Origin: an uncultured Candidatus Saccharibacteria bacterium | GTDB taxonomy: Bacteria > Patescibacteriota > Minisyncoccia > Phycocordibacterales > UBA5272 | Reading direction: 5' to 3' | DNA length: 44,979 bases | Assembly (NCBI GenBank): GCA_964510805.1 | Contig: CAZEDG010000005.1 | Span: forward strand, 1 to 44,979 | In this document: positions 1-44,979 of the stretch, piece by piece | Layout of the letters: the number at the start of each line of letters is the position of its first letter | Position numbering within the stretch: the stretch's first letter is position 1 | Notes under the pieces: model-generated | What the model was told of the DNA's origin: nothing | Databases searched by the model: none | What the model saw: only the letters and a program-made list of their open reading frames with translations | Program-made: the position numbers and the translations under genes

Positions 1-26
1 CTAACGTCTATACTCTATCTATATCT

Positions 27-665
27 CTGTCAGTTATTAAACACAGCGATCAGCGTGCCGCAATTTTTATCGATACACAGACTCTCTATTACAGTGCAAT
101 ACATCTTTATAATACAAAAGTTAACTTCGGTGCTGTTATGGAAACCGCGCTTTCTAAGCGCAAACTTATCCGTTCGATTGCCTATGTAATCACCACAGAA
201 GCAGGAGATGAGACTCAATTCTTCGAAGCGCTCACCAAACTTGGAATAGAAACAAAGACAAAAGATCTTCAAATCTTTTACGGTGGCGCAAAGAAAGCAG
301 ACTGGGATGTCGGTCTTGCAGTTGATGCTATTCGTCTTGCGCCAAAAGTCGACACAATTGTCCTTGCAACAGGGGACGGTGATTTCGTACCTCTTGTTAC
401 TTTTCTCAAAGAACACTTCGGTGTTCAGGTTGAAGTGATTTCCTTCGGACGATCTTCTTCTTCTAAATTACGAGAAGCATGTGAGGACTTTATTGATATG
501 TGTGATCACCCTGAGAAGTTTCTCATGGGGTACCGCATTCGCAAAAGCCCAAAACGTTCACCAAGAAGAGTGGTGAAGCAAGCACCGAAGAAAGAACTCA
601 GTGACGAGGACTACGGCATCTTCGGCGGAGACGCTCCTGTGCTACAAGAACCAGAATCAAACTAA
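27..665 (+). CDS. NYN domain (LabA/DUF88-like, PIN-fold) protein; probable CTG start at 27 (track start ATG 138)
   Basis: DWDVGLAVDAI and IVLATGDGDFVPLV motifs. The frame is open upstream of 138 and reads SVIKHSDQRAAIFIDTQTLYY, the expected N-terminal IFID strand of NYN domains. Confidence 0.85.
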   Translation: MSVIKHSDQRAAIFIDTQTLYYSAIHLYNTKVNFGAVMETALSKRKLIRSIAYVITTEAGDETQFFEALTKLGIETKTKDLQIFYGGAKKADWDVGLAVDAIRLAPKVDTIVLATGDGDFVPLVTFLKEHFGVQVEVISFGRSSSSKLREACEDFIDMCDHPEKFLMGYRIRKSPKRSPRRVVKQAPKKELSDEDYGIFGGDAPVLQEPESN

Positions 666-716
666 ACCCAAACAATACTAGTCCAAGGTCTCACATCTAC
701 CTCCGTCCACTTAGAG

Positions 717-1652
717 ATGGTCTTTTCTTCTGATACACTAAGGAAAAGTATGTTACCTAAGATAGATACATTTGAAGCGGATATCGCAAGTGAAATCAAG
801 CGCAAAGAAGCAAGCTTCGCTCAAGTTCAGGCTTCCATGCCAAGCGGACCAGGCAGTAGAGATGACGATAAGAGCGTTGTGCTTCCAAAGAGAACTCCTC
901 TGTTTTTTATTGGACTTGTTGTATTCGCAGTAATTACCGTGATTGCAGTTGGTGTACTTATCCATCTTCTTGTAACAAGCTCAACTGCACCTCAACAAAT
1001 TACAGAGACACCACAAACAGTCAAAACACAACAAGAGCCGAGCACACTCACTGCGCTCTCGCCAACACTTTCATACCAAATAGGACGATATGTAGGCTCT
1101 GTAGAAAAAAAAGAAGTAGGATATATTATCACTCTAAAAGAGTATTCTCCTGTCTTTGCATACGTAACTCGTAATGAAGGTGATTACATCGAAGATCTTG
1201 CGAATCTTTTTGGAGATATACAGCCATCCGCAACTACAACAAAAAAAGAAGCCTCACAACAACCTGAATCAACTTCAAGCACTTCTCTTCCACAAACAGC
1301 AACCATAGCTACCATCGCTTCTTCTACAGGGTCTACTGCAACAGGAACTCAAGCAACAAGTACAAAAAAACTAGCACAAAAAACCACAAAAACTGCAACC
1401 ACAACAAAGCAAAAAACCCAAGAAGCAACTACCACAGAACCTTCTCTTCCTTTGCCTCCTCCTGTTGCATTACCAAGAGTAACCACAGAATTCATCACTC
1501 CTTTTTCTGATCTTACTATCTCCAATCAGAACATGCGCGTCTACACAAAAGACACTAAAAAAGTAATCTACGCTTTTGTAGGAACAAAATATCTTCTTAT
1601 CGCCCAAACACCAGAAGCAATTCTTTCACTAAGAAGTGGTATACTCAAGTAA
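717..1652 (+). CDS. Hypothetical single-pass membrane protein with Thr/Ser/Gln-rich linker
   Basis: 311-aa ORF with one hydrophobic helix (LFFIGLVVFAVITVIAVGVLIHLLV) and a low-complexity T/S/Q stretch. Its stop overlaps the next ATG (TAATG). Start could be 750. Confidence 0.75.
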   Translation: MVFSSDTLRKSMLPKIDTFEADIASEIKRKEASFAQVQASMPSGPGSRDDDKSVVLPKRTPLFFIGLVVFAVITVIAVGVLIHLLVTSSTAPQQITETPQTVKTQQEPSTLTALSPTLSYQIGRYVGSVEKKEVGYIITLKEYSPVFAYVTRNEGDYIEDLANLFGDIQPSATTTKKEASQQPESTSSTSLPQTATIATIASSTGSTATGTQATSTKKLAQKTTKTATTTKQKTQEATTTEPSLPLPPPVALPRVTTEFITPFSDLTISNQNMRVYTKDTKKVIYAFVGTKYLLIAQTPEAILSLRSGILK

Positions 1653-3208
1653 TGAGCGTAGCATCGACTGTCAGTGCGCACATCATGGGCCTCTTTGTAG
1701 AAAAAGTGGTTATTGATGTCGATGTTGGTAAAGGAATATATTCCTTTTCTATTGTTGGTCTTCCAGATAAAGCGATTGATGAGAGTAAAGATCGTATTAT
1801 TGCGTCACTCAAAAATAGCGGTATAAAAACTCCAAAAACTGAGAACCATAAAGTGATCGTCTCGCTACATCCAGCAGGGTCCAAAAAAGAAGGGTCACAC
1901 TTCGACGTGCCAATCGCGCTTGCATATCTTACTGCTTCAAAACAAATTACTATACCAAAAGACGCTGGATGGTTCTTAGGCGAACTCTCACTCACCGGGG
2001 AAATACTTCCCATGAAAGGGGTTCTTCTTGTCGCCGAATTCGCAAAAAAACAAGGTGCGAAGGCACTTTTTGTACCAGAAGAAAATAAAGAAGAGGCAGG
2101 ACTTATCGAAGGTCTCACAGTGTATGGTTGCAAAAATCTCATAGACATCGTCAACCACTTTGGAGGACTTCGTGAGGTACCGATCGTTGCAAAACCAATA
2201 GAAAAAACTAAGAAGACACAAATCGTCTACGAACGACCTCCTTCACTTCTTGATTTTAAAGACATACGAGGACAGCGTTCTGCGAAGCGTGCACTTGAGA
2301 TCGCAGCTTGTGGAGGTCACAACATAGCACTCTACGGACCACCAGGAACAGGAAAGACGATGCTCGCAAAGGCTTTTACTGGAATACTTCCACCACTTAC
2401 CGAAGAAGAATCACTTGATGTGACACGTATTCACTCTCTTAGCGGAACAATGGTACAAGTAATCACTCACCCTGTACTACGTAGCCCTCACCACACCTCA
2501 TCTCATGTTGCACTTGTAGGTGGTGGCTCGAACCCAAAAGCAGGCGAAGTAACTCTTGCTCATCATGGGGTGCTTTTCTTAGATGAGTTTCCAGAATTCG
2601 ACAAGCGAGTCATAGAATCTCTTCGTGAACCACTTGAAGAGGGGCACATTACCGTCTCTCGCGCAAAGGGGTCTTTTTCTTTTCCTGCTTCTTTTACCTT
2701 AATCGCTTCAATGAACCCTTGCCCATGTGGCTACATGGGAAGCAAGCTCAAACGCTGTGTATGTAAGCCGTCAGATATCGATCGCTACGCACGCAAATTA
2801 TCAGGACCTATTATGGATCGTATTGATATGTGGGTACCGGTACTTCATGTTGATTACGACACCTTGTCCGAAAAAGAAGAAGGGGAGAGTAGTGAACAAG
2901 TAGCCAAAAGAGTGCTCGAAGCAAGAGAGTTCTCAAGAAAAAGATTTAGAGATGAAGGTAATGCCGTACTCACAAAGAATAAAGATATGAGAGCAAAAGA
3001 TCTAGAGAAGCATACCAATTGTGACGAAAAAGCGCTTCTCCTTATGAAAAAACTTGCAACATCCTATGCGCTTTCTCCTCGTGCATATCATCGAGTACTA
3101 CGTCTCGCGAGAACGATTGCTGACTATAGAAAAAGTGTCACGATAGGAGAAGCAGACATATTGGAAGCATTTCAGTACAGACCAAAGATTTATCAAGATA
3201 GAGTGTAA
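1652..3208 (+). CDS. comM: YifB/ComM Mg-chelatase-like AAA+ ATPase
   Basis: IVGLPDKAIDESKDR Lon-like N-domain, GSHFDVPIA, Walker A GPPGTGKT, LAHHGVLFLDEFPEF, MNPCPCG Zn motif, LSPRAYHRVLRLARTIAD. Confidence 0.95.
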   Translation: MSVASTVSAHIMGLFVEKVVIDVDVGKGIYSFSIVGLPDKAIDESKDRIIASLKNSGIKTPKTENHKVIVSLHPAGSKKEGSHFDVPIALAYLTASKQITIPKDAGWFLGELSLTGEILPMKGVLLVAEFAKKQGAKALFVPEENKEEAGLIEGLTVYGCKNLIDIVNHFGGLREVPIVAKPIEKTKKTQIVYERPPSLLDFKDIRGQRSAKRALEIAACGGHNIALYGPPGTGKTMLAKAFTGILPPLTEEESLDVTRIHSLSGTMVQVITHPVLRSPHHTSSHVALVGGGSNPKAGEVTLAHHGVLFLDEFPEFDKRVIESLREPLEEGHITVSRAKGSFSFPASFTLIASMNPCPCGYMGSKLKRCVCKPSDIDRYARKLSGPIMDRIDMWVPVLHVDYDTLSEKEEGESSEQVAKRVLEAREFSRKRFRDEGNAVLTKNKDMRAKDLEKHTNCDEKALLLMKKLATSYALSPRAYHRVLRLARTIADYRKSVTIGEADILEAFQYRPKIYQDRV

Positions 3209-3457
3209 ACAGTATGAAGAGTGAGGAGCGTAGACGGAGATGCAAAAACTAGATTTTAGACGTTAGACTTTAGATATTAGAAAATACAGACAACACAAAA
3301 TACAAGAGCGACACCTTCGGTGTCGCTCTTGTGTTCCTTTGTTTTGTCTATGTTCTGTAAGCGAAGCAATCTGTGCTCTAGCGTCTACACTGTCTAATAT
3401 CTAACGTCTAAGACCTAGTTTTAAACTTCATTCCTCATTCTTCACTCCTCTTTCTAT
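3209..3457. repeat. Intergenic mosaic element, copy A1 (palindrome 3302-3332)
   Basis: ACAAGAGCGACACC-TTC-GGTGTCGCTCTTGT, a 14-bp perfect stem. Flanked by TAGANNT heptamers on the left and their complements on the right, with GCGAAGC at 3361. Lies between convergent genes. Confidence 0.9.
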
Positions 3458-4579
3458 TTAGAATGGATTCTTTGCACCACGCACTTCGAAGTGAAGATGA
3501 GGGCCTGTTGATCTTCCTGTGTTACCAACTTCACCAATCTGCTCACCTTGTGAGACGCTTTGACCTGATGACACATATACTGCACGAAGGTGTGCATAAA
3601 CAGTCTGCACTCCATTATCATGAGTGATAATTACCATGTTTCCGTATCCTCCATTGTATCCTCCTGTTTTTGCAACAATCACCTTTCCTGTTGCAGAAGC
3701 TAGTACAGGAGTTCCTGGTGTTGCACCAATATCGATACCATTATGACCATGAATTCCTTGCGTCTTGCGACCACCAATAACAGGACGAGTAAAGAATCCG
3801 CTTGGTGTTGTGTAACTATAAAAATCAAGAATCTTAGACTTCTTAGTCTTAGAAGCAAGGGTTTTCTTCTTAGGAGTTTCTGTTACTGCAATTTCACCAT
3901 CTGGCACAATTACCACATCACCAGAAGCAAGCTTAGATTCTTCGGTGAGCCCGTTATAACTAGCTATATCATCCTTGTCTGCTCCATACTTACGAGCAAT
4001 GGATGCGAGGGTATCGCCTTGTTTTACGGTGTGCTTAATTCCTGTGATAGGGAGGATAATGAGTGTATCTCCTTTTGTGATTGTTCTAGAAGAAAGATTG
4101 TTTGCCCACATAATAGTATTCACAGAAACACCAAAAAGCTTTGCAACATCTTGTATTGTGTCGCCCTTTTTTACTTCATACACACTAATTGTGTCGGTGG
4201 TAGGGAAGTCGACATCTTCGGTTGAGACACGGAGAGATCCAGACACCGCCTGAAGTGCTTCTTGGTTAAGGTCAACCTCATTATCTGTTGTGGTGCCGTC
4301 AACAATTGTTGGCTTGAAGATCGACATAGTCTGAGAAGTAAGAGGGGCCGGTTCTTCTTGTGCTTCTGCTTCTTCTATAAAAAGAGTCTTGAATTTATTG
4401 GCAAAAGTAGAAAAAACTGACGCATGAGCATACACAGGAAATGTGACGCTAAGTGCACAAGCAATGAGAAGAAACGTATGTGACGTAATCTGGTTACGTT
4501 TTTTTTGAGCTACTATAATAGTTGTTATAGATGAAGGTAAAGATAAAAATGTATCTTTAGAGACAATAATTGTATTCAA
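3458..4579 (-). CDS. LysM-LysM-M23 metallopeptidase (peptidoglycan hydrolase/activator family); start uncertain (TTG)
   Basis: Two LysM repeats (YEVKKGDTIQDVAKLFGVS, HTVKQGDTLASIARKYG). M23 motifs HNGIDIG, YAHL and HLHFE. Signal-like segment ending VYAHA. Confidence 0.92.
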   Translation of the reverse strand: MNTIIVSKDTFLSLPSSITTIIVAQKKRNQITSHTFLLIACALSVTFPVYAHASVFSTFANKFKTLFIEEAEAQEEPAPLTSQTMSIFKPTIVDGTTTDNEVDLNQEALQAVSGSLRVSTEDVDFPTTDTISVYEVKKGDTIQDVAKLFGVSVNTIMWANNLSSRTITKGDTLIILPITGIKHTVKQGDTLASIARKYGADKDDIASYNGLTEESKLASGDVVIVPDGEIAVTETPKKKTLASKTKKSKILDFYSYTTPSGFFTRPVIGGRKTQGIHGHNGIDIGATPGTPVLASATGKVIVAKTGGYNGGYGNMVIITHDNGVQTVYAHLRAVYVSSGQSVSQGEQIGEVGNTGRSTGPHLHFEVRGAKNPF

Positions 4580-4719
4580 AAATTGTCAAGAATTTTCTCC
4601 CAAAAGGAGTGCACTTATAAGTATACCAGAGCGGAAGAATCATTCAAGAATAGACAAGTGCAAAATATGTGGAGAAGTATCATAAAAGTCTTACAAAATA
4701 AAGTATACTAAGAATATCT

Positions 4720-7700
4720 ATGAGTGGAGGAAGACCTACTAATACCAACCTTAACGACGGATCGACGAATCCGTTTTTGGCGAGGCTTAGAGCGGGAGCG
4801 CAGGAAGATGAGATTTCTACAAAAGATCCTAATCTCTTAATTTCTCAGACTTCCGAAGATGATCTTTCTGATCCGTATCGTCTTAGTCCAGAAATGGGTA
4901 CAGAAAATGAAATTAAGAGGCATAATCCAGAAGCTAGACCAATAGCTGACACTGTCCCAAAAACTGCTTTTGTGGTGAGGCACAAAAAAGACAACGAACC
5001 ATCTGCCGGCACCTTCCATTCAAATGTTCAAGAAACTAACCCAGAGACAAGCGCCGAAACTGTTCTTAAGGGGAGATTTGCTGATGTTAACTCTGATCCT
5101 GATTTTTCTCTAAACGATGAAGCAATACACGGAACCCCTTCAGGCCTAAAGTCTAAGCTCAGTAGAGTTGGAGGGGAACTAAAACCGAAAACACAACTAG
5201 ATGAAAGAACAAAAAGGCTACTTAAGATTGCTGAAGCTGCTCTTGCCTCCGGACTTGATTTAGATGAAGAAGGCAATCTTGTAGGAGATATTCCTCTAAC
5301 TCCTGAAGAAATACTTGATCAAAGAAGAAAAGAAAGAGAACCTTTACTTGCAAGACTTCATGAAGTACGGGCAAGATTCGTAGAAAAAGAAAAACAAATT
5401 AAGAACAATAATCTTACTATATCTGATTTTGGCGCTCTTAAAAATCTTTTATTTATAATTGAAGGAATGCTTTCTGATGCGGAGCTTGAGAATTTTCAAG
5501 ATCAAGAAAAAACTATTCAAGACGGTTTAGACAACGTAGAAAAAGGGATAGACTACCTAGAAAAACAAATCGAGGAAGGACTAAAAAAATCTACTCGAAT
5601 CCTAGAGCGACAAGAATCAAGAACAAAATACGCAGAACTTACCGGAAGCTACACTGCGTTTCAGAGAGGGCCATTCTACAAAGATCTTAATGACGCACAG
5701 AAGCAACAACTCTCTGCGGAGTTCTACGAACTTGATTGGCTTAAGACATCGCCTGGGGAACACATAGATCTTTCGGTTGATGATATTAACCAAAAGCTAG
5801 AAGCACTCGAAAAACTTCTCACCGAATCAGAAGAGGTAATCACAAAGATAGCAGAGCAAAATGAAGATAAGCTTCGTATCGAGGAGAACATCAGAAGACA
5901 GGGGACGCTTCTTTTGGGGACTTTTGTTCACCTCAAAGAAGATGTCGAGAGGGTAAAAGCAACACTAACCGAAAACATACCTCTTGTAGCAGTGCTCGAC
6001 GTCTTAGCAGACGAAATCGAAGATCTTGATAGAAAGATTCTAGACAAACCAACAACAGGTGACTTAGAAGACCTACAAAAAAAGGTCGGGGAGTACAAAG
6101 ATAAAGTCAAAGAATTTAACCTTGAAGTTGAAAAATTAGAAAAAGCATCTGCCGTTGAGAACTTCGGTACTTGGAGCGATCTCTCAAGAATTCTAAGATA
6201 TATTCCAGGCAAGAATTCAAAAGATCCTAGACAAAAACCAACATCTGGTCGTTGGGTTATCACTATCGAAGACAGAGAAGTTGCTCCAAAAGACCAGAGT
6301 GCTTGGTCAGGAGTTGATACCGACTTCAAAAGAATATGGAAGAGATACGAAGATCTTTTCTCAGGAGCAAAAGCAACGGACAAGGCTACCCGCTTCAAGG
6401 ATATTATACAAGATAAAAATCTTATCTTGCGCGCAGTCCTTGATCAAGATGCAACACTTGCACTCACCTTAATCAAGACCATTGCACCTAAGATCGATGA
6501 GGCTTTTGTTACTTGGGAAAAAGAGCAAAATCAACTAGCAGAAGCGAAGGAAAGTATTGCAAAACAAGAAGCTGAAACAAAAGCAAAAATAGAGCAACAA
6601 GAAGTGCTTACAAAAAAACTAGATCTGTTACTTAAGGCTTTTGATGAACTTGAGAATGGGTATCGTGACTTTTCTACAGCTCCCAACAAAAGTACTCTTG
6701 AGTTTGAACACATCAACAGACTCTTAAAATCATTAAGAACGAAGAGGGAAGAACTAGAAGCAGAGAAAGGAAAAGATATAAAAGAGAGAGACTTAAAAGA
6801 AGAAGTTCTGTTGAAGTTTTTTCAAGATATCTCTTCGTGTAGAGAGGAAGTGGCAAGAATTCTTAGCAAGTCAGAGACTTTACGACCTTCTTTAGTTGGA
6901 AAAGTTGGCAAAAGACTCCTTCGCAAAGGGGGTGGTTCTATCGAGATCACAGAAGACACGCTTGCCAGCCTTGCAAGCGGTATCCCTGCCGAAGGCATGC
7001 AAGACAACCCTCTTAGCCCAGAAGGGTTCTTTGATGAGTTGGACAGAATATCAGAAATACATGAGACAGATATACGAGATGTACAATTTGACACCTTAAG
7101 AGAATCATTAGAGAACAACCTCGATAATGAGGAAAACTATGCAACACAAAACCTTGCAAATGAAAGCGACCTTCACAAAGCACAAATACGTATAAGATTC
7201 AAAGAAGCATGCGAGCAAGAACTTTACGGAAAAACCATGTTTTACGATACAAAAAACAGAAACTTTGATTCCTCTATCTTTGAAGAAACTAAGAACGCTC
7301 GAAATGAATTTCTTTCGATGTATGCAACTAAGTTTTTAACTAATTTATTAGTAGAAGAAACTAAAGATATCGTTGAGCATGTCTTTGCTAAACACAGACT
7401 TATTCTTAAGCTTAGCTACATAGAGCTAGCCAAGAAAAAACTTACAAAAATCGATGAACTTGAAAAAATAGCAAATAAAGAGAGCAAAGAGGCGCAAGAA
7501 GTCCAAGCAAGTATAGACACAACCACAGGACTTCTTACACTTATCGTAAGTGAACTTAACTTGCTTAATCTTAATGATAAAAAAAGAAAAGATTCTGTTT
7601 ACAAAGAATTCAATAAAAAAACTGAATCAGAAGCTCCACAAACCTACTCACCAGCAAATGACCCTTCTGTAAAACGTCCAAAGAAATCTGGACCAGTTTT

Positions 7701-8532
7701 TGGACGCTTGTTCAATTCAGATCCAAAAGAAACTGAATTTGCAAGAAAAGAAATGGCTCAAGCTATACCTCATGCAGTAGATAACCTTAAAGCGTACAAT
7801 GACTACGCCCAAGGAAGAGGTGACGGTAAAGATATTGCTTTGCCAATAAGAAAAGACCAAGAAGCTGGTATTAATGTTGAGGTTGTACTACCAAAGATAG
7901 ACCAAGAAAAGAAAAGAAACAGTGTCCAAAAACTTATCGATACACTTATAGACAAAGCAAGAAGTAGGGGTAACACTGCAAAAAATATTCTTCGCGCACT
8001 CTTTGTTAGCGGGGCAATTGCAGTTGGGAGTGCAGGAGCATCGACCGAGCCAAGTTACGGCAACGCTCCTCGAGCAGTAGCCGAGGCGCCAAAAAATCTT
8101 GGTGATCTTGCTGGCACCTGGAGAAATCTTGTTGAGGATGAATACAAGCCACTTCTTAATGACCTAACAGGTCCAAGTAAGCTTCCTTATGTTCAGCTTA
8201 TGGAAAAGTGTCTTCCTCTTACTCGTGGCAATAATCACGAAGGGAGAATGGGGACTATTTCACTCCTTAAGCCATACGATCTCCTCAATTCCCCTAATCC
8301 GATAGCAGGAATTAATGACGAAGAAAGAAAAGAGCTTTGTAAACTTGTTGAAGGTGAAGAAAAAATTTACAACTGGGCACAAACAGGGATCGATATTACT
8401 AAAGCCTACGCCTTTACACCGCAAACCTTAGAAAGACAAAAGACTATACGCATGCGCTATGATGATCTACTAAAAATTCTTGCACAAGTAGAAGACCTTG
8501 AACACAAAAGAAAGATAGCAAGTAGAACATAA
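4720..8532 (+). CDS. Large acidic, helical/coiled-coil orphan protein with possible C-proximal membrane anchor
   Basis: 1270-aa ORF rich in E/K/L/D heptad-like runs. One hydrophobic stretch, ILRALFVSGAIAVGSAGAS, about 170 aa from the C-terminus. TATACT box 10 nt upstream of the ATG. Confidence 0.8.
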   Translation: MSGGRPTNTNLNDGSTNPFLARLRAGAQEDEISTKDPNLLISQTSEDDLSDPYRLSPEMGTENEIKRHNPEARPIADTVPKTAFVVRHKKDNEPSAGTFHSNVQETNPETSAETVLKGRFADVNSDPDFSLNDEAIHGTPSGLKSKLSRVGGELKPKTQLDERTKRLLKIAEAALASGLDLDEEGNLVGDIPLTPEEILDQRRKEREPLLARLHEVRARFVEKEKQIKNNNLTISDFGALKNLLFIIEGMLSDAELENFQDQEKTIQDGLDNVEKGIDYLEKQIEEGLKKSTRILERQESRTKYAELTGSYTAFQRGPFYKDLNDAQKQQLSAEFYELDWLKTSPGEHIDLSVDDINQKLEALEKLLTESEEVITKIAEQNEDKLRIEENIRRQGTLLLGTFVHLKEDVERVKATLTENIPLVAVLDVLADEIEDLDRKILDKPTTGDLEDLQKKVGEYKDKVKEFNLEVEKLEKASAVENFGTWSDLSRILRYIPGKNSKDPRQKPTSGRWVITIEDREVAPKDQSAWSGVDTDFKRIWKRYEDLFSGAKATDKATRFKDIIQDKNLILRAVLDQDATLALTLIKTIAPKIDEAFVTWEKEQNQLAEAKESIAKQEAETKAKIEQQEVLTKKLDLLLKAFDELENGYRDFSTAPNKSTLEFEHINRLLKSLRTKREELEAEKGKDIKERDLKEEVLLKFFQDISSCREEVARILSKSETLRPSLVGKVGKRLLRKGGGSIEITEDTLASLASGIPAEGMQDNPLSPEGFFDELDRISEIHETDIRDVQFDTLRESLENNLDNEENYATQNLANESDLHKAQIRIRFKEACEQELYGKTMFYDTKNRNFDSSIFEETKNARNEFLSMYATKFLTNLLVEETKDIVEHVFAKHRLILKLSYIELAKKKLTKIDELEKIANKESKEAQEVQASIDTTTGLLTLIVSELNLLNLNDKKRKDSVYKEFNKKTESEAPQTYSPANDPSVKRPKKSGPVFGRLFNSDPKETEFARKEMAQAIPHAVDNLKAYNDYAQGRGDGKDIALPIRKDQEAGINVEVVLPKIDQEKKRNSVQKLIDTLIDKARSRGNTAKNILRALFVSGAIAVGSAGASTEPSYGNAPRAVAEAPKNLGDLAGTWRNLVEDEYKPLLNDLTGPSKLPYVQLMEKCLPLTRGNNHEGRMGTISLLKPYDLLNSPNPIAGINDEERKELCKLVEGEEKIYNWAQTGIDITKAYAFTPQTLERQKTIRMRYDDLLKILAQVEDLEHKRKIASRT

Positions 8533-8547
8533 TACAAAAAAAATCTT

Positions 8548-8835
8548 ATGAACTTCGATCAACTTTATGCACAGCTAGTACAAGACTTCCATCTACAAGA
8601 TCTTCCAGAAGAAGATCGCGATGAGATGCTTGTTGAAGTTGCAAAAACAATACAGAAGCAATTTCTTCTTGATGTATATGACAAGATAGGCGAGACACAG
8701 TTCGATGCACTTCAAGCATCAGCAAACATGGGGGAAGAATTTTATGCAACCACACTTAAGCATGTCGTTCCTGACTATGAGCAACTCTTCCAAGAAGCTC
8801 GCAAGAAGGTGGTGGAAGCGTTCCATAATGGATAG
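8548..8835 (+). CDS. Small helical protein resembling the CPR-enriched DUF5663 family
   Basis: 95 aa. Pattern LQDLPEEDRDEML...IQKQFLLDVYDKI...VPDYEQLFQE recognised by eye. Confidence 0.6.
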   Translation: MNFDQLYAQLVQDFHLQDLPEEDRDEMLVEVAKTIQKQFLLDVYDKIGETQFDALQASANMGEEFYATTLKHVVPDYEQLFQEARKKVVEAFHNG

Positions 8836-8966
8836 ACGTTAGGCGTTAGACTTTAGACTCTAGATAAAAATACAATACAGAGAGCGAGGCCGAAGGCCTC
8901 GCTCTCTGTATTTGGGTGTCTACTATTAACTATTAACTTATCTGTATTTTCTAATATCTAAAGTCT
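8833..8966. repeat. Intergenic mosaic element, copy A2 (palindrome 8874-8912)
   Basis: AATACAGAGAGCGAGGCC-GAA-GGCCTCGCTCTCTGTATT, an 18-bp perfect stem. TAGACGT/TAGACTT heptamers on the left, TTAACTA heptamers on the right. Confidence 0.9.
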
Positions 8967-8989
8967 GCCATATGCTAAACTAAAGCATC

Positions 8990-10927
8990 ATGACTACAGG
9001 TACACCGCAATTAAATGACGCCCAAAGAGAAGCCTCCAACTACATAGAAGGCCCACTTCTTATCGTTGCCGGGGCCGGGGCAGGTAAGACCAAGACGCTC
9101 ACAGAACGCATTGTTACTATTATCAAAAATGGCGTCGACCCGCGCAACATTCTCGCAGTAACCTTCACCAACAAAGCGTCCAAAGAAATGCGCGAGCGTA
9201 TCATCTCTCGCTTAGAAGATGAGCACATTATCGAAAAAGAAAACCCATATCATCCAACTCCAACAATCAAGACCTTCCACTCACTTGGTCTTATGCTTCT
9301 CAAGGAGCAATCACAGCGTGCAGGACTTCTTAAGAATCCAACCATTCTCGATAGCCAGGACTCTCTTAGCATCATCAAGCAAGCGCTTGAGAAGTTAAGT
9401 CTTGATCCTAAGATACATGATCCTTCTAAGATACGAGGAATTATCAGTAGAGAAAAAGGTGATTTCGTAAGTCAGAAGGATTATGAAAAAAAAGTAGCAA
9501 CCGCACAAATGGATATTATTTCTTCTGTGTGGAGACTATATGAAGAGAAGCTTCGCGAACAAAGAGCAGTAGACTTCGACGATCTCATCGTACGTGCAGT
9601 GATGCTTCTTGAGGAGCATGCAGATATACGCGCATACTACAGGAAACGCTTCGCATATATCCATATTGATGAGTATCAAGATACCAACATGGCACAATAT
9701 GCTTTTGTTAAGCTTCTTGTTGATGAAGAAAAAAATAACATTTGTGTAGTAGGTGATACTGATCAAAATATCTATAGCTGGAGAGGGGCCAACATCAGAA
9801 ACATGCTTCGTTTTGAAAAAGACTTTCCTGGTACAAAAGTAATTCTTCTTGAAGAGAACTACAGATCAACAGGTAATATTCTACGTCTTGCAAATAACAC
9901 AATCAAAAAAAACACTGTACGCACCGAAAAGAATCTTTTTACATCACGCGGGGAAGGGGAGCTTGTCGAGATCACCCCATGCTTCGACGAAGGAGCTGAA
10001 GCTGAGCATGTTGCACGTGCATGTAAAGCGCTCATTGACGCTGGAGAAAATCCAGAATCGATCGCTGTACTCTACAGAGCTAACTTCCAATCTCGTGTTC
10101 TTGAAGAAGGGTTTCTCAAAGAAAATGTTCCCTATAACCTTCTTGGTACAAAATTCTTCGAGAGAAAAGAAGTGAAGGATGTCATGAGTTACCTTCGCGC
10201 AGGAGAGAACAGAACTTCTCAAGCGGATTTGCGAAGAGTATTCGACACACCTAAGCGTGGTATCGGTAAGGTTACAGTTGCTAAGATTTTTGCAGGAGAA
10301 CCTGTCCCAAAAAGCGCAGAAGAAAAAGTAAACAAAGTGTACACATTCCTAGACACAATTATGGAGCGCTTAGAGACCGAGCCTCTTTCTCACGTCATCT
10401 CGATGATTATTGTTGATTCTGGAATGGAAAAAGAAATGCTCGAAGGAAGCAGTGAAGATAGAGAACGCCTTGAGAGTGCACGAGAACTGGTCTCTCCGAC
10501 TGTCAGATATGATCATATGAAGGGTATCGAAGCACTTCCTACATTTCTTGAAGAGACTTCACTACAGGCGGATCAAGATAATGACACCAAGGAGAAGAGC
10601 GGTGTACGTCTCATGACTATCCATGCATCGAAGGGTCTTGAGTTCAATCATGTATTCATTGTTGGACTTGAACATGATCTTTTTCCCCACAAAAACATAG
10701 GTAACCGCAAACGAACAAAAGAAGAGGAAGAAGAGGAAAGGAGACTTTTCTATGTTGCGGTGACACGAGCAAGGAAGCAACTTCATCTTTCCTACACTGA
10801 GCTTCGTACCATCTTTGGCCAGAAGCAGATCAATACACCAAGCGAATTCTTAGATGATGTCGAAGATGAAATCGCAAACCATAATGATATCTATTATAAA
10901 GAAGGTGGGGCGATAGTATACATCTAA
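8990..10927 (+). CDS. uvrD: UvrD/PcrA SF1 DNA helicase
   Basis: AGAGAGKT, FTNKA, DEYQDTN, VGDTDQNIYSWRGA, LEENYRST, TIHASKGLEF, EERRLFYVAVTRA. Confidence 0.97.
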   Translation: MTTGTPQLNDAQREASNYIEGPLLIVAGAGAGKTKTLTERIVTIIKNGVDPRNILAVTFTNKASKEMRERIISRLEDEHIIEKENPYHPTPTIKTFHSLGLMLLKEQSQRAGLLKNPTILDSQDSLSIIKQALEKLSLDPKIHDPSKIRGIISREKGDFVSQKDYEKKVATAQMDIISSVWRLYEEKLREQRAVDFDDLIVRAVMLLEEHADIRAYYRKRFAYIHIDEYQDTNMAQYAFVKLLVDEEKNNICVVGDTDQNIYSWRGANIRNMLRFEKDFPGTKVILLEENYRSTGNILRLANNTIKKNTVRTEKNLFTSRGEGELVEITPCFDEGAEAEHVARACKALIDAGENPESIAVLYRANFQSRVLEEGFLKENVPYNLLGTKFFERKEVKDVMSYLRAGENRTSQADLRRVFDTPKRGIGKVTVAKIFAGEPVPKSAEEKVNKVYTFLDTIMERLETEPLSHVISMIIVDSGMEKEMLEGSSEDRERLESARELVSPTVRYDHMKGIEALPTFLEETSLQADQDNDTKEKSGVRLMTIHASKGLEFNHVFIVGLEHDLFPHKNIGNRKRTKEEEEEERRLFYVAVTRARKQLHLSYTELRTIFGQKQINTPSEFLDDVEDEIANHNDIYYKEGGAIVYI

Positions 10928-11066
10928 GAGACTAGATGGTAGATGTTAGACTTTAGGTATTAGAAAAATACAAGACAATAGAAAAAGGGCGGCACCTAAC
11001 GGTGTCGCCCTTGTTTGTTCTGTAAGCGAAGCGGTCTGTTGTCTGTCCGTCTGTTATCTATTTCTC
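10928..11066. repeat. Intergenic mosaic element, copy A3 (variant hairpin 10985-11012), probable bidirectional terminator
   Basis: AAGGGCGGCACC-TAAC-GGTGTCGCCCTT with one G.T pair. ACTAGATGGTAGATGTTAGACTTTAG on the left, GCGAAGC at 11026. Lies between convergent genes. Confidence 0.8.
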
Positions 11067-11558
11067 TTACCTATTCTTCTTACAGGTAAGAGCGATATAG
11101 GTTCGCCTCGGAACAAACTCAAGCACAAAGATCCAGACCCATGTGACCATGAGCGCAAGCTCGATGACAGGAAAAAGCTTTATCACCCAATTGCTTCGTA
11201 ACCACATCACGAAGCCCTTGTCATGTATGACACCTTGCCAACCGTAACACTTTTGAAGAGGGACAACTGCAATACTGCGAAGCTCTTCGATAAAACTCTC
11301 AAAAAGAGTCTCTTCCAAAGTTTCAAGATGCGAATAATCCGCATTCAAATACGAGTCAAGAAGAAGAAGCGTGAATCCAACGACACTTACCACAAAGTAT
11401 GAAGCAATGATTCCTTGTCCCTCTGCCTTACTTCCAAACATTGCAAGTGCCACAACAGTAAAACAGAAAAACATAATCACCGGTGCAACAATTACATAGA
11501 GCAGTTGCACAAACAACAAGAACTTCTTCCAATCAAAAGACTTTCCCAAAGTGTTCAT
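11067..11558 (-). CDS. Orphan multi-pass membrane protein (163 aa)
   Basis: Three hydrophobic helices. The ATG at 11558 is preceded by GGAGG; the track's GTG start at 11594 lies inside the -10 box. Confidence 0.7.
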   Translation of the reverse strand: MNTLGKSFDWKKFLLFVQLLYVIVAPVIMFFCFTVVALAMFGSKAEGQGIIASYFVVSVVGFTLLLLDSYLNADYSHLETLEETLFESFIEELRSIAVVPLQKCYGWQGVIHDKGFVMWLRSNWVIKLFPVIELALMVTWVWIFVLEFVPRRTYIALTCKKNR

Positions 11559-11590
11559 CTTTCCTCCATATTCATGAAGAATCTTGTTGC

Positions 11591-11619
11591 ACACTACATG
11601 AATAAACCAACTGTGTCAA
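11591..11619 (-). promoter_or_regulatory. Sigma70-type promoter
   Basis: TTGACA-17 nt-TAGTGT on the minus strand, directly after the upstream terminator. Confidence 0.65.
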
Positions 11620-11628
11620 CAAAAGAAA

Positions 11629-11659
11629 AAGCGCGGGTAGCCTTTGGCTACCCGCGCTT
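11629..11659 (-). terminator. Intrinsic terminator of the 11676-12854 gene
   Basis: 14-bp perfect GC-rich stem AAGCGCGGGTAGCC/GGCTACCCGCGCTT, followed by a T-tract on the minus strand. Confidence 0.85.
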
Positions 11660-11675
11660 GCGATGAGATGAACTC

Positions 11676-12854
11676 TCACTTCATGCCGTACAACGCGATC
11701 AGGTTAGCGCGTGTCTTATCGGCATAGAGACGGTTGGCTTTCCTGTAGCCTCGCGCCATATCACCTTTCATGCCACCCTCGACCCATTTCTTGGTATCGT
11801 GGTATGCATAGCCAGGCAAATGATGAGCTGATGCGACGAACATCACCATCTCATCTTGGAAGTCCTTGTGCTTCCTAGAAAGCACAGCAACCCCATGGTC
11901 ACTCAAGAACGAAACCATCCGAAGAACATTGTGTACCGCGAAATACACAGCGCCAACGTGATGATCATCACCCTGAAGAAGGACCACAGAGTCGGGGATT
12001 TTCATTCCACCAGACTTCAGGTTACCGTTGACAATGGAAACCCCTTCAGTTGCTTTACTATCCTTTCGCAAAGATAGTGAAGTAAACTGATAGAACCCAA
12101 GCGACAGCATATTGTCATGCACAGCAGGAATATGCATGACATACGAAGCACCCGCATTCCTAAGAAGCATATCCAAGTAGACAACATTAAACCTGCCGTC
12201 AGCAGGAAAAAGTTCGGTCATGCCATAGGCGATGAAATCCTTGCCTCGAAGATTCTTCACAATCTCCTTGGCAAGAACACATCTCTTCTGGTCGACCGGC
12301 TTCTTTGGAATATTTTTGCCAGGCATTTTGTAGACCTTGCACAGACGATCCCAGTCAACGGAATCCTTAGCCTTCGCAACAACCTTCTCGGTCGTCGCGA
12401 TGAACTTCGGAAGCGTCGTGTACCCTCGGTCGCTCTTCATGTAGCGATCGAGGATCTCCGGCACCTTGTACAAAGTGGCATCGGAAACTTCTTTTCGCCA
12501 AGCTTTTGCTTCCCAAAAGTCAGCCATCACCTGATCAAAGGAAACATCGACCCGATCAGGAATATCAATCCCCGAAAAAGGGAGACCAAGGTGCTGAGCG
12601 TAGAAGTCGCTGACTTTTTTCCTCACGGAAAGTAGGCCAGTCAGGTCAACAGTCTTCACTGAAGACCCTGCAGAAGAAGCAACGGAACTCGCTGCTTTGA
12701 CTGCGTCCATGCGCACCTGTTCCCGTGTGCGAGGCAGAGGAGCCGACGGAGCAGAAGCAGACACAGCAGACGGAACATCGTCCTTACCCTTCCCACAACC
12801 AGACAAGCCAAGGAAAGAGGCGAGAACGGCAAGGATCAGAATCAAAACTTTCAT
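11676..12854 (-). CDS. Orphan lipoprotein, possibly a divergent lysozyme-like/lytic transglycosylase fold
   Basis: MKVLILILAVLASFLGLSG-C lipobox with SD GAGGAG upstream, then an Ala/Ser linker. The order MTE...SLGFYQF...ASAHH loosely parallels SLT motifs I-III. Confidence 0.6.
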   Translation of the reverse strand: MKVLILILAVLASFLGLSGCGKGKDDVPSAVSASAPSAPLPRTREQVRMDAVKAASSVASSAGSSVKTVDLTGLLSVRKKVSDFYAQHLGLPFSGIDIPDRVDVSFDQVMADFWEAKAWRKEVSDATLYKVPEILDRYMKSDRGYTTLPKFIATTEKVVAKAKDSVDWDRLCKVYKMPGKNIPKKPVDQKRCVLAKEIVKNLRGKDFIAYGMTELFPADGRFNVVYLDMLLRNAGASYVMHIPAVHDNMLSLGFYQFTSLSLRKDSKATEGVSIVNGNLKSGGMKIPDSVVLLQGDDHHVGAVYFAVHNVLRMVSFLSDHGVAVLSRKHKDFQDEMVMFVASAHHLPGYAYHDTKKWVEGGMKGDMARGYRKANRLYADKTRANLIALYGMK

Positions 12855-12901
12855 GAGAATTCTCCTCAAAATGGTTGATTTCAAAACAGCAATCAGATAC
12901 A

Positions 12902-12945
12902 ATTATATCATGAAATTTGATAAAAGTCAATCCATGTGCTACAAT
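12902..12945. promoter_or_regulatory. Overlapping divergent sigma70 promoters
   Basis: Minus strand: TTGACT(12930-25)-17-TATAAT(12907-02). Plus strand: TTGATA(12917-22)-17-TACAAT(12940-45) with a TGn extension. Confidence 0.7.
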
Positions 12946-12961
12946 GGATTCTACATTTTCC

Positions 12962-13780
12962 ATGCATTCACCACATCCAAAAAAATCATTTGGTCAGAAC
13001 TTTCTCACCTCTATTCCTGCACGCCTTAAGATGGTAGAAGGAGGGGAGGTGTGTGAAGGCGACACGGTTCTTGAGATTGGGCCAGGTAAAGGATTTCTTA
13101 CTGAAGCACTTCTCCAAAAAGGCGCACAGGTGATTGCTGTCGAAAAAGACCGCGACCTCATCCCTTATCTTACGGAACACTTCCGTGAAGAACTCCGCAC
13201 ATCCAAACTCAGACTTATCGAAGAAGACATACTTCACTTTGATCCGCGTGCTCACGGTCTAAAAAAATCTACCTACAAACTTGTTGCTAACATTCCTTAC
13301 TACATCACCGGTGCAATCCTTTCACAATTTTTAACCAGCGAAGAACATCCGTCCTCAATCACCGTACTTGTGCAGAAAGAAGTTGCGGAACGTATCTGTG
13401 CAAGAGACGGCAAAAAAAATATAAAGCACTCTCTTCTCTCGCTCTCAGTACACGTGTATGGTACGCCATCACTTATTCATAGAGTGAATAAAGGGAGCTT
13501 CTTTCCTGTTCCAAAAGTTGACTCAGCGATACTTACAATTCGAGATATTTCAAAAAAGAATTTCGCAAGCAGTGCTCATGAAGAACTTTTCTTTAAGCTT
13601 ATTCACGCCGGATTCGCACACAAGAGAAAGTATGCGCTTTCTAATCTTGCATTACATTTCAACAAAGAACAATTACAAAAGCTCTTCCTCGAGGCTTCCG
13701 TCAAGGAGACTACGCGTGCTGAAGATGTTACACTTTCACAATGGTTGCATATCTCTTCGAGCTTAGTTACACAGGAGTAA
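12962..13780 (+). CDS. rsmA: 16S rRNA m6(2)A dimethyltransferase RsmA/KsgA
   Basis: KKSFGQNFL, VLEIGPGKGFLT, VANIPYYIT, VQKEVAERI, FFPVPKVDSA. ATG 12962 preferred over 12917. Confidence 0.96.
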   Translation: MHSPHPKKSFGQNFLTSIPARLKMVEGGEVCEGDTVLEIGPGKGFLTEALLQKGAQVIAVEKDRDLIPYLTEHFREELRTSKLRLIEEDILHFDPRAHGLKKSTYKLVANIPYYITGAILSQFLTSEEHPSSITVLVQKEVAERICARDGKKNIKHSLLSLSVHVYGTPSLIHRVNKGSFFPVPKVDSAILTIRDISKKNFASSAHEELFFKLIHAGFAHKRKYALSNLALHFNKEQLQKLFLEASVKETTRAEDVTLSQWLHISSSLVTQE

Positions 13781-15120
13781 TCGTTACACTTCTTGTTCTC
13801 TACCTTCGTTTCATTGCTTCTTTTTCTACAAAAAAAAGATTCTTCGCTTCCTATCTCTTTGGTTTTGCTGTGAATGTCTACGGTTTGTCATGGTTATACA
13901 CCGTGTATCCGCTTTCATGGATGGAGAATAAGGTTTCACAGCTTGCCGGGATTACTCTCCTTATACTCATTCTCTCTCTAAGCACTGCATGTGCATACCT
14001 TGTGCTTCCTTTTGCTTTTCATAAAAAACTACACCTACAGGCACGACCTTTTGCCTTCGCTTTACTTCTTACACTTGCAGAAGTGATACGATCACTTATC
14101 ATCTCAACACTCTACTACGGCAACCATTCAACGATTGCACTACATTTCACAGCAGGGACTATTGGCAACGCACTTTCAACGACACCTCTTGTCGAGCTTG
14201 CGTACTTAGGTGGAGTGTTCGCACTCACCTTTACACTTGGATATATCATATATGGTATACAGAACAAGTACTCATTCCTTCTCTACCACAAACATCTTCT
14301 TGTCTTTATCGTGCTTCTTCTTTTTGTACACTACTTCATTCCAGTACATGCTCCCAAAAAACCAATCAGTATTGCTCTTATAAGCACAGATTTCGATGAT
14401 GTTCAAAAAGATGATGAGAAACTCTACACAGAAGCCTTCAAAAAAAATGAGGAGAAGTTGAAACGAATCATTCTCCCTCTTGCTTCATCATCACCTTCTT
14501 TTGTCGTGCTTCCTGAGGATACGCGTTTTCTTTCTCATCTTTCTGACAAAGAAAGGGAAGGGCTTACAAAAACTTTTCCCAAGACAACTTTTATTGATGG
14601 CGACTTACTCCCAACTCAATCTGGCTACTCAGCGATAGCGCTCTTTTATGCACCAGGAGACAAAAAGGTAGATCTTCGTGGCAAAGAAATGCTTCTCCCT
14701 TTTAATGAATACATTCCTCTATTCTTTAGACCAATCTTCGCGCTCTTCGTACAAGGCGACGAACTTGCTCGCTACGAGAAGCTTCACACCTTCACACCGC
14801 TCTTCGGAAGAAAAACCAGAATACTTGATGGAGTAAAAGTTGGCACTCTTATCTGTTCTGAAATTCTCTCAGATAGCGAAATACGATCGCTTAAAAGTGA
14901 GAGTCCCGACATAGTGTTCTTCCAATCACGTCTTAATGTGTTCCATAACAATCCATGGTTCCTGATGCATCTACGCTCATTTAGCAAAATCACTGCTTCA
15001 CAACTAAGAACTACACTTATAGGAAGCACGAGTGGTGCACCATCATTTGTAGTGTCACCACACGGCAAGTTCCTTCTTTTTACAGAAAGAAAAACGGGGG
15101 TGGATATGGTACAACAATGA
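13741..15120 (+). CDS. lnt: Apolipoprotein N-acyltransferase-like (membrane domain + nitrilase fold)
   Basis: About seven N-terminal TM helices. The catalytic triad motifs are retained: VLPED (E), GKEMLLPFNEYIP (K), LICSEI (C). Confidence 0.8.
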   Translation: MVAYLFELSYTGVIVTLLVLYLRFIASFSTKKRFFASYLFGFAVNVYGLSWLYTVYPLSWMENKVSQLAGITLLILILSLSTACAYLVLPFAFHKKLHLQARPFAFALLLTLAEVIRSLIISTLYYGNHSTIALHFTAGTIGNALSTTPLVELAYLGGVFALTFTLGYIIYGIQNKYSFLLYHKHLLVFIVLLLFVHYFIPVHAPKKPISIALISTDFDDVQKDDEKLYTEAFKKNEEKLKRIILPLASSSPSFVVLPEDTRFLSHLSDKEREGLTKTFPKTTFIDGDLLPTQSGYSAIALFYAPGDKKVDLRGKEMLLPFNEYIPLFFRPIFALFVQGDELARYEKLHTFTPLFGRKTRILDGVKVGTLICSEILSDSEIRSLKSESPDIVFFQSRLNVFHNNPWFLMHLRSFSKITASQLRTTLIGSTSGAPSFVVSPHGKFLLFTERKTGVDMVQQ

Positions 15121-15270
15121 CCATCGTTGCATGGGCCCGCAACGACGGTCATTGTTTGAATGAGGAATGAAGAAAGAAGACCGCTTCGCTTGTAGAAAAC
15201 CAGAAGTTAGATGTTAGACTTTAGGTATCTGTAGCTACTAATTACGAATAACTAATAACCAATTACGACC
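15113..15270. repeat. Type-B hairpin (15113-15156) plus heptamer flank
   Basis: AACAATGACCATCGTTGC-ATGGGCCC-GCAACGACGGTCATTGTT with one mismatch. The second copy is at 22763. Followed by GCTTCGC and TAGATGT/TAGACTT/TTACGAA heptamers. Confidence 0.85.
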
Positions 15271-15271
15271 C

Positions 15272-16177
15272 ATGCCCTACACACTTCTCCTAAGAATCAC
15301 ACTCTTCTCCATCTTTCTTGGTTGTATAGCTCTTACTGACTCTCTTTTTCATCTTGGAATTAAGGACATGCTTCCAGAGAGCGCTCAAAATCTTATCTGG
15401 TACCCCTTCATCTTCGGTACTCCACATATCGTTGCGTCATTCTTTTCGTATGCACATAGTGGTTACTATACGCACTACAAAAAACTTATCCTTCAGTCGC
15501 TCGGTGTAAGTCTTCTTCTTGTGTTTGTTTCTTTTATCTTTCTTCCACACTACGCAATGTATCTTTTTATTGCATATACTATGTACCACGTCGCATCACA
15601 ACAAATAGGTCTATCGAGGCCCTACAGTACCAACAAAACTTCGTATGATATGTGGAAATATTTCAGTCTTGTAGGCATTATCGCGATCACACTTTTTGTA
15701 GGAGGGGAGAATATGATGGTTCCTCTAACTATCATGCTTCCTTTTCTTCTGTATACCGGAAGCATCTCGCTTGGATTAGCTACATTCTTTGGCTATGAAA
15801 CTTTTAAAACATGGAATTACGGCATGGCAACAGTTGCGCTCTTTACTCTTGCTCTTCTTGTGATACTTCTTGGCTATCCTTTTGTTGGTATTCTTATGGC
15901 AAGACTTTCTCATGATATAAGTGCGTATAGCATCTACATCACTCATGCATGGAAAGGGGACACACTGTTTACCCGTGAATCACTTCGTTACTATACTCCT
16001 GTGTTCTATACAGTCTTCTTCTCACTTCTTTCGCTTGGTATAAGTTATCTTCTTGTGTCACATGTTAATTCAGTCTTTGTGCTTATCATTGTCATGGTTC
16101 TTTCTCTTATGCACTACATGCTCGAAGGAAAGGTATGGAAGAAAGGAGGAATGCATAGGGGGATGCTTGGTAATTAG
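15272..16177 (+). CDS. Polytopic membrane protein with four intramembrane His motifs (possible metalloenzyme)
   Basis: About nine TM helices. Motifs FGTPHIVAS, MYHVASQQIG, RLSHDISAY and LMHYMLEGKVWK. Confidence 0.7.
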   Translation: MPYTLLLRITLFSIFLGCIALTDSLFHLGIKDMLPESAQNLIWYPFIFGTPHIVASFFSYAHSGYYTHYKKLILQSLGVSLLLVFVSFIFLPHYAMYLFIAYTMYHVASQQIGLSRPYSTNKTSYDMWKYFSLVGIIAITLFVGGENMMVPLTIMLPFLLYTGSISLGLATFFGYETFKTWNYGMATVALFTLALLVILLGYPFVGILMARLSHDISAYSIYITHAWKGDTLFTRESLRYYTPVFYTVFFSLLSLGISYLLVSHVNSVFVLIIVMVLSLMHYMLEGKVWKKGGMHRGMLGN

Positions 16178-16279
16178 TAATTCGTTATTCGTAATTAGCA
16201 GAAGCGACACCTTCGGTGTCGCTTCTGTACTTTTGTATTCTGTATTACACGAATTACGAATAACCAATAACGAATTACT
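16176..16279. repeat. Intergenic mosaic element, copy A4 (palindrome 16199-16227)
   Basis: CAGAAGCGACACC-TTC-GGTGTCGCTTCTG. The outer inverted arms are AGTAATTCGTTATTCGTAATT and AATTACGAATAACCAATAACGAATTACT (7-bp units). Confidence 0.9.
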
Positions 16280-16343
16280 GGTTCCCTGTTCATAACTTCT
16301 TCCTTCCTCCACCTATTCCGGGCTATACTTCAAGTATCTTTCT

Positions 16344-17288
16344 ATGTACGCACCAAAAAGTGATCAAGCAATGACCACCAAGAAGGCTCTTACTGTGCTT
16401 GGTATGGTTGGTTTTCTTTTCATGCTTACTTTTATTGTTCCTGCTCGACTCGTTGGACTAGACGATACACCTAAGAAAAAGAAGCGTGACCCACTTGTAC
16501 TTAAAACCTATCAAGAGCTCAAGCAGTTAGACGGAGACAAAGATGGTAACGGTATTCCTGATTGGAAGGATGTTATCAATGCGACCATGAGCACTTCAAC
16601 TAAGCAAACTGTCGGAACCAAGACACTTGATGAAGCGACCAGAAAACGCCTTGAAGATCCTAACAACTTAACGGTATCGTTTTCCAAAAATATTTATATC
16701 GCATCAGCATACGCCGAGAAGCAAGGTAACTTAACCAAGGAGCAAAAAGAAGAGCTTGTTCAAACTGTTCTCGAAGGGGAGAGGGTTAAGTTAACAAGAA
16801 AAGAATACACTGTCGATGATCTTACTTTAATAAAAGATGAATCTCCTTTATTTATCAAGTCTTATGGTAATAATCTTGGCACAATCTACTCAGAGGCTCT
16901 TAAAGCAAATGCAACCCAAAATGACCTTGCAATTCTAAAAGCTTACGAAGAAAGTAAAGATAAGACACTACTTACAGGTTTTGTTGTTAAAAAAAATATT
17001 ATCCTAAAAGCTGTTAACGAACTCGCAACGATGAGAGTTCCTTATTCGGCAACACCTCTTCATCTCGAGGTTCTTAACAAATTATCAGAATACTATGCTA
17101 TTTTGGATAATCTCTCCGTCGCTGATTCTGACCCGCTACGATCTGCTCTTGCGTTCAACGCTTACAAGGACAACATGGTGTCTATGCACTCAGCATTTAT
17201 CGCACTTAATAACTATTTTGTTTTTAAACAGATAACTTTTTCAAAAAGTGATTCTGGTTTTAGTGTCTTTTCGGAGTATACTCAATAA
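16344..17288 (+). CDS. Membrane-anchored helical protein with a thrombospondin type-3-like Ca-binding loop
   Basis: N-terminal TM helix and DKDGNGIPDWKD loop. First gene of the T4SS-like cluster. Start could be 16368. Confidence 0.75.
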   Translation: MYAPKSDQAMTTKKALTVLGMVGFLFMLTFIVPARLVGLDDTPKKKKRDPLVLKTYQELKQLDGDKDGNGIPDWKDVINATMSTSTKQTVGTKTLDEATRKRLEDPNNLTVSFSKNIYIASAYAEKQGNLTKEQKEELVQTVLEGERVKLTRKEYTVDDLTLIKDESPLFIKSYGNNLGTIYSEALKANATQNDLAILKAYEESKDKTLLTGFVVKKNIILKAVNELATMRVPYSATPLHLEVLNKLSEYYAILDNLSVADSDPLRSALAFNAYKDNMVSMHSAFIALNNYFVFKQITFSKSDSGFSVFSEYTQ

Positions 17289-17296
17289 TAATTACT

Positions 17297-19009
17297 ATGA
17301 AACATTATCATTCTTTAAAGTATTTTTTTGTAACAATTATTCTTGTTGCACAGCTTTCTTCTTCTCGTGCGCACGGAGCTTCACTTGTTGCTGGTGCCCT
17401 TGAGCCAACACAATGGCTTAACAATATTGCTCTTCTTATGAGTTACGCAGAGGAATACTACACCTCGGTACAACAAGCAATGTCAACGTACGATCAGACG
17501 ATAGGACGACCTCTTAACACTATGATGATTAATGCTGCCATTCAACAAGCCTCTGGTGATCTTATCAACTGGGGAAATGGTGGGTATGGAGGTGATTCGC
17601 TTATTATTTCTGACCCAGAAAAGTACATCAAGGACCAAGGACTCCTTGCGGTGAAGGAAACGCTTAACCAGATACCAGAAGACAGCGTCTACGGTGCAAG
17701 CATCTTCAAGAATCTCTACAAAAGATACCAAGCAACAGACGGTTCTTCTGTAGAAGAACGTCTTCTTGCTATCACTAAGTCTGAAGTACCTGGACTTGTA
17801 CAGAAGAATCTCTGTAGCGATGCAGACCTTACAAGAATTGCCAAGGAAGACATTGAGAACACTGACGGCAGTTACTCTGTCGACGAACTCAACAAGCGTA
17901 AAGCAGAGCTCTATGACTATGCTTGTAAAGGAGATTCGAGTGACCCAGAACAACAGAAGAAACTACAAGACCTTGCAGATCAGCGTCCATCAATTACAGG
18001 ATGGGATGGATGGCTTGCTCTTACAGGCGGAGATAATGCATATTCAAAAACTGAACAAGCTTATAAAATACATGAAGAAGAAAAAGATACACAACAAGAG
18101 GGTGTTAAAGAAGACATGAAAGGAAGGGGTGCGGTAAGTGCAAAAGAATGTTTTAAGCGAGGTGAACCTGCTTCTGAAGGGGAAGACGGCCCTTGTCTTG
18201 ACGAAGAAGTAACAACTCCAAGTGCCCAAGTAAACGCTTCTCTCTCAAATGCAGCCGATGCGGGGCTTGATAGATTAATTAACCTCACAGAAGGAGGTCT
18301 TACTAACCTTATTGCAACCCTGGCCGTTCAACAATTAACCAAAGGACTTCGTGCTGAGTTCATTGATAGCGATAAAAAAGTCAACGTTACCACAACCAAA
18401 ACATCTAAATCTTCATCAAAACCAGATTTACAAGGGGACCCAGAAGCAAAGACTTCTATGCTTGCGCCTCTTCTTAAGCAACTTGATGCTTACGAGGCAG
18501 GCCTCATCAAACTCAAAGATATCGACAAAGCGTACAGTGGCGAAATCACAAGATATGAATCAGTTGTTAAGTCAGGAAGAGCTTGTTATGATGGGCTTGT
18601 TGAAGCCAACAGACTTTCTCCAAGTGACCCTAAGGCAGTTTCTGCATACGATATCTATAATAATCGACAAGATCGTATTGATAGAGTCAAAAAAATCATT
18701 ACTCCTGAGCTAGCAAAAATTGACTCGGCGAGAACGCTCATTCAAGAGACACTTACTAAACTAAATGCAGCAAGTTCAACAAAAGAAATAAGCACTATCT
18801 ACTCAAACTATACGTATACAATTGATTCAAAAAAATACCCAGATGTTCAGGCAGAAGGTCAACGCAGAGGAGACTATATGAAAGACAAGAACGATGCTAA
18901 GAACGACGTCGATCCACCTAAGGACTATAAGGGGACAGACACGGTGAAATATGCGAATGACCAATGTACCAAGCTAGGAGGGGTACTAAGTGTCCCAGAG
19001 GGAATCTAG
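17297..19009 (+). CDS. Exported helical protein with TrbJ/VirB5-like N-terminus
   Basis: Signal peptide (SRAHG/A), then GALEPTQWLNNIAL resembling the TrbJ ATEWTQLxNNxEL pattern. Six Cys. Lies upstream of a VirB6-like gene. Confidence 0.6.
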   Translation: MKHYHSLKYFFVTIILVAQLSSSRAHGASLVAGALEPTQWLNNIALLMSYAEEYYTSVQQAMSTYDQTIGRPLNTMMINAAIQQASGDLINWGNGGYGGDSLIISDPEKYIKDQGLLAVKETLNQIPEDSVYGASIFKNLYKRYQATDGSSVEERLLAITKSEVPGLVQKNLCSDADLTRIAKEDIENTDGSYSVDELNKRKAELYDYACKGDSSDPEQQKKLQDLADQRPSITGWDGWLALTGGDNAYSKTEQAYKIHEEEKDTQQEGVKEDMKGRGAVSAKECFKRGEPASEGEDGPCLDEEVTTPSAQVNASLSNAADAGLDRLINLTEGGLTNLIATLAVQQLTKGLRAEFIDSDKKVNVTTTKTSKSSSKPDLQGDPEAKTSMLAPLLKQLDAYEAGLIKLKDIDKAYSGEITRYESVVKSGRACYDGLVEANRLSPSDPKAVSAYDIYNNRQDRIDRVKKIITPELAKIDSARTLIQETLTKLNAASSTKEISTIYSNYTYTIDSKKYPDVQAEGQRRGDYMKDKNDAKNDVDPPKDYKGTDTVKYANDQCTKLGGVLSVPEGI

Positions 19010-19215
19010 AAGGACTAGATGTTAGCTACGAGACTTTAGAGGTTAGAGATACAAGAGCGACACCTTCGGTGTCGCTCTTGTATTCTTGTATCTCGTCTGT
19101 AGTCTATTTATCTGTGTTCTGTTGTCTCATTTTGCCTTCTGCCTCGCTCTTGTATTCTGTGTTATCTGTATTTTCTAAAGTCTAACATCTAATATCTAGT
19201 GCCATTAACTATCTG
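19010..19215. repeat. Intergenic mosaic element, copy A5 (palindrome 19049-19083)
   Basis: ATACAAGAGCGACACC-TTC-GGTGTCGCTCTTGTAT. Starts ACTAGATGTTAG and ends CTAACATCTAATATCTAGT. Shares a 57-bp block with copy A6. Confidence 0.9.
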
Positions 19216-19255
19216 TTTACCCTCTACTCTCTGTATTTTATGGTACACTATTAGC

Positions 19256-21997
19256 ATGAAAAAGCTTGGAAGTATTCTTGCTGTAGTGTTTCTTTTTGCT
19301 TGTTTTTTTGGTGCTACAACATCTTATGTAGAGGCACAAAATGCTCCAGTTGTTGCAAACATAAGCATGTTATCTGAAACATCTTCAAAAATATTCACAC
19401 AAGTATTAAACCAACTTAACCCAGGCTCTAGCCAAATAGATAAAAATCTTTACGATCTTATAAAAGGAGCACAAAATCAATACGATAAAAGTATACAGAA
19501 TGACAAAAATACAGGTGGTGGAATGGCAATGAAATCCGCTAAAGATGTCTATATCAAGGCTTTAAATTCATCAGTTGATTATATAAATAGTAATAAAAAT
19601 GATTCAAAGTTCCAAGATCAAAAATCTATTAGTGTTATTACAAATCTATTAAACTTACTTAATGGAGAAATAAATAACCAAGGTTTGGTTCAAAACTTTT
19701 CAAAACCAACAGATGAAGCAAGTAAGGCAACAGAAAGCGCAAAACAAGCTGCTGCGAAAAAAGCAGAAGACACAAAAGAACAATGTTCTATAAACTTTCT
19801 TTCTTCAGACGGAGTTAATATCGGTGCTTGTGTTACTGCTGTATTCAACTGGTTCATCAAAAGCATTCTCCTTAACATTGCCGGTGTTCTCCTCTGGCTT
19901 TCAGCTACCATATTTAACAAAGCTGTTATTCTTGGAATTCTTGATTTCAGTCGATGGGCACCGGAATCTCTTTATCCTATCTGGATAGTGATACGACAAA
20001 TCGTCTCTCTTCTACTTGTATTCGTTGGTCTCTATCTCGGCTTCTTATACATCCTAGGAAGAGAAGATAAGTTTGAGAAGTATATCCCTTGGGTGGTTAT
20101 CTTCGGGCTCTTTGTTAACTTCTCCTATCCGCTCGCACGCACCGCAATTGATGTTTCTAATATTGTCACCCTTAAGGTCTACACTTCTGCTTTTGGGTCA
20201 AATGTCCTCGATGAGAACAGTGTCCAGTCAGAAACAAGTCCAGGAAGTAGCATTATGAGAAGTCTTGGATTAAGTGGCTTGGTTACAGCTGCGGTTAATA
20301 AAAAAGATGGAGCAAAAGGAGAAACAGGGTTCTCTGAGAACCTAGATATTCCTGGATCACTTCTTACCGTTGTATATGTTCTGTACTCAGCATATGTCCT
20401 TTTTAGATTTGCACTTCTTGTAATTGTAAGAACGGTGGTGTTCGTGTTTATGATTATTGCTTCACCTCTTCTTCTTGTAGATAGTGTTCTCCCTGTACTT
20501 GGAGATAAAGCAAAAGATTTACGTAAAGTGTTCCTGGAGCAACTCGCGGTTGGGCCAGTATTTATGATTCTCTTTGTGATCACACTTAGATTCCTAGAAG
20601 TCTTCAAGGTTACAAACATTCCAAAAACAAATGCTGATTTTATCGCTTCTTCTTTTACTATTATCTTAATGCTTGCAATGCTTCAAATCACTCTTAAAGT
20701 TACGACCAAGATTGCAGGAGAAGCTGGTGCATGGGGAACAGAAAAGCTCGGCAAGATCGGAGGCTTCGGCCTTGGTGTTGCAACAGGAGGGACAGGGTTA
20801 CTTGCAAGACAGACAATAGGAAGAGGGGCGACAATGCTACGAGACAGTAAATGGGTAGAAAGAAACCAAGATTCATTCTTAGGAAGAAGAGCCTACGACC
20901 TTTCTAACTCTGTAGCAAAAAGCTCTTTTGATCTTCGTAATTCCAAAATTGTAGCCCGTGGTGCAGGTATGGCAGGGCTCGATAAAGGACTCTTCGGTAC
21001 AGGGATGGGTACTGGTAAGTCGACAAACTACGAACAAGGACTTAAAGAGCGCCTAGACAAGAAAAAAGTAATAGCAGGTAGAATAAAAACAAAATACGAA
21101 AGAGACGTCTACAAAACAAATGAAAAAGGAGAGGTTCAATATGACCCTAACACCGGTCTACCTATTGTAGAACACAAAGCTGGAGAAACTGTTGAAGATG
21201 CTGTTAACACAAGAATGAGATATCTTCAAGGTGACGCTTCTCGTTTTATGACCAAGGAAGAAAAAGAAAAACTTGCAGACCAAGAACTTGACGCCTCTGT
21301 AAAAGCAAATGAGGCTCTTTACAAAGAAAAGAAAAAGAAGGGGGGAGGCGCTGATAAAAAATTCGTTTCTGAGCTCGAAACGAGACTACAAGAACTTAAA
21401 AAGAGCGACAAAGATCTTAAAAGTATCGAGGCTCGTACTGTTGTCAAAACACTTGAATCTATCAAAAAAGATAGTGATAACTTTGATAAGCGTGTAACGG
21501 CTTCTTTTGAACAATATGGAACGTACGCTGATGCAAAAGATCGTAAAAAGTTTATTGATTCTAAAGTCCTTGGATCAGAAGATGAGGACTTCAAAAAAGA
21601 TGTGCTTGCAAAAATATATGAATCAACAAAAGCAAATAAGCAGGAACAAGAAGCTTTTCTTAACTCACTCCCTCAAGAAGTTAGAACTTCTTTGTCTGGA
21701 TCATCAGCTTCTGTTCCTGAAGCCCCTGAAGTGACAACCACAATCTCTTCAAACCCTTATGGATCAAAAACAGTAATACCTTCTTCGTCTATTAACACAA
21801 GTGAACTTGATAAAGCAGGCTTCGAGGGACAAGTAAAAGAAGTTGTTGTACAACCTGTAGAAGAAAAACCTCTCACTTTTGCAGAAAAAAGAAAATTAGC
21901 TATGGACAAAGCTCGTGCAAGTATGGGAGAAAACGTTGGTAGCGGATCTTCTACTTCTTCAAATCAAGCGCCCGCACCTGTAAATGCATCAGCCTAA
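19256..21997 (+). CDS. TrbL/VirB6-like polytopic membrane protein with long soluble extensions
   Basis: Signal peptide, about eight TM helices (e.g. WVVIFGLFVNFSYPLARTAIDVSN, MIIASPLLLV), a Gly-rich post-TM stretch and a charged C-tail. ATG 19256 lies 6 nt after TGGTACACT. Confidence 0.75.
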   Translation: MKKLGSILAVVFLFACFFGATTSYVEAQNAPVVANISMLSETSSKIFTQVLNQLNPGSSQIDKNLYDLIKGAQNQYDKSIQNDKNTGGGMAMKSAKDVYIKALNSSVDYINSNKNDSKFQDQKSISVITNLLNLLNGEINNQGLVQNFSKPTDEASKATESAKQAAAKKAEDTKEQCSINFLSSDGVNIGACVTAVFNWFIKSILLNIAGVLLWLSATIFNKAVILGILDFSRWAPESLYPIWIVIRQIVSLLLVFVGLYLGFLYILGREDKFEKYIPWVVIFGLFVNFSYPLARTAIDVSNIVTLKVYTSAFGSNVLDENSVQSETSPGSSIMRSLGLSGLVTAAVNKKDGAKGETGFSENLDIPGSLLTVVYVLYSAYVLFRFALLVIVRTVVFVFMIIASPLLLVDSVLPVLGDKAKDLRKVFLEQLAVGPVFMILFVITLRFLEVFKVTNIPKTNADFIASSFTIILMLAMLQITLKVTTKIAGEAGAWGTEKLGKIGGFGLGVATGGTGLLARQTIGRGATMLRDSKWVERNQDSFLGRRAYDLSNSVAKSSFDLRNSKIVARGAGMAGLDKGLFGTGMGTGKSTNYEQGLKERLDKKKVIAGRIKTKYERDVYKTNEKGEVQYDPNTGLPIVEHKAGETVEDAVNTRMRYLQGDASRFMTKEEKEKLADQELDASVKANEALYKEKKKKGGGADKKFVSELETRLQELKKSDKDLKSIEARTVVKTLESIKKDSDNFDKRVTASFEQYGTYADAKDRKKFIDSKVLGSEDEDFKKDVLAKIYESTKANKQEQEAFLNSLPQEVRTSLSGSSASVPEAPEVTTTISSNPYGSKTVIPSSSINTSELDKAGFEGQVKEVVVQPVEEKPLTFAEKRKLAMDKARASMGENVGSGSSTSSNQAPAPVNASA

Positions 21998-22024
21998 AAT
22001 AAAATCATATACTATACTAACACT

Positions 22025-22765
22025 ATGGCACTTCCATCATATGTAGCAAAAGATATAGATGATCGTTTCGATAATGCTTCTGAAGAAATTCAGAATGTTA
22101 TTTTAGAAGAAGCGGACAAAACAACTCTTGCTCTTGGAGAAAAATATAAGATACCTCTTGCCAATCAGACTGCACTATCTGATGTCATTTCGTACACCCT
22201 CCTTGGTGCAATAGAACCAGGGGATGTGGTACAAGCTCTTCAAGATATGGTACTTGTGAGTAGCGAAGACGCAGTACATATCGCAGAAGATCTTGAGCAC
22301 TCAGTCTTCGAGAAGGCTCGTATCTCGCTCTTCAAAAAAAGCGGTGAAGTGAAGACGCTTGAATTCCAAGGAGATAAGACTAAGGATGATCTACGAAAAG
22401 CACTTCTTGATACCACCAAGCGCGAATCAGGGCTCAACAAAAACCAAGCAAAGGAAGGAGGAGATAAGAAGACAACTGTACTCGCACCAGGATCACGCGC
22501 ACAACTCCTAGAGCAACTCCAAGTACTTAGCTCTATTCCAAATGATGAAGAAATAGAGTCGAGACTTAAGCATATCCAGGACCAGATCTCTCTCATCAAA
22601 AAACAAGAAGAAGACAACACACTCACTTCAAATATCGCACTCAAATCCTTCCTCTTCGGAGAAAAAGGGAAGTCAGTCGCAGACCCAACCATTGCAACAG
22701 CAACCTATAGTGTCGCCCCAACAGAATACAACGTAGATCCGTATCGAGAACTACCAGCAGAATAG
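22025..22765 (+). CDS. Conserved-looking hypothetical protein ending in a DPYRE motif
   Basis: 246 aa with C-terminal YNVDPYRELPAE. TATACT 6 nt upstream of the ATG. Confidence 0.75.
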   Translation: MALPSYVAKDIDDRFDNASEEIQNVILEEADKTTLALGEKYKIPLANQTALSDVISYTLLGAIEPGDVVQALQDMVLVSSEDAVHIAEDLEHSVFEKARISLFKKSGEVKTLEFQGDKTKDDLRKALLDTTKRESGLNKNQAKEGGDKKTTVLAPGSRAQLLEQLQVLSSIPNDEEIESRLKHIQDQISLIKKQEEDNTLTSNIALKSFLFGEKGKSVADPTIATATYSVAPTEYNVDPYRELPAE

Positions 22766-23005
22766 AAACAATGACCGTCATTGCATGGGCCCGCAATGAC
22801 GGTCATTGTTTCTAGACAACAGACCACTTCGCTACAGACAGTAAGACAACAGACTAATACAAAAGCGACACCGAAGGTGTCGCTTTTGTGTTCTTGTATC
22901 TCGTCTGTAGTCTATTTATCTGTATTCTGTTGTCTCATTTTGCCTTCGATGTCGCTTCTGTGTGCCGGTATCCACTATTAACTATTAACCATTAACTACT
23001 AACCT
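22763..23005. repeat. Composite element: type-B hairpin (22763-22814) + copy A6 (22859-22889) + 57-bp block + TTAACYA heptamers
   Basis: 22-bp perfect stem around ATGGGCCC. ACAAAAGCGACACC-GAA-GGTGTCGCTTTTGT. 22891-22947 matches 19083-19139 at 56/57. Confidence 0.9.
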
Positions 23006-23024
23006 AGTATGGTATACTTTCCTT

Positions 23025-23459
23025 ATGCAATTTCGTGTCCCACAATTTATTGATGTAGAAGACAAAGTAATTGGCCCTTTTACCCTCAAACAATTCGGAT
23101 ATATCGTTGGAGCAGGGGGATTTTCTTTTCTCATTTGGACTTTTATACCGATTAAGTTCATTGCGGTACTTTTTATTATCCCTGTTGCTTCACTCTTTCT
23201 TTCGCTTGCTTTTCTTAAAATCAACAATAGACCTTTTGGAGATATTCTCGAAAGCGCCTTCAGTTACTATACAGGAAACAAAATTTATACATGGAAACAA
23301 CCAGAACAAAAAGCGACAGAGACTTCTGTTGATCAAGTTGTTGCCAACACCCAAAAAGAAATTATTATCGAAAAAACAAACCGTGACCGTATCCACGATA
23401 TTTCTCTTGGGCTTGATGTCTTCGATGCTAACTCACAGAAAGAAGATGACTCTAACTAA
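23025..23459 (+). CDS. PrgI-family (VirB3-like) membrane protein
   Basis: MQFRVPQFIDVEDKVIGPFTLKQFGY followed by two TM helices and KINNRPF. Confidence 0.85.
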   Translation: MQFRVPQFIDVEDKVIGPFTLKQFGYIVGAGGFSFLIWTFIPIKFIAVLFIIPVASLFLSLAFLKINNRPFGDILESAFSYYTGNKIYTWKQPEQKATETSVDQVVANTQKEIIIEKTNRDRIHDISLGLDVFDANSQKEDDSN

Positions 23460-23484
23460 AGATACGCTATACTAGGAAGTACGT

Positions 23485-24129
23485 ATGGCAACCCAAGGAC
23501 AAGCAACCCAAGCATTCGTTCCAATAGATCGTGTAAGAGATGGTATCGTTATCCTAAAAACAGGTGAACTACGAGCTATTCTTATCACGAACTCTCTTAA
23601 CTTAGGACTTAAGAGTGAGGACGAACAGCAGGCAATTCTTTCACAATTCCAAAACTTTCTTAACTCTCTTGATTTTCCTGTGCAATTCTTCATCGAGTCT
23701 CGCAAGCTTAACATCAAGCCATATATAGATCTTCTTCAAAAACGAAGCGGGGAAGTAAAAGAAGACCTTCTCAAGATTCAGATTCATGAATACATGGGCT
23801 TTATCACCAAGTTCACCGAAGAAAACAACATCATGTCTAAGCATTTCTTCATCAGTATTCCGTATTTTAACCAAAGCACAACCCAAGTAGCTCCTCCTAC
23901 ACTTCTTTCTCTTGCTGGGGTTAATAATCCAAGCAATTCATCATTTGATGCGTCATTTGAAGCGGCGCGCATCCAGTTAGAGCAACGAACCTTAACAGTA
24001 CTACAAGGACTCTCAAGGTTCGGTCTCCGTGCACAGAGACTTGGTACAGAAGAGGTGGTAGAACTTTTTTATAAAATCTTCAACCCAAGTGAAGAAGACC
24101 GTGAAGCTCCTAAGGTAGGAACACAATAA
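23485..24129 (+). CDS. VirB4-associated protein (resembles the N-terminal non-catalytic part of conjugative ATPases)
   Basis: VPIDRVRDGIVILK...SLNLGLKSEDEQQAIL...FLNSLDFPVQ. Lies between PrgI and VirB4. Confidence 0.65.
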   Translation: MATQGQATQAFVPIDRVRDGIVILKTGELRAILITNSLNLGLKSEDEQQAILSQFQNFLNSLDFPVQFFIESRKLNIKPYIDLLQKRSGEVKEDLLKIQIHEYMGFITKFTEENNIMSKHFFISIPYFNQSTTQVAPPTLLSLAGVNNPSNSSFDASFEAARIQLEQRTLTVLQGLSRFGLRAQRLGTEEVVELFYKIFNPSEEDREAPKVGTQ

Positions 24130-24140
24130 CACTAACTAGT

Positions 24141-25967
24141 ATGGGATTATTCGACTTTTTAAACAAAAAACAAGACAAACCTCTCTCTTCACCTGTTACT
24201 CCGGTGCTTCCAGAGCAGGTGTATAAAGTTGCGGAGATGCAACTTAAGGATATTATTGCGCCAAGTGCTCTTGAAATTAAACCAAAAGAACTTGATCTTG
24301 GTACGGTTATTGTTCGTTCTTATTTCGTTACTTCATATCCTCGTTATCTTAACGATAATTGGCTAAGTCCTCTTATCAATCTCGACAAAATATTTGATAT
24401 CTCTATTCATGTTGTTCCTCTTAACACAGGAGAGGTGATGAAGGGATTCCAAAGAAAAGTTGCCGAAGTGCAAAGCCAGATTATGACACGAGAAGAGAAG
24501 GGGCTTGTGCGAGATCCTTCTCTTGATGTTGCGTACCAAGACCTCGAAGATCTTCGTGACGGACTCACCCAAGCACAAGAGAGAATGTTCGAAGTATCAC
24601 TCTATATCACACTCTATGGCAAGACCAACGAAGAGATAGATAAGGTTGAAAATGAGATCAAGAACATCCTTGAGAGTAAACTTATCTACGTGAAGCCTTC
24701 ACTTTTCCAACAAGACGCAGGATTCCTCTCCACAATTCCGGTAGGGCAAGATATTATGCAGATCAAGAATAAGATTAACACCTCACCGTTGTCTTCATTC
24801 TTCCCATTTGTTTCATTTGATCTTTCTTCTGATAAAGGTATTCTCTACGGACTCAATCGTCACAATGGAAGCCTTATCCTTTTCGATCGTTTTTCTCTTG
24901 AAAACTACAACTCTATTGTCTTTGCTAAGTCAGGTTCTGGAAAAAGTTATTTCACCAAGCTTGAAATCTTGCGCACACTCATGTTCGATACTGAGGTGAT
25001 TATTATTGACCCTGAACGAGAATATGAGTTCTTGGCTGAATCTGTTGGAGGAAGATATTTCGATATTTCTCTTGTTGGAGAACATCATATTAACCCTTTT
25101 GACCTTCCTCAACCAACCAAAGATGAATCTCCTTCTGAAGTGCTTCGTAGTAACATTGTTAACCTTGTAGGACTTTTCCGTGTCATGCTTGGAGGTCTTA
25201 GCCCAGAAGAAGATGCGATTATCGACCAGGCAATTACTGAAACGTACGCACTCAAGGACATCACCGGAGATTCTGATTTTACTGAACTTGAGCCACCTCT
25301 TCTTTCTGATTTTGAGACGGTACTTTCTGGTATCGAAGGATCAGACAGTCTTCTCCAAAGAGTTCAGAAGTATACACAAGGCACGTGGTCTGGTTTTCTT
25401 AACCAACCATCCAATGTTGATATCAACAAGAAGCTTGTCTGTTTCTCTATTCGTGACATGGAAGATGAGCTTAAGCCTGTTGCGATGTATCTTATTACTC
25501 ATCACATTTGGAACGCTGTTCGTAAGAATCTTCGCAAGAGACTTCTTGTTGTTGATGAAGCATGGATTATGATGAAGAATGACGATACTGCGTCATTCCT
25601 CTTTGGACTCGCGAAGCGTGGTCGTAAGTACTATCTTGGTCTTGCAACCATCACTCAAGATGTGGGCGACTTCCTTAAGTCACCATATGGACTTCCTATT
25701 ATTACCAACTCATCAATCCAGATTCTCCTTAAGCAATCACCTTCTTCTATCGACCTAATCCAAAAGACATTCAATCTTACTAACGAAGAAAAATTCTTAC
25801 TTCTTGAATCTGGTGTAGGTGAGGGGATATTCTTTGCTGGACTCAAGCATGTAGCAATTAAAGTTGTTGCTTCATATACCGAAGATCAGATTATCACCAG
25901 TGATCCATCACAACTTCTTAAGATTCAACAAATGAAAGAAGAAGTGGCGGATTCAAAAAACGTATGA
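24141..25967 (+). CDS. virB4: VirB4-family secretion ATPase
   Basis: Walker A AKSGSGKS, IIIDPEREY, HINPFD, Walker B LLVVDEAW, GRKYYLGLATITQDVGDF, GEGIF. Confidence 0.9.
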   Translation: MGLFDFLNKKQDKPLSSPVTPVLPEQVYKVAEMQLKDIIAPSALEIKPKELDLGTVIVRSYFVTSYPRYLNDNWLSPLINLDKIFDISIHVVPLNTGEVMKGFQRKVAEVQSQIMTREEKGLVRDPSLDVAYQDLEDLRDGLTQAQERMFEVSLYITLYGKTNEEIDKVENEIKNILESKLIYVKPSLFQQDAGFLSTIPVGQDIMQIKNKINTSPLSSFFPFVSFDLSSDKGILYGLNRHNGSLILFDRFSLENYNSIVFAKSGSGKSYFTKLEILRTLMFDTEVIIIDPEREYEFLAESVGGRYFDISLVGEHHINPFDLPQPTKDESPSEVLRSNIVNLVGLFRVMLGGLSPEEDAIIDQAITETYALKDITGDSDFTELEPPLLSDFETVLSGIEGSDSLLQRVQKYTQGTWSGFLNQPSNVDINKKLVCFSIRDMEDELKPVAMYLITHHIWNAVRKNLRKRLLVVDEAWIMMKNDDTASFLFGLAKRGRKYYLGLATITQDVGDFLKSPYGLPIITNSSIQILLKQSPSSIDLIQKTFNLTNEEKFLLLESGVGEGIFFAGLKHVAIKVVASYTEDQIITSDPSQLLKIQQMKEEVADSKNV

Positions 25968-26935
25968 CACGCTTCCTAAAACTAGTAACCTTTACTCTTT
26001 CGATATATCTAAGTACTTGTGTCTTTAGTTTTGCTGAGATTAGCGCTTCGGTTAAGTTGATGCCAGCTAATCCAGAACCAAAAAGTAAAGTCACCTTAAC
26101 TCTTGTAAGTTACTCGTTTAACCCAGATACTGCTTTTGTTTCATGGAAAGTAAACGGTCGAGACTTTGCTTCTGGTCTTGGAAAAAAAGATATTACCATC
26201 CAAACAGGTGATATCGGTGCAACCACTCAAGTCTCTGTTCATGCAGAAACAGCGGACGGATCTTCTATTGATCAAGTTATTAGCATCACTCCTTCTTCTG
26301 TAGTGTTACTCTATGAAGCTCCAAAAAGCTATGTCCCTCTTCTGTATGAAGGTAGATCTCTTCCAAGTGATGGAGCTCTTGTACGCGTAACCGCACTTCC
26401 TCAGCTAAGCGATAACGGCACACCTGTTCCTCCTGGGAACCTTTCGTATACTTGGTATCTTAATGATACTGTAGTAAAAAGTGTCTCTGGTGCAGGCAAG
26501 CAATCTGCACTCATTCGTCTTGATTACTTAAGAACAAGTAATGAGATTAGGGTCGTTGTTCGCAGTCCACTCGGAAACACTGCTGATGAAAAAATAACTA
26601 TCTACACTCACTCAATACTACCAATTCTCTATCTCTCTGATCCTCTTTTTGGTACTAATGTTACTACACGTATCGGTAAGAGATTCGAAACTACTCGAGA
26701 TTTTAGAATTGTTCTTGAGCCTTTTTATATTTCTTACAACGACCCAAAAGAAGCAACCTATTCTTGGTTTATTAATGGACTTCCATCAACCCCTCTTGAT
26801 GGAAGAACTCTTGATCTTCATCCAAAAGAAAATGATTATGGTATTAAAAAACTTTCCATAAAGCTCTACGGTGCGGACAAACGTCTACAGACAAGTGAAG
26901 TAGAGACCGAAATTGTTTTTGACACAAGAAAATAG
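25964..26935 (+). CDS. Exported beta-rich (Ig-like) protein
   Basis: Signal peptide (FSFA/E) and repeated YTWYLN/VSWKVN/YSWFIN strands. ATGA overlap with virB4. Confidence 0.7.
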   Translation: MTRFLKLVTFTLSIYLSTCVFSFAEISASVKLMPANPEPKSKVTLTLVSYSFNPDTAFVSWKVNGRDFASGLGKKDITIQTGDIGATTQVSVHAETADGSSIDQVISITPSSVVLLYEAPKSYVPLLYEGRSLPSDGALVRVTALPQLSDNGTPVPPGNLSYTWYLNDTVVKSVSGAGKQSALIRLDYLRTSNEIRVVVRSPLGNTADEKITIYTHSILPILYLSDPLFGTNVTTRIGKRFETTRDFRIVLEPFYISYNDPKEATYSWFINGLPSTPLDGRTLDLHPKENDYGIKKLSIKLYGADKRLQTSEVETEIVFDTRK

Positions 26936-26972
26936 TTTATACTAAGAAAAAATACCTCTGTATACGATTTCT

Positions 26973-27824
26973 ATGGCAACTTCTACCACCCCACTTTCTT
27001 ATATACCTCTTGAAGGAAAATCTTTAAATGCTCTTGGTGTCGAAGCTCCCACATTCGACGGCCAAGCCTCCTTACTTGCAACCTCTACTTTTGTCTATAC
27101 GTTATTCTTTATAGCTATTGTTATGGCTGCGTTTTATAGGTATGTCCATGCTGGAACATTACGTATTCAAGCTTCAGAGAGTGGTATACGACAATCTAAT
27201 GAGATTATACGTAAAGTAACACTTGGTCTTATTGGTGTCTTTATGTTGTTTATTCTTTTGTTTACAGTGAATAGGAATTTAGTGACAGGGGATGTGGGGT
27301 TCGGGGGGTTGAGTGGAACAAGTACGAGAATAGCAACGGGAGCACAAGGAAATCAACCGCAACAATCACAACCGTCACCTGCCCAAAGCGGAAGTAAGAA
27401 CTACCAAGAGAGACTTAAGAGTCATAATCAAACAGTCTCTAGACTTAGCCCTTCAGGGATTACAACAAATCATAACAATGCACCATGTACTGAGGACCAA
27501 TTCAATCAAAAATATCCAACTTGTACCAGTCTTGCATTTATGAGAGAAGAAAGTATACAGACGATTTTTAGAGTTAGTGGTGATTGTCATTGTAAACTTA
27601 TTATTACCAGTGGAACAGAACCAGGTCATGATAGTCACGGGGAGAACCTTCGCCCTTTTGATCTTCAAAAAAACGCTGAGCTTGATACTTTTTTGAAAGG
27701 AGTAAGTGGTTCAGTTACATCAAATAAGGATTGTGATGCTGTTTATAGATATAATGGTTTTAGTTTTTGTGACGAAAAGAGGAGACCTAATCCAACTTGG
27801 GCTCCACACTATCATGTGTACTAG
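26973..27824 (+). CDS. VirB2-type pilin module fused to a Zn-peptidase-like (M15/LAS, Hedgehog/DD-peptidase fold) cargo
   Basis: Two hydrophobic helices separated by a QASESGIRQSNEIIRK loop, then an S/Q linker. Cargo ITSGTEPGHDSHGENLRPFD...HYHV has six Cys. Confidence 0.7.
   Translation: MATSTTPLSYIPLEGKSLNALGVEAPTFDGQASLLATSTFVYTLFFIAIVMAAFYRYVHAGTLRIQASESGIRQSNEIIRKVTLGLIGVFMLFILLFTVNRNLVTGDVGFGGLSGTSTRIATGAQGNQPQQSQPSPAQSGSKNYQERLKSHNQTVSRLSPSGITTNHNNAPCTEDQFNQKYPTCTSLAFMREESIQTIFRVSGDCHCKLIITSGTEPGHDSHGENLRPFDLQKNAELDTFLKGVSGSVTSNKDCDAVYRYNGFSFCDEKRRPNPTWAPHYHVY
27048..27316 (+). repeat. 269-bp direct repeat copy 1 (pilin module)
   Basis: Matches 29239-29507 with 5 mismatches, 4 of them synonymous. 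Confidence 0.97.
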
Positions 27825-27875
27825 TGGTGTATTACCTACACACATTTATATTAGGTTCTTGCTATACTAAGCTCC

Positions 27876-29174
27876 ATGGACAATACCACCCGTAAACGTC
27901 TGGCAATCGCAGTACTTGTTGTACTCTTTTTTGTTGTCATTATTTTGGTGTGGTACTTTTTTTATGCGAAACCTACTGAAAGCCCTATAACAAAAAAAGG
28001 TGGCCCTTATTTTGGTCAACAAGGAAGACGTCCTGGGGACACCTTCATCCTCTCCCATGCAACATCTTCTTCTGTTACCTTCGTAAGTGATCCGCTTAAG
28101 GATCCTCTTGTTCAAATTTGGGACAAACCAGCAACAGGGGAAACCTATGTTGTACAAAATATCATGAAAGATGTCATGGAAAAGATTGATAATGGTTCTT
28201 CGACAGTAGAAGTAAAGAAAAGCGTCAAAGCAACCTCTACTATCGTTATGTTTGTTGACAGAGAAACAGGGTATATTTATGGGTACCCAATAGAGACTGG
28301 TAAGATTTTCCAGATTAGTAATACCCTTATTCCAGGAATCCATGACGCGTACATCTTTGGTGACGGCACACGTGTTCTTATGCGTTACATCGACCAACAA
28401 AAAAATACTGTTGTTGGTGTTATAGCTACCATTCCTCATGTTCCACAGATAGAGACACCTCTTCCTCTTACTCATATTGAGTATCTCAATTCAAAAGTAG
28501 TTTCTGTTGCAATAAGCCAAGATAAAGAAGAAGTCTCTTATGTAGTAGCAACTGATAATGGTTCTTCTATTTATACTCTTGATAAGGAGCGAGACCCTGT
28601 TCTTGTTGCTTCTTCTCCTTTTAAGGAATGGGACTTAAGTTACGGCGGAAAATCTCTCTACGTGACCACAAAACCTTCTGCATACATCGAAGGTATGACA
28701 TTCAGTCTTCCTCTTTTCCAGTCAGAAATAGTAAAGAAAACAGGTCTTATGACACTTCCTGATGAATCTGGAAATCTTTTTGCAAGTATGTGGGGTAAAC
28801 AAGGTTTGGTAACATTTTTGTATAACAATGGAGCTACTAAAGTGTTTTCTGTACAAACACTTACCAAGAAGTGCGCTTATGGAAGTGAATCACTTCTTGT
28901 CTGTGGTGTTCCACGTACAATCCCTAGAGGAAGTGAAGGTCTTCCTGATGATTGGTTCCAAGGAGCTATTACTTTCCAAGACGACCTCTCAGTAATTAAT
29001 AAGAATGAAGGGATTGCATACCCTCTCTATTCTTTTGATAGTACCAAGGAAGGGGACTTCGATGTATATGGGATTGCTGTTTCAGAAAAAAATGATTTGT
29101 ACACTTTTCTAAGAAGACAAGATGAGACTTTATGGCTTCTTAACACAAACCTGATTGTAGAAGAGCATGACTAG
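27876..29174 (+). CDS. Membrane-anchored beta-rich (propeller-like) protein
   Basis: N-terminal TM helix, short beta-strand repeats and a KCAY...LVCGVP Cys pair. TGCTATACT 7 nt upstream. Confidence 0.7.
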   Translation: MDNTTRKRLAIAVLVVLFFVVIILVWYFFYAKPTESPITKKGGPYFGQQGRRPGDTFILSHATSSSVTFVSDPLKDPLVQIWDKPATGETYVVQNIMKDVMEKIDNGSSTVEVKKSVKATSTIVMFVDRETGYIYGYPIETGKIFQISNTLIPGIHDAYIFGDGTRVLMRYIDQQKNTVVGVIATIPHVPQIETPLPLTHIEYLNSKVVSVAISQDKEEVSYVVATDNGSSIYTLDKERDPVLVASSPFKEWDLSYGGKSLYVTTKPSAYIEGMTFSLPLFQSEIVKKTGLMTLPDESGNLFASMWGKQGLVTFLYNNGATKVFSVQTLTKKCAYGSESLLVCGVPRTIPRGSEGLPDDWFQGAITFQDDLSVINKNEGIAYPLYSFDSTKEGDFDVYGIAVSEKNDLYTFLRRQDETLWLLNTNLIVEEHD

Positions 29175-30159
29175 TACCAGCCAAATTACCTATAAAGCGC
29201 TCGAAGGAGATTCTCTTAATGCGGTTGGGGTAAAGATGCCCACATTCGACGGCCAAGCCTCCTTACTTGCAACATCTACTTTTGTCTATACGTTATTCTT
29301 CATTGCTATTGTTATGGCTGCGTTTTATAGGTATGTCTATGCTGGAACATTACGTATTCAAGCTTCAGAGAGTGGTATACGACAATCTAATGAGATTATA
29401 CGTAAAGTAACACTTGGTCTTATTGGTGTCTTTATGTTGTTTATTCTTTTGTTTACAGTGAATAGGAATTTAGTGACAGGGGATGTGGGGTTTGGGGGGT
29501 TGAGTGGTAGCGGTGGTAGTAATGGATCAAAAATATCTACAACACAAACAGCATCCTCTCAAGGAACATCCAATACGCAAGGAAAAACTTGTGAATCTCC
29601 AGGTGCTGTTATTTCAAGAATGAGCTCACAGAATGGTGTCTGTGGTAATACTTCATGTACAAAGTTATCTGGATGTAATTACAAACAATACGAATCTGTA
29701 ATCGCAACCTACACAGGAAATGATACACGACTTAAGAAGATGGCTATTGTAGTACTTTGTATAGAATCAGGAGGTAATCAAAGGGCTTCCAATAATAATC
29801 CTGATGGAACGTATGACTGTGGTCTCATGCAAATTAACCAAAAAGCACCTTGTACAGACTCTTCTTTTAACATTGAATACAATATTCAAAAAGGAGTTGA
29901 TAAGCTACGATATGCTTTATCAAAAAGTTCTCAAGTGTATCCAGGAGTTCCTGTAGAAGCTACAGTATTTTCTTCTTATAATTGTTGCTCTAATGGCACA
30001 ATACCAGGTAGTCCAAGTAATGATTGCACACCGCAAGCAGGGTTCCCTTCTACACTTCCTAAATGGGCATGTCCTATTAATCCAGGTGAAGGGAAATATA
30101 ATATGTGTTCAGTAAAATCCTATGCCTGTGAAGCTTCTGCTTGTTTTAATCAACTCTAG
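29167..30159 (+). CDS. VirB2-type pilin module fused to a Cys-rich lytic transglycosylase (SLT/VirB1-like) cargo
   Basis: Same pilin module as 26973. Cargo motifs CIESGG, YDCGLMQIN and SSYN, with 14 Cys. Confidence 0.82.
   Translation: MTSTSQITYKALEGDSLNAVGVKMPTFDGQASLLATSTFVYTLFFIAIVMAAFYRYVYAGTLRIQASESGIRQSNEIIRKVTLGLIGVFMLFILLFTVNRNLVTGDVGFGGLSGSGGSNGSKISTTQTASSQGTSNTQGKTCESPGAVISRMSSQNGVCGNTSCTKLSGCNYKQYESVIATYTGNDTRLKKMAIVVLCIESGGNQRASNNNPDGTYDCGLMQINQKAPCTDSSFNIEYNIQKGVDKLRYALSKSSQVYPGVPVEATVFSSYNCCSNGTIPGSPSNDCTPQAGFPSTLPKWACPINPGEGKYNMCSVKSYACEASACFNQL
29239..29507 (+). repeat. 269-bp direct repeat copy 2 (pilin module)
   Basis: Offset 2191 bp from copy 1. Identity ends abruptly after GGGGGGTTGAGTGG. 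Confidence 0.97.
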
Positions 30160-30878
30160 AGAGGTTTAAGGTGCGCTAACTTATTCTTAACATAAATATC
30201 AAGTACATAACTCACCGAACTACTTACAAGCCAGTAAAGAGATAAAGCAGAAGGAAGCACACTTCCAGATATTGCAACAATAATTGGAATAACATACGTT
30301 ACCTGAATTTTCATCGACTTCATAAAATGATCTTGGAAAGAATCTCCCCCTTTTGAATGATCACTAGAACCCATATATTCTGTTTGTCTTCTTGCAAGTA
30401 AAAATGAAGCAAAGCCAGCAAGCACAGCAATAACAAGATTCTTTTGTGTTACATCAAAAAGACCGAATGCTTTTGTGTGCAACGTTTCTGGAAAAGTAAT
30501 AAAAGAATACAAAGAGTTAGGGTCAGTGTGTAACCCTTTAGAAAAGACGAAATAGAGCGCAAAGAATACAGGAATCTGAAGTATCATTGCAAAAAGCCCA
30601 GACAATGGATTAATCTTTTCACTTCTATAGAGTTCAATCATTTTTTTAGAAGCCTCTTGCGGATCTTTCTTTTGTAACTCTTTTATTTTGTTTAGTTCTG
30701 GCTCAATTTTCTTCATCAAGTACTGTGTACGAAGTGCAGAGACGTTAAAAGGAAGAAGAAGTAACTTTACAATAAGCGTCACAATAATAATTGTCGCTCC
30801 GATATCATGAAGAGGGACAACGGTAAGAGTAAAAGCAATAAGATTGTAAACTGGTTCGTAAAATAAAGTATGGAACAT
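30156..30878 (-). CDS. yidC: Membrane protein insertase YidC/Oxa1
   Basis: IIVTLIVKLLLLP, KIEPELNKIKE, LYRSEKINPLSG, QIPVFFALY, LSLYWLVSS. Canonical position after rnpA. Confidence 0.95.
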   Translation of the reverse strand: MFHTLFYEPVYNLIAFTLTVVPLHDIGATIIIVTLIVKLLLLPFNVSALRTQYLMKKIEPELNKIKELQKKDPQEASKKMIELYRSEKINPLSGLFAMILQIPVFFALYFVFSKGLHTDPNSLYSFITFPETLHTKAFGLFDVTQKNLVIAVLAGFASFLLARRQTEYMGSSDHSKGGDSFQDHFMKSMKIQVTYVIPIIVAISGSVLPSALSLYWLVSSSVSYVLDIYVKNKLAHLKPL

Positions 30879-30880
30879 AA

Positions 30881-31198
30881 TTATCTAAGTGTAGCAAATG
30901 CTTTTTGTAATTCTAAACTAAACTGTGAGTAGGGGGTAGTGAGTGCTTTTTGTTTTGGATAAATCACACAAGAATACGTTGGTGGAATACTAACTGTCTG
31001 TAAAAAAGTATACACTTTTCTTTTTACATAATTTCTATCAACTGCTTTTTTAATTGTTTTTTTGGAAATAACACAAGCGTATTTTTGGTTCGGTAAAGCT
31101 TCTGTATAAGCGATATCGAATAATTCATGACGAAAAAAGACCCGAGGACGTAATCCTTCGAAGTCTTTTTTTGAAAATCGCTTCGTTACAGGAAGCAT
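30881..31198 (-). CDS. rnpA: Ribonuclease P protein component
   Basis: MLPVTKRFSKKDF, VISKKTIKKAVDRNYVKR (RNR-like motif). Synteny with rpmH and yidC. Confidence 0.92.
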   Translation of the reverse strand: MLPVTKRFSKKDFEGLRPRVFFRHELFDIAYTEALPNQKYACVISKKTIKKAVDRNYVKRKVYTFLQTVSIPPTYSCVIYPKQKALTTPYSQFSLELQKAFATLR

Positions 31199-31216
31199 AC
31201 ATCTACTAATCTAAGC

Positions 31217-31351
31217 TTATACACTAAGCTTTTTGCGACCAATACTTCTTCTTCTTGCAAGAGCTTTACGTCCACCTTTAGTAGACATTCTTACTAGGAA
31301 TCCGTGGGTTGTACCTCGCTTCTTTCTTTTTGGATTATATGTAATCGACAT
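31217..31351 (-). CDS. rpmH: 50S ribosomal protein L34 (44 aa; not in ORF track)
   Basis: Translated by hand: [50 protein letters not shown] 6 nt upstream. Confidence 0.96.
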
Positions 31352-31483
31352 GGCGCTATTCTACATTAAAACTACGAACAAATCAAGAAAGTATCTTTTT
31401 TGAAATAATAAAGAGAAAATACTTCAAAAAAAACATACGTCAAGTTGAATCTCTACCATTCATGTGTATACTTACTCATACAT

Positions 31484-32821
31484 ATGGACTATCAACAACT
31501 TTGGAACAGTGCTTTATCCCAAATTGAGATAGAACTCTCTCGAGTGAACTTTAACACGTGGTTTAAAAATACGCGCATTATTGATTACAAAGAAGGGGAG
31601 GTTACTATTGGTGTTCCTAATGAATTTGTTAAGGATTGGCTTAATCAAAAGTATCATAAATTCATACTAAGAATACTAAGAACGATTCACGAAGGAGTAC
31701 GTTCTGTAATCTTTACTGTAGTAAAACCAGAAACACTACAAAAGAAAGCTCAACATATCTCAATTGTCGGTCAACCTCTTCCTCTTGGTGATCTTTATAT
31801 TAATAAAGATGATGGCCTTAACTCACGGTACACCTTTGATAACTTTATTGTAGGATCATTTAATGAAGTTGCATACGCTTGTTCTCAAGCGGTAATCAAT
31901 AATCTTGGTATTATCTATAATCCTCTTTTTATTTACGGAAGTACAGGCCTAGGGAAAACTCACCTTCTTCAAGCAATAGGAAATCATATTAAGAAAAAGC
32001 ATCCTGAGAGAAAGATTTTTTATACTTCTCTTGAAAAGTACTACATGGATTATGTAAACGCTACTAATCTCAATAAGATTAACAGCTTCAAAGAGAAGTA
32101 CCGTAAGTTCGATGTGTTTATTATGGATGATATTCAGTTTATTAACGGAAAAGAAAGAACTCAAGATGAACTATTCCATCTTTTTAACTCTCTTTATGAG
32201 ATGAATAAACAAATCATCTTTTCTTCAGATAAACACCCTAACCTTATCCAGGGACTAGAAGACCGACTACGATCACGTTTTAATCATGGAATGATTGTTG
32301 ATGTTAATATTCCATCTATGGAATCACGTCTTGCAATTCTCCAAGTAAAGACAAGGGATTTCCAAGAAAAAATTCCTCAAGAAGTACTTCAATATATCGC
32401 CGAAACAATTCAAGGTAATATCCGTGAACTAGAAGGAGTAATGACTTCAATTCTTGGTCATATTCAAGTAAAACAACAAGCAATTTCTCTTCCTGATGTA
32501 AAAAATCTTCTCAAGAACAGCGTGCGAGCTAAGAAAAGTATTTCTATTCCTGAGATTGTAAAGGTTATTTCTGATTACTATCATATCCCTGATGTATATA
32601 TTTACAACAAAACAAGAAGAAAAGATGTAGTAAAACCTCGTCAGATAGTTATGTTTATTCTTCGTGAAGATTTCGACATCTCATACCCTATGATAGGTGA
32701 TAGATTAGGAGGAAGAGATCATACTACAGTAATTCATTCTTACGAAAAAATTAAAGGTCTTCTAAAAGATAACCCTCAACTCTCTCGAGAAATAGAAGAT
32801 ATTCGTGCGATGCTTGTGTAG
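31484..32821 (+). CDS. dnaA: Chromosomal replication initiator DnaA
   Basis: NFNTWF, YTFDNFIVGSFN, YNPLFIYGSTGLGKTHLL, DDIQF, GNIRELEG, GGRDHTTVIHS. ATG 31484 preferred; TTGAAT-16-TATACT upstream. Confidence 0.98.
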   Translation: MDYQQLWNSALSQIEIELSRVNFNTWFKNTRIIDYKEGEVTIGVPNEFVKDWLNQKYHKFILRILRTIHEGVRSVIFTVVKPETLQKKAQHISIVGQPLPLGDLYINKDDGLNSRYTFDNFIVGSFNEVAYACSQAVINNLGIIYNPLFIYGSTGLGKTHLLQAIGNHIKKKHPERKIFYTSLEKYYMDYVNATNLNKINSFKEKYRKFDVFIMDDIQFINGKERTQDELFHLFNSLYEMNKQIIFSSDKHPNLIQGLEDRLRSRFNHGMIVDVNIPSMESRLAILQVKTRDFQEKIPQEVLQYIAETIQGNIRELEGVMTSILGHIQVKQQAISLPDVKNLLKNSVRAKKSISIPEIVKVISDYYHIPDVYIYNKTRRKDVVKPRQIVMFILREDFDISYPMIGDRLGGRDHTTVIHSYEKIKGLLKDNPQLSREIEDIRAMLV

Positions 32822-32826
32822 AGAGA

Positions 32827-32999
32827 CTAGATGTTAGATATTAGACTTTAGAGATTAGAAAATACAAGAGTGAAGCCTTCGGCCTCACTCTTGTATTTTT
32901 GTATCTACTATTAACCATTAACTATTAACTTATTTATACTTCTCTAACATCTAGTTTCTCATTTTCATTCTTCATTCCTCACTCTTTTCCTAACATCTA
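32827..32999. repeat. Intergenic mosaic element, copy A7 (palindrome 32859-32899)
   Basis: TAGATGT TAGATAT TAGACTT TAGAGAT TAGAAAA heptamers, then AAAATACAAGAGTGAAGCC-TTC-GGCCTCACTCTTGTATTTT. 12-bp inverted ends at 32827-38 and 32943-54. Confidence 0.9.
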
Positions 33000-33004
33000 T
33001 CATC

Positions 33005-33230
33005 TGTGTATAACTCTGTGGATATGTTAATAATAAGAAAAGAATAACTTCATAGTTATCCTTTTGATAGGTATACAATTCTCTTTCTTACCCACAACCG
33101 AGGTTTCTTTTCCTACATATGAGCTCTTAGTAAGTTCCTTATAAAACTATTGAAAATAAAAGATTTTTAAGAATTTCCACATCATCCACAGACCTATACT
33201 TAGTATTATATTTTATATATACTAAGAACT
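33005..33230. other. Probable oriC (dnaA-dnaN intergenic)
   Basis: DnaA-box matches TGTGTATAA 33005, TGTGGATAT 33017, TTACCCACA 33088, ATTTCCACA 33173 and TCATCCACA 33182, followed by an AT-rich tract. Confidence 0.75.
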
Positions 33231-34322
33231 ATGAAATTCGAATGCAAAGGTGATACATTTATAAAAGCGGTACAGCAAGTAGCAAAGGCTCGTAGTAAAG
33301 TGCAGTCTAAGAATGCCTTACAAGATATCCATCTTGAGATAACAAACCATCTTCTTACACTTCGTGCAACGAACTTAGAACTTTTTTGTGAAAAGAGTAT
33401 TTCAGTAAAAGGTGTTGTTAACGGAGCTTGTCTTATTCAAGGAGAAACACTGCTTCGTATCCTTGCGACATTTAGTTCCAAAGATATCACACTTAACTGT
33501 GAGTTAATTGAAGGAGTCTTTGCGATTACTACTGATAAAGGTACTATAGAAATCAAAACAACTCCATATGAGGATTTTCCAACACTACCACCACAAGGAG
33601 ATCAGATAGGGATGGTTAATAAGAATATAATAAGTACTCTCCTTAAAGAGGTTTCATTCTGTTCTGCAAAGAGTGATATAAAGCCAGAAATTGCCTCTGT
33701 ATACCTCTATACTAAAGATTCTTATATTTACTCCGTTGCAACTGATTCTTATCGTCTTGCCGAAAAATCTGTACGTAACGAGAATGATTTAGAGTTCTCA
33801 TTTCTTGTTCCAGAAAAACATATCCCAGAGATATTACAGATCATCGGTGAAGAGGAAGGTGATATTCTTCTTACTAAGAGTGAAAATATCGTTTCTCTTA
33901 CAGGGGAAACTTTTACGTTATCAATTCATACAATTACTGGATATTTTCCTGATTACAGACAACTTTTTCCAAAAGAATTTATTACACATATAACCCTTCA
34001 TAAAGATGATCTTCAGAAGGCGCTTACTTTAACCACGTTATTTAACGATCAGTATTCTCAAGTTGAATGTATTTTTGCTTCGGATAAGTGTACATTCCAT
34101 AGTCGTAGTGAAAAAGTTGGACAAGTAACTCACTCTATTGATATTACTAAAGAGGGTGATGATGTAGAAGCAAAATACAATAATAGATTCTTCCTTGAAG
34201 TACTTCCTTATATCGAAGGTAATGAAATTACTTGTAAGTTTTCTACTCCTAATAGACCTGTTTTTATTCAAGGAAAGAAAGATATTACGTTTACGTACCT
34301 CCTTATGCCTCTTAATAGGTAA
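33231..34322 (+). CDS. dnaN: DNA polymerase III beta sliding clamp
   Basis: LRATNLEL, EDFPTLP, VATDSYRLAE, GYFPDYRQLFP, YLLMPL. Follows dnaA. Confidence 0.96.
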   Translation: MKFECKGDTFIKAVQQVAKARSKVQSKNALQDIHLEITNHLLTLRATNLELFCEKSISVKGVVNGACLIQGETLLRILATFSSKDITLNCELIEGVFAITTDKGTIEIKTTPYEDFPTLPPQGDQIGMVNKNIISTLLKEVSFCSAKSDIKPEIASVYLYTKDSYIYSVATDSYRLAEKSVRNENDLEFSFLVPEKHIPEILQIIGEEEGDILLTKSENIVSLTGETFTLSIHTITGYFPDYRQLFPKEFITHITLHKDDLQKALTLTTLFNDQYSQVECIFASDKCTFHSRSEKVGQVTHSIDITKEGDDVEAKYNNRFFLEVLPYIEGNEITCKFSTPNRPVFIQGKKDITFTYLLMPLNR

Positions 34323-34325
34323 ATC

Positions 34326-34556
34326 ATGGATCCTAAACTTTTTAGTCGTCATATTACTCATCTTAAAAATGTTCAAGATGAAAAGAATATTCTTATAGAA
34401 AAGATATACAAAGAAACAAATGTTCTTCTTGATGATAAAGAAATACTCCTTTCTAAAAAAGAAATTTCTTTAAGAGTAAGCTCGGTAAAGAGAATGATAC
34501 TTAATTCTAAAAAACTAGGAGACATCATGAAGAAAGAGGGGTATGTACTTAAGTAG
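34326..34556 (+). CDS. Small basic hypothetical protein (DciA/DUF721-like candidate)
   Basis: 76 aa, 3 nt after the dnaN stop. Helix-strand-strand-helix-like pattern. The family call is weak. Confidence 0.55.
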   Translation: MDPKLFSRHITHLKNVQDEKNILIEKIYKETNVLLDDKEILLSKKEISLRVSSVKRMILNSKKLGDIMKKEGYVLK

Positions 34557-34712
34557 AAAGAAGAGTGAAGAGTGAGGAATGAAGTTGAAATACAGAAATA
34601 CAAGAGCGAGGCCGAAGGCCTCGCTCTTGTGTTCGGTATTAACCATTAACTATTAACTATAAACTATTAACCTGTATTTACTCCTCATTCTTCACACTTC
34701 TCTCTTCATTCT
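34557..34712. repeat. Intergenic mosaic element, copy A8 (palindrome 34600-34630)
   Basis: ACAAGAGCGAGGCC-GAA-GGCCTCGCTCTTGT. GAGTGAA/GAATGAA heptamers on the left, TTAACYA and CTCATTC heptamers on the right. Lies between convergent genes. Confidence 0.9.
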
Positions 34713-34714
34713 GA

Positions 34715-36904
34715 CTACTGTACCGTTGTTGTTGCTATCTCAACAGGAGGTTTTTCTTGTGGAATTGTATTTTGGGTGTTTTGTTGAGAAGCACAAGCGA
34801 GAGGGTGATTGATAAGCCATTTCTGTATCGCGGTTTCCCAGAGGGTATATTGAGAGTCTCCTTGAGGATAATTTGGATAAGGGCCACTTGGATCACTTTT
34901 AATCACATAATTAAGAATAGTATGAATACCATCCTCTGCACAGTATGATCCTCGTAAAACAGGCTTAGAAGAGGTGTTAGGGGTTAAGTCAGGGAAATAC
35001 TCAACTTGAGTGTTTTGCAGTGCTCTATCCATAGCTTTTCGCCATACAGGGGCAAGGACGAACCCTGCAGTTCTCTTATCAATAGGAGTGTTGTCGTTAT
35101 TTCCTGCCCACATACCAATTACTAAAGATGGTGTATAACCAACAACCCAGACATCTTTATAATCATTAGTGGTTCCTGTTTTTACAGCAACAGGACGGTC
35201 TTTAAAATAAAGTGCAGAGTTAGCTCCATAACTAGGAGTTCTTGCTACGTTATCAGAAAGAACACTGGATATCTGAGAAGTAACTTCTTCCCCGAGTACT
35301 TCGGTTTCTGCAGGAGTAAACTTTTGAAGAACACTATCATCTCTGTCACGAACTTCGAGAATACCCTGAGGTTTATGATAAATACCATTATCCGCAAAGA
35401 CTCCATATGCATTAGTAAGTTCAAGTAAAGTGATTTCACCTCCACCAAGTACAAGAGAAAGTCCATATCTATTAGGATCGTTAATTGTCGAAAGTCCCAT
35501 AGCTTGCGCCAAATTTACAGCGTTTTGTATTCCTGTAAGATACAGCAATTTTACTGCAGGAATGTTAAGAGATTGAGCAAGAGCTTCACGTAGAGTAACA
35601 GGGCCACGGAATAATCCGTCATAATTATCAGGAATATAACAAGAGTCAGAATCAATCCCTTGTCTTATAGGATTACCGTCTGCATCACAAAGACTACTGA
35701 ACTGTGTTTGTACATCGAAGAGTACTGTTTCTGGTGTGTAACCGAGTTTAAATGCAGATGCATAGACAATAGGTTTAAAAGAAGATCCTGGTTGTCGAAG
35801 TGCTGTTGCAATATTATATTGACCAGGAATTTCTTTATCAAAAAAATCTCTTGACCCTACCATTGCAAGGATTTGTCCTGTTTTTGGATCTGATGCTACA
35901 AGAGCTGAGTTAGATGCTTTAAACTTTTTCATATTCTCAAAAGCACCATCTTTTACAATCTGCTCAAGATCTTTTTGGAGATCGTAATCAATTGTGGTGA
36001 CAACTTTTAACCCTCCGTTCTGAACCATATCAACACCGTATTTATCTTCAAGGTATTCACGAATATACATCACAAAATGAAGTGCTTTTCCGCTGTTAGA
36101 AGCATCTCTTTCGAAAGAAACAGTTTCTTTTTGAGATGTTTCTTTTTGATCTTTTGTGATGTAACCAAGTTCATACATTCTTTCAAGAACAAGATTTTTT
36201 CTTTTTTCAAGAGCGTCTCTATGTTTTCCGTAAGGGGAATAGTAGGTTGGAGCTTGAGGAAGTGCTGCGAGGTATGCAGATTCGGTAAGACTTACTTCTT
36301 TTGCATGTTTATTGAAATAGGTAAGTGAAGCTTCTTCTACTCCATAAATAGTTCCACCGTATGGACTTTCGTTAAGATAAATTTGAAGTATTGTTTTCTT
36401 TGGAAGTTCTCTATCTAGTTTTAGAGAGAGAATTATTTCTTTTATTTTACGAGAAATAGTTTTTTCTTGAGTAAGGAGAGCATTCTTAACAACTTGTTGA
36501 TTAATAGTAGATCCTCCTTGAACATATCCACCAGAGGTGATATTTGCTAGCATTGCTCGTATAAAAGAGGTTGGTCTAAAACCGTGATGTTCATAAAAAT
36601 GAGCATCTTCTATAGAAATAGTCGCTTCTTGAATATAAGGACTTATAGAGTCTATAGGAACTGCAGTTCTTCGTACGTTATCATGAATATTATAGAGCAC
36701 TACTTTTCCTGTCCTGTCATAGATTTTTGTTGAGTTGGCAACATTTCTATTCTCAAAATTATTAAAATCAGGAAGTTGTATAGTAGAAATCCATGTAATA
36801 ATAAGCGCTGAAGCTATTACAAAAAGCGAAAAAAGGACCAAAAAAATCTCTCGAACAATTCGATGTTTTATTTTTTTCTTCTTATGTGCATAGTAATCTG
36901 ACAT
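34715..36904 (-). CDS. Class A penicillin-binding protein (transglycosylase-transpeptidase)
   Basis: GT51 motifs EDAHFYEHHG, GGSTINQQVVKN, RKIKE. Transpeptidase motifs GSSFKP, SLN, KTGT. Confidence 0.96.
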   Translation of the reverse strand: MSDYYAHKKKKIKHRIVREIFLVLFSLFVIASALIITWISTIQLPDFNNFENRNVANSTKIYDRTGKVVLYNIHDNVRRTAVPIDSISPYIQEATISIEDAHFYEHHGFRPTSFIRAMLANITSGGYVQGGSTINQQVVKNALLTQEKTISRKIKEIILSLKLDRELPKKTILQIYLNESPYGGTIYGVEEASLTYFNKHAKEVSLTESAYLAALPQAPTYYSPYGKHRDALEKRKNLVLERMYELGYITKDQKETSQKETVSFERDASNSGKALHFVMYIREYLEDKYGVDMVQNGGLKVVTTIDYDLQKDLEQIVKDGAFENMKKFKASNSALVASDPKTGQILAMVGSRDFFDKEIPGQYNIATALRQPGSSFKPIVYASAFKLGYTPETVLFDVQTQFSSLCDADGNPIRQGIDSDSCYIPDNYDGLFRGPVTLREALAQSLNIPAVKLLYLTGIQNAVNLAQAMGLSTINDPNRYGLSLVLGGGEITLLELTNAYGVFADNGIYHKPQGILEVRDRDDSVLQKFTPAETEVLGEEVTSQISSVLSDNVARTPSYGANSALYFKDRPVAVKTGTTNDYKDVWVVGYTPSLVIGMWAGNNDNTPIDKRTAGFVLAPVWRKAMDRALQNTQVEYFPDLTPNTSSKPVLRGSYCAEDGIHTILNYVIKSDPSGPYPNYPQGDSQYTLWETAIQKWLINHPLACASQQNTQNTIPQEKPPVEIATTTVQ

Positions 36905-36960
36905 TTGTCTATAGTACCATATACTTAAAGAAAAGTGGTGCGTATGATAGTATGTACACT

Positions 36961-38160
36961 ATGGATAAAGTAATTATTGATGAAAAACGTATTGACGAGC
37001 TTCTTTCTCGTGGCGTTGAAGATATTATTGTAAAAGAAGAGTTAAAACAAGTTCTTCTTTCAGGAAAACAACTTCGTATTAAGCTTGGGGTTGATCCTAC
37101 AAGTGCAAAGATTCACCTAGGAAGAGCAATTCCTCTCCGTAAATTAAGAGAGTTTCAAAAACTAGGACATCAAGTAGTGTTTATTGTTGGTGATTTTACA
37201 GCACAGGTTGGTGATGCTTCTGATAAGTTGGATAAACGCCCAATGCTTACACGAGCGCTTATTGACGAAAACTTAAGAGATTACAAAAACCAAGTCGCTA
37301 AGATTCTTGATATTACAAAAACAGAATTTGTATACAATAGTGAATGGCTTTCTCGTCTTTCTTTTGAAGAGGTGACCAAGCTTGCAGAGTGTTTTTCAGT
37401 TCAACAAATGCTTGCACGAAGAAATTTCAAGGATCGATATGATAACGGAGTAGAAATTTCTCTACGAGAGTTCTTGTATCCTATTATGCAAGGATATGAT
37501 TCTGTTGCGGTAAAAGCAGATATTGAGCTTGGTGGTTTCGATCAGTTATTTAACCTAAAAGCAGGGCGCGTGATTCAGGAATACTTTGGACAACCAAAGC
37601 AAAATATCATGACGTTCCAAATGCTTGAAGGAACCGATGGACGTAAGATGTCGAGCTCTTGGGGAAATATTATTTCTATTGTTGATGATCCGGATACAAT
37701 GTTTGGCAAAGTGATGGCAATCAAAGATGAGCTTCTTGTGAAGTATTTCACTCTTTGTACAGACCTCCCTCTTGAAGAGGTTAAGAAAATAGAAAAAGAA
37801 CTTGAAAAAGGTTCTAATCCAAAAGATAGTAAGATGCGCCTCGCTCAAGAGTTGGTAACGATGTATCACACCGAAAAAGACGCAACGCTTGCAAAAAATT
37901 CATGGATCTCCGCTTTTCAAAATAAAGGAGTACCAGATTCTATTCCAGAACTTGTGTTACAAGAAGGTAAAGAATTAGGAGAAATGTTTGTACAAGAGGG
38001 GGTTGTTGTTTCTAAAACTGACTGGAGAAGACTTATTACTGATGGTGCAGTGAGGGATATGGATAAAGATGTAGAAATTACTGATCCAAAACAACTTGCG
38101 TATGAAGGAGTCTTTAAAGTTGGAAAGAAACGATTTATTAAGATAGTAATCAAGCACTAG
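36961..38160 (+). CDS. tyrS: Tyrosyl-tRNA synthetase
   Basis: KLGVDPTSAKIHLGR, YPIMQGYD, GGFDQLFN, KMSSS, C-terminal S4-like domain. Start is 36952 or 36961. Confidence 0.97.
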   Translation: MDKVIIDEKRIDELLSRGVEDIIVKEELKQVLLSGKQLRIKLGVDPTSAKIHLGRAIPLRKLREFQKLGHQVVFIVGDFTAQVGDASDKLDKRPMLTRALIDENLRDYKNQVAKILDITKTEFVYNSEWLSRLSFEEVTKLAECFSVQQMLARRNFKDRYDNGVEISLREFLYPIMQGYDSVAVKADIELGGFDQLFNLKAGRVIQEYFGQPKQNIMTFQMLEGTDGRKMSSSWGNIISIVDDPDTMFGKVMAIKDELLVKYFTLCTDLPLEEVKKIEKELEKGSNPKDSKMRLAQELVTMYHTEKDATLAKNSWISAFQNKGVPDSIPELVLQEGKELGEMFVQEGVVVSKTDWRRLITDGAVRDMDKDVEITDPKQLAYEGVFKVGKKRFIKIVIKH

Positions 38161-38162
38161 AC

Positions 38163-38345
38163 ACTAGATGTTAGAAAAGGAGTGAGGAATGAGGTAAGAA
38201 GAATGAAAGTGAAAAACTAGATGTTAGAGAGGTACAAACAGGTTAATAGTTTATAGTTAATGGTTAATAGTAGATACAAAAACACAAGAGCGAGGCCTTC
38301 GGCCTCGCTCTTGTGTTTTCTAATGTCTAAAGTCTAACATCTAAA
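38163..38345. repeat. Intergenic mosaic element, copy A9 (palindrome 38279-38319); inverted near-copy of A7
   Basis: AAAACACAAGAGCGAGGCC-TTC-GGCCTCGCTCTTGTGTTTT, a 19-bp stem. The reverse complement aligns with 32827-32999 with three 7-nt indels. Confidence 0.9.
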
Positions 38346-38357
38346 ATCTGCACACTC

Positions 38358-38537
38358 CTACCAATACCCTTCATCATTCGCAGCAAATGCGATGTCTATT
38401 TCATCAGCATCTTCATCTTCCTCATCTTCTTTAAAGGTAACAATCTCTTCCTCTTCGATGATAACTTCTTCATCTACGAAGGCTTCGAGTGCATCTGGGT
38501 TTAGGTCTCCTTTTGGTTCTTCTTCTTCAATAATCAT
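38358..38537 (-). CDS. 59-aa hyper-acidic microprotein (not in ORF track)
   Basis: MIIEEEEPKGDLNPDALEAFVDEEVIIEEEEIVTFKEDEEDEDADEIDIAFAANDEGYW*. 26/59 residues are D/E. Codons are genome-typical. Confidence 0.7.
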   Translation of the reverse strand: MIIEEEEPKGDLNPDALEAFVDEEVIIEEEEIVTFKEDEEDEDADEIDIAFAANDEGYW

Positions 38538-38622
38538 AATTGATACCGTCTATCTCGTAATCATTAAATGTATTGAAAAGATATCACCTATCCATAATCT
38601 TCGCAAGTCTTTTTGTGAATAA

Positions 38623-39132
38623 TTATAAAAACCCTTTAAGAATAAGGTTATTATGTCTACTTGCACTATGGGTAAGAGCAATTGCAATAGCATCAACTTC
38701 ATCGTCTAAGGTGTCTATGAGAAGAGGCTGTTTGAGGATTTTTGGAACCATAAGAGCAATATCTTCCTTAGTCGCCTTCCCATGACCAACAATCGCTAAC
38801 TTGATTTGAGGAGGGGAATATTCTGAGAGAGTAAGTCCGTATTTAAAAGAAAGATAAATACAAATACCACGAACCTCAGCTACAGTAATAATCGTCTTTT
38901 GGTTATTAGTAAAAAAGAGTGTTTCTATCGCAAGTTCATGAGGTGTGTAACGAGTAATAATTTCTTCAAGAGCTTCACCTATATGAAATAGTCTTTTCTC
39001 GAAAGAATCTTTTCGTGAAGTAGTAATACAATGAGAATATACCAAGGTTTCTTTTTGTCCTTCTTTGTCCAAAATACAAACACCAAGTCTATCAAAACCA
39101 GGATCAATACCTAAAATACGAATAACAGACAT
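38623..39132 (-). CDS. ruvC: Holliday junction resolvase RuvC
   Basis: ILGIDPG, LAIETLF, AEVRG, GHGKATKE, DDEVDAIAIALTH. Confidence 0.95.
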   Translation of the reverse strand: MSVIRILGIDPGFDRLGVCILDKEGQKETLVYSHCITTSRKDSFEKRLFHIGEALEEIITRYTPHELAIETLFFTNNQKTIITVAEVRGICIYLSFKYGLTLSEYSPPQIKLAIVGHGKATKEDIALMVPKILKQPLLIDTLDDEVDAIAIALTHSASRHNNLILKGFL

Positions 39133-39133
39133 A

Positions 39134-40117
39134 CTATTTCTTGAAGTGTTTGAGCGCTTTCTCTGTTGCTTTTCTTCCTCTGGTTGTTCTTTCTATCATA
39201 CCAATCTGAAGAAGATAGGGTTCAGTAACATCAGCGATTGTCGCTTCTTCTTCTCCTGTAGCTGCAGCGAGTGTGTTTAACCCAACAGGACCACCATTAA
39301 AAGTATTAACAAGACACTCAAGGATAATTCTCTCAGAGATACCGATACCAAATTCATCAATTTCAAGAAGTGATAAAGAGGTGTCAACAACTTCTCTATC
39401 AAGAAGCGCTTTATGAACCTGAGCATAGTCTCTTGCACGTTTGAGATAGTAGTTAGCGATACGAGGGGTGAATCTTGATCGTTTCGCAATTTCTTCCGCA
39501 GCGTCATCAGGAACTTCTGTTCCAAGTTTTTCACCGCTACGTTTTACAATGGTAGCGATTTCTTTATCTGTATAGTACTGAAGACGATATACTCCACCTG
39601 AAAATCTTGAACGAAGAGGTGCTGAGAGGAGAGAGATTCTCGTAGTTGCTCCAATAAGTGTAAAAGGAGGAAGATCGAGTTGTATTGTGCGTGCAGTTGG
39701 ACCTTTACCAATCACAATATCAAGCTTACCGCTCTCCATAGCAGGATACAGTACTTCCTCGATCATCTTATTTAATCTATGAATCTCATCAATAAAAAGC
39801 ACATCTCCTGGAGTGAGGTTAGTGAGTATGGCAGCGAGGTCTCCTACCTTCATGATAGCTGGACCACTTGAGAGTTTGAGATTAGAACCAAGCTCTTTTG
39901 CAATAAGATGAGCAAGTGTTGTCTTACCAAGTCCAGGAGGACCGTACAGTAGGATGTGTTCTGGTGGAGTGCCTCGCTCTTTTGCAGCAGTTAGGAGTAT
40001 ATGAAGATTCTTTTTGATTACTTCTTGCCCAACATATTCAGAAAAATGGACAGGTCGAAGAGTGCTATCAAGATGTCGTGTTTCTTCTTGTTCTATCACT
40101 TGGTTAGGGAGGGTCAT
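39134..40117 (-). CDS. ruvB: Holliday junction branch-migration ATPase RuvB
   Basis: LRPVHFSEYVGQ, GPPGLGKTT, LFIDEIHRL, FTLIGATTR, GGPVGL, RTTRGR. Confidence 0.97.
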   Translation of the reverse strand: MTLPNQVIEQEETRHLDSTLRPVHFSEYVGQEVIKKNLHILLTAAKERGTPPEHILLYGPPGLGKTTLAHLIAKELGSNLKLSSGPAIMKVGDLAAILTNLTPGDVLFIDEIHRLNKMIEEVLYPAMESGKLDIVIGKGPTARTIQLDLPPFTLIGATTRISLLSAPLRSRFSGGVYRLQYYTDKEIATIVKRSGEKLGTEVPDDAAEEIAKRSRFTPRIANYYLKRARDYAQVHKALLDREVVDTSLSLLEIDEFGIGISERIILECLVNTFNGGPVGLNTLAAATGEEEATIADVTEPYLLQIGMIERTTRGRKATEKALKHFKK

Positions 40118-40127
40118 GGTGAGGTAT

Positions 40128-40159
40128 TTGACAAAAGTTTTATATATGCTATAATAGCA
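40128..40159. promoter_or_regulatory. Bidirectional promoter
   Basis: Plus strand TTGACA(40128)-16-TATAAT(40150) with TGn. The near-palindrome TGCTATAATAGCA also reads TGcTATTAT on the minus strand toward ruvB. Confidence 0.7.
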
Positions 40160-40197
40160 CTATCTTACTGTTATTTAGGTAAGTAATTCTTTGTAAG

Positions 40198-40334
40198 AAC
40201 CTATATATCTCTAAACATCCGGGATTTATCCCACTTCCTAATTCAGAGGACGATCTGGTTGCACTCGTTGTCTCTGTGTCTATCCTTATGAAGGTTTGTT
40301 CTTCACCAAGGGGTTGCTTAGAGGTATATGGGTT
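40198..40334 (+). ncRNA. Structured RNA candidate, 6S-like rod with central bubble
   Basis: 40198-40216 pairs with 40316-40334 at 18/19 (two G-U). Apical stem 40244-53/40265-76. The bubble contains small hairpins. A strong promoter lies upstream and there is no credible ORF. Confidence 0.55.
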
Positions 40335-40434
40335 TTGAAAAAAGACTATAGTTTTTTAAGAGAAACGTGGCTTAAGGTTCACGTTTTTCTTTTTTCTATA
40401 AGCGAAGCGATCTGTGTTCTGTTGTCTAGTGCCA

Positions 40435-42141
40435 TCACTCTTCTGAAGAGTAGAGATCTACAACATGGCCAATTTCTTCAAAAGAAGTTACTCCTTCGAG
40501 TGCCTTTATTATAGCATCTTCACGAAGTGTTGGTATTTTTTGTGATTTTGAAGCTGTTCTTACTTCTCTTTCACTTGGGTTGGTGATCAGTGTTTTTTCT
40601 AGTTCTGCATTCATTACTACTGCTTCGAAAATTCCTGTTCTTCCTTTGTATCCTGTGTTTCCGCAGTGTTCACACCCCGTTGATCTATAGAGTGTATATG
40701 AAGGGGAAGGGATGTGGTCTTTCATAGAACCTTCTTTTCCTCCAATTTTCATTTCACCTAAGATATTTGTGATAACACGAGATTCTTTTTCGGTTGACTC
40801 ATATGCTTCTTTACATGATTCACATAGTTTGCGTACAAGACGTTGCGCAAGAGCAAGTGAAAGCGAACTTGAGAGTACTTTTGCATTGATGCCAAGATCA
40901 AGGAGACGCGGAATGGTTCCAAAGGCAGTGTTGGTGTGTAATGTTGAGAAGACAAGGTGACCGGTAAGTGCAGCATTCACCGCAACTTTTGCAGTATCTT
41001 CATCACGAATTTCACCTACCATGATTACATCAGGGTCTTGTCGTAGTGAAGCTCTTAACCCTGCTACGAATGAGTACCCTTTTTCGTTTTCTACTTGGGT
41101 TTGAGTAATACCTTCAAGATGATATTCGATAGGATCTTCGATGGTGATGATTTTTACCTCTGGTGTATACACATGACGAAGAAAGGCATAGAGTGTTGTT
41201 GTCTTTCCAGAACCTGTTGGTCCTGTGGTGAGAATGACTCCATGCGGTCTTTGTAATGCAAGTGTTACTTGCTCGCGAAGCACATCTGGAAAATCTATCT
41301 TCTCTATACCCGAGAGTGTGTTTCTTGGATCAAGGAGACGCATTACGAAGCTTTCACCGTAGTTACCAGGAACAATAGAGACACGAATATCAATCTCTAC
41401 CTGTCCAAGATCTACACTGAAGCGTCCATCCTGAGCTTTGCTTTTATTAGAAAGCTTAAGTCCCGAGAGTAGCTTAAGTCTACTTGTGACATTCTTAAGA
41501 AGATTCTGATCGAAGAATACAATGTCTTCAAGAACACCATTCACACGATAACGAAGACGCACCTTATCTTCCTCTGGTTCGATGTGGATATCACTTGCAC
41601 TGAACTTAAGCGCTCCTGCCATCATAAGTTCTATGACACGAGTAGTTTTGTAGAGTACTTGGGAATGAAGAAGTTCTTTGAAGAATGCTTCAAGCTCATC
41701 TCTGGTCTCGAAGTGTTCCATAAGGTTCGCCATCTTTTCTTCAGAAAGATCAAGCATCCCGCTCTCAACCTTAGTTCCTCTCCCGATATCTTGGTAACGA
41801 ACAAGTACATGTTCAAGAGAGGTATGAGAACAAAGGAAAAGTACAAGCTCCATACCTTTATCTTCAAGAGGTCGTAATATTGGTTCTAATTTTTCTTGAG
41901 ATGGGGAAATAGCAGCGACATAAAGCTTCTTCCCAACAAGTTTAAAAGGAACAACATTTCCTTCACGCGCTTGCTCTTCTTCGAGATAAACCATTGCGTC
42001 AGGTTCTGGTGCCATACCACGAAGATCGATATAGGGGAGACCATACTTATCAGAGAGAAGCTTCACAAGATTCTCTTCTTCTTCTTTTCTTAATTCGTCT
42101 AAACTTGCGTTTTGTTTTTCTTCATCGTAGAGAATTACCAT
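40435..42141 (-). CDS. pilB: Type IV pilus assembly ATPase PilB/GspE
   Basis: ASDIHIEP, QDGRF, TGPTGSGKTTT, TIEDPIEY, LRQDPDVIMVGEIRD, GHLVFSTLHTN, CxxC/CxxC Zn motifs. Confidence 0.93.
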   Translation of the reverse strand: MVILYDEEKQNASLDELRKEEEENLVKLLSDKYGLPYIDLRGMAPEPDAMVYLEEEQAREGNVVPFKLVGKKLYVAAISPSQEKLEPILRPLEDKGMELVLFLCSHTSLEHVLVRYQDIGRGTKVESGMLDLSEEKMANLMEHFETRDELEAFFKELLHSQVLYKTTRVIELMMAGALKFSASDIHIEPEEDKVRLRYRVNGVLEDIVFFDQNLLKNVTSRLKLLSGLKLSNKSKAQDGRFSVDLGQVEIDIRVSIVPGNYGESFVMRLLDPRNTLSGIEKIDFPDVLREQVTLALQRPHGVILTTGPTGSGKTTTLYAFLRHVYTPEVKIITIEDPIEYHLEGITQTQVENEKGYSFVAGLRASLRQDPDVIMVGEIRDEDTAKVAVNAALTGHLVFSTLHTNTAFGTIPRLLDLGINAKVLSSSLSLALAQRLVRKLCESCKEAYESTEKESRVITNILGEMKIGGKEGSMKDHIPSPSYTLYRSTGCEHCGNTGYKGRTGIFEAVVMNAELEKTLITNPSEREVRTASKSQKIPTLREDAIIKALEGVTSFEEIGHVVDLYSSEE

Positions 42142-42219
42142 ATCATGAGTATATAGTGAAGTTGTGTGACAGTGAATAGGATAATGTTTCTAGGATCACA
42201 CATGGATTTGAAAGCAGTC

Positions 42220-42247
42220 TTGACAGAACTATATTTTTATGTATAAT
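42220..42247 (+). promoter_or_regulatory. Consensus sigma70 promoter
   Basis: TTGACA-16 nt-TATAAT. Confidence 0.75.
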
Positions 42248-42307
42248 TATATATAGACTCGGAACACGAGTAACAGTTCATCAACTTCATTGTGAAAGGG
42301 GTCTACA

Positions 42308-42667
42308 ATGACCGCTCGTCGAATTCTTTCCGTCCTGACCATTCTCCTCGTACCTCTTTTCCTCGGTGGTTGCTTTATCAGTTTTTCTGGTTGCAACCGA
42401 TCGGGGACTATTTGTGGAAACACTGGAGGTGGAGGTGTTGTTGTCTACCAAGATCAGGTGCAACAGCAGTTTCAAGGTTGCAACGGTCCTGTGTTCTTGT
42501 ACAACAACGGCGCCCGAGAGTGTCGTCCTTGTCAGCAAGGCATCTGGAATGGGCAAGTCTGTGTGTCCCAGCAGGTGATCAACTATGGGAATGGAAACAC
42601 GAACTGTCAGAATCCATTGAAGTATCAGAACGGGCAGTGGGTTTCTCAAGGTTCTTGGTGCCGATAA
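42308..42667 (+). CDS. Small Cys/Gly/Gln-rich lipoprotein; frame continues 28 codons past its TAA (to 42754)
   Basis: Lipobox LGG-C22 plus eight further Cys. SD-like AAGGGG. In-frame extension GDVLWNVETHKIDLPAPQKQEPINPFDL*. Confidence 0.7.
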   Translation: MTARRILSVLTILLVPLFLGGCFISFSGCNRSGTICGNTGGGGVVVYQDQVQQQFQGCNGPVFLYNNGARECRPCQQGIWNGQVCVSQQVINYGNGNTNCQNPLKYQNGQWVSQGSWCR

Positions 42668-42780
42668 GGTGACGTCCTCTGGAACGTCGAAACCCACAAG
42701 ATCGACCTTCCTGCCCCGCAAAAGCAGGAACCGATCAATCCGTTCGATCTCTAACCTCTCAAGAAGAGACGGGATCGAAC

Positions 42781-42805
42781 AAAGGCGCGCTTCGTGCGCC
42801 TTTTT
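42781..42805 (+). terminator. Intrinsic terminator
   Basis: AAAGGCGCGC-TTC-GTGCGCCTTT followed by T-rich sequence. Confidence 0.75.
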
Positions 42806-42848
42806 CTTTTTCCTAAAAAACACTTATCATACAAAGACTTTTCATAAT

Positions 42849-42877
42849 TTGACAATATTCAAATCAATATGTAGTAT
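42849..42877 (+). promoter_or_regulatory. Sigma70-type promoter
   Basis: TTGACA-17 nt-TAGTAT. Confidence 0.65.
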
Positions 42878-42936
42878 TACGTGCATACTTAGACACGTTG
42901 TCTAAGAACTGTTCGTTCAACTATTTCGGAGGTTAC

Positions 42937-43608
42937 ATGACCGACCCTGTTGATGTTCCTTTGCCTGACGATGATGATTCTCGTCGCAAGTCTGAACATG
43001 TGCAAGGAATTGTTCAGGAAACAATTGAGAGACAAAGGAAAAAAGGTATTCTTAACCAAAAGAATCAAGACAAAGAAGAACAAAAACCCGCTCAACAGAC
43101 CACCCCCTCCATCTTTGACGGTGTGAGGAAAAGGGTTTGGTCTCTTAGTACCACCGTCTTATGTCTCTTGAGTTTCTTCGGAGGTCAAGGTGTTGCTGAA
43201 TGGCGACACAAAGACAAGGAAAAAGAAGCTCTTGCGAAAATTGAGGAAAGCTTCAGAAATCCTCAAATTCCGAAAGCTCCCGCTTCTTCTCTCCAAGCAT
43301 CAGCACCTGTTCCTGTAGCATCTACAACATCTTCTCCTGTAGCTTCCACAGGGATTGTTTGTTCTCTTGTGGGGGATGGGGTACATGTTACCAAGGAAGC
43401 AGAAAAGGCATACAGCGACGCCTTCAATGCGTTTATGAACGCCTCCTCAAGGTCACCTGAGTACGAGAAGGTGTCCAAGACGTACGAAAATGCAAAGAAC
43501 GCATACGTTCCTGTTCCTGTTGGTCAGGAGGTTGCTAAAGAGACCATTTCAAGTGGTCCTTGTGACAAATGGGAAAAACAAAAAGCTCTCGAGTTGTTCG
43601 TGAAGTAA
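42937..43608 (+). CDS. Orphan single-pass membrane protein with Ala/Ser/Pro linker
   Basis: SD GGAGG 5 nt before ATG 42937. One hydrophobic segment. The C-terminal domain has a Cys pair. Confidence 0.75.
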   Translation: MTDPVDVPLPDDDDSRRKSEHVQGIVQETIERQRKKGILNQKNQDKEEQKPAQQTTPSIFDGVRKRVWSLSTTVLCLLSFFGGQGVAEWRHKDKEKEALAKIEESFRNPQIPKAPASSLQASAPVPVASTTSSPVASTGIVCSLVGDGVHVTKEAEKAYSDAFNAFMNASSRSPEYEKVSKTYENAKNAYVPVPVGQEVAKETISSGPCDKWEKQKALELFVK

Positions 43609-43624
43609 TCTCTCGAGAGACCAG

Positions 43625-43657
43625 AGAAGGCTTACGCTTGCGTAAGCCTTCTTTTTC
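43625..43657 (+). terminator. Intrinsic terminator
   Basis: 12-bp perfect stem AGAAGGCTTACG/CGTAAGCCTTCT plus T-tract. Confidence 0.85.
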
Positions 43658-43726
43658 ATAAAAAGTGTTGCTATATAACGGTTATATCAAGTACTTGACG
43701 AAGCAAAAATAACACCCGTCAGGTAC

Positions 43727-43754
43727 TTGACAAAATATATTTTTCGTGTATACT
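43727..43754 (+). promoter_or_regulatory. Sigma70-type promoter
   Basis: TTGACA-16 nt-TATACT. Confidence 0.7.
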
Positions 43755-43841
43755 TGTAATCAAGTTTCCGAAGGTGTTTAATCAACAAATTCCTAAGGAA
43801 AACGAAGTTCTCTAAAATTGTCACGCCAACTGGAGTAATCC

Positions 43842-44528
43842 ATGACCTTCATCCGTTCTCTCCTGGCCGTTCTGACCATCGCCTCCCTGAGCTTCACCGC
43901 TCAGGCTCAACCCACCAAGGAGCAGTGCCAAGCTGCTGCCGAGATGACCTCCAAGTGCGGCATCGAACTGGCCAAATCGGCCGACGAGAAGAAGCCGGCC
44001 GCCAAGCCTGCCCCGAAGCAGTCGTCCGGCAACTCTGCCGTGTTGGCCCAGCTCCGGCTGGACCTGCAACAGGCCCGCGAGGCTCTCGCATCGCGAGAAG
44101 CCGAGAAGAAGGCGTCCGAGCTTGTCACGGCGACCGGCGACAAGCTGGTCGATTGCGGGACGATGTCCCGGATCGTCTTCGTCGGCAACGACGGAAGGAT
44201 GTTCGCCACCTGCAAGGGTGCGGCGGACGAGATCTTTCGTGCGCCAGCACCCGCCACAGCCCCCGCTCCGCAGGTGATCGTGGTTCAACCGGCGAATGTT
44301 CACCAACTCGGTGGACAGGCCCCGGCAACGACCCCGACCACTCCGCCTTCGCCGGTTCCGTCTGGTGTCTATGGGTGTAATATCGCGATCAACGGCAACG
44401 TCGTCGCGGACTTCATGGACAAGACCAAAAACCCCTACGGGGAGCAAGTTGCTCCTCAAGGTGAAGGACCGAAGTGCCGAGCTTTGCTCGAGCGCTTCAA
44501 GCGGGAAAACCCGCAGTACCGCTACTAA
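43842..44528 (+). CDS. GC-rich orphan secreted protein with three Cys pairs
   Basis: Signal peptide (AQA/Q), SD GGAG, Pro/Ala linkers. 42/60 G+C at 43981-44040 versus 18/60 at 33601-33660 in dnaN. Confidence 0.75.
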   Translation: MTFIRSLLAVLTIASLSFTAQAQPTKEQCQAAAEMTSKCGIELAKSADEKKPAAKPAPKQSSGNSAVLAQLRLDLQQAREALASREAEKKASELVTATGDKLVDCGTMSRIVFVGNDGRMFATCKGAADEIFRAPAPATAPAPQVIVVQPANVHQLGGQAPATTPTTPPSPVPSGVYGCNIAINGNVVADFMDKTKNPYGEQVAPQGEGPKCRALLERFKRENPQYRY

Positions 44529-44538
44529 GTGGTGCAAC

Positions 44539-44567
44539 AGACCCCCTCAGACGGGGTCTTGTCTTTT
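44539..44567 (+). terminator. Probable intrinsic terminator
   Basis: AGACCCC-7 nt-GGGGTCT followed by TGTCTTTT. Confidence 0.6.
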
Positions 44568-44577
44568 ATTGAGGCAC

Positions 44578-44607
44578 TTGACAAAGTATATACTTGTGTA
44601 GTATAAT
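44578..44607 (+). promoter_or_regulatory. Sigma70-type promoter
   Basis: TTGACA-18 nt-TATAAT. Confidence 0.6.
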
Positions 44608-44642
44608 AAGATTCTCAATTAGTCATAAACATAGAAATAACC

Positions 44643-44979
44643 ATGAAAAATTTTTACAAACAATTGATAACACTTTCTGTCCTACTTTGTGTAGGTAGTT
44701 TTGGTGTCGCTTTTGCACAATTTGATGATTACGGAACCTTAACAGGAGTTTCTGATAATACTGGTTACGGAACAGTGAATGGATATTCAAACGATGGTTA
44801 TGGAACTCTCTATGGTTCTTCTAATAATACTTATTCAAATGTCGGGTATGGAACAGTTTCAGGATATTCTAACGACGGATATGGAACCTTAACAGGAACA
44901 TACGCTAATAATAATGTTGGTTATGGAACAGTGAATGGATATTCAAACGATGGTTATGGAACTCTCTATGGTTCTTCTA
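44643..44979 (+). CDS. Secreted YGT(L/V)xG repeat protein, runs off the window (not in ORF track)
   Basis: MKNFYKQLITLSVLLCVGSFGVAFA/QFDDYGTLTG... with seven YGT(L/V)xG units in 112 codons. Exact 55-bp repeat at 44769-44823/44925-44979. Confidence 0.85.
   Translation, partial: MKNFYKQLITLSVLLCVGSFGVAFAQFDDYGTLTGVSDNTGYGTVNGYSNDGYGTLYGSSNNTYSNVGYGTVSGYSNDGYGTLTGTYANNNVGYGTVNGYSNDGYGTLYGSS

Follow-up and report, generated by a model that had tools for sequence, protein, structure and literature searches.

Nine short palindromes lie scattered through a 44,979-nt stretch of DNA from an uncultured Candidatus Saccharibacteria bacterium (the window), and they raise the question of whether they are ordinary transcription terminators that resemble one another or copies of a dispersed repeat. 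Judging from the sequence, they are probably bidirectional intrinsic terminators or 3'-end stem-loops within a dispersed, copied family that is old in the clade and has proliferated in the lineage of the window. A first-pass annotation had described nine intergenic palindromes with arms complementary within each copy, and all nine were located, each at most 3 nt from where it had been placed in the 45-kb window. The arm variants reported there (GACACC/GGTGTC vs GAGGCC/GGCCTC, GAGCG/CGCTC vs GAGTG/CACTC) and the outer arms AAGAG, AGAAG, AAAAG and AAGGG were all found, each complementary inside its own copy. A covariance model (CM), also suggested there, was built from 106 family copies and recovered exactly nine window sites (E<1e-6), with the rest of the 45 kb at noise level. 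The stems measure 12-19 bp and are perfect in six of the nine copies. Eight copies, the same number as first claimed, have a 3-nt spacer that reads GAA on one strand (TTC or GAA as written) and is closed by C-G; copy 10985, with its TAAC loop and diverged stem, is the exception. The loop of hairpin 6 is GTA in L180, a 98%-identical strain. Table 1 collects the features.

Table 1. Hairpins, arrays and repeat modules in the window (strand "." = no single strand assigned)
Feature	Position	Strand	Composition	Setting
Nested quasi-palindrome	3215-3444	.	dG -99.1 kcal/mol, z -10.65, 0/200 shuffles	Nearly entire convergent intergenic region
Period-7 array (example)	3250-3281	+	TAGACTT type	
Hairpin 1	3299-3335	.	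AATACAAGAGCGACACC-TTC-GGTGTCGCTCTTGTGTT; CM 54.6 bits; terminator-like on both strands	Convergent intergenic region, Mg-chelatase-like g02 / M23-LysM peptidase g03
Module E	3351-3375	+	CTGTAAGCGAAGCRRTCTGT, includes GCGAAGC	
Hairpin 2	8874-8912	.	Perfect 18-bp stem, GAGGCC subtype, GAA loop; CM match	Co-directional intergenic region; g05 stop 39 nt upstream
Hairpin 3 (diverged)	10985-11012	.	AAGGGCGGCACC-TAAC-GGTGTCGCCCTT; CM 32.6 bits, E 5.7e-7	Convergent intergenic region, after uvrD-like g06
Hairpin 4	16199-16227	.	Perfect 13-bp stem, TTC loop; CM match	
Hairpin 5	19049-19083	.	Perfect 16-bp stem, TTC loop; CM match	Opens 91-nt repeat 19049-19139
Tail of 91-nt repeat	19084-19139	+	T/G-rich, TTGTATT-like periodicity; 92% identical to 22893-22947	
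Module F (second palindrome type)	22766-22811	.	AAACAATGACCGTCATTGC-ATGGGCCC-GCAATGACGGTCATTGTTT	
Hairpin 6	22856-22892	.	GAA loop; CM match	Opens 91-nt repeat 22857-22947
Paralogous tail of 91-nt repeat	22893-22961	+	Includes half-hairpin remnant (22943-22961)	
Composite repeat unit	32829-32973	+	TAGAYNT array, hairpin, CTATTAA array, inverse TAGAYNT, TCATTCC array	
Hairpin 7	32859-32899	.	GAGTGAAGCC subtype, single A-C mismatch, TTC loop; CM match	dnaA stop 38 nt upstream
Hairpin 8	34597-34633	.	GAGGCC subtype, GAA loop; CM match	Convergent intergenic region, small ORF downstream of dnaN / PBP1
Second composite unit (~150 nt)	38198-38349	-	Inverted relative to 32829-32973	
Hairpin 9	38279-38319	.	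Perfect 19-bp stem, TTC loop; CM match	Between tyrS and a conserved small acidic ORF

The location of the palindromes downstream of stop codons was borne out for every copy: all nine are intergenic, with a stop 22-119 nt upstream, which for hairpin 8 (34597) is that of an unannotated 76-aa ORF (34326-34556). Five copies occupy co-directional and four convergent intergenic regions, and none falls in the four divergent ones. Clade-wide, GC-apex hairpins number 1.54/kb in convergent regions, 0.94/kb in co-directional and 0.37/kb in divergent ones, and 0.028/kb in genic DNA. The layout runs from an A-rich 5' arm through a GC apex to a T-rich 3' arm and is equivalent from both strands; in the clade, 48 of 55 hairpins have this polarity and one of 55 has the opposite. 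Positions 9-19 in 125 family copies consist to 46-95% of A where they lie on the 5' arm, and likewise of T on the 3' arm; the family copies rank at the top of a simple consensus terminator scan, and relative L007 carries a copy directly 3' of a tRNA gene. From this position and build we infer that the nine palindromes are bidirectional intrinsic terminators, the architecture proposed at the outset, given nine of nine at 3' ends and a 48:1 arm polarity. Transcripts from either side would fold the hairpin just before a U-rich stretch and terminate; alternatively, the folded hairpin may shield the transcript from 3' exonucleases. The U-tracts are broken by G or A (UUGUAUU, UUGUGUU). Copies 19049 and 22856 sit within a T4SS-like gene cluster whose counterpart in relative L284 is unbroken, and their presence there, with no obvious promoter upstream of g14, is odd for a strong terminator.

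Across the wider family, the conserved core spans about 21 nt and consists of AGCGA(C/G)(A/G)CC and its complement on either side of a loop that reads G(A/T)A or T(A/T)C and has C-G as its closing pair. This C-GNA-G type of loop, reportedly shown by Hirao and Yoshizawa to give very stable ssDNA hairpins, was found in 118 of 125 family copies (94%). The compensatory covariation claimed earlier was strong when evaluated over 106 copies: 95.2% paired vs 77.6% in shuffles, and double-sided changes numbered 276 vs 78, values that 0 of 500 shuffles reached. G-U pairs are nearly absent from the stems (<=3% up to position 14) and the loops show no preferred orientation with respect to transcription (29:36), so the covariation need not reflect selection on RNA. 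Loop orientation is also unbiased with respect to the replication fork (17:16), random with respect to the outer arms, and flipped within a collinear 150-nt alignment between copies. Identical 21-27-nt cores were found in dozens of differing contexts in clade MAGs and metagenomes, and throughout the clade non-orthologous sites share the apical 21-nt core and its G(A/T)A loop, in the dialects GACACC, GACGCC and GAGGCC. About 57 of the first 105 database matches listed came from this one small clade, whereas chance would give about 35 over the whole 596-Gb collection; no viral matches to the family were found. The core is also sporadic in unrelated high-GC phyla, so GC-rich terminator stems may have converged to some extent.

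Similarity between copies extends well past the hairpins, covering 152 nt (84% identical), 91 nt (92%) and 77 nt (91%), and its extent differs between every copy pair, giving a mosaic with no fixed unit. The hairpin originally taken as the repeat unit is real, but the unit is far larger (up to ~150 nt), and its loop, first given as GAA, is GAA or GTA family-wide. The 84% match over 152 nt joins the two composite units on opposite strands, with the loop flipped and 7-nt indels. Each site holds a single palindrome, and at two sites only, a half-hairpin remnant lies ~60 nt away (19134-19156, after the tail of the hairpin 5 repeat, and the one beside hairpin 6). Inverted heptamer arrays surround every hairpin and build a long nested quasi-palindrome with the hairpin as its GC-rich apex; nested-fold z-scores run from -8.3 to -10.7. 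Around hairpin 1, the order is GAAGAGT-type heptamers, TAGAYNT heptamers, the hairpin, module E and inverse arrays, while hairpin 4 caps a nested palindrome of 112 nt (16172-16283) made of AATTCGT/ACGAATA heptamers (dG -48.9, z -9.55). The window contains 20 period-7 arrays, all intergenic and changing in length by 7-nt steps; 18 of the 20 lie within ~120 nt of a family hairpin, and arrays away from hairpins are found in the 15121-15271 intergenic region. Module E has further copies at 11016-11044 and 40394-40427 and inverted ones at 22814-22833 and ~15183, module F has a partial copy at 15127-15157, and modules A-F reappear in varying order around the hairpins, as in a BIME-like mosaic. Relative L288 has inverted heptamer arrays without any GC hairpin. 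The heptamer arrays and long nested palindromes make up half of the phenomenon, and the first-pass annotation had missed them.

Composite units with inverted ends and long-hairpin folds, found in two copies of opposite orientation and present or absent among relatives, resemble MITE-like non-autonomous transposons, in which a ~150-250-nt composite would be mobile and the inverted TAGAYNT arrays (ACTAGATGTTAGA...TCTAACATCTAGT) would act as TIRs for an IS transposase encoded elsewhere. We regard such an origin as unlikely: the extent and boundaries of similarity change with the copy pair rather than delimiting a fixed unit, array lengths vary in 7-nt steps, inverted arrays also exist without the GC hairpin, and neither a recognisable target-site duplication nor, in the window or next to the copies examined, a transposase was found.

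The window was compared with syntenic DNA of 62 relatives, 1.09 Mb in all. The covariance model matched nine sites in the 45-kb window (0.20/kb) vs ~18 in the relatives (0.017/kb), a difference of ~12-fold, and 11 of those ~18 matches lie at the tyrS-ruvC slot of hairpin 9. This slot held a strong palindrome in every relative examined and was the sole one filled throughout the clade, whereas identical occupancy in all relatives had been named at the outset as the mark of ordinary homogenised terminators, a pattern that these relatives do not show. Three or four window sites are short and hairpin-free in relatives, among them 16199, 19049 and 22856 in L284 and others: the L284 ortholog of site 19049 is 78 bp with no hairpin, and the orthologs of site 22856 are 40-124 bp, with the element absent in L019, L020, L021, L024, L072, L284 and L287. 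L284 is collinear with the window over g08-g26, except that g11 is missing, and in this interval lacks both family hairpins (0 vs 4 in the window) and period-7 arrays (0 vs 9), with intergenic regions of 63-81 bp vs 166-259 bp. At the position of site 32859, relatives have unrelated AT-rich hairpins or none. One intergenic region of L016 contains a family copy although its counterpart in the window is empty, and the L016 ortholog of site 3299 has a different apex within the same heptamer frame. Independent assemblies break at the hairpins, three of them ending at 8873, 8874 and 8902, and others begin at 22894 and 22948, in the repeat tail of hairpin 6. Comparison thus shows apparent gain of copies at new intergenic sites along with the heptamer mosaic, although the nearest differently occupied relatives are only 40-94% identical in protein, so that no precise insertion boundaries or target-site duplications are definable against them and gain in the window lineage is not rigorously separated from loss in the relatives.

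These comparisons bear on whether the hairpins could be ordinary, independent terminators, alike through shared constraints (A-tract, GC stem, stable triloop, U-tract) and orthologous ancestry with no copying. A general design found clade-wide, the orthologously conserved tyrS slot and the same core in unrelated phyla, by chance or convergence, are what such an account would predict. However, similarity over 77-152 nt reaches far beyond the stems and largely refutes it, and it leaves aside the 12-fold density over the relatives' syntenic DNA, the hairpin and heptamer mosaics where relatives are short and hairpin-free, the assemblies that break at repeats, and the clade bias of the listed database matches. 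We therefore consider it very improbable; the hairpins are more than independently evolved terminators.

How the copies spread is a separate matter. The first-pass annotation proposed a REP/BIME-like family, and the BIME-like mosaic stood up, while the REP/RAYT mechanism was not supported. Under that mechanism, REP/REPIN-type elements would be moved in trans by a RAYT (HUH Y1) encoded elsewhere, with terminator activity incidental. A family of short GC-rich intergenic palindromes with mosaic neighbours, a core conserved over the clade at non-orthologous sites and the prevalence of the C-GNA-G loop (118/125) would suit it, but we judge it highly unlikely. No HUH/Y1 domain was found among the 35 ORFs of the window, in keeping with the earlier remark that it encodes no mobilising enzyme, and a phmmer search with E. 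coli RayT over 2.44 Mb from partial clade genomes gave no match at E<=10, which is a weak negative. A conserved GTAG (GT(A/G)G) head is missing from the hairpin foot, the copies do not form REPIN inverted doublets, and their orientation shows no preference with respect to the replication fork. The stems pair perfectly or nearly so, as opposed to imperfect REP palindromes, and a DNA-only element leaves the strict A-rich/T-rich arm polarity unexplained. Nothing in the DNA searched implicates an enzyme of this type in the copying.

DNA uptake sequences (DUS/USS-like), in which inverted pairs form terminators as in Neisseria and Pasteurellaceae, would give a clade-specific core with dialects such as those seen here. 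Known uptake sequences occur at ~1/kb, whereas the family density is 0.02-0.2/kb, and half-sites are not scattered: the window has one lone 9-mer half-site, and 1.13 Mb has 30 vs 19 +/- 4 expected. Competence machinery is widespread in Patescibacteria, which are naturally competent (PMC11665869, PMC10633639), but the uptake reading is effectively refuted by these counts and almost certainly wrong.

Conservation within the stem differs with the kind of comparison. Among paralogs, the apical core and loop are better conserved than the outer stem, while at the orthologous tyrS slot relatives keep the outer stem and the apex varies freely. The former could mean that the hairpins are sites for a clade-specific protein, acting on DNA (cruciform or dimer, e.g. 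in nucleoid organisation) or on RNA (3'-end binding or processing), so that the specificity of this factor, and not copying, fixes the apical 21 nt and the GNA loop. The 94% prevalence of G(A/T)A / T(A/T)C loops in strand-agnostic orientation would fit duplex or cruciform DNA, or either transcript. Yet the freely varying tyrS apex is at odds with a fixed site, the long inter-copy similarity and heptamer arrays are left unexplained, and no candidate protein was found, making such a role quite unlikely.

For the copied terminator family that we favor, copying could have proceeded by recombination or template switching among the repetitive intergenic arrays, or by some insertion mechanism other than the RAYT type. 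Template switching within a palindrome would keep the arms perfectly complementary and flip the loop. More tentatively, and at well below even odds in our view, the 21-27-nt core (AGCGAC(A/G)CC - G(A/T)A - GG(Y)GTCGCT) could in its own right be a tiny SDR-like mobile hairpin that enters the apex of existing AT-rich terminator palindromes or heptamer arrays in either orientation, through a hairpin-specific activity other than RAYT. A mobile core would explain why paralogs share the core and loop and not the outer stem, why orthologous slots keep the outer stem and swap the apex, and why loops lie in random orientation with regard to flanks, transcription and replication. If true, this would make it the first element of its kind in Patescibacteria, whose genomes here are ~1 Mb and otherwise poor in mobile DNA.

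To our knowledge, almost nothing is known of transcription punctuation in Patescibacteria, with their tiny, streamlined genomes, and we found no earlier description of a REP/BIME-like layer of this kind for Patescibacteria/CPR. From the family comes a concrete design for terminators in one clade that can be put to the test: an A-tract, a GC apex, a C-GNA-G triloop and a U-tract, on both strands. Annotation can draw on it, as can the genetic tools under development for Saccharibacteria. The family also shows that reduced genomes still carry a proliferating repeat layer of hairpins and heptamer arrays, which in the window goes with intergenic regions expanded about three-fold, broken short-read assemblies and turnover between related species.

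Several known systems share features with this family. Bidirectional intrinsic terminators, reportedly described by Ju, Li and Liu in 2019 as an A-tract, symmetric hairpin and U-tract between convergent genes, match its architecture and placement and read the same from both strands, but the known ones are individual, unrelated sequences, whereas here one family with long shared flanks is also used between co-directional genes. Inverted pairs of Neisseria DUS and Haemophilus USS are said to act as terminators (Kingsford et al., 2007), and they too place a clade-specific conserved sequence with species dialects in the stem of many terminators; uptake sequences, however, are mostly single, number ~1 per kb and also lie within genes, whereas the half-site here is not enriched alone. 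Hairpin-forming MITEs such as Correia, ERIC, RUP and BOX (surveyed generally in PMC2267715) are likewise intergenic 100-250-nt units with long stem-loop folds and sometimes terminator or promoter activity, but the elements here vary in length and ends, we could find neither a target-site duplication nor a parent IS for them, and their arms are variable tandem arrays.

The family is closest to REP/BIME and to the cyanobacterial STRR/SDR. REP/BIME of Enterobacteria and Pseudomonas, with their RAYT and REPINs (PMC3116915), have been reported to stabilise mRNA or attenuate transcription. They share with the present family short GC-rich palindromes in many copies, intergenic at gene 3' ends, a mosaic arrangement with other short motifs and a lineage-specific sequence. 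Here, by contrast, the palindromes are perfect, with a fixed triloop and strict terminator arm polarity, the GTAG head, REPIN doublet and RAYT were not detected, and the other mosaic elements are tandem heptamer arrays that form nested inverted repeats. Small dispersed repeats (SDR) of cyanobacteria were reportedly described by Elhai et al. in 2008 (Genome Res 18:1484; cited in PMC3116915). The cyanobacterial STRR heptamer arrays (PMC2670836) are, like the arrays here, tandem 7-bp intergenic repeats able to form hairpins. Further likenesses are 21-27-nt hairpin elements, reportedly shared by the SDR, within arrays with compensatory changes, presence or absence among relatives, and a mobilising enzyme not known for either. 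The sequences are unrelated, the hairpin here is systematically central in inverted arrays with terminator polarity, and homology to SDR1-8 is unlikely given the different phylum (Patescibacteria vs Nostocales). We know of no explanation so far for the origin of the Nostocales STRR/SDR, and the parallel suggests, by analogy, that slippage and template switching in quasi-palindromes may provide a general, enzyme-independent route to such repeats in unrelated bacteria.

The presence of all nine intergenic palindromes described in the first-pass annotation is confirmed; their extents are collected in the table. Their stems are 12-19 bp long and six of the nine are perfect. A GAA-type spacer closed by C-G had been claimed for eight copies, and 8 of 9 indeed carry a 3-nt TTC or GAA loop with C-G closure, while copy 10985, whose loop is TAAC, is a diverged member of the family. 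When the window was scanned with a covariance model trained on 106 family copies, precisely these nine sites scored at E<1e-6 and the rest stayed at noise level; two further strong hairpins (11629-11659 and 43623-43654) fall outside the family. The compensatory covariation claimed for the arms is formally supported across the 106 copies: paired cells reached 95.2% vs 77.6% in shuffles, double-sided changes numbered 276 vs 78, and 0 of 500 shuffles matched the observed values. Slid controls gave pairing of only 38-54%. A search of Rfam returned zero matches at the gathering threshold.

Coordinates of family hairpins, inter-copy alignments and nested folds in the window, and densities of GC-rich-apex hairpins by gene setting
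Feature	Location	Value	Scope
Family hairpin 1	3299-3335		window
Family hairpin 2	8874-8912		window
Family hairpin 3	10985-11012		window
Family hairpin 4	16199-16227		window
Family hairpin 5	19049-19083		window
Family hairpin 6	22856-22892		window
Family hairpin 7	32859-32899		window
Family hairpin 8	34597-34633		window
Family hairpin 9	38279-38319		window
Inter-copy alignment	32829-32973 vs 38349-38198 (opposite strand)	152 nt, 84%	window
Inter-copy alignment	19049-19139 vs 22857-22947	91 nt, 92%	window
Inter-copy alignment	34600-34675 vs 38314-38238	77 nt, 91%	window
Nested fold	3209-3457	-99.1 kcal/mol, z -10.65	window
Nested fold	16170-16290	-48.9 kcal/mol, z -9.55	window
Nested fold	32822-33000	-51.9 kcal/mol, z -8.30	window
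GC-rich-apex hairpins	convergent intergenic	1.54 per kb	~1.5 Mb clade DNA
GC-rich-apex hairpins	co-directional intergenic	0.94 per kb	~1.5 Mb clade DNA
GC-rich-apex hairpins	divergent intergenic	0.37 per kb	~1.5 Mb clade DNA
GC-rich-apex hairpins	genic	0.028 per kb	~1.5 Mb clade DNA

Placement downstream of stop codons, also noted at first pass, holds for the whole set: 9/9 hairpins are intergenic and face at least one gene 3' end, five in a co-directional and four in a convergent setting, with 0 in the window's four divergent intergenic regions. At unbiased loci, 48 of 55 hairpins had an A-rich 5' arm and a T-rich 3' arm, with the reverse polarity in 1 of 55, and, counted from the loop, positions 9-19 of 125 family copies had A on the 5' arm and T on the 3' arm at frequencies of 46-95%. 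Because a perfect palindrome is the same on both strands, a transcript from either side would meet an A-tract, a GC stem, and a U-rich shoulder, which is by its sequence a design for bidirectional intrinsic termination. The suggestion that the palindromes perhaps act as bidirectional terminators therefore fits their architecture, both in 3'-end placement and in arm polarity, a polarity that is needless for a purely DNA-level element. Family copies ranked top in a simple terminator scan, and one copy lies directly 3' of a tRNA gene in the relative L007. At the tyrS-ruvC slot, where the window has copy 38279, every relative examined carries a long perfect palindrome of the same design whose sequence differs each time; this slot accounts for 11 of the ~18 covariance-model matches in relatives.

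TAGAYNT arrays were observed at 3250, 8833, 10931, 19013, 32828, and 38163. Where an array starts a few nt from the stop codon, its TAG every 7 nt gives stops in all three frames within ~15 nt, and the first repeat unit of the 8833 array is the gene's own stop codon. These arrays may be back-up translational stops, or the arrangement may be coincidence.

G-U pairs were almost missing from the stems (<=3% at positions up to 14), and counts on the transcribed strand, taken as a probe of RNA-level selection, showed no clear G-U excess (13 G-U vs 16 A-C). Loop orientation was random with respect to the asymmetry of the outer arms, with the AATACA...TGTGTT frame enclosing TTC once and GAA twice, and the loop was found inverted within an otherwise collinear 150-nt alignment. 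No orientation bias was seen relative to transcription (29 GNA vs 36 UNC, p=0.46) or to the replication fork (17 vs 16). That loops are confined to G(A/T)A or its complement is a genuine constraint, but one indifferent to strand. Given the scarce G-U pairs, the random orientation, and the loop flip, two mechanisms account equally well for the perfect symmetry and the 'compensatory' changes: selection imposed by transcription from both sides, or template switching at the DNA level. Selection from both transcription directions would keep the arms symmetric. Quasi-palindrome correction via template switching is an established mutational mechanism, and its operation between the arms would keep the symmetry and also invert loops.

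Similarity between copies reaches far outside the stems. These long inter-copy alignments, together with a density contrast, refute the reading of the hairpins as independent terminators: the window holds 0.20 sites/kb, ~12-fold above the ~0.017/kb of 62 relatives (1.09 Mb of syntenic DNA anchored on dnaA and uvrD). A few modules make up the intergenic regions as mosaics: heptamer arrays (TAGAYNT, GAAGAGT/GAGGAAT, CTATTAA, and AATTCGT), the motif CTGTAAGCGAAGC, and a second type of palindrome. These modules form inverted arrays flanking the hairpin. All 20 period-7 arrays in the window are intergenic, 18 of them within ~120 nt of a family hairpin. Entire intergenic regions fold as single nested hairpins, and no shuffle reached equal folding. 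The composite units could possibly be a MITE, a reading opposed by boundaries that differ in every copy pair, by the lack of a visible target duplication, and by the existence of inverted arrays without a hairpin. Such arrays occur in the relative L288, where (TAGGTTG)n/(AACCTAT)n repeats at 10110-10135 and ~10320-10350 lie ~190 nt apart around the oriC-side intergenic region without a GC hairpin.

The second palindrome family is unrelated to the first (AAACAATGACCGTCATTGC-ATGGGCCC-GCAATGACGGTCATTGTTT, 19-bp stem, 8-nt loop); its full copy at 22766-22811 abuts the stop codon of gene g15, and a partial copy at 15127-15157 follows the g10 stop. In the relative L289, an extreme heptamer array, (GATGACA)x13 at 4082-4180, is directly 3' of the g15 stop. 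A recurrent motif, CTGTAAGCGAAGCRRTCTGT, was found at 3351-3375, 11016-11044, and 40394-40427, inverted at 22814-22833 and ~15183, and also in intergenic regions of three relatives (L002, L022, L031). It contains GCGAAGC, the classic, extraordinarily stable DNA mini-hairpin sequence. Gene g11 (15272-16177) has inverted ACGAATA/AATTCGT heptamers on either side (arrays 15237-15266, 16178-16198, and 16249-16278) and is missing from the collinear relative L284. It was considered as a mobilising enzyme on these grounds and rejected, as its product is a polytopic membrane protein of 301 aa that matches no Pfam family; the gene may have arrived or been retained together with the mosaic.

A comparison of occupied and empty sites, proposed at first pass, showed that sites differ among relatives. 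L284 is collinear with the window from g08 to dnaN except for g11, and along the stretch in which the window bears four family hairpins and nine period-7 arrays it has 0 of either; the intergenic regions concerned measure 63, 78, and 81 bp vs 166, 189, and 259 bp for the mosaic-bearing ones in the window. The 22856 element is also missing in L019, L020, L021, L024, L072, and L287, and the dnaA 3' end in relatives has unrelated AT-rich hairpins or nothing. Conversely, L016 carries a family copy where the corresponding intergenic region of the window (666-716) has no hairpin, and at the ortholog of site 3299 it has another apex within the same inverted TAGACTT frame. Among contigs 98-100% identical to the window, a search for strain-level empty sites found occupancy unchanged, with point changes only, and the available relatives are too divergent for precise insertion boundaries or target-site duplications to be defined. 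In separate assemblies of the same population, contig ends fall at 8873, 8874, 8902, 22894, and 22948. These positions coincide with the edges of a hairpin or repeat, and such breaks would be expected of a repeat present throughout the genome.

Beyond the window, the exact 21-mer AGCGACACC-TTC-GGTGTCGCT was found at 18 loci in 14 MAGs. The degenerate core occurs at at least 105 loci, where we estimate ~35 by chance in 596 Gb; among the matches listed, ~57 are in this clade and those outside it are scattered, in high-GC phyla, at about chance level. A 27-nt version of the core added 44 further sites in groundwater-type metagenomes. The contexts of the core are all different, outer stems are variable yet complementary, and heptamer flanks are frequent. 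Genomes have 'dialects' of the core (GACACC, GACGCC, GAGGCC), and hybrid copies, in which the position that differs holds an A-C or G-T pair, resemble transitional forms between them. With the loop left unconstrained in the search, 72 of 125 copies had TAC/GTA, 46 had TTC/GAA, and seven had another loop; the 22856 loop has GTA in place of GAA in a strain that is 98% identical. Conservation of the apex and loop would make sense in a protein-binding site, but this reading comes without a candidate protein and leaves the flanks unexplained. The hairpins are not DNA uptake sequences, a reading refuted by half-site counts, since lone half-sites were not enriched (30 vs 19 +/- 4 expected). No phage vehicle was seen, with zero matches in the viral contigs searched.

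The window comes from the core chromosome of a Patescibacteria (CPR) bacterium and carries yidC, rnpA, dnaA, dnaN, PBP1, tyrS, ruvC, ruvB, a uvrD-like helicase, ksgA, and a PrgI/VirB4-type secretion cluster. A cyanobacterial origin, first suspected from the heptamers, was rejected because the exact-core matches and all close protein relatives are CPR/Patescibacteria MAGs, labelled Saccharibacteria, Paceibacterota, Nomurabacteria, or Parcubacteria; the best DnaA match in a species-level genome collection is 94% identical. Cumulative GC skew has its turning point (minimum) near 32-34 kb, and the turn near 33-34 kb therefore places the replication origin inside the window. The dnaA-dnaN intergenic region at this turn (32990-33230) is probably oriC; it has DnaA-box-like motifs, such as TGTGGATA at ~33005 and ATCCACAG near 33185, and its 40-nt block CCACAGACCTATACTTAGTATTATATTTTATATATACTAAG is almost unchanged among relatives.

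In the window, 13 of the 35 start codons (e.g. 23012, 4703, 33217, 27862) have a TATACT-like -10 box 8-20 nt upstream, with its position kept in L284 and L019. A box so close to the start, and kept in relatives, suggests leaderless or very short-leader mRNAs and an own promoter for many genes. Two unannotated ORFs were observed: a highly acidic one of 59 aa between hairpin 9 and ruvC (38358-38537, minus strand; MIIEEEEPKGDL...ANDEGYW), kept in all relatives examined, and one of 76 aa immediately 3' of dnaN (34326-34556, plus strand), kept in relatives (MD..LF.K...), whose stop, rather than that of dnaN, precedes hairpin 8. The first secretion-cluster gene, g12 (16344-17288), has a weak, sub-threshold Pfam match (E=0.004) to a CDI-toxin restriction-endonuclease-like domain. 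L183, a contig of the same population, is 99.99% identical to the window from 545 onward; upstream of this point, within an NYN-domain gene (138-665), its positions 1-1997 are wholly different from window 1-544 and encode a T2SS-E ATPase and an 82-aa ORF, reflecting either a structural variant or a chimeric assembly.

The first-pass annotation had read the palindromes as a REP/BIME-like family, pointing to HUH (RAYT) nucleases as the handlers of REP hairpins, and this interpretation is partly supported. The repeat family, with its mosaic organisation and terminator architecture, stands; nothing supports the enzyme. As had been stated, no mobilising enzyme is in the window: no transposase, HUH, or integrase domain is encoded, nor is an HUH/Y1 gene present. 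A single E. coli RayT probe found no RayT-like ORF in 2.44 Mb of partial clade genomes, a weak negative. The hairpins also lack the GTAG head and the imperfect palindrome/doublet unit that define REP elements.

No description of such elements in Patescibacteria was found in the literature searched, which is not proof of novelty. Small dispersed repeats (SDR) are reportedly embedded in Nostocales STRR arrays (Elhai et al. 2008, a study that PMC3116915 cites). STRRs are hairpin-forming 7-bp repeats of undetermined function (PMC2670836). Functionally, the hairpins of the window appear to be bidirectional intrinsic terminators and, as repeats, closest to two known systems: REP/BIME mosaics (PMC3116915) and, in Nostocales, the heptameric STRR arrays together with the SDRs they contain.

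Follow-up and report, generated by a model that had tools for sequence, protein, structure and literature searches.

The 7-nt repeat units in the gaps between genes of the window (the whole stretch of DNA analysed, 44,979 nucleotides) are the inner anatomy of a dispersed, mosaic, imperfectly palindromic family of intergenic elements of about 130-250 bp. The window reveals ten such elements, each located in a gap downstream of a gene 3' end, while its promoter-only gaps contain none. They are positioned immediately 3' of stop codons in tandem as well as convergent gene gaps, and nine of the ten element gaps carry a covarying GC hairpin that is flanked by heptamer arrays.

Layout of the elements

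The central stem is conserved and GC-rich, comprising 14-19 bp and a 3-nt loop. It is surrounded by short arrays of 2-6 units; the classes TTAGANN (T), GARTGAR (G), GTTAATA (L), GTAATTC (R), and ATACAAR (K) occupy its 5' side, and the complements of these units its 3' side. K units form the shoulders of the stem, A-rich on one side and U-rich on the other, and the nesting outward from the hairpin is fixed, with K innermost, L or R next, T further out, and G outermost. All arrays are arranged head-to-head, i.e., TTAGANN, GARTGAR, GTTAATA, and GTAATTC read 5' to 3' toward the hairpin on either strand. The original prediction had placed purine-rich units 5' and their complements 3'. Accordingly, of the 31 intergenic runs close to a hairpin in the window, 30 have the purine-rich or forward unit 5' and the complement 3'; for window and relatives combined, the polarity amounts to 8/10. 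Direct re-reading confirmed the units it had quoted, namely TAGANNT at 32828-32862, TTAACYA from 32911 and 34639, GAGTGAA/GAATGAA from 34563, and TAATTCG/TTATTCG from 16178.

In the following, > denotes forward units and < their complements; a strand (+) is assigned to the S3 spacer only. S1 (3209-3457), the most complete copy, occupies the convergent gap between a chlI-like gene and an M23 peptidase gene and is composed of G> 3212-3225, T> 3249-3283, K> 3293-3306, the core hairpin 3299-3335, T< 3391-3411, and G< 3427-3454. It is terminator-like on both strands (fold z = -10.0; flank-only z = -5.6), and its sequence is unchanged in the independent assembly L160. S2 (8833-8989) follows a gene of 95 aa, with its TAG stop supplied by the first TAGACGT unit, and consists of T> 8833-8859, K> 8864-8876, a core hairpin with GAA loop (8874-8912), L< 8924-8937, and T< 8948-8961. 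The 10928 element (10928-11066), in the convergent gap after uvrD, is 88% identical to part of S1; its T> units (about 10933-10967) start with CTAGATGGTAG and are accompanied by a K-like tract, a variant hairpin at 10985-11012 (AAGGGCGGCACC-TAAC-GGTGTCGCCCTT), and TCTGT-type units. The S3 spacer (15121-15271) is the one without a core hairpin. Here, a second-family hairpin (about 15113-15158) overlaps the stop codon, and G> 15158-15178, T> 15207-15220, and R< 15239-15252 are located 3' of it. In S4 (16170-16300; flank-only z = -6.1), R> units of the forms GTAATTA/GTAATTC/GTTATTC (16170-16197) precede the core hairpin (16198-16228), K< 16232-16245, and R< 16249-16275.

S5 (19007-19198) contains T> 19015-19049, starting with CTAGATGTTAG, the core hairpin 19048-19084, and K< 19077-19091; its 3' part is made of TCTGT-type units, a degenerate remnant of a second hairpin (about 19118-19140), and T< 19172-19199. 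The same 3' block recurs in S6 (22766-23024; fold z = -9.1), which is composed of a second-family hairpin of 19 bp (22766-22811), AGAC-type units, a core hairpin with GAA loop (22856-22892), K< 22885-22899, the shared block, and L< 22976-23003. S7 (32819-33005) is located after dnaA. Its layout comprises T> 32827-32861, a core hairpin with one mismatch (32861-32897), K< 32890-32904, L< 32909-32929, T< 32939-32954, G< 32958-32984, and T< about 32988-33000, and an inner unit of 128 nt (32827-32954) is bounded by inverted CTAGATGTTAG. S8 (34556-34714; fold z = -9.9, flank-only z = -6.4) maps to the convergent gap between a 76-aa ORF and a PBP gene, with G> 34556-34583, K> 34587-34604, a core hairpin with GAA loop (34600-34630), L< 34637-34671, and G< 34677-34711. 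S9 (38158-38357) represents S7 in the opposite orientation, running T> 38164-38177, G> 38180-38213, T> 38217-38230, L> 38242-38269, K> 38274-38288, core hairpin 38279-38319, and T< 38317-38344.

Period seven, folding and stop codons

A period-7 excess of the intergenic DNA had been claimed and is clearly present. Lag-7 autocorrelation of the pooled intergenic DNA of the window reached 0.344, compared to 0.274 +/- 0.006 in shuffled sequences (z = 11.4), with z = 7.8 at lag 14 and z = 7.2 at lag 21; coding DNA of the window reveals period 3 only. Period-7 arrays of at least three units cover 6-22% of the intergenic and 0.03% of the coding bases, and the corresponding intergenic coverage for periods 6 and 8 is at most 0.5%. 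TRF identified at least 20 period-7 arrays in the window, and by TRF, autocorrelation, and array coverage alike, the gaps alone carry the excess. All unit classes in the window, at least five, keep period 7. With a head-to-tail 7-nt tandem excess over both chance and neighbouring periods and a restriction to non-coding DNA, the arrays belong to the heptameric simple-sequence repeats (LSSR sensu Mrazek; STRR-like).

Whole spacers had further been described as self-complementary. This applies to most elements, whose whole-spacer RNA folds yield z = -5.5 to -10 as against -0.5 and +0.2 for promoter-type gaps. When the core hairpin is removed, the flanks are still complementary in six of nine elements (z = -2.8 to -6.4), but not significantly so in S5, S9, and the 10928 element. 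S3 has left-arm/forward units only, and with one arm and a fold z of -1.1 it is not self-complementary. Across its nine copies, the core hairpin is 96% paired and shows compensatory double changes at 11 of 17 pairs, which 0 of 500 shuffles match; these nine covarying cores resemble REP/BIME/REPIN in being short, GC-rich palindromes outside genes that recur in the genome. Sense and antisense RNA folds reveal no consistent G.U asymmetry, and hence, upkeep of the palindrome at the RNA level and at the DNA level cannot be separated by this feature.

Most core hairpins rank top in a consensus scan for terminator-like structures, and several score on the plus as well as the minus strand; S7 and S9 are absent from its results. 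A GC stem-loop with a T-rich tail 3' of a gene is the shape of an intrinsic (Rho-independent) terminator; the candidate U-tracts are interrupted (UUGUGUU, UGUAUUU). Judged by shape and position, the core may function as a terminator or 3'-end hairpin. GC stem, short loop, A-rich 5' and U-rich 3' shoulders, convergent or tandem gaps, and both-strand scores all resemble bidirectional intrinsic terminators. Ordinary terminators, in contrast, neither form repeat families nor carry 50-100-nt phased heptamer arms, both of which are present here.

As 7 equals 1 modulo 3, an array of TTAG-type units would supply every reading frame with a stop codon. The sense strand carries a stop in 30 of 35 3'-proximal arrays (null, 68%), and TAG is the stop of 9 out of 14 element-adjacent genes versus 6 out of 23 other genes. 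This hints, weakly, that TTAG-type units place stops in three frames on both strands and thereby bar ribosomes from the stem. On the other side, element copies cannot be counted as independent cases, antisense stops are missing from the G and R classes, and the Xanthomonas unit GGGAATC is without any stop. Solitary viral TTAGANN arrays show no orientation preference with respect to ORF ends (32 vs 33).

Copying, slippage and the origin of the arrays

The spacers are copies of one dispersed composite with inverted ends, present in both orientations, and were not built independently in place. S7 and reverse-complemented S9 (the A7 and A9 of the original prediction, with assumed boundaries of 32815-33010 and 38150-38360) are 88-89% identical over about 171-190 nt, and S5 and S6 are 90-93% identical over about 105 nt with one 7-nt indel. 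Three indels of exactly 7 nt had been predicted between A7 and reverse-complemented A9; the size is exact in each case, but two internal indels were found rather than three, and the ends are ragged. All three internal indels of the two closest copy pairs thus measure 7 nt, and among pairs of greater divergence, 7 nt forms a secondary peak of the indel sizes. Other gains and losses between copies concern whole modules of 17, 22, 44, and 72 nt. Since the composite was dispersed by copying, much of the heptamer 'grammar' is inherited. The inverted termini CTAGATGKTAG were seen 13 times (1.5 expected), in plus orientation at left ends and in minus orientation at right ends. Five independent short-read contigs are broken inside hairpin cores, namely L160 in S2, L001 in S8, and L161, L162, and L164 in S9.

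Between relatives, an orthologous array differs in length by exactly one heptamer (L021 vs L026), as expected if indels between orthologous copies are multiples of 7. The 37 related loci contain 97 arrays of period 7 and 31, 38, and 54 of periods 6, 8, and 9, respectively, with differing heptamers. TTAG/CTAA is enriched 3-fold in the relatives' period-7 units (P about 1e-4) and not enriched in arrays of other periods. Comparable TTAGANN hairpins exist in relatives as well as in phages unrelated to them: viral/phage contigs of ~55% GC contain 23 head-to-head and no tail-to-tail TTAGANN palindromes, and phage L171 carries such a palindrome immediately 3' of its major head (capsid) gene. The strictly polar occurrence at ~55% GC, also right behind a capsid gene, suggests that the sequence itself is the signal and that base composition does not produce the palindromes by accident. 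After dnaA, relatives keep the architecture with other sequences: L033 combines TAGATTK arms with one hairpin and L036 TAGGTTK arms with an unlike one, and each 3' arm fits its own 5' arm. L033 also has a hairpin made of heptamers only. In relatives, period-7 arrays additionally occur 5' of genes, and thus, the phenomenon is broader than terminators.

The proposal that units expand by slippage or templated addition survives in its first half: array length moves in 7-nt steps, while nothing indicates templated addition. That the mechanism measures length rather than sequence is in agreement with period 7 being kept across at least five classes and in the relatives' differing heptamers, but not with the enrichment of TTAG and the recurrence of TTAGANN with fixed polarity in relatives and unrelated phage contigs. 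The 7-nt indels do not establish it either, as slippage yields them in any existing 7-nt array. The idea of a sequence-independent polymerase slippage that favours 7-nt units is already in the literature, where heptamers are also described as outnumbering other long simple repeats in many bacteria and a model based on the footprint of the polymerase is put forward (Mrazek et al. 2007, summarised in PMC4692102 and PMC4679880). Both the bacterial heptamer preference and the length-measuring slippage model are therefore prior knowledge.

We favor, at about an even chance, a reading as heptamer-armed dispersed palindromic elements with a terminator-like core, copied as composites, with arrays slipping by 7 nt. 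Through recombination or a MITE-like step, whole elements or modules would spread from locus to locus in both orientations, and this inter-locus copying would give each genome its own homogenised hairpin core. Within copies, slipped-strand mispairing would add or remove units in 7-nt steps, which would fit the general bacterial heptamer bias. The arms would remain complementary because the long hairpin is what is maintained, and the core, as a putative bidirectional intrinsic terminator, would end, insulate, or protect transcripts from either side. The choice of period 7 over 4, 5, or 8 is borrowed from the published slippage hypothesis and not derived from this model.

It is possible, if unlikely, that we see nothing but selfish MITEs, non-autonomous transposons of the IS630/Tc1-mariner type (RUP/Correia-like) that insert at TA in CTAG and have the TTAGANN arrays as terminal inverted repeats. 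Terminator activity would then be incidental, the position after genes a tolerated insertion, and the (C)TAG stop a possible target, CTAG/TA being the target of IS630-type elements. Defined terminal inverted repeats, dispersed non-coding copies under 300 bp that lie in both orientations and share 88-93% identity, C-TA-G sequences bounding several copies on either side, and assemblies breaking at these sites are consistent with such an origin. So are the polarity of 23 to 0, as terminal inverted repeats require, the TTAGANN units of unrelated phage contigs, and the TAG stops enriched beside elements. A heptamer palindrome is present in L033 and absent from the same site in L036 and L037; it is the only filled/empty contrast and concerns a different palindrome, with no empty site found for the window's element family. 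Yet neither a transposase nor a RAYT (Y1 transposase) is encoded in the window, and no transposase is linked to element ends. Because every unit contains TAG, the apparent TA duplication is indistinguishable from the unit's own sequence. The S7/S9 copying unit is the entire composite and extends beyond the inner 128-nt unit, relatives such as L036 have their own heptamer per spacer instead of one dispersed family, and both the compensatory changes of the central stem and the period 7 of unrelated unit classes are left unexplained.

We consider it doubtful that the arrays are a neutral by-product, functionless and amplified beside terminators by a polymerase slipping ~7 nt at or near stalled hairpins, with palindromy resulting from duplication of both sides of an existing stem. 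Such an account would draw on the heptamer excess and footprint model of Mrazek (2007, as cited in PMC4679880 and PMC4692102), the many different heptamers in relatives, the observed 7-nt indels, and stem-adjacent units that resemble stem-base duplications (GAAATACA twice at 34587-34602, TCTTGTAT twice at 19076-19091). It is opposed by the specific enrichment of TTAG, conserved across genomes and phages of very different GC content, by the fixed outward class order, by composites dispersed rather than built in place, by arms that co-vary between orthologous spacers, and by short arrays that are stable between two independent assemblies. Protein sites of period 7 do exist: the ribbon-helix-helix (RHH) omega repressor of pSM19035 occupies promoters or centromere sites through adjoining 7-bp heptads, whether these are direct or inverted, and cold-shock proteins have a 7-subsite footprint. 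Phased sites (iterons) for an omega-like dsDNA binder, or for an ssRNA/DNA binder that covers 7 nt (for example, a cold-shock protein) and would modulate hairpin formation, are very unlikely here, even though strict period 7 and a conserved 4-5-nt core with variable remainder are typical of protein sites and the core recurs in distant genomes with fixed polarity. Csp, S1, or CsrA have been suggested as binders of the TAACTGA heptamer (MacGregor 2015, PMC4679880). At least five unrelated classes in one genome would require several binders, however, and the arrays lie 3' of genes and not at promoters, leaving only the 7-bp phasing in common with omega/RHH heptad iterons. No candidate binder, RHH genes included, is encoded in the window, and a unit sequence swapped at the same site in related genomes is hard to square with a dedicated binder. 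The chance of templated enzymatic addition by a reverse transcriptase or telomerase-like enzyme with a 7-nt template is negligible: it would be suited only by a unit length that does not vary and by the telomere-like look of units such as GTTAGGG in L033, but 2-3 positions vary among the units of a single array, several classes are present together, the arrays are internal and paired around hairpins, and the window encodes no reverse transcriptase.

Relation to known repeats and meaning

The original prediction drew an analogy to the STRR heptamers of heterocystous cyanobacteria, reportedly described by Mazel in 1990, which is fair, although closer precedents exist. STRR sensu stricto are built from CCCCAGT, TTGGTCA, and CAACAGT, none of which occurs in tandem in the window. 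Several non-coding heptamer classes per genome, an excess over other periods, and proposed slippage are shared with STRR/LSSR (Mrazek 2007, as cited in PMC4679880 and PMC4692102). Unlike STRR, the arrays described here are short, form paired palindrome arms at gene 3' ends, and belong to a CPR host of Paceibacterota-like lineage instead of a heterocystous cyanobacterium.

Stop-proximal convergent heptamer pairs have a known precedent in Xanthomonas. The heptamers GGGAATC of Xanthomonas and GGGGAYT of Nostoc are intergenic only, mostly between co-oriented ORFs; the sense copy is located at most 50 bp from, or overlaps, the stop codon, about 70 convergent (head-to-head) and stem-loop-capable pairs exist per genome, and related strains have arrays of different length (Rehm et al. 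2015, PMC4692102). The window likewise has sense arrays close to stop codons and, between aligned ORFs, pairs that converge. In contrast to the single Xanthomonas class, which is read as G-quadruplex-forming, the window contains neither a GGGAATC/GGGGAYT tandem nor a G-quadruplex motif, and at least five AT-rich classes are nested in order round a separate GC hairpin in dispersed composites. TAACTGA repeats of Beggiatoaceae, cyanobacteria, and Bacteroidetes are direct, almost never inverted (one case), and located just 5' of start codons (MacGregor 2015, PMC4679880). They resemble the present units as AT-rich, stop-bearing heptamers in 2-6 copies, common to distant lineages without a known transfer mechanism, and their stop codons keep them out of ORFs in one orientation. 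The arrays studied here differ in being paired and 3' of stop codons, and tandem TAACTGA is absent from the window.

BOX elements vary in the number of an internal module (boxB), RUP and Correia elements show TA target duplications, and some mosaic palindromic repeats (REP/BIME, BOX, RUP, Correia) act as terminators or RNase III sites. To our knowledge, none of these is made of 7-nt tandem units. The present family resembles REP/BIME, pneumococcal BOX, RUP, and Neisseria Correia in being dispersed, non-coding hairpin elements at gene ends with recombining modules (reviewed in PMC3184786 and PMC3116915). It differs from REP/REPIN in its single hairpins without doublets and in having no RAYT or IS630 partner in the window.

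A rather unlikely extension is that the head-to-head TTAGANN palindrome at or after the stop constitutes a distinct conserved gene-end signal of CPR and tailed phages of unrelated base composition. It might act as a 'translation-proof' terminator or stabiliser hairpin, with arms that present stops to every frame of either strand, or might be recognised, as an array, by a factor or transposase, and would have been elaborated in this genome into a multi-layer heptamer grammar.

In short-read assemblies of such genomes, the repeats are predictable sites of breakage. The elements tie together three phenomena so far treated apart: the bacterial heptamer excess, the stop-proximal convergent pairs of Xanthomonas, and the mosaic palindromes (BIME, BOX, Correia). 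Almost nothing is known about how transcripts are ended or insulated in CPR/Patescibacteria; as the elements look like the main occupant of post-gene gaps in this genome, they represent a concrete, testable candidate.

Period-7 arrays in intergenic DNA

The window is a segment of a bacterial chromosome around dnaA (31445-32821) and dnaN (33231-34322), and further encodes ruvB/ruvC, tyrS, a class A PBP, yidC, rnpA, uvrD, and a VirB4/PrgI-type cluster; about half of its ORFs are without a Pfam match. In the protein collection searched, its DnaN reaches a best identity of at most 76%, with Parcubacteria/'Pacebacteria' as the nearest named relatives, and the 37 related genome loci of our comparison set stem from Paceibacterota/Nomurabacteria-type MAGs. 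The assumption of a CPR genome, made from the sequence alone, was therefore right.

A heptamer pattern is present in ten gaps, each located 3' of a gene end in tandem or convergent arrangement: S1 (3209-3457), S2 (8833-8989), the element at 10928-11066, S3 (15121-15271), S4 (16170-16300), S5 (19007-19198), S6 (22766-23024), S7 (32819-33005), S8 (34556-34714), and S9 (38158-38357). The promoter-only gaps 4580-4719 and 31199-31444 do not show it. The original prediction had described runs of 7-bp units in several classes, and all its coordinates and unit classes proved correct on direct reading. It had also expected a period-7 excess over shuffled intergenic controls, and the window bears this out: pooled intergenic autocorrelation gives 34.4% matching positions at lag 7 versus 27.4 +/- 0.6% after shuffling (z = 11.4), followed by z = 7.8 at lag 14 and z = 7.2 at lag 21. 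In coding DNA of the window, period 3 is the sole periodicity. Arrays of at least three units with period 7 cover 6-22% of intergenic bases, depending on stringency, and 0.03% of coding bases, and period-6 and period-8 arrays cover at most 0.5% of intergenic bases. TRF reports at least 20 period-7 arrays in the window, all of them located in gaps. The observation is thus confirmed, and its interpretation, in which units expand by slippage or templated addition under a mechanism that measures length rather than sequence, is partly supported.

Two further intergenic regions deserve mention. Directly 3' of S7, the dnaA-dnaN gap (33011-33230) contains a probable oriC with DnaA-box-like TGTGGATA/TCCACA motifs, and this succession of heptamer element and probable oriC is repeated in two related CPR loci, L033 and L036. 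Between ruvB and a pilB-like gene (40128-40395) lies a highly structured non-coding stretch of about 200 nt (fold z = -4.9) without an Rfam match. A promoter with the perfect TTGACA-16-TATAAT sequence (40128-40155) flanks it on one side and a hairpin resembling a terminator (40358-40391) on the other; we consider it a candidate small RNA. An 88% similar stretch is found upstream of another pilB-like gene, at positions 1-66 of L160, an independent JGI contig from another sample. L160 is 99.99% identical to window positions 545-8902, and its positions 1-2377, which carry this second pilB-like gene, diverge completely from window positions 1-544. The break at about 545 reflects a structural variant or, alternatively, an assembly join.

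Anatomy and copying of the elements

Nine of the ten gaps contain one member each of a repeated hairpin family, ACAAGAGCGA(CA/GG)CC followed by a 3-nt loop (TTC or GAA) and the complement; S3 consists of forward units without this core hairpin. Pairing of the 17-bp stem amounts to 96% over the nine copies, with compensatory double changes at 11 pairs, and none of 500 shuffles equals the observed values. The flanking arms are composed of five heptamer classes, T (TTAGANN), G (GARTGAR), L (GTTAATA), R (GTAATTC), and K (ATACAAR), whose units are directed toward the hairpin in 30 of the 31 intergenic runs near one, the lone exception being an overlap artefact. From the stem outward, the order is constant: K comes first, L or R second, T third, and G last. 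The elements thus form a dispersed, mosaic, palindromic family at gene 3' ends with a covarying hairpin at the centre and arms that are phased heptamer arrays of strict polarity and order.

Whole spacers fold with z = -5.5 to -10 against dinucleotide shuffles (-0.5 and +0.2 for the promoter gaps), and flanks deprived of the core pair significantly in six of nine elements. Most elements, though not all, therefore fit the description of the spacers as loosely self-complementary. Folds of the sense and antisense strands of the elements reveal no consistent G.U asymmetry, and are compatible with maintenance of the palindrome as RNA as well as DNA.

Additional modules were observed next to these elements. 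A second hairpin family, with a 19-bp stem AAACAATGACCGTCATTGC / GCAATGACGGTCATTGTTT and loop ATGGGCCC, occurs at 15113-15158 and 22766-22811, in both cases at or overlapping a stop codon and with heptamer modules following it. A further module, AAGCGAAGCRRTCTGT(K)..., recurs alongside several elements (3355-3378 and 11021-11046; as reverse complement 15170-15187 and 22818-22835), and one copy, at 40398-40430, lies outside the span of the original prediction.

The spacers are copies and not independent constructions. S7 and reverse-complemented S9 share 88-89% identity over 171-190 nt with all modules colinear. For this pair, A7 and A9 of the original prediction by our assignment, three indels of exactly 7 nt had been claimed; the length is exact, and the alignment contains two internal ones. 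S5 and S6 share 90-93% identity over about 105 nt with a single 7-nt indel. In more diverged pairs, a secondary gap peak is seen at 7 nt (13 gaps versus 5, 4, and 4 at 6, 8, and 9 nt), along with module-sized gaps of 17, 22, 44, and 72 nt. The outer T units end in a conserved terminus, CTAGATGKTAG, which occurs 13 times versus 1.5 expected, always on the + strand at left ends and on the - strand at right ends, and which bounds a 128-nt inner unit in both S7 and S9. Hairpin cores are also where assemblies of other samples break: five independent contigs terminate inside them, a hallmark of dispersed repeats.

S7 and S9 have colinear flanks and differ by one compensated stem pair, whereas the loop triplet is flipped (TTC vs GAA), a pattern suggesting that template switching within the hairpin inverted the loop. 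The flipped triplets lie at 32878-32880 and 38298-38300, and the same TTC/GAA split separates S2, S6, and S8 from S1, S4, and S5. Among independent contigs, no strain-level polymorphism of array length was found: S1 is at least 99.9% identical and gap-free, and contigs end inside hairpins. Any two GTDB representatives are at most about 86% identical, so most orthologous spacers have been replaced.

Heptamer arrays in related genomes and phages

Among tandem periods in the 37 related loci, 7 is the commonest with 97 arrays, versus 31, 38, and 54 at periods 6, 8, and 9. The heptamers vary between related genomes and the hairpin core of the window is absent from all 37 loci, yet the architecture recurs despite other heptamers and another core. 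Downstream of dnaA, L033 carries five TAGATTK units, its own GC hairpin, and then complementary units; at the same place L036 (83% nt identity) has four TAGGTTK units, a different hairpin, and then its own complementary units. Each locus has its own matching arms, and therefore the arms co-vary while the sequence is replaced. A second hairpin in L033 is built of GTTAGGN and CCTAACN units alone, and L036 and L037 have no spacer at this site.

About half of the relatives show TAGA pairs in 7- and 14-nt phase, with 78 at a distance of 7 versus 8-39 at neighbouring spacings. TTAG/CTAA occurs in 29% of the relatives' non-coding period-7 units versus 9% in a composition-matched null (P ~1e-4), and in 4% versus 10% for arrays of other periods; unit sequence matters. 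A 3'-proximal location is not universal, as about half of the relatives' arrays are nearer a 5' end, and L033 and L037 have one 5'-side array pair in common, with as many copies in one as in the other.

These 5'- or promoter-side arrays, AGTAAGN x4 and AATTWTC x4 (L033 19267-19360 and 8149-8246; L037 9358-9451), are conserved at constant copy number in two genomes that are 84% identical, and one 5'-side inverted pair shows opposite polarity with the C-bearing arm first. In the related locus L021, TAGANNT arrays bracket a structured region: about 180 GC-rich nt (11430-11610) between TAGANNT and ANNTCTA arrays, following a small ORF downstream of dnaN, without an Rfam match even at E <= 1. In L039, the site orthologous to S8 is occupied by an expanded heptamer array (11389-11598), (TTACCTA)n with at least 16 units and an assembly gap inside; on the sense strand of the convergent PBP gene, its unit is TAGGTAA.

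Scanning IMG/VR for TAGANNT x3.5 yielded at least 120 stretches. Among the matches listed, 23 of 163 forward arrays are followed within 150 nt downstream by a complementary array, head-to-head, and none has one upstream. About ten distinct contigs of 52-58% GC, again among the matches listed, are arranged alike. A stop codon, for which the first TAG of the array often serves, is followed by (TTAGANN)3-6, a short loop, and (NNTCTAA)3-6, after which comes either the next ATG or a stop codon in convergent orientation. In L171, a genuine tailed-phage contig, the palindrome lies directly 3' of the major head protein gene; for another contig, L274, no close annotated relative was found. Metagenome matches to the core, AGAGCGASRCC-N4-GGYSTCGCTCT, represent a common unrelated leader/terminator of other bacteria, none with TAGA phasing.

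Possible function and precedents

A scan for terminator-like structures returned most core hairpins as top matches, several on both strands, with S7 and S9 absent from the list; the core is a putative bidirectional intrinsic terminator. The arms would extend the RNA (or DNA) hairpin, their arrays would lengthen and shorten by 7-nt slippage, and a MITE-like step or recombination may have dispersed the elements.

Arms of the TTAG type may in addition provide stops in all three frames, since 7 = 1 mod 3. TTAG is the shortest word giving a stop on both strands, sense-strand stops are present in 30 of 35 arrays versus a null of 68%, and TAG terminates nine of 14 element-adjacent genes versus six of 23 others (p = 0.04). 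This idea fits some of the data. It is weakened because the copies are non-independent, some classes lack antisense stops, the Xanthomonas unit is stop-free, and solitary viral arrays are oriented without bias with respect to ORF ends (32 vs 33 among the matches listed). A requirement for a sense-strand stop after the ORF finds modest support in the relatives; the solitary viral arrays do not support it. Readings as DNA-uptake sequences, as TIGR arrays, or as DnaA-related sites were dropped, as none had a supporting feature.

As summarised in PMC4679880 and PMC4692102, Mrazek (2007) found that in many bacteria heptamers exceed all other long simple repeats in abundance, and proposed a polymerase-footprint slippage model for them. 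In Xanthomonas, GGGAATC arrays lie between aligned ORFs, with the sense copy within 50 bp of the stop codon or overlapping it, and convergent pairs number about 70 per genome (PMC4692102). TAACTGA repeats, common to distant phyla, contain stops in one orientation (PMC4679880). No known heptamer is repeated in the window, a G4 motif is absent from it, the elements match no Rfam family, and our literature search yielded no report of TTAGANN arrays or of CPR heptamer repeats. Stop-proximal convergent heptamer arrays and mosaic palindromic repeats are both already known, and this family combines them. A TTAGANN palindrome of fixed polarity, common to a CPR genome and unrelated phages, is an unexpected extension.

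Follow-up and report, generated by a model that had tools for sequence, protein, structure and literature searches.

The eleven genes that fill positions 16344-30159 of the window (the whole analysed stretch of DNA, 44,979 nucleotides) form a fixed, vertically inherited cellular machine and not a mobile element. This follows from the colinearity of the locus in 80 species, the co-divergence of its VirB4 with DnaA, and the missing mobility genes. The original prediction had proposed a fixed host-contact or secretion apparatus, and the same evidence supports it. The cluster is likely to derive from a monoderm (MPF-FATA) conjugation machine, to have become uncoupled from DNA mobilisation and to serve now as a relaxase-free envelope translocation machine at host contact.

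The locus is real and well conserved, and its carriers are ultrasmall Patescibacteria, here Paceibacteria from wastewater. The existence of the cluster, its missing conjugation genes and its proximity to the origin were already published in 2023-2025. The fixed-apparatus interpretation is right but not new, as Wang et al. (2023, Cell 186:4803; PMC10633639) and Quinonero-Coronel et al. (2025, Microb Genom 11:001409; PMC12102498) published the same. The locus is thus no new kind of system; it provides a clean reference anatomy of universal and fast-evolving parts in Paceibacteria. Our additions are VirB4 evolving more slowly than DnaA, pilin-hydrolase modules with apparently concerted evolution, the conserved orientation towards oriC (these three being testable details), the lack of a free pilin gene, and the TATACT boxes.

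Gene content and layout

As predicted originally, all eleven open reading frames are present and lie on the plus strand. The features of the cluster and its flank are as follows.

16198..16228 (+): GC-rich terminator-like hairpin with a TTCG loop, upstream cluster boundary
16344..17288 (+): g1, N-terminal TM helix, Ca-binding-type loop, predicted all-alpha extracytoplasmic domain; likely start 16371 instead of 16344
17297..19009 (+): g2, secreted, Cys-containing, fast-evolving protein of 570 aa
19048..19084 (+): terminator-like hairpin between g1-g2 and g3-g4
19199..21997 (+): g3, polytopic membrane protein of the extended VirB6/TrbL-like type, its C-terminal tail long and hydrophilic; probable start at ATG 19256 instead of 19199
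22025..22765 (+): g4, acidic cytoplasmic protein of 246 aa without a TM segment
22767..22892 (+): two terminator-like palindromes between g3-g4 and g5-g11
23025..23459 (+): g5, PrgI family (VirB3 analogue, PF12666), membrane hairpin
23485..24129 (+): g6, TrsD-like protein, related by homology to the outermost N-terminal part of long VirB4 ATPases
24141..25967 (+): g7, VirB4 ATPase, Walker A G265-S269, Walker B D472-E473
25964..26935 (+): g8, secreted beta-sandwich protein of Ig/PKD-like type; its start codon and the virB4 stop overlap (ATGA)
26973..27824 (+): g9, VirB2-like (PF18895-type) two-TM hairpin and Cys-rich domain with the motif TGGTE..H..HG.G..VD..HWH
27876..29174 (+): g10, N-terminal TM helix, disordered linker, predicted beta-propeller ectodomain
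29167..30159 (+): g11, the same VirB2-like hairpin and an SLT/lysozyme-like (VirB1-type) domain, 14 Cys
30156-30878 (-): yidC, flank, convergent with g11
30881-31198 (-): rnpA, flank
31217-31351 (-): rpmH, flank
31445..34322 (+): dnaA and dnaN, flank, probable dnaA start 31484
33005-33190: DnaA-box-like cluster between the dnaA/dnaN flank limits, inferred oriC

The 3' end of the cluster adjoins yidC-rnpA-rpmH-dnaA-dnaN, the first three genes being on the minus strand; as far as dnaA, this is the neighbourhood that had been predicted. The place of the cluster is fixed, with some 3 kb between it and the inferred oriC, and its transcription is directed towards this oriC. There is no break in GC content between the cluster and its flanks.

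Three transcription units, g1-2, g3-4 and g5-11, are delimited by terminator-like hairpins. The region 22767..22892 consists of a 45-nt element, whose second copy is found at position 15113, and a hairpin at 22856-22892. The hairpin at 16198..16228 belongs to a family of intergenic hairpins spread across the window. Of the 41 TATACT hexamers, 12 are placed 6-14 nt ahead of a start codon; they serve 11 start codons, g4 having two (chance expectation 0.24). This agrees with the earlier claim that several genes have their own -10 boxes. TATACT boxes at 6-7 nt before the start are a putative signature of leaderless mRNAs. An Rfam search of the whole window produced no matches.

Contigs from three wastewater metatranscriptomes span the whole cluster, and their coverage is flat and runs across the terminator-like hairpins; these contigs are not proof of expression, as the RNA is inseparable from DNA carry-over. 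An exact look-up of the window VirB4 in the contig index gave no match.

Conservation and inheritance

A domain search of all sizeable ORFs of the 45-kb window found no relaxase, coupling protein (T4CP), VirB11 or integrase domains, exactly as had been stated from the sequence. The sole ATPase of the T2SSE superfamily in the window is of the PilB type with an MshEN domain (40435-42141, minus strand). No tRNA was found in the window, and no att-like repeats at the cluster borders: the border repeats are generic intergenic hairpins present throughout the window. The 45-nt repeat (15113, 22767) was considered as a pair of att sites and rejected, since it is a palindrome behind two unrelated genes. 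Candidate excision products, seen as joints in sequencing runs (e.g. 15228 to 32821), were rejected as well, their shorter side having only 20-25 matching letters. The joints fall within repeated intergenic elements and turn up in RNA runs as well as in DNA runs; dnaA would be lost with the largest of them.

The order KsgA-[g1..g11]-yidC-rnpA-dnaA-dnaN is colinear in 80 of 80 species, and so is the wider order UvrD-KsgA-cluster-yidC-rnpA-dnaA-dnaN-PBP1 (80/80); these 80 are Paceibacteria, the best of more than 564 species matched. The VirB4 distances correlate with those of DnaA (r = 0.85, Mantel 0/999, n = 51) with no transfer-like outlier pairs, and with the mean of DnaA, DnaN and PBP1 (r = 0.88), the controls comparing housekeeping genes with each other giving 0.83-0.93. 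The rate of VirB4 is about half that of DnaA: the regression slope is 0.45, and the VirB4 distance is the smaller one in 95% of pairs. VirB4 proteins are 70-92% identical where DnaA identity falls to 48%. VirB4 is under strong purifying selection. The universal parts are g1, VirB6, PrgI, TrsD, VirB4, the Ig-like protein, the pilin at the g9 position and the propeller, g8 and g10 being conserved class-wide, and the fast-evolving parts are g2, g4 and the hydrolase domains.

The comparison of locus conservation and phylogeny, suggested earlier as a check, thus favours a fixed locus. It is hardly credible that an integrative and conjugative element (ICE) was inserted beside yidC and that its mating-pair-formation module, or a recent remnant of it, makes up the cluster. 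PrgI, VirB4, VirB6 and a wall hydrolase do form the core of Gram-positive conjugation machines, and the order trsC-trsD-trsE of plasmid pGO1 corresponds to g5-g6-g7. However, such an origin is contradicted by the synteny, with an identical chromosomal context in 80 species, and by the co-divergence, where VirB4 distance follows DnaA distance without outlier pairs and VirB4 conservation exceeds that of DnaA. The window that lacks relaxase, T4CP, integrase, tRNA and att repeats, and the equal GC content of cluster and flanks, also speak against it. Within the window and the 80 species, none of the signs named beforehand as refuting a fixed apparatus (relaxase, att sites, patchy presence) was observed.

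Proteins of the cluster

Ten of the eleven original gene labels hold; 'TrbJ-like' for g2 is unsupported, as Pfam, NCBIfam and PDB profile searches with this protein were all empty.

The PrgI label of g5 agrees with a PF12666 match of 38.3 bits (cut-off 27), and its single hydrophobic stretch of 39 residues is long enough for a hairpin. The 'VirB4 partner' g6 resembles TrsD and the VirB4 N-terminus by NCBIfam matches to VirB4_plasma (positions 102-284, 4.4e-11), TrsD (1.6e-6) and CD1110 (positions 3-127, 5.7e-6), with scores that do not reach the full-length cut-offs, which is normal when a match is only domain-sized. No other gene of the cluster gave a result in NCBIfam searches. The similarity of g6 to pGO1 TrsD in hhalign is only weak, and a PDB sequence-profile search with g6 found nothing. 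Paralogy of g6 with the N-terminus of g7 itself was rejected, since hhalign of g6 against g7 shows no similarity.

The VirB4 protein g7 matches P-loop_TraG (6.3e-25) and AAA_10 (1.5e-9) and is colinear with pGO1 TrsE over the full length (22% identity, E 2e-32), as its label implied. Walker A (GxGKS) and Walker B (DE) are unchanged in 81 of 81 orthologues, and g7 is predicted to be a catalytically intact ATPase. As it is 70-92% identical to VirB4 of Paceibacteria MAGs and 22% to TrsE, it very likely belongs to the monophyletic VirB4 clade that Patescibacteria form inside MPF-FATA.

The VirB6-like label of g3 agrees with its topology, a signal peptide, at least six hydrophobic segments and a hydrophilic tail of about 430 aa. 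Neither Pfam nor the PDB sequence-profile search produced a match for g3 itself. Its positional orthologue in one relative (L057) matches TrbL with 29.1 bits (cut-off 25.9), another (L066) does so at 2.9e-4, and the hhalign similarity of g3 to pGO1 TrsL is weak.

The Ca-loop protein g1 carries the Ca-binding-type loop DGDKDGNGIPDWKD. The family TSP3_bac was matched by five members of a mixed alignment where orthologues of g1, g4, g9 and g11 were pooled (A3); these matches were assigned to g1 orthologues by inference from the DGDKDGNGIPDWKD loop. The AF2 model of g1 is all-alpha (pLDDT 78.8) and has no fold match in PDB. On this model the idea of g1 as the missing VirB8 was rejected, since neither NTF2 nor any other fold was matched. 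No VirB8-like (NTF2) component was found, the models being those of g1 (all-alpha) and g10 (propeller). VirB8 is seldom found outside class ABY1 (PMC12102498).

The DPYRE protein g4 ends in the C-terminal motif ...YNVDPYRE, whose residues D, P, Y and E are invariant; R is replaced by K in some sequences. Its PDB sequence-profile search was empty; g4 is a candidate accessory factor or substrate. The Ig-like label of g8 agrees with a weak resemblance to Ig/PKD/BiPBP_C. The model of g10 (AF2, pLDDT 89.9) matches TolB/WD40 structures in Foldseek, so that g10, labelled propeller-like, is predicted to be a TM-anchored beta-propeller.

The genes g9 and g11 have 300 nt in common at 91% identity. By hhalign (97.7%, E 2.2e-12) the N-terminal module of both is a homologue of PF18895 pilins, in line with both pilin-fusion labels, and positional orthologues from far clades match PF18895 above the cut-off. 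Within one genome the pilin modules of the two hydrolases are 77-99% identical, probably held so by concerted evolution or gene conversion. The catalytic domains of g9 and g11 are predicted to lie outside the cell, anchored by the VirB2-like hairpin. The C-terminal domain of g11 matches SLT at 5.7e-4, and nine of its orthologues also match SLT (best 2.7e-10). The C-terminal domain of g9 may be LAS/DD-peptidase-like, judging by its motif and by analogy with Southlakia; Pfam and PHROGs searches, and PDB profile searches likewise, were negative. The cluster of this clade has no free pilin gene. Free-standing pilins occupy the same position in distant Paceibacteria.

Known systems and possible function

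A homologous cluster, SEML1_0006-0019 of Southlakia epibionticum, is essential for epibiotic growth (Wang et al. 2023). The essentiality of this saccharibacterial T4SS was demonstrated by Tn-seq, and its cluster contains neither relaxase nor T4CP (PMC10633639). The Patescibacteria T4SS is the first one shown to be essential for its own bacterium. The Southlakia order is VirB6, two genes, PrgI, an unannotated 293-aa protein in the TrsD position, VirB4, DD-peptidase and lysozyme (PMC10633639), and a VirB4-associated TrsD homologue was reported in this strain (PMC12102498). Patescibacteria VirB4 proteins form a monophyletic clade inside MPF-FATA, most clusters lack a relaxase, and the virB4 neighbours in Paceibacteria are dnaA, dnaN, rnpA, ksgA and rpmH (PMC12102498).

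The cluster considered here resembles this clade in several ways. PrgI and a TrsD-like protein directly precede VirB4, and a VirB6-like protein comes still earlier; virB4 is followed by a putative peptidase and a lysozyme-like hydrolase; the pilin modules are of the PF18895 type; relaxase and T4CP are absent from the cluster; and dnaA, dnaN, rnpA, rpmH and ksgA are adjacent, as in Paceibacteria. However, here two near-identical modules are fused to hydrolases, whereas the pilins of the published clusters are divergent (about 25% identity; PMC12102498) and stand free in arrays. Further, no NTF2/VirB8-like protein was found here, and we found no published description of the TM-anchored beta-propeller predicted for g10 or of the Ig-like g8. 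Genetics is available for Southlakia, whereas the Paceibacteria cluster is known from sequence. The trs operon of pGO1 (trsC-trsD-trsE-...-trsG-trsK-trsL) has the same order of VirB3-like protein, TrsD and VirB4, and both loci also encode a wall hydrolase and a TrbL/VirB6 protein. In contrast to the window, the plasmid encodes a VirD4-type T4CP, relaxases, topoisomerase III and SSB; the two share very little sequence identity, and the locus here is chromosomal and fixed.

In the proposed translocation machine, PrgI/VirB3 (g5), TrsD-like g6, VirB4 (g7) and the extended VirB6 channel protein (g3) would form the membrane core, and VirB4 would power both assembly and translocation via the VirB6/PrgI channel. 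The pilin-anchored hydrolases g9 and g11 would open the cell's own peptidoglycan, that of the host, or both, and g8, g10, g1 and g2 would form the wall-spanning or host-contact part. Proteins or other macromolecules could then cross the envelope at host-cell contact, in either direction and with no need for a relaxase. Against this explanation we count that neither a VirB8-like component nor any substrate, effector or secretion signal turned up for the cluster. A VirD4-like T4CP may be encoded elsewhere in the genome. DNA may still be transported, since T4CP homologues are reported for most Patescibacteria genomes, distant from virB4 (PMC12102498). Patescibacteria make up a large share of bacterial diversity, and the cargo of their T4SS matters for the whole group.

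The Ced system of Crenarchaeota combines a VirB4/HerA-type ATPase with a polytopic membrane protein and with small ones to import DNA. It is not known to need a relaxase or coupling protein, and is chromosomal and not self-transmissible. The cluster described here has a similar make-up: a VirB4-type ATPase, a polytopic VirB6-like protein and small membrane hairpins, chromosomally encoded and without a relaxase or T4CP nearby. A Ced-like import machine, whose VirB4/VirB6 core draws host DNA or other material inward and feeds a nucleotide-deficient cell, is nevertheless an unlikely alternative. The extreme, housekeeping-like conservation of VirB4 and the absence of nucleotide synthesis in Patescibacteria (PMC10633639) would fit it. 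However, Patescibacteria VirB4 is a separate lineage inside the MPF-FATA of bacteria, and grouping with archaeal proteins is limited to a minority of 37 homologues (PMC12102498). Ced is not known to have PrgI, TrsD, pilin-hydrolase fusions or peptidoglycan hydrolases. For Ced the direction of transport is established, whereas the present cluster is known from its genes. Further, Southlakia can do without DNA uptake, which proceeds via ComEC and T4P, but not without the T4SS; thus DNA is unlikely as the essential cargo, other cargo being unaffected by this argument. We consider it still less probable that the cluster is an adhesion and wall-remodelling device without translocation, where VirB4 merely assembles pilin-like hairpins displaying hydrolases and adhesins. 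The VirB2-like modules kept identical on both hydrolases, seemingly through gene conversion, the lack of a free pilin gene in this clade, and the role of VirB4 in pilin extraction and pilus biogenesis (PMC12102498) would agree with it, but the channel components PrgI and extended VirB6 are retained under selection, and free-standing pilins are found at the same position in distant Paceibacteria.

Returning to the translocation machine, we mention one lineage-specific version of it, with considerable doubt. A T4SS cluster without a free pilus subunit may be a trait of this lineage, with two wall-cutters sharing one gene-converted VirB2-like module and VirB4 inserting or extruding hydrolase-tipped pilins that bore through the wall of the host or of the cell itself. 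Such an apparatus would be a feeding or contact organelle of housekeeping grade, rather than an accessory secretion system, as VirB4 evolves more slowly than DnaA.

The T4SS-like cluster and its gene content

The cluster that the original prediction had outlined is real and well delimited. It lies in a housekeeping region of a small genome with a GC content of roughly 40%, and the nearest genomes are MAGs of Paceibacteria/Parcubacteria. Near-identical DNA was observed in wastewater and activated-sludge metagenomes. No tRNA genes and no Rfam matches were found in the window.

Gene order in the window
Upstream of the cluster: NYN, ComM-like gene, M23/LysM peptidase, UvrD, KsgA, Lnt-like gene
16344-30159, + strand: T4SS-like cluster of eleven genes (g1-g11)
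Directly past the cluster, - strand: yidC, rnpA, rpmH
Beyond rpmH: dnaA, dnaN, PBP1, TyrRS, RuvC, RuvB, PilB-type ATPase

The core of the cluster resembles the trs operon of the Gram-positive conjugative plasmid pGO1, where the order trsC-trsD-trsE equals that of g5-g6-g7. The g5 product is PrgI, with a match to PF12666 above cut-off. The g7 product is VirB4 with TraG P-loop and AAA_10 domains; it aligns colinearly with TrsE of pGO1 (E 2e-32), and its Walker A and B motifs are invariant in 81 of 81 orthologues. Profile matches of the g6 product are to the N-terminal part of long VirB4 proteins and to TrsD (4.4e-11, 1.6e-6, 5.7e-6); the protein has no similarity to the N-terminus of g7 itself. 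In the g3 product, an extended VirB6, a signal peptide and six or more hydrophobic segments are combined with a hydrophilic tail of 430 aa; its orthologue in one related locus (L057) matches the TrbL/VirB6 model above cut-off. Translation of g3 probably starts at 19256.

The other genes mostly encode envelope proteins. The first 300 nt of g9 and g11 are 91% identical to each other and encode a two-helix hairpin homologous to VirB2-like pilins of PF18895 (hhalign 97.7%, E 2e-12); distant positional orthologues of this module match PF18895 directly. The C-terminus of g11 is an SLT lytic transglycosylase domain. Profile searches with the C-terminal domain of g9 confirmed no peptidase. This domain is Cys-rich with the conserved motif TGGTE..H..HG.G..VD...HWH, and we read it as a putative LAS/DD-peptidase-like domain by analogy with the saccharibacterium Southlakia epibionticum, where virB4 is followed by two essential genes, one for a protein with a Hedgehog/DD-peptidase fold and one for a lysozyme-like protein (PMC10633639).

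The model of g10 has high confidence (pLDDT 89.9) and shows a beta-propeller joined to a TM helix by a linker. The g8 gene, whose start overlaps the stop codon of virB4, encodes a secreted Ig/PKD-like protein. In g1, probably translated from 16371, a TM helix is combined with a calcium-type loop DxDxNGxPDW and an all-alpha domain for which no PDB match was found. The g4 product is an acidic cytoplasmic protein with a C-terminal DPYRE motif invariant at D, P, Y and E. The g2 product is secreted, contains Cys and evolves fast; its earlier description as TrbJ-like found no support in Pfam, NCBIfam or PDB profile searches.

Conservation, published precedent and possible function

Searches of the window found no domains of relaxases, coupling proteins, VirB11 or integrases, as originally noted. 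The PilB/GspE-type assembly ATPase at 40435-42141 (- strand; T2SSE 1.6e-118 and an MshEN domain) shares a superfamily with VirB11, yet is not a VirB11; it probably marks the border of a type IV pilus locus.

The original prediction was that of a fixed apparatus rather than a mobile element, to be checked by locus conservation and phylogeny; locus conservation and the divergence of VirB4 agree with it. When one genome of each species was scanned, relatives were found in more than 564 species, and in all of the best 80 of these loci the order UvrD-KsgA-cluster-yidC-rnpA-dnaA-dnaN-PBP1 is identical. VirB4 co-diverges with DnaA (r = 0.85, Mantel 0/999, 51 genomes), no pair among these genomes points to transfer, and the correlation with the mean of DnaA, DnaN and PBP1 (r = 0.88) is within the range of housekeeping controls. 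The genes g1, g3, g5, g6, g7, g8 and g10 are conserved class-wide, as is a pilin gene in the position of g9; outside the closer clade, g2, g4 and the hydrolase fusions can no longer be recognised. The component set of the cluster and its conservation are directly observed. Repeats at the cluster borders were considered as mobile-element ends and rejected, as they belong to a hairpin family that recurs in intergenic regions across the window.

The same findings have been reported for related systems, and therefore the inference is correct and already published. In S. epibionticum, a homologous cluster was demonstrated by Tn-seq to be essential for epibiotic growth (Wang et al. 2023, PMC10633639); it resembles Gram-positive conjugative T4SS and has pilins, with no recognisable coupling protein or relaxase (PMC10633639). 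In a survey of 3,035 genomes (Quinonero-Coronel et al. 2025, PMC12102498), the VirB4 clade of Patescibacteria is monophyletic and nested in MPF-FATA, with TrsD, PrgI, VirB6, VirB1 and VirB2-like genes near virB4. Relaxases occur in only 103 of these genomes, T4CP homologues are common, but far from virB4, and the neighbours of virB4 in Paceibacteria are dnaA, dnaN, rnpA, ksgA and rpmH (PMC12102498). In a 2025 review, these systems figure as a new type of T4SS (PMC12857230). The cluster of the window is a member of this already described system.

Five observations extend the published description; those on oriC and on the TATACT boxes are given in the next section. Firstly, VirB4 evolves more slowly than any other protein of the neighbourhood: in distant genomes, its median identity to its counterpart in the window is 71%, compared to 49% for DnaA, 30% for DnaN and 51% for PBP1. 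When VirB4 (24141-25967) was compared with DnaA (31445-32821), VirB4 had the smaller p-distance in 95% of the 1275 genome pairs (regression slope 0.45); the rate of VirB4 is about half that of DnaA. Secondly, the pilin modules of g9 and g11 (26973-27332 and 29167-29526 in the window; loci L001-L003, L006-L010 and L016) are 77-99% identical within a genome, as opposed to 43-65% between genomes (ten genomes), and thus evolve in concert. The C-terminal hydrolase domains of the two proteins are unrelated to each other. In contrast to these near-identical modules, the T4SS of other patescibacterial classes have divergent pilin arrays with about 25% identity (PMC12102498). Thirdly, no free-standing pilin gene was found within the cluster in the clade of the window, whereas distant Paceibacteria carry one at the g9 position.

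In the inferred mechanism, VirB4, together with TrsD and PrgI, would power assembly and translocation at a VirB6 channel, and the pilin-anchored hydrolases may open the peptidoglycan. The Ig-like g8, the propeller g10, g1 and g2 would form the extracytoplasmic part, and the apparatus would act at the host-cell contact without a relaxase. Protein export is the favoured direction of transport; Ced-like import of host material and a role purely in surface display or adhesion are both less favoured than export.

Intergenic hairpins, TATACT boxes and the probable origin

Most gaps between transcription units of the window contain GC-rich hairpins whose loops are TTCG or GAAG and which score as terminators. 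They are nearly perfect (ACAAGAGCGACACC-TTCG-GGTGTCGCTCTTGT or a GAGGCC variant) and are flanked by phased 7-nt repeats, TTAGACT/TTAGATA and CTATTAA/CCATTAA. Short-read assemblies break at these sites. Terminator-like hairpins divide the cluster into g1-g2, g3-g4 and g5-g11.

Intergenic elements
3300-3356, 8881-8905, 16196-16252, 19049-19105, 22857-22913, 32862-32918, 34598-34654, 38282-38338: GC-rich hairpins
1640, 4704, 22013, 23013, 27863, 33218, 42153 (- strand): examples of TATACT/TACACT boxes

Another type of terminator-like element is a 45-nt palindrome, AACAATGACC.TC.TTGCATGGGCCCGCAA.GACGGTCATTGTT. Of its two copies (15113-15157 and 22767-22811, 93% identity), one comes immediately after the Lnt-like gene and the other after g4.

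Of the 33 start codons, 11 have TATACT at a distance of 6-14 nt upstream, which accounts for 12 of the 41 copies of this hexamer (0.24 expected), and the spacing of TATACT or TACACT to the start codon is mostly 6-7 nt. No Shine-Dalgarno sequence is visible. Such boxes occur throughout the window and also in the 80 related loci (L001-L080). In 20 close relatives, ATG follows after 6-7 nt in 23% of TATACT occurrences, compared to 2-4% for control hexamers. The boxes are also present within apparent operons. This spacing suggests widespread leaderless mRNAs, including those of genes inside apparent operons. The longest ORF of dnaA starts with TTG at 31445; ATG at 31484 (Met14), which follows a TATACT box at a distance of 11 nt, is more likely to be used.

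The dnaA-dnaN spacer contains four one-mismatch DnaA boxes in 186 bp (33005-33190), and the minima of GC content and of the cumulative GC skew coincide with this cluster of boxes. Thus, as judged from 45 kb of sequence, oriC is probably near 33 kb. If so, the + strand T4SS cluster points at the origin and its transcription would run head-on to the leftward fork, again judging from these 45 kb; its orientation is kept in all 80 related loci.

For an ORF of 1270 aa with a strong AT skew of 0.2-0.27 (4720-8532, + strand), neither a Pfam domain nor a relative in any of the 80 related loci was found; it thus encodes a lineage-specific giant protein. The next ORF (8548-8835) encodes an acidic protein of 95 aa. 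Tandem repeats of about 75-81 nt at 44730-44979, encoding G/Y/T-rich units, are interrupted by the end of the window.

Follow-up and report, generated by a model that had tools for sequence, protein, structure and literature searches.

The 44,979-nt stretch of DNA analyzed here (the window), from an uncultured Candidatus Saccharibacteria bacterium, carries what is, judged from its sequence, a chromosomal, Gram-positive-type (MPF_FATA-like) type IV secretion system (T4SS) operon that adjoins yidC/rnpA/dnaA and is closed by two genes, A and B (Table 1). The marker set of the MPF_FATA type is present: a CD1110/TcpF/PrgJ-type VirB4, a PrgI-type VirB3, and a TrsD-like protein. The N-terminal part of VirB4 occupies an ORF of its own, a split that recurs in the related loci L001 and L005, and these two loci also show identical synteny, terminating at yidC/rnpA; the yidC/rnpA/dnaA context is found again in L002, L003, and L005. 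At the 5′ end of the operon, the 932-aa protein, the translation of which is rich in hydrophobic segments, keeps its place and size in L001 (990 aa); because a Pfam search returned no match for it, its role as a channel subunit is something that we infer. The DNA hairpin 5′ of the block running from PrgI to gene B is likely a terminator or operon boundary. The gene for the 432-aa protein is kept in all related loci, and the pilin-like modules of genes A and B lie 1 kb and 3.2 kb 3′ of virB4 on the same strand, a placement kept in 22 genomes. Neither a coupling protein (VirD4) nor a relaxase was found among the scanned ORFs of the 45-kb window, which agrees with the published account of Patescibacterial T4SSs (PMC12102498).

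Table 1. Positions of the T4SS operon, the two fusion genes, and their parts in the window
Feature	Position	Strand	Remarks
932-aa polytopic membrane protein, candidate VirB6/PrgH-like channel subunit	19199..21997	+	
DNA hairpin, 17-bp stem	22856..22892	+	
PrgI (VirB3-like)	23025..23459	+	PF12666, 38.3 bits (cutoff 27)
TrsD/TraC-like N-terminal VirB4 part, own ORF	23485..24129	+	NF045975 E 4e-11; NF041427 TrsD E 1.6e-6
VirB4-type ATPase, MPF_FATA (CD1110) family	24141..25967	+	NF045971, 369 bits (cutoff 325); PF19044
323-aa secreted protein, conserved cluster member	25964..26935	+	weak Ig-like signals
Gene A, 283 aa, 6 Cys	26973..27824	+	intact ORF; hairpin aa 1-115, disordered linker aa ~116-143, cargo aa ~144-283
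Repeat copy 1, gene-conversion tract in gene A pilin module	27048..27316	+	
Cargo A domain, 6 Cys	27402..27821	+	AF2 pLDDT >90
432-aa membrane-anchored protein between the two fusions	27876..29174	+	8-nt overlap with gene B
Gene B, 330 aa, 14 Cys	29167..30159	+	intact ORF; hairpin aa 1-114, linker aa ~115-139, cargo aa ~140-330
Repeat copy 2, gene-conversion tract in gene B pilin module	29239..29507	+	
Cargo B domain, catalytic-type E200-S201	29584..30156	+	PDB profile search; Foldseek
yidC and rnpA, then dnaA (31445-32821, +)	30156..31198	-	PF02096; ORFs; origin-proximal

Chromosomal MPF_FATA-like T4SSs of Patescibacteria (CPR) have been described by Quinonero-Coronel et al. 2025 (PMC12102498) and Wang et al. 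2023 (PMC10633639), including their location near dnaA, their VirB2-like pilins, and their associated peptidase and lysozyme genes. The present locus resembles them in its VirB4, TrsD-like, PrgI, and large polytopic proteins, its dnaA/rnpA-adjacent site, its VirB2-like (PF18895) modules, and its peptidase and lysozyme genes 3′ of virB4, comparable with SEML1_0006 and SEML1_0007 of S. epibionticum; the essential Saccharibacterial T4SS cluster holds an M15B-like peptidase and a lysozyme. Published CPR pilins, however, are small free proteins encoded in arrays (mean identity 25%, maximum 54%) and the published hydrolases are free proteins too (PMC12102498, PMC10633639), whereas here the only pilin modules found at the locus are fused to hydrolases and are 79–99% identical within a genome. 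Thus, of the candidate undescribed system that the original prediction proposed for this DNA, the T4SS, pilins, and hydrolase genes prove to be published, whereas no description of the pilin-hydrolase fusion or of its concerted evolution was found in the literature searched.

A pilin-like module shared by two genes

A repeat search of the window paired positions 26979–27278 with 29170–29469 at 91% identity, and in exact register (offset −3) nucleotides 76–344 of gene A align with 29239–29507 over 269 nt with 5 mismatches. These fall at gene A nucleotides 111, 138, 141, 175, and 330; synonymous third-position changes account for four of them, and the fifth turns H59 into Y. The block contains a perfect run of 154 nt, and tblastn revealed no third copy in the window. 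Past the block, the genes split into Ser/Gly/Gln/Thr-rich linkers and then unrelated C-terminal domains. Both the mismatch count claimed earlier for the shared block and the idea of one carrier module with two differing cargos are borne out by this alignment.

Could the repeat be the product of a collapsed or chimeric assembly? MAG contigs frequently break at or inside the A/B repeat, as is expected of a real repeat, and one sibling contig, L062, turns chimeric immediately past it. The window copies nonetheless differ at five positions and run into different intact ORFs, and the two-gene arrangement is present in 22 independently assembled genomes with lineage-specific modules, such that we consider an artifact to be ruled out for all practical purposes.

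AlphaFold2 (AF2) models of both proteins place a two-helix hairpin in the module, with helices at residues 34–65 and 69–99 in gene A (overall pLDDT 83) and 33–64 and 68–98 in gene B, and a hairpin pLDDT of ∼90 in each. The loop joining the helices, RYVHAGTLRIQASESGIRQSNEIIRK, contains four Arg and one Lys. When a 44-sequence module alignment was compared by HHalign with six standalone PF18895 pilins (each scoring 37–47 bits against that family), the match had a probability of 87% and an E value of 4.1e-6 over 71 columns, with TM1, loop, and TM2 in register. The window proteins themselves gave no PF18895 match at E<0.1 in a Pfam search and do not reach the gathering score; relatives built in the same way reach 26.9 and 26.5 (L049), 23.2 (P0058), and 17.8 (P0066) bits against a cutoff of 26.6. 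The HHalign result, the L049 fusion above the Pfam threshold, and the AF2 hairpin together support the VirB2/T4SS-pilin-like carrier that had been predicted, and at the level of sequence profiles the module shows distant yet detectable homology to the Pfam T4SS_pilin/VirB2 family.

Like VirB2/TrbC/TraA pilins (PF04956, PF18895), then, the module is a virB4-adjacent two-helix hairpin with a basic loop; unlike them, it has a ∼35-residue conserved N-tail (YxxLE), an enzyme domain of 140–190 residues beyond the natural C-terminus, and, in this clade, no cleavable signal peptide. The A and B ORFs begin 6–9 residues 5′ of the YxxLE motif, with neither a hydrophobic leader nor an upstream in-frame start; the distant fused relatives L048 and L049 do carry a leader. 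Strongly conserved positions include Y10, L13, E14, and the invariant N100 and G106, and the module ends in a highly conserved motif, TVN(K/R)xL(V/L)xGDVGLxxL. Such conservation of polar positions is more than a passive anchor would lead one to expect. An exhaustive HMMER search with the module yielded 57 representative clusters, almost all of 262–335 aa with the module at ∼4–112, and among these the module is essentially never seen without a wall-hydrolase cargo. The 22 genomes yielded no cargo-free pilin within ±10 kb.

Homogenization of the module in 22 genomes

In every one of 22 related genomes, the nearest relative of each module is its own-genome paralogue. Nucleotide identity between the two modules is 79–99% within a genome (median 94%) and at most 71% between genomes (median 55%); the copies are exactly identical in 12 of the 22, a count that short-read assemblers could slightly inflate. 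The conversion tracts span 188–400 nt, stop at the module-linker boundary, and are flanked by sequence at background identity, and the extreme N-termini stay type-specific, with Y[KRQ]xLE in 16/22 B genes and 0/22 A genes. That the own paralogue is closest in 22/22 genomes points to long-term gene conversion and not to recent duplication. In other words, of the two origins offered for the repeat in the original prediction, gene conversion stands and recent duplication does not: by this comparison, genes A and B are ancient paralogues that have been homogenized repeatedly.

Near-identity of neighboring repeats might have a trivial cause. The hairpin could merely tether the hydrolases, like the N-terminal TM of PrgK, TraG, and CwlT, with the two modules alike only as a neutral consequence of recombination between direct repeats that lie close together. 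Monoderm T4SS hydrolases are indeed membrane-anchored (PMC12857230), and the direct repeats lie 2.2 kb apart, which favors conversion. This reading nonetheless strikes us as unlikely: the homology of the module is to pilins and not to a generic TM pair, the polar motifs of its tail, loop, and C-terminal boundary persist between lineages sharing only ∼30% identity, it is tied to wall-hydrolase cargo in nearly all of the clusters recovered, and homogenization has been maintained in all 22 lineages. Monoderm VirB1-like hydrolases (PrgK of pCF10, TraG of pIP501, CwlT of ICEBs1, TcpG of pCW3) are likewise encoded in T4SS operons and tethered to the membrane, and they pair a glycan-cutting activity (SLT or muramidase) with a peptide-cutting one (CHAP, NlpC/P60, or LytM). 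They are, however, single multidomain proteins on a simple N-terminal TM anchor, whereas here the predicted activities are split over two proteins, each on a pilin-type hairpin.

Predicted wall-hydrolase cargos and their exchange

The catalytic-type motifs named for the two cargos in the original prediction are present and conserved in orthologues. In cargo B, E200, S201, G219-L-M-Q222, and Y271-N272 are invariant in 17/17 B-type sequences. A profile of these orthologues matched g-type lysozyme 3gxk in the PDB (E 1.4e-9), with E200 aligned to the catalytic-site ES, and matched MltC and EtgA as well. The best 50 Foldseek matches consist entirely of MltE, MltF, Slt, and g-type or c-type lysozymes (probability 0.9–1.0, E 0.011 to 0.16; MltE, g-lysozyme, and MltF at 1.0). 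Against SLT (PF01464), window gene B scores 19.9 bits (cutoff 21.3), and the orthologues P0053 (47.2), L048 (59.8), and P0045 (84.6 bits) pass. A GH23 lysozyme/lytic-transglycosylase fold is thus well supported for cargo B by profile and model, in agreement with the transglycosylase-type enzyme anticipated.

For cargo A, the picture is fainter. All 35 A-type sequences share H222-x7-D230, E268, and H279-x-H281 without exception; in a 24-sequence cargo alignment, H78, D86, and H135 are invariant, and E124 and H137 (E268 and H281 in the window) are conserved in at least 90%. The L049 cargo shows the textbook form SSHYAGNAIDI. Cargo A of the window has no match in Pfam, NCBIfam, PHROG, or PDB and nothing relevant in BFVD; two relatives match Peptidase_M15_3 below its cutoff (15.2 and 14.9 bits, cutoff 23.2), HH_signal, also in relatives, reaches 12.5 bits, and the best Foldseek match is the VanY-like LdcB 4mph/4jid at E 1–2.4 and probability 0.08–0.15. 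Of the Zn-peptidase claim, therefore, the H..D..E..HxH motif order holds up, whereas a significant sequence or fold match does not accompany it, and cargo A is probably, on weak support, an LAS/M15-type zinc peptidase. In L015, L018, and L037, the metallopeptidase-like cargo gives way to a candidate cysteine peptidase with weak matches of the NlpC/P60 type. The catalogue of cargos in relatives comes to three classes, all housekeeping-type wall hydrolases.

That cargo is exchangeable, as had been proposed, is evident from L060 and L001, which keep 94% identity from VirB4 and the 323-aa gene through to the module and its linker; similarity collapses over the cargo alone and resumes at 93% downstream. 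Two close relatives thus hold different cassettes at one site. A constant N-terminal part with a C-terminal cassette swapped by homologous recombination recalls CdiA-CT, Rhs, and Neisseria pilE/pilS, the last of which also involves gene conversion in a pilin gene family. Peptidoglycan hydrolases are common interbacterial effectors, and the cassette replaced behind a constant N-terminus would suit hydrolase toxins, antibacterial or host-directed, for which the pilin module is the handle for T4SS export; the swaps would then mirror an arms race of the polymorphic-toxin kind. We find this very improbable, as no adjacent immunity-like gene swaps along (the downstream 432-aa gene is 93% identical), position and synteny are fixed, and the cargo classes are few and of housekeeping type. 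Unlike polymorphic toxin and cassette systems, the locus shows no co-moving immunity gene and no silent cassette store, its cargos are wall hydrolases rather than diverse toxins, and conversion homogenizes the constant part instead of diversifying the variable one.

Possible roles of a pilin-tethered hydrolase

What, then, might a pilin-type hairpin do for a wall hydrolase? We hypothesize that genes A and B supply the cell-wall hydrolases, with VirB1-like function, of a relaxase-less MPF_FATA-like Patescibacterial T4SS. Each enzyme would be neither free nor on a simple TM anchor; instead, a disordered linker of ∼25–40 residues would tether it to the C-terminus of the hairpin. By the positive-inside rule, the basic loop and a net negative N-tail would put both termini, and with them the Cys-rich enzyme, on the outer side of the cytoplasmic membrane. 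There, cargo B is predicted from its GH23 fold to cut the glycan strand and cargo A, if LAS/M15-like, would probably cut the peptide stem or cross-link, with the candidate cysteine peptidase standing in for it in some genomes. As this carrier is of pilin type, the T4SS may handle both enzymes via the pilin pathway, which would concentrate glycan- and peptide-cutting activities at the machine. Recurrent conversion keeps the two modules near-identical, and the constant module doubles as a recombination handle for cassette exchange, as one pair of relatives shows. Taken as a whole (pilin-tethered T4SS wall hydrolases, modules kept alike by conversion, and swappable cargo), this explanation is the one that we favor, and we hold it to be quite probable.

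Two further proposals go beyond tethering. In the first, cleavage at the module end (N100..G106..L113) would make both genes yield one and the same mature pilin and release the hydrolases, and thus deliver pilin and free enzymes in fixed stoichiometry at the assembly site. The VirB2 family offers a precedent for C-terminal processing in RP4 TrbC, which loses C-terminal residues before cyclization; the boundary motif is highly conserved around an invariant N100; and cleavage would account for the missing separate pilin gene nearby as well as for the pressure for identical modules. The motif could equally serve docking or packing, however, and no protease candidate was found in the cluster, and we regard such processing as rather doubtful.

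In the second proposal, the one put forward in the original prediction, the fusions would polymerize into an enzyme-coated filament or stub that bores through the host wall. Both termini face outward in VirB2-type pili, as the F- and T-pilus structures show, and the geometry therefore permits a cargo carried on a long linker at the C-terminus. Additionally, the module is homologous to VirB2-type pilins, identical modules suit one polymer lattice, a pilin-SLT fusion heads a cargo-free pilin array in distant lineages, in the manner of a minor pilin, and epibiotic growth of Saccharibacteria requires their T4SS and its pilins. Against this, in a clade with no cargo-free pilin nearby every subunit would bear an 18–22 kDa domain, which is sterically demanding, and canonical VirB1-like enzymes work on the producer's own wall. 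A self-assembling T4SS pilus or short stalk built wholly of enzyme-bearing pilins, muramidase and peptidase, that digests its path through peptidoglycan (or its variant, a shared cleaved pilin) is in our judgment less likely than not. Under either the enzyme-bearing pilus or the cleavage variant, selection would favor conversion, as A and B have to provide one and the same polymerization module. If true, it would give the first example of a T4SS pilus with enzymatic activity, and the homogenization of genes A and B would represent concerted evolution enforced by a polymer lattice.

A secretion locus beside the replication origin

The window covers the replication-origin region of a Patescibacterial (CPR) chromosome, and the block upstream of genes A and B, each of which encodes a pilin-like N-terminal module, a linker and an enzyme-like cargo, is a monoderm-type type IV secretion system (T4SS; table). 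It is the T4SS that Quinonero-Coronel et al. 2025 (PMC12102498) reported, which is MPF_FATA-like, chromosomal, located near dnaA/rnpA and usually devoid of a relaxase; in Patescibacterial T4SSs, VirB2-like pilins (PF04956, PF18895) lie near virB4, and in Paceibacteria VirB1 homologues are associated with virB4 (PMC12102498).

Features of the window around the two fusion genes
Feature	Position	Strand	Basis or remark
ORF without family match	717-1652
LysM + Peptidase_M23 protein	3458-4579	-
1270-aa ORF	4720-8532	+	no Pfam match
ORF without family match	11676-12902
ORF without family match	15272-16177
ORF without family match	16344-17288
ORF without family match	17297-19009
932-aa polytopic protein	19199-21997		further upstream; probably VirB6-like
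Hairpin, 17-bp stem	22856-22892		precedes PrgI gene
PrgI/VirB3-like	23025-23459		upstream of fusions; PF12666, 38 bits
TrsD/TraC-like VirB4 N-part, 214 aa	23485-24129		upstream of fusions; profile match
VirB4 ATPase, 608 aa	24141-25967		upstream of fusions; NF045971 CD1110 family, 369 bits (cutoff 325)
323-aa gene	25964-26935	+	ORF; co-directional with gene A, 432-aa gene and gene B
Gene A, 283 aa	26973-27824	+	ORF; co-directional with the other three genes
Direct repeat, copy in gene A	26979-27278		91% identity to copy in gene B
Repeat core, gene A	27048-27316		269 nt, 5 mismatches
432-aa gene, membrane-anchored, conserved	27876-29174	+	ORF between the two fusions
Gene B, 330 aa	29167-30159	+	ORF; co-directional with the other three genes
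Direct repeat, copy in gene B	29170-29469		91% identity to copy in gene A
Repeat core, gene B	29239-29507		269 nt, 5 mismatches
rnpA and yidC		-	directly after gene B
dnaA	31445-32821		origin-proximal segment
dnaN	33231-34322		origin-proximal segment
Class A PBP (Transgly + Transpeptidase)	34715-36904	-
T2SS/T4P PilB-type ATPase	40435-42141	-

In the stretch that begins with PrgI and closes with gene B, neighbouring genes overlap or lie close together, an arrangement suggestive of a single operon. The gene order recurs in two related loci, L001 (GCA_020049755.1) and L005: a 990-aa gene, a 246-aa gene, PrgI, the TraC-like part, VirB4, the 323-aa gene, fusion 1 (the counterpart of gene A), the 432-aa gene, fusion 2 (the counterpart of gene B), then yidC and rnpA. 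The split of VirB4 into two ORFs is kept in both relatives, and a frameshift artefact was therefore rejected as its cause. The 932-aa protein, read as VirB6-like with no HMM match, is accompanied by several unannotated secreted or membrane proteins further upstream of PrgI. Additionally, the LysM/Peptidase_M23, class A PBP and PilB-type ATPase genes indicate that peptidoglycan is made and that a separate type IV pilus system is present.

The 323-aa and 432-aa neighbours gave no informative match in Pfam, NCBIfam or further searches, and a homologue of known function was not detected for the 432-aa protein. The latter sits between both fusions every time and retains 93% identity between locus L060 and L001, placing it outside the cargo swap described below; a role as partner of the hydrolases, or as their regulator, is possible. 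PADLOC found no defence system among the four genes, a tRNA scan of the window found none, and a promoter scan yielded fewer matches than in shuffled sequences.

The pilin-like module and its two cargos

AlphaFold2 (AF2), run on orthologue alignments, predicts the N-module as a confident helical hairpin (helices 34-65 and 69-99 in A, 33-64 and 68-98 in B), followed by a disordered linker (113-140 and 105-138, respectively; pLDDT <50) and, in both proteins, a confident globular domain. A signal peptide is absent from the module, the ORF starting a few residues ahead of a conserved YxxLE motif. The segment connecting the helices holds four Arg and one Lys and the N-tail is net negative, so that by the positive-inside rule both termini would be outside; this agrees with the even conserved cysteine counts of the cargos (6 and 14), which are thus predicted to be extracytoplasmic.

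The window proteins themselves give no match to the pilin family PF18895 (gathering score 26.6); more distantly related fusions of this family reach 23.2 bits (protein P0058) and 26.5 and 26.9 bits (the two fusions of locus L049), and small standalone proteins adjoining related SLT genes (SLT being the family of cargo B) in other CPR lineages are clear members (37-47 bits). The PF04956 TrbC/VirB2 threshold is also passed by one tandem pilin. HHalign matched a 44-sequence module alignment to six standalone pilins (probability 87%, E 4e-6, 71 columns) in a register that aligns TM1, the turn (ASE with AGD) and TM2. At the profile level the module-pilin link is solid, and together with the predicted hairpin it bears out the original prediction of a two-helix, VirB2-like N-module. 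Might the hairpin merely anchor the enzymes, with homogenisation of its sequence being neutral? The conserved polar positions of the module (Y10, L13 and E14, together with invariant N100 and G106) speak for specific contacts with other proteins and against a generic anchor, and we regard such a passive tether as improbable.

Cargo B has invariant E200-S201, GLMQ and YN. A profile of 17 orthologues matched the g-type lysozyme 3gxk (E 1.4e-9) in the PDB, followed by MltC, MltE and the T3SS transglycosylase EtgA, and the top 50 Foldseek matches are GH23 or lysozyme folds throughout (probability 0.9-1.0). Gene B of the window falls just below the SLT gathering score (19.9 vs 21.3), which its orthologues pass easily. 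Profiles and predicted structure together show a lysozyme-like fold, as the transglycosylase reading of its ES, GLMQI and SYN motifs had anticipated.

In cargo A, H222-x7-D230, E268 and H279-x-H281 are invariant and GGTE-x-GH nearly so, an H..D..E..H(xH) order shared with the LAS enzymes (M15 peptidases, VanX/VanY and the Hedgehog N-domain). Matches below threshold to Peptidase_M15_3 (15 bits) and HH_signal were obtained for two divergent members, L049 carries a textbook SSHYAGNAIDI motif, and the relevant fold matches are to VanY-like LdcB only (E~1, Foldseek against the PDB). No significant match to a named family was found in Pfam, NCBIfam, PHROGs, the PDB by profile, or the PDB and BFVD by Foldseek, and a search of 5.8 billion proteins with the cargo A profile returned further fusions only, nothing named. 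In other words, the motif behind the predicted Zn-peptidase stands and a significant family or fold match does not accompany it; the convergent indications weakly suggest a LAS-type enzyme with presumed peptidase activity. Cargo A is an unannotated Cys-rich candidate peptidase family, seen almost only in this fusion. Three related loci (L015, L018 and L037) carry at the fusion 1 position a different cargo with a Cys...His signature and weak NlpC/P60 (E 0.0095) and endolysin PHROG matches, which, if this weak assignment holds, is a non-homologous replacement by another wall-peptidase class. This cargo, along with the free multidomain lysozyme-like SEML1_0006 and free M15B-like peptidase SEML1_0007 of the Saccharibacterial Southlakia epibionticum cluster, is counted as indirect support for our reading of cargo A.

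Concerted evolution of the carrier and exchange of the cargo

Genes A and B share the single long direct repeat found in a repeat search of the window, and no third copy is present there. The mismatches of its core fall at gene A nt 111, 138, 141, 175 and 330, four being synonymous third positions and one giving H59Y, and a 154-nt stretch is perfectly identical. Identity drops to only ~60% over the first ~25 codons, upstream of this block, and downstream the sequences are unrelated. The 269-bp block had been described accurately to the base.

At this locus the same repeat is a systematic breakpoint in short-read assemblies of these genomes. Many MAG contigs begin or stop inside the B gene at residues ~50-100, within the repeated module (L019, L021, L023, L024, L028, L029/L030, L040), and on CAZNZQ010000005.1 (53 kb) both contig ends carry a fragment of the B gene. 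Sibling contig L062 (JGI 3300045345, positions 2270-3083) is 99.5% identical to window 27247-29515 and switches to GC-rich unrelated DNA a few bases past the gene B repeat copy (window 29507), apparently through a chimeric join made during assembly in the repeat or right beside it. A word-indexed search with the module alignment gave just three proteins, one of them the 122-aa P0073 of this contig, which was rejected as a free pilin, being a spurious ORF of the chimera. Four proteins of 112-137 aa (P0059, P0063, P0067 and P0071) have permuted or tandem module parts (a TM2-type segment, short linker, YxPLE tail and TM1) and may be tandem cargo-free modules or repeat-collapse artefacts on short contigs.

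Across the 22 genomes in which both fusions are complete, the two module copies are 79-99% identical at the DNA level within a genome (median 94%), whereas the best match to any other genome's module is at most 71% (median 55%), and the nearest relative of each module is its own paralogue in every genome. The homogenised tract spans 188-400 nt and is free of mismatches in 12 genomes. In most genomes its start lies 15-130 nt into the gene (extremes -30 and 214); its other end is no more than ~60-75 nt from that of the module, and the sequence on either side is at background identity. The cargos are orthologous between genomes, as are the extreme N-termini (Y[KRQ]xLE occurs there in 16 of 22 B genes and 0 of 22 A genes), whereas the module cores group by genome. 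These are therefore old paralogues with repeatedly gene-converted cores: the comparison shows gene conversion of the carrier, one of the two origins originally proposed, and leads us to reject the other, recent duplication.

The cargo, for its part, is exchangeable, as had been predicted. L060 and L001 are 94% identical from VirB4 through the 323-aa gene into fusion 1, where module and linker match as far as codon 137; beyond it, similarity is lost over the cargo alone (459 nt in L060, 524 nt in L001), whose two versions are A-type (candidate Zn-peptidase) subtypes ~30% identical, and identity resumes at 93% some 60-80 nt past the stop codon. This is a clean cargo-cassette replacement behind a constant carrier. 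Programmed cargo switching via the two direct repeats was rejected, since recombination between them would just delete cargo A and the 432-aa gene, irreversibly.

Distribution, function and significance

A module-only HMMER scan of 1.84 billion representatives returned just 57 clusters at E<1e-3, nearly all of them 262-335 aa with the module N-terminal; the short members look like contig-end fragments. When the B alignment was used in a pattern scan over 185,579 species genomes, 53 loci were recovered in MAGs labelled Paceibacterota, Nomurabacteria, Parcubacteria, Moraniibacteriota or 'Saccharibacteria', plus a few labelled Bdellovibrionales; a Woesearchaeota archaeon MAG accounts for two weak matches among them. 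The 'Saccharibacteria' label is attached to many of the closest loci, whose gene content nevertheless looks Paceibacteria-like. Loci L046, L049-L052 and L057 are CPR-type pilin and T4SS clusters in MAGs labelled 'uncultured Bdellovibrionales', which may reflect mislabelling or bin contamination or, alternatively, horizontal transfer. When the cargos were catalogued in the 22 genomes with both fusions, spaced 2.17-3.17 kb apart, fusion 1 was A-type in 19 and of the candidate cysteine-peptidase type in 3, and fusion 2 was SLT in every genome.

Distant lineages also carry fusions, making the pilin-hydrolase fusion widespread in CPR. In L046 and L050-L057 the leading member of an array of cargo-free and tandem pilins is an SLT protein whose pilin module is canonical and has a signal peptide, and in L048 and L049 adjacent SLT and A-type fusions have leaders and near-identical modules. 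Moraniibacteriota-type loci (such as L054 9800-13026; L057 8657-13140) show a pilin-SLT fusion with a signal peptide and then small PF18895 pilin arrays; tandem double-pilin proteins with a Cys-rich N-terminal domain occur in loci of the L046/L050-L057 type, and in L049 a Cys-rich N-domain precedes the pilin module in both fusions. The clade of the window goes furthest: its fusions lack a leader, and no free pilin lies within +/-10 kb of them.

How would a secretion machine treat such proteins? We infer that the T4SS handles the fusions as pilins, and we consider it likely that A and B are VirB1-like wall hydrolases of this T4SS: the pilin module would deliver and concentrate both at the machine, and glycan and peptide bonds would be cut where the apparatus crosses the wall. 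The 22-genome pattern of concerted evolution is a natural experiment suggesting that the modules must stay interchangeable, which would steer the models towards a lattice, docking site or mature product common to both. In the originally predicted 'drill', the fusions would polymerise and display their enzymes on the filament surface; we hold this to be possible and rather unlikely. Somewhat more doubtful is a pro-pilin model, in which a cut at the conserved module boundary frees the same mature pilin from both genes. This would account for the missing free pilin and for the need of identical modules, and it has a precedent in TrbC, which undergoes C-terminal trimming. Our preferred reading remains that of pilin-delivered wall hydrolases.

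Taken one by one, the T4SS, the pilins and the hydrolases belong to known kinds, and to that extent the system is not undescribed. What is new is the combination: a covalent pilin-hydrolase fusion, two activities on two carriers, long-term concerted evolution of the carrier, and cargo cassette exchange, none of which we found mentioned in the literature searched; database names of these proteins are 'hypothetical protein' only. Published CPR pilin arrays have a mean identity of 25% (maximum 54%; PMC12102498), in contrast to the 79-99% between modules here, and monoderm T4SSs are otherwise without pilins (PMC12857230).

Patescibacteria make up a large share of uncultivated bacterial diversity, and in the one tractable species, S. 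epibionticum, epibiotic growth, or life on the host cell, depends absolutely on the T4SS with its six pilins (PMC10633639). The covalent link between module and enzyme represents a concrete, testable tie between pilin handling and the breaching of the cell wall.

Follow-up and report, generated by a model that had tools for sequence, protein, structure and literature searches.

The stretch of DNA that we analyzed (44,979 nt, hereafter the window) contains a non-coding gap of 317 bp (40118-40434), bounded by the ruvB start on one side and the stop of a pilB-like T2SSE ATPase gene on the other, and a single copy of the element described here, located in this gap (Table 1). The first-pass annotation had described a gap of 270 bp without a credible ORF, into which a near-perfect plus-strand promoter fires. 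The gap proved to be longer, no conserved ORF was found in it, and the promoter was borne out at 12 of 12 positions with a TG extension. The window harbors no gene downstream of the RNA on its own strand. The window also encodes yidC, dnaA, dnaN, and a type IV secretion-like cluster.

Table 1. Features of the locus and of the predicted RNA; positions are those of the window, and A2 is the 61-species alignment described in the text.
Feature	Position	Strand	Description or basis
ruvC	38623-39132	-	Pfam RuvC; directly after ruvB
ruvB	39134-40117	-	Pfam RuvB_N, AAA_lid_4, RuvB_C; divergent neighbor of the RNA
Sigma-70 promoter	40128-40155	+	TTGACA-16 nt-TGcTATAAT; 12/12 with TG extension
-35 element TTGACA	40128-40133	+	16-nt spacer, then TG-extended -10 ending at 40155
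5' leader with small hairpin (~40164-40183)	40163-40195	+	Window fold; alignment of relatives
P1	40196-40214 with 40318-40336	+	Comparative structure
Wobble position	40215/40317	+	A.C in the window and most sequences; A-U or G.U elsewhere
P1b	40216-40220 with 40312-40316	+	Continuous ~25-bp helix together with P1
P2 hairpin GGGAU-UU-AUCCC	40221-40232	+	5' side of junction; 5/5 pairs with compensatory changes
Linker, P3a 5' strand, and small loop	40233-40241	+	Consensus CAC-UU; window ACUU
P3a, 3 bp	40237-40239 with 40293-40295	+	A2 columns 54-56 with 130-132
P3 apical arm	40242-40258 with 40274-40292; tip hairpin 40261-40271	+	Covariation
P3a 3' strand and linker UUGU (4 nt)	40293-40299	+	Linker consensus A/U-U-R-U
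P4 mini-hairpin UCUU-CACC-AAGG	40300-40311	+	3' side of junction; inside invariant block UUCUUCACCAAGRGGUUG
Closing helix 3' strand	40312-40339	+	P1b 40312-40316, wobble C40317, P1 40318-40336 ending UUUU, then GAA
Second hairpin terminator	40358-40397	both (probable)	Stem 40358-40391, 13 pairs, then TTTTCT
pilB-like T2SSE ATPase gene	40435-42141	-	Pfam T2SSE, MshEN; convergent neighbor downstream of the RNA

Only 2 promoter-like sites were identified between positions 39000 and 41500, one of them being the RNA promoter, whose -35 element lies only 10 nt from the ruvB start codon; in relatives, this spacing is mostly 22 nt. Scored against the consensus TTGACA-N16-18-TATAAT in 75 homologous loci, the promoter reached 12/12 in 47 and at least 10/12 with the TG in 68. 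Transcription is predicted to start near 40162-40164. The distance from promoter to P1 varied from 14 to 99 nt across homologous loci, and the alignment contained 5' leaders of unrelated sequence and variable length between species, many of them with hairpin potential. In 53 of 72 homologues, a run of at least 4 U comes directly after P1, making the closing helix an intrinsic terminator as well; in the window, this run is UUUU only, with GAA next. The primary 3' end is thus probably set by P1 and the U-run, within 40312-40339, and the second hairpin terminator is probably bidirectional, ending pilB on the minus strand and serving the RNA on the plus strand as a backup terminator. The predicted transcript is ~180 nt, from ~40163 to ~40340 (U-run at ~40336-40340), with both ends inferred from sequence. 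The RNA is a gene of its own on the plus strand, with transcription predicted from a consensus extended -10 sigma-70 promoter.

We searched for the element in relatives through RuvB, which retrieved 80 loci from species-representative genomes with RuvB identities from 92% down to 66%, all of them Patescibacteria/CPR assemblies (with labels such as Paceibacterota, Nomurabacteria, Parcubacteria, and similar). Nhmmer with the window RNA identified a homologous element just upstream of ruvB in approximately 69 of the 80 loci, divergent from ruvB in every matching locus, as on the plus strand of the window. R1, a covariance model of 61 sequences whose E-values are rough owing to a shortened calibration, matched 79 of the 80 loci at 42-164 bits with 1 copy per locus, and the reverse strand scored ~100 bits below the RNA strand. 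The sole miss was a locus with merely 159 nt upstream of ruvB (L065). Among the 120 matches listed in a RuvB protein search directed toward distant lineages, all had at least 85% identity. Scanning metagenome contigs with the RNA motif TTCTTCACCAAGRGGTTGYTTAGAG alone gave 32 additional loci, and the 5 of these that were checked with R1 all matched (113-145 bits). A pilB-like gene is the neighbor in most of the metagenome loci, and ruvB adjoins the RNA divergently wherever the contig is long enough, with 3 exceptions: a CTP synthase gene separates the RNA from ruvB in L102, an uncharacterized 181-aa ORF lies upstream in L104, and in L107 the RNA sits between a small lipoprotein-like ORF and a HicAB pair. 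These 3 loci scored 113-145 bits with R1, and the L107 sequence retains the RNA's own promoter despite the inserted genes. Insertions beside the RNA without its loss argue that it is an autonomous gene and that adjacency to ruvB is strong and not absolute. None of the 7 matches from an 18-mer scan of viral contigs was the RNA, which argues against its being phage-borne. The family is inherited vertically in Paceibacteria-type CPR bacteria, single copy per retrieved locus, and the RNA is conserved in more than 100 related CPR bacteria.

The main covariation claim rests on A2, a plain MAFFT alignment of 61 species and 176 columns. The comparative structure on A2 has 53 pairs, with 95.1% of cells paired, and 30 of these pairs, spread over 6 helices, changed on both sides (318 compensatory cells). 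Column shuffles of A2 reached none of these measures in 500 trials, and pairing fell to 39-51% in a slid control with partners shifted by 1-3 columns. In A3, an alignment of 72 sequences fitted to the model, 38 pairs changed on both sides. The covariation that the first-pass annotation had proposed to look for in the ruvB-upstream regions of relatives is therefore abundant. Its argument that G-U pairs work only on the plus strand also held across the 61 species, in which 96.3% of cells are canonical when read as the plus strand vs 80.8% as the minus strand. Since G-U cells (477) outnumber A-C cells (33) on the predicted pairs, the RNA is placed on the plus strand, and this comparative evidence indicates that the folded plus-strand RNA gene is genuine.

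The fold is, on the covariation evidence, a four-way junction with a closing helix of ~25 bp, the hairpin P2, an irregular arm P3 of ~20 bp, and the hairpin P4. The earlier proposal of a rod with an asymmetric open bubble did not survive, the 5' side of the centre being filled by P2. The single-sequence fold of 40163-40398 had a predicted energy of -74.5 kcal/mol, with z = -6.0 on the plus strand vs z = -4.65 on the minus strand; this minimum-free-energy structure was partly contradicted by covariation and was rejected as a model. The stem noted earlier between 40198-40216 and 40316-40334 (18 of 19 positions paired, including 2 G-U pairs) is present and corresponds to P1, the wobble position, and P1b. 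Together, P1 and P1b comprise 24 pairs at 96% paired, with 12-17 pairs changed on both sides; the proximal 14 nt of the 5' strand (consensus AUCUCUAAACAAUC) are nearly invariant, and the distal part covaries freely. The 2 hairpins of the first-pass annotation fared differently. GGGAT-TT-ATCCC is P2, which covaries in relatives as GCUGA/UCAGC, GCCGG/CCGGC, and UAAGGC/GCCUUA. In contrast, CCTT-A-TGAAG...CTTCA-CC-AAGG is contradicted by covariation: CCUU (40284-40287) pairs with AGGA (40247-40250), replaced by ACGA with UCGU in 2 species, UGAA has UUCA (40242-40245) as its partner, and AAGG (40308-40311) pairs with UCUU (40300-40303) in P4.

In the short helix P3a, some relatives have A-U in place of U-A and U-A in place of C-G. 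The apical arm P3 contains an invariant AGGA/UCCU block, an asymmetric loop with C opposite UA, and a UCUGG/CUGUG block that reads U.G, C.U, U.G, G.U, G-C. Its tandem G.U pairs stay unchanged in 59-61 of the 61 sequences, and compensatory changes were identified at alignment columns 61/127, 62/126, 63/125, 66/121, 70/116, and 71/115 and at all 3 tip pairs. P4 is found in all members and is invariant across the main clade; a divergent subgroup (L066-L081) carries CUUU-[longer stem-loop]-AAAG in its place, with one C-G pair turned into U-A. Because this replacement stem-loop shows compensatory changes, we regard P4 as real. The sole unpaired parts of the centre are 2 junction linkers of 4-6 nt that flank P3. 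Overall, the nearly invariant parts are both strands of the closing helix over the 14 nt next to the junction, P4 with its surrounding 18-nt block, and the P3 motifs AGGA/UCCU, C/UA, and UCUGG/CUGUG; distal P1, P2, and the P3 tip vary freely yet remain paired.

We compared the RNA with catalogued families using Rfam 15 (4227 families). No family, RF00013 included, matched the whole window at gathering score; at E<=10, nothing relevant, 6S included, matched 451 nt and 186 nt around the RNA, and at E<=5 nothing relevant matched the loci of 7 divergent homologues. In the other direction, R1 with filters off gave no match over ssrS at the E. coli ssrS locus and picked up terminator hairpins elsewhere only. 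The E. coli 6S 3' bubble string to which the first-pass annotation had likened the element, CCUUGAACC..GGUUCAAGG-GUU, is present in ssrS; the 6S family membership that it had considered was not upheld, and the tests favour its alternative of a new ncRNA, a structured plus-strand RNA with its own promoter. ARAGORN (tRNA/tmRNA) found nothing in the sequence, and an SRP RNA, tmRNA, or tRNA-like identity was rejected because no Rfam or ARAGORN model matched. Full-text literature searches found no prior description of the RNA and no paper pairing 6S RNA with CPR or Saccharibacteria, and pairing it with Patescibacteria gave a single paper, on an unrelated topic. The RNA founds a new, uncatalogued family of small, folded RNAs in Paceibacteria-type CPR bacteria.

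Several other identities were tried and rejected. RNase P RNA has a P1-P4 core with P10-P12 and P15 and measures about 300-400 nt. A minimal RNase P RNA was considered for the resemblance of AGGACGGUCUGG to CR-I and was rejected because the RNA is too small (core of only ~150 nt), neither RF00010 nor RF00011 matched at E<=10, and CPR genomes carry their own diverged RNase P RNAs, detectable by RF00010 (PMC8172020). Retron msr-msd ncRNA shares with the RNA a long helix closing the 5' and 3' ends and short hairpins followed by a long irregular hairpin, but no reverse transcriptase gene lies nearby, the neighbors being ruvB-ruvC and pilB here and likewise in most of the 32 metagenome loci, and the RNA is vertical at one orthologous site whereas retrons are sporadic.

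A stand-alone RNA is denied altogether by the reading in which the element is a 5' UTR or operator of ruvB on the minus strand, a pilB terminator region, a MITE, or a small ORF. The element does lie between 2 minus-strand genes and 10-22 nt from the ruvB start, and its long inverted repeat could in principle represent terminal inverted repeats. This reading can scarcely be right, given the compensatory changes in 6 helices and the conserved plus-strand promoter. A minus-strand ruvB leader is ruled out by the G-U vs A-C asymmetry and the ~100-bit strand difference in model scores, which point to RNA-level constraint on the plus strand; a MITE or insertion element is opposed by that same asymmetry and by 1 copy per locus, always at the orthologous site; and a small ORF is opposed by the sole ATG in the core, retained in just 29 of 61 relatives.

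As the single most likely specific function, we propose, with a probability of roughly 0.35, that the RNA acts on the housekeeping RNA polymerase holoenzyme as a decoy of the 6S type. In this model, the closing helix would stand in for downstream DNA, the junction region and its invariant 3' strand UUCUUCACCAAG for the open -10 region, and the conserved irregular segment of P3 for the -35 region. A short product RNA, 5'-GGAUGUUUAGAGAU-3', would be copied from the 14 invariant proximal nt of the 5' strand (40207-40220), to which it is antisense. The putative product, GGAUGUUUAGAGAU, would differ from the RNA's own 3' strand, GGUUGCUUAGAGGU, at 3 positions; it would displace that strand, which, once freed, could form an extended 3' hairpin and thereby let go of the polymerase. 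Against such a decoy stand the lack of similarity of the 186-nt segment to RF00013 or any Rfam family at E<=10, the failure of R1 to score E. coli ssrS, the closure of the 5' side of the centre by the covarying P2, and the continuous closing helix without 6S bulges. Further, the refolding hairpin involves invariant positions and so lies beyond covariation support, the putative product RNA would be A+U-rich, and the invariant non-canonical P3 motifs would suit any specific protein partner equally.

The main rival, which we consider only slightly less likely, is a protein-binding RNA that would serve as scaffold or decoy for a non-polymerase partner through the invariant junction and P3 internal loops, with a nuclease, an RNA-binding housekeeping protein, or the neighboring recombination proteins as candidates. 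Conservation is focused on the junction, P4, the proximal closing helix, and the P3 UCUGG/CUGUG and C/UA motifs, and tips and distal stems vary freely, a pattern typical of RNP cores; the junction is closed and not an open bubble, and the ruvB-ruvC linkage is very strong. However, no candidate partner gene co-varies with the RNA in the examined loci, Rfam recognized no known protein-binding motif, and the linkage may be plain synteny because the insertions in L102, L104, and L107 break it and leave the RNA intact, in L107 with its promoter. A structural Holliday junction mimic that would capture or titrate the proteins of branch migration and resolution seems very improbable; it is suggested by shape (long P1 and P3 opposite each other, short P2 and P4) and by ruvB-ruvC synteny, and the unpaired linkers of 4-6 nt and the geometry of A-form RNA helices argue against it. 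It is unlikely that the RNA is a trans-acting base-pairing sRNA in which the invariant single-stranded stretch UUCUUCACC.. would pair with an mRNA or rRNA. The gene has the stand-alone form of an sRNA with a terminator hairpin and U-tail and carries the invariant 18-nt block UUCUUCACCAAGRGGUUG, but most of this block is paired in P4 and P1b with free linkers of only ~5 nt, 4 covarying helices over 150 nt go far above the needs of seed pairing, and no target was identified. We think it quite unlikely that the RNA is catalytic or ligand-binding, either a self-cleaving ribozyme or an orphan trans-acting aptamer: a junction of several helices, with nucleotides strictly conserved in it and in the internal loops, would fit, but no ribozyme or riboswitch family matched (including twister-sister, hairpin, hatchet, and pistol), the locus is single copy, of housekeeping type, and not a repeat, and there is no same-strand downstream gene to regulate.

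CPR/Patescibacteria account for a large part of bacterial diversity, and to our knowledge their non-coding RNA repertoire is almost unexplored. If the RNA is a functional 6S analogue, RNA-based control of RNA polymerase would extend to CPR, and a mimic of the open promoter could rest as a closed four-way junction. If it is not, it would be the core of an abundant housekeeping RNP in organisms with minimal genomes, which is equally worthwhile; in the case of a Holliday junction mimic, such an RNA would do for recombination what 6S does for transcription. The alignment and R1 are usable now for annotating Paceibacteria-type genomes and for mining metatranscriptomes.

The nearest comparison for the favored decoy reading is 6S RNA, a ~200-nt rod with a relatively unstructured central bubble and closing and apical arms interrupted by loops (PMC8876501). 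Its apical arm carries a -35-like element, and the 3' side of its bubble a -10-like one; the 5' side of the bubble, together with the helix next to it, templates the product RNA, after which the 6S RNA refolds (PMC8876501). The RNA described here is likewise a stand-alone transcript of ~180 nt (6S range, 160-200 nt; ends here predicted) with a strong sigma-70 promoter, has closing and apical arms around a conserved centre, and, as in B. subtilis 6S-1 and the 6S RNAs of lactic acid bacteria and gamma-proteobacteria, bears a 3'-side hairpin at the centre, here P4. It also shares a sequence-invariant proximal closing helix, a possible product-RNA template. In the 6S RNAs of lactic acid bacteria, conservation covers the first ~11 nt of the product RNAs (PMC8414754), and similarly the junction-proximal helix is invariant here and the distal part only covaries. 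The conserved irregular block of P3 lies 14-19 bp away from the junction. Masking the 5' strand in silico lets the freed 3' strand fold an extended hairpin of 8 bp (UUCU/AGAG, CA/UG, and CC/GG), which consists of invariant positions only and is not obviously conserved in the divergent subgroup. A UUUCUAA/UUAGAGG helix of the bubble-collapsing 6S type is possible in the main clade; it was not used as evidence because it is not conserved in other members.

There are also differences. The 5' side of the centre here is the P2 hairpin, giving a four-way junction and no open bubble. The bulges of the 6S closing arm confer a B-DNA-like shape, whereas the closing arm here is a ~25-bp helix without interruption, with one wobble position, that doubles as a terminator. 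The arms of 6S are bulged (PMC8876501), and in this respect only the apical arm P3 is irregular as 6S arms are. No covariance-model similarity was found in either direction, and the internal loops here are far more conserved. The evidence thus does not support placing the RNA in the 6S family, given the lack of model similarity both ways, the P2 hairpin on the 5' side, and the perfect closing helix. The 6S gene of Firmicutes adjoins rarA, another AAA+ recombination ATPase (PMC8414754), and the position of ruvB beside the RNA parallels this adjacency, which we note as a curiosity and not as evidence.

Orphan RNAs such as the raiA motif and bacterial Y RNAs resemble the RNA in being clade-restricted, covariation-supported, and multi-helix, with their own promoter and terminator; they differ in that none of their Rfam models matches the RNA and, for Y RNAs, in that no Ro/Rsr gene was seen adjoining it. 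The actinobacterial 6S-like RNA Ms1, which binds core RNA polymerase, belongs to another lineage and is likened here by description. Ms1 is a lineage-specific replacement of 6S that was identified through synteny and structure (PMC9130861, PMC4191392), and what the RNA described here has in common with it is being lineage-specific and missed by standard models.

In many relatives, among them the homologous loci L002, L003, L005, L007, L011, and L025, the -35 element of the RNA lies 22 nt from the ruvB start codon, and in some of the loci with this distance the spacer reads GGTCAA-N3-TTGACA. The back-to-back -35-like hexamers in this spacer suggest divergent promoters. Read on the ruvB strand, the ruvB leader at the relatives' loci was C-rich and contained no obvious Shine-Dalgarno sequence. 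On the pilB side of the RNA gene, a second hairpin, A-rich on one side and T-rich on the other, could act as a terminator both for pilB on the minus strand and for read-through of the RNA on the plus strand.

Insertions flanking the RNA gene were identified at L107 and L102, metagenome loci found by the RNA motif. At L107, the RNA is separated from pilB by a HicB/HicA toxin-antitoxin pair and from ruvB by a 67-aa ORF that carries a lipoprotein-like signal; at L102 a CTP synthase gene is located between the RNA and ruvB. The ruvB-plus-RNA region was present twice on contig CAZNZQ010000005.1 (L035 and L036), with identical sequence and inverted orientation; this inverted duplication is either genuine or a palindromic artefact of the assembly. 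The 18-mer TTCTTCACCAAGRGGTTG occurred once in each of 7 IMG/VR viral contigs (L115-L121), none of which matched the RNA model or harbored RuvB or PilB genes; these copies look like chance matches.

Coordinates of features at relatives' loci and in the window.
Feature	Location	Positions	Strand
Insertions around RNA gene	L107	4061-4566 and 5372-5575	
CTP synthase insertion	L102	227-1843	
Second hairpin	window	40358-40397	
NYN-domain protein (predicted RNase)	window, left edge	138-665	
1270-aa ORF	window	4720-8532	
932-aa ORF	window	19199-21997	
ORF run	window	15272-30159	+
PrgI-like protein	window, in ORF run	23025-23459	+
VirB4/TraG-like ATPase	window, in ORF run	24141-25967	+
SLT-like lysozyme	window, in ORF run	29167-30159	+
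yidC (-), dnaA (+), dnaN (+)	window	30156-34322	
DnaA-box-like 9-mers	window	33005-33190	

Elsewhere in the window, yidC, dnaA, and dnaN are grouped, and the dnaA-dnaN spacer contains a cluster of 4 DnaA-box-like 9-mers with one mismatch apiece, marking a probable replication origin approximately 7 kb from the RNA gene. No Pfam domain was found at E<=0.001 in either of two very large ORFs (1270 and 932 aa). Most members of the plus-strand ORF run lacked a Pfam match. This run, which includes a PrgI-like protein, a VirB4/TraG-like ATPase, and an SLT-like lysozyme, resembles a type IV secretion or conjugation-like cluster.
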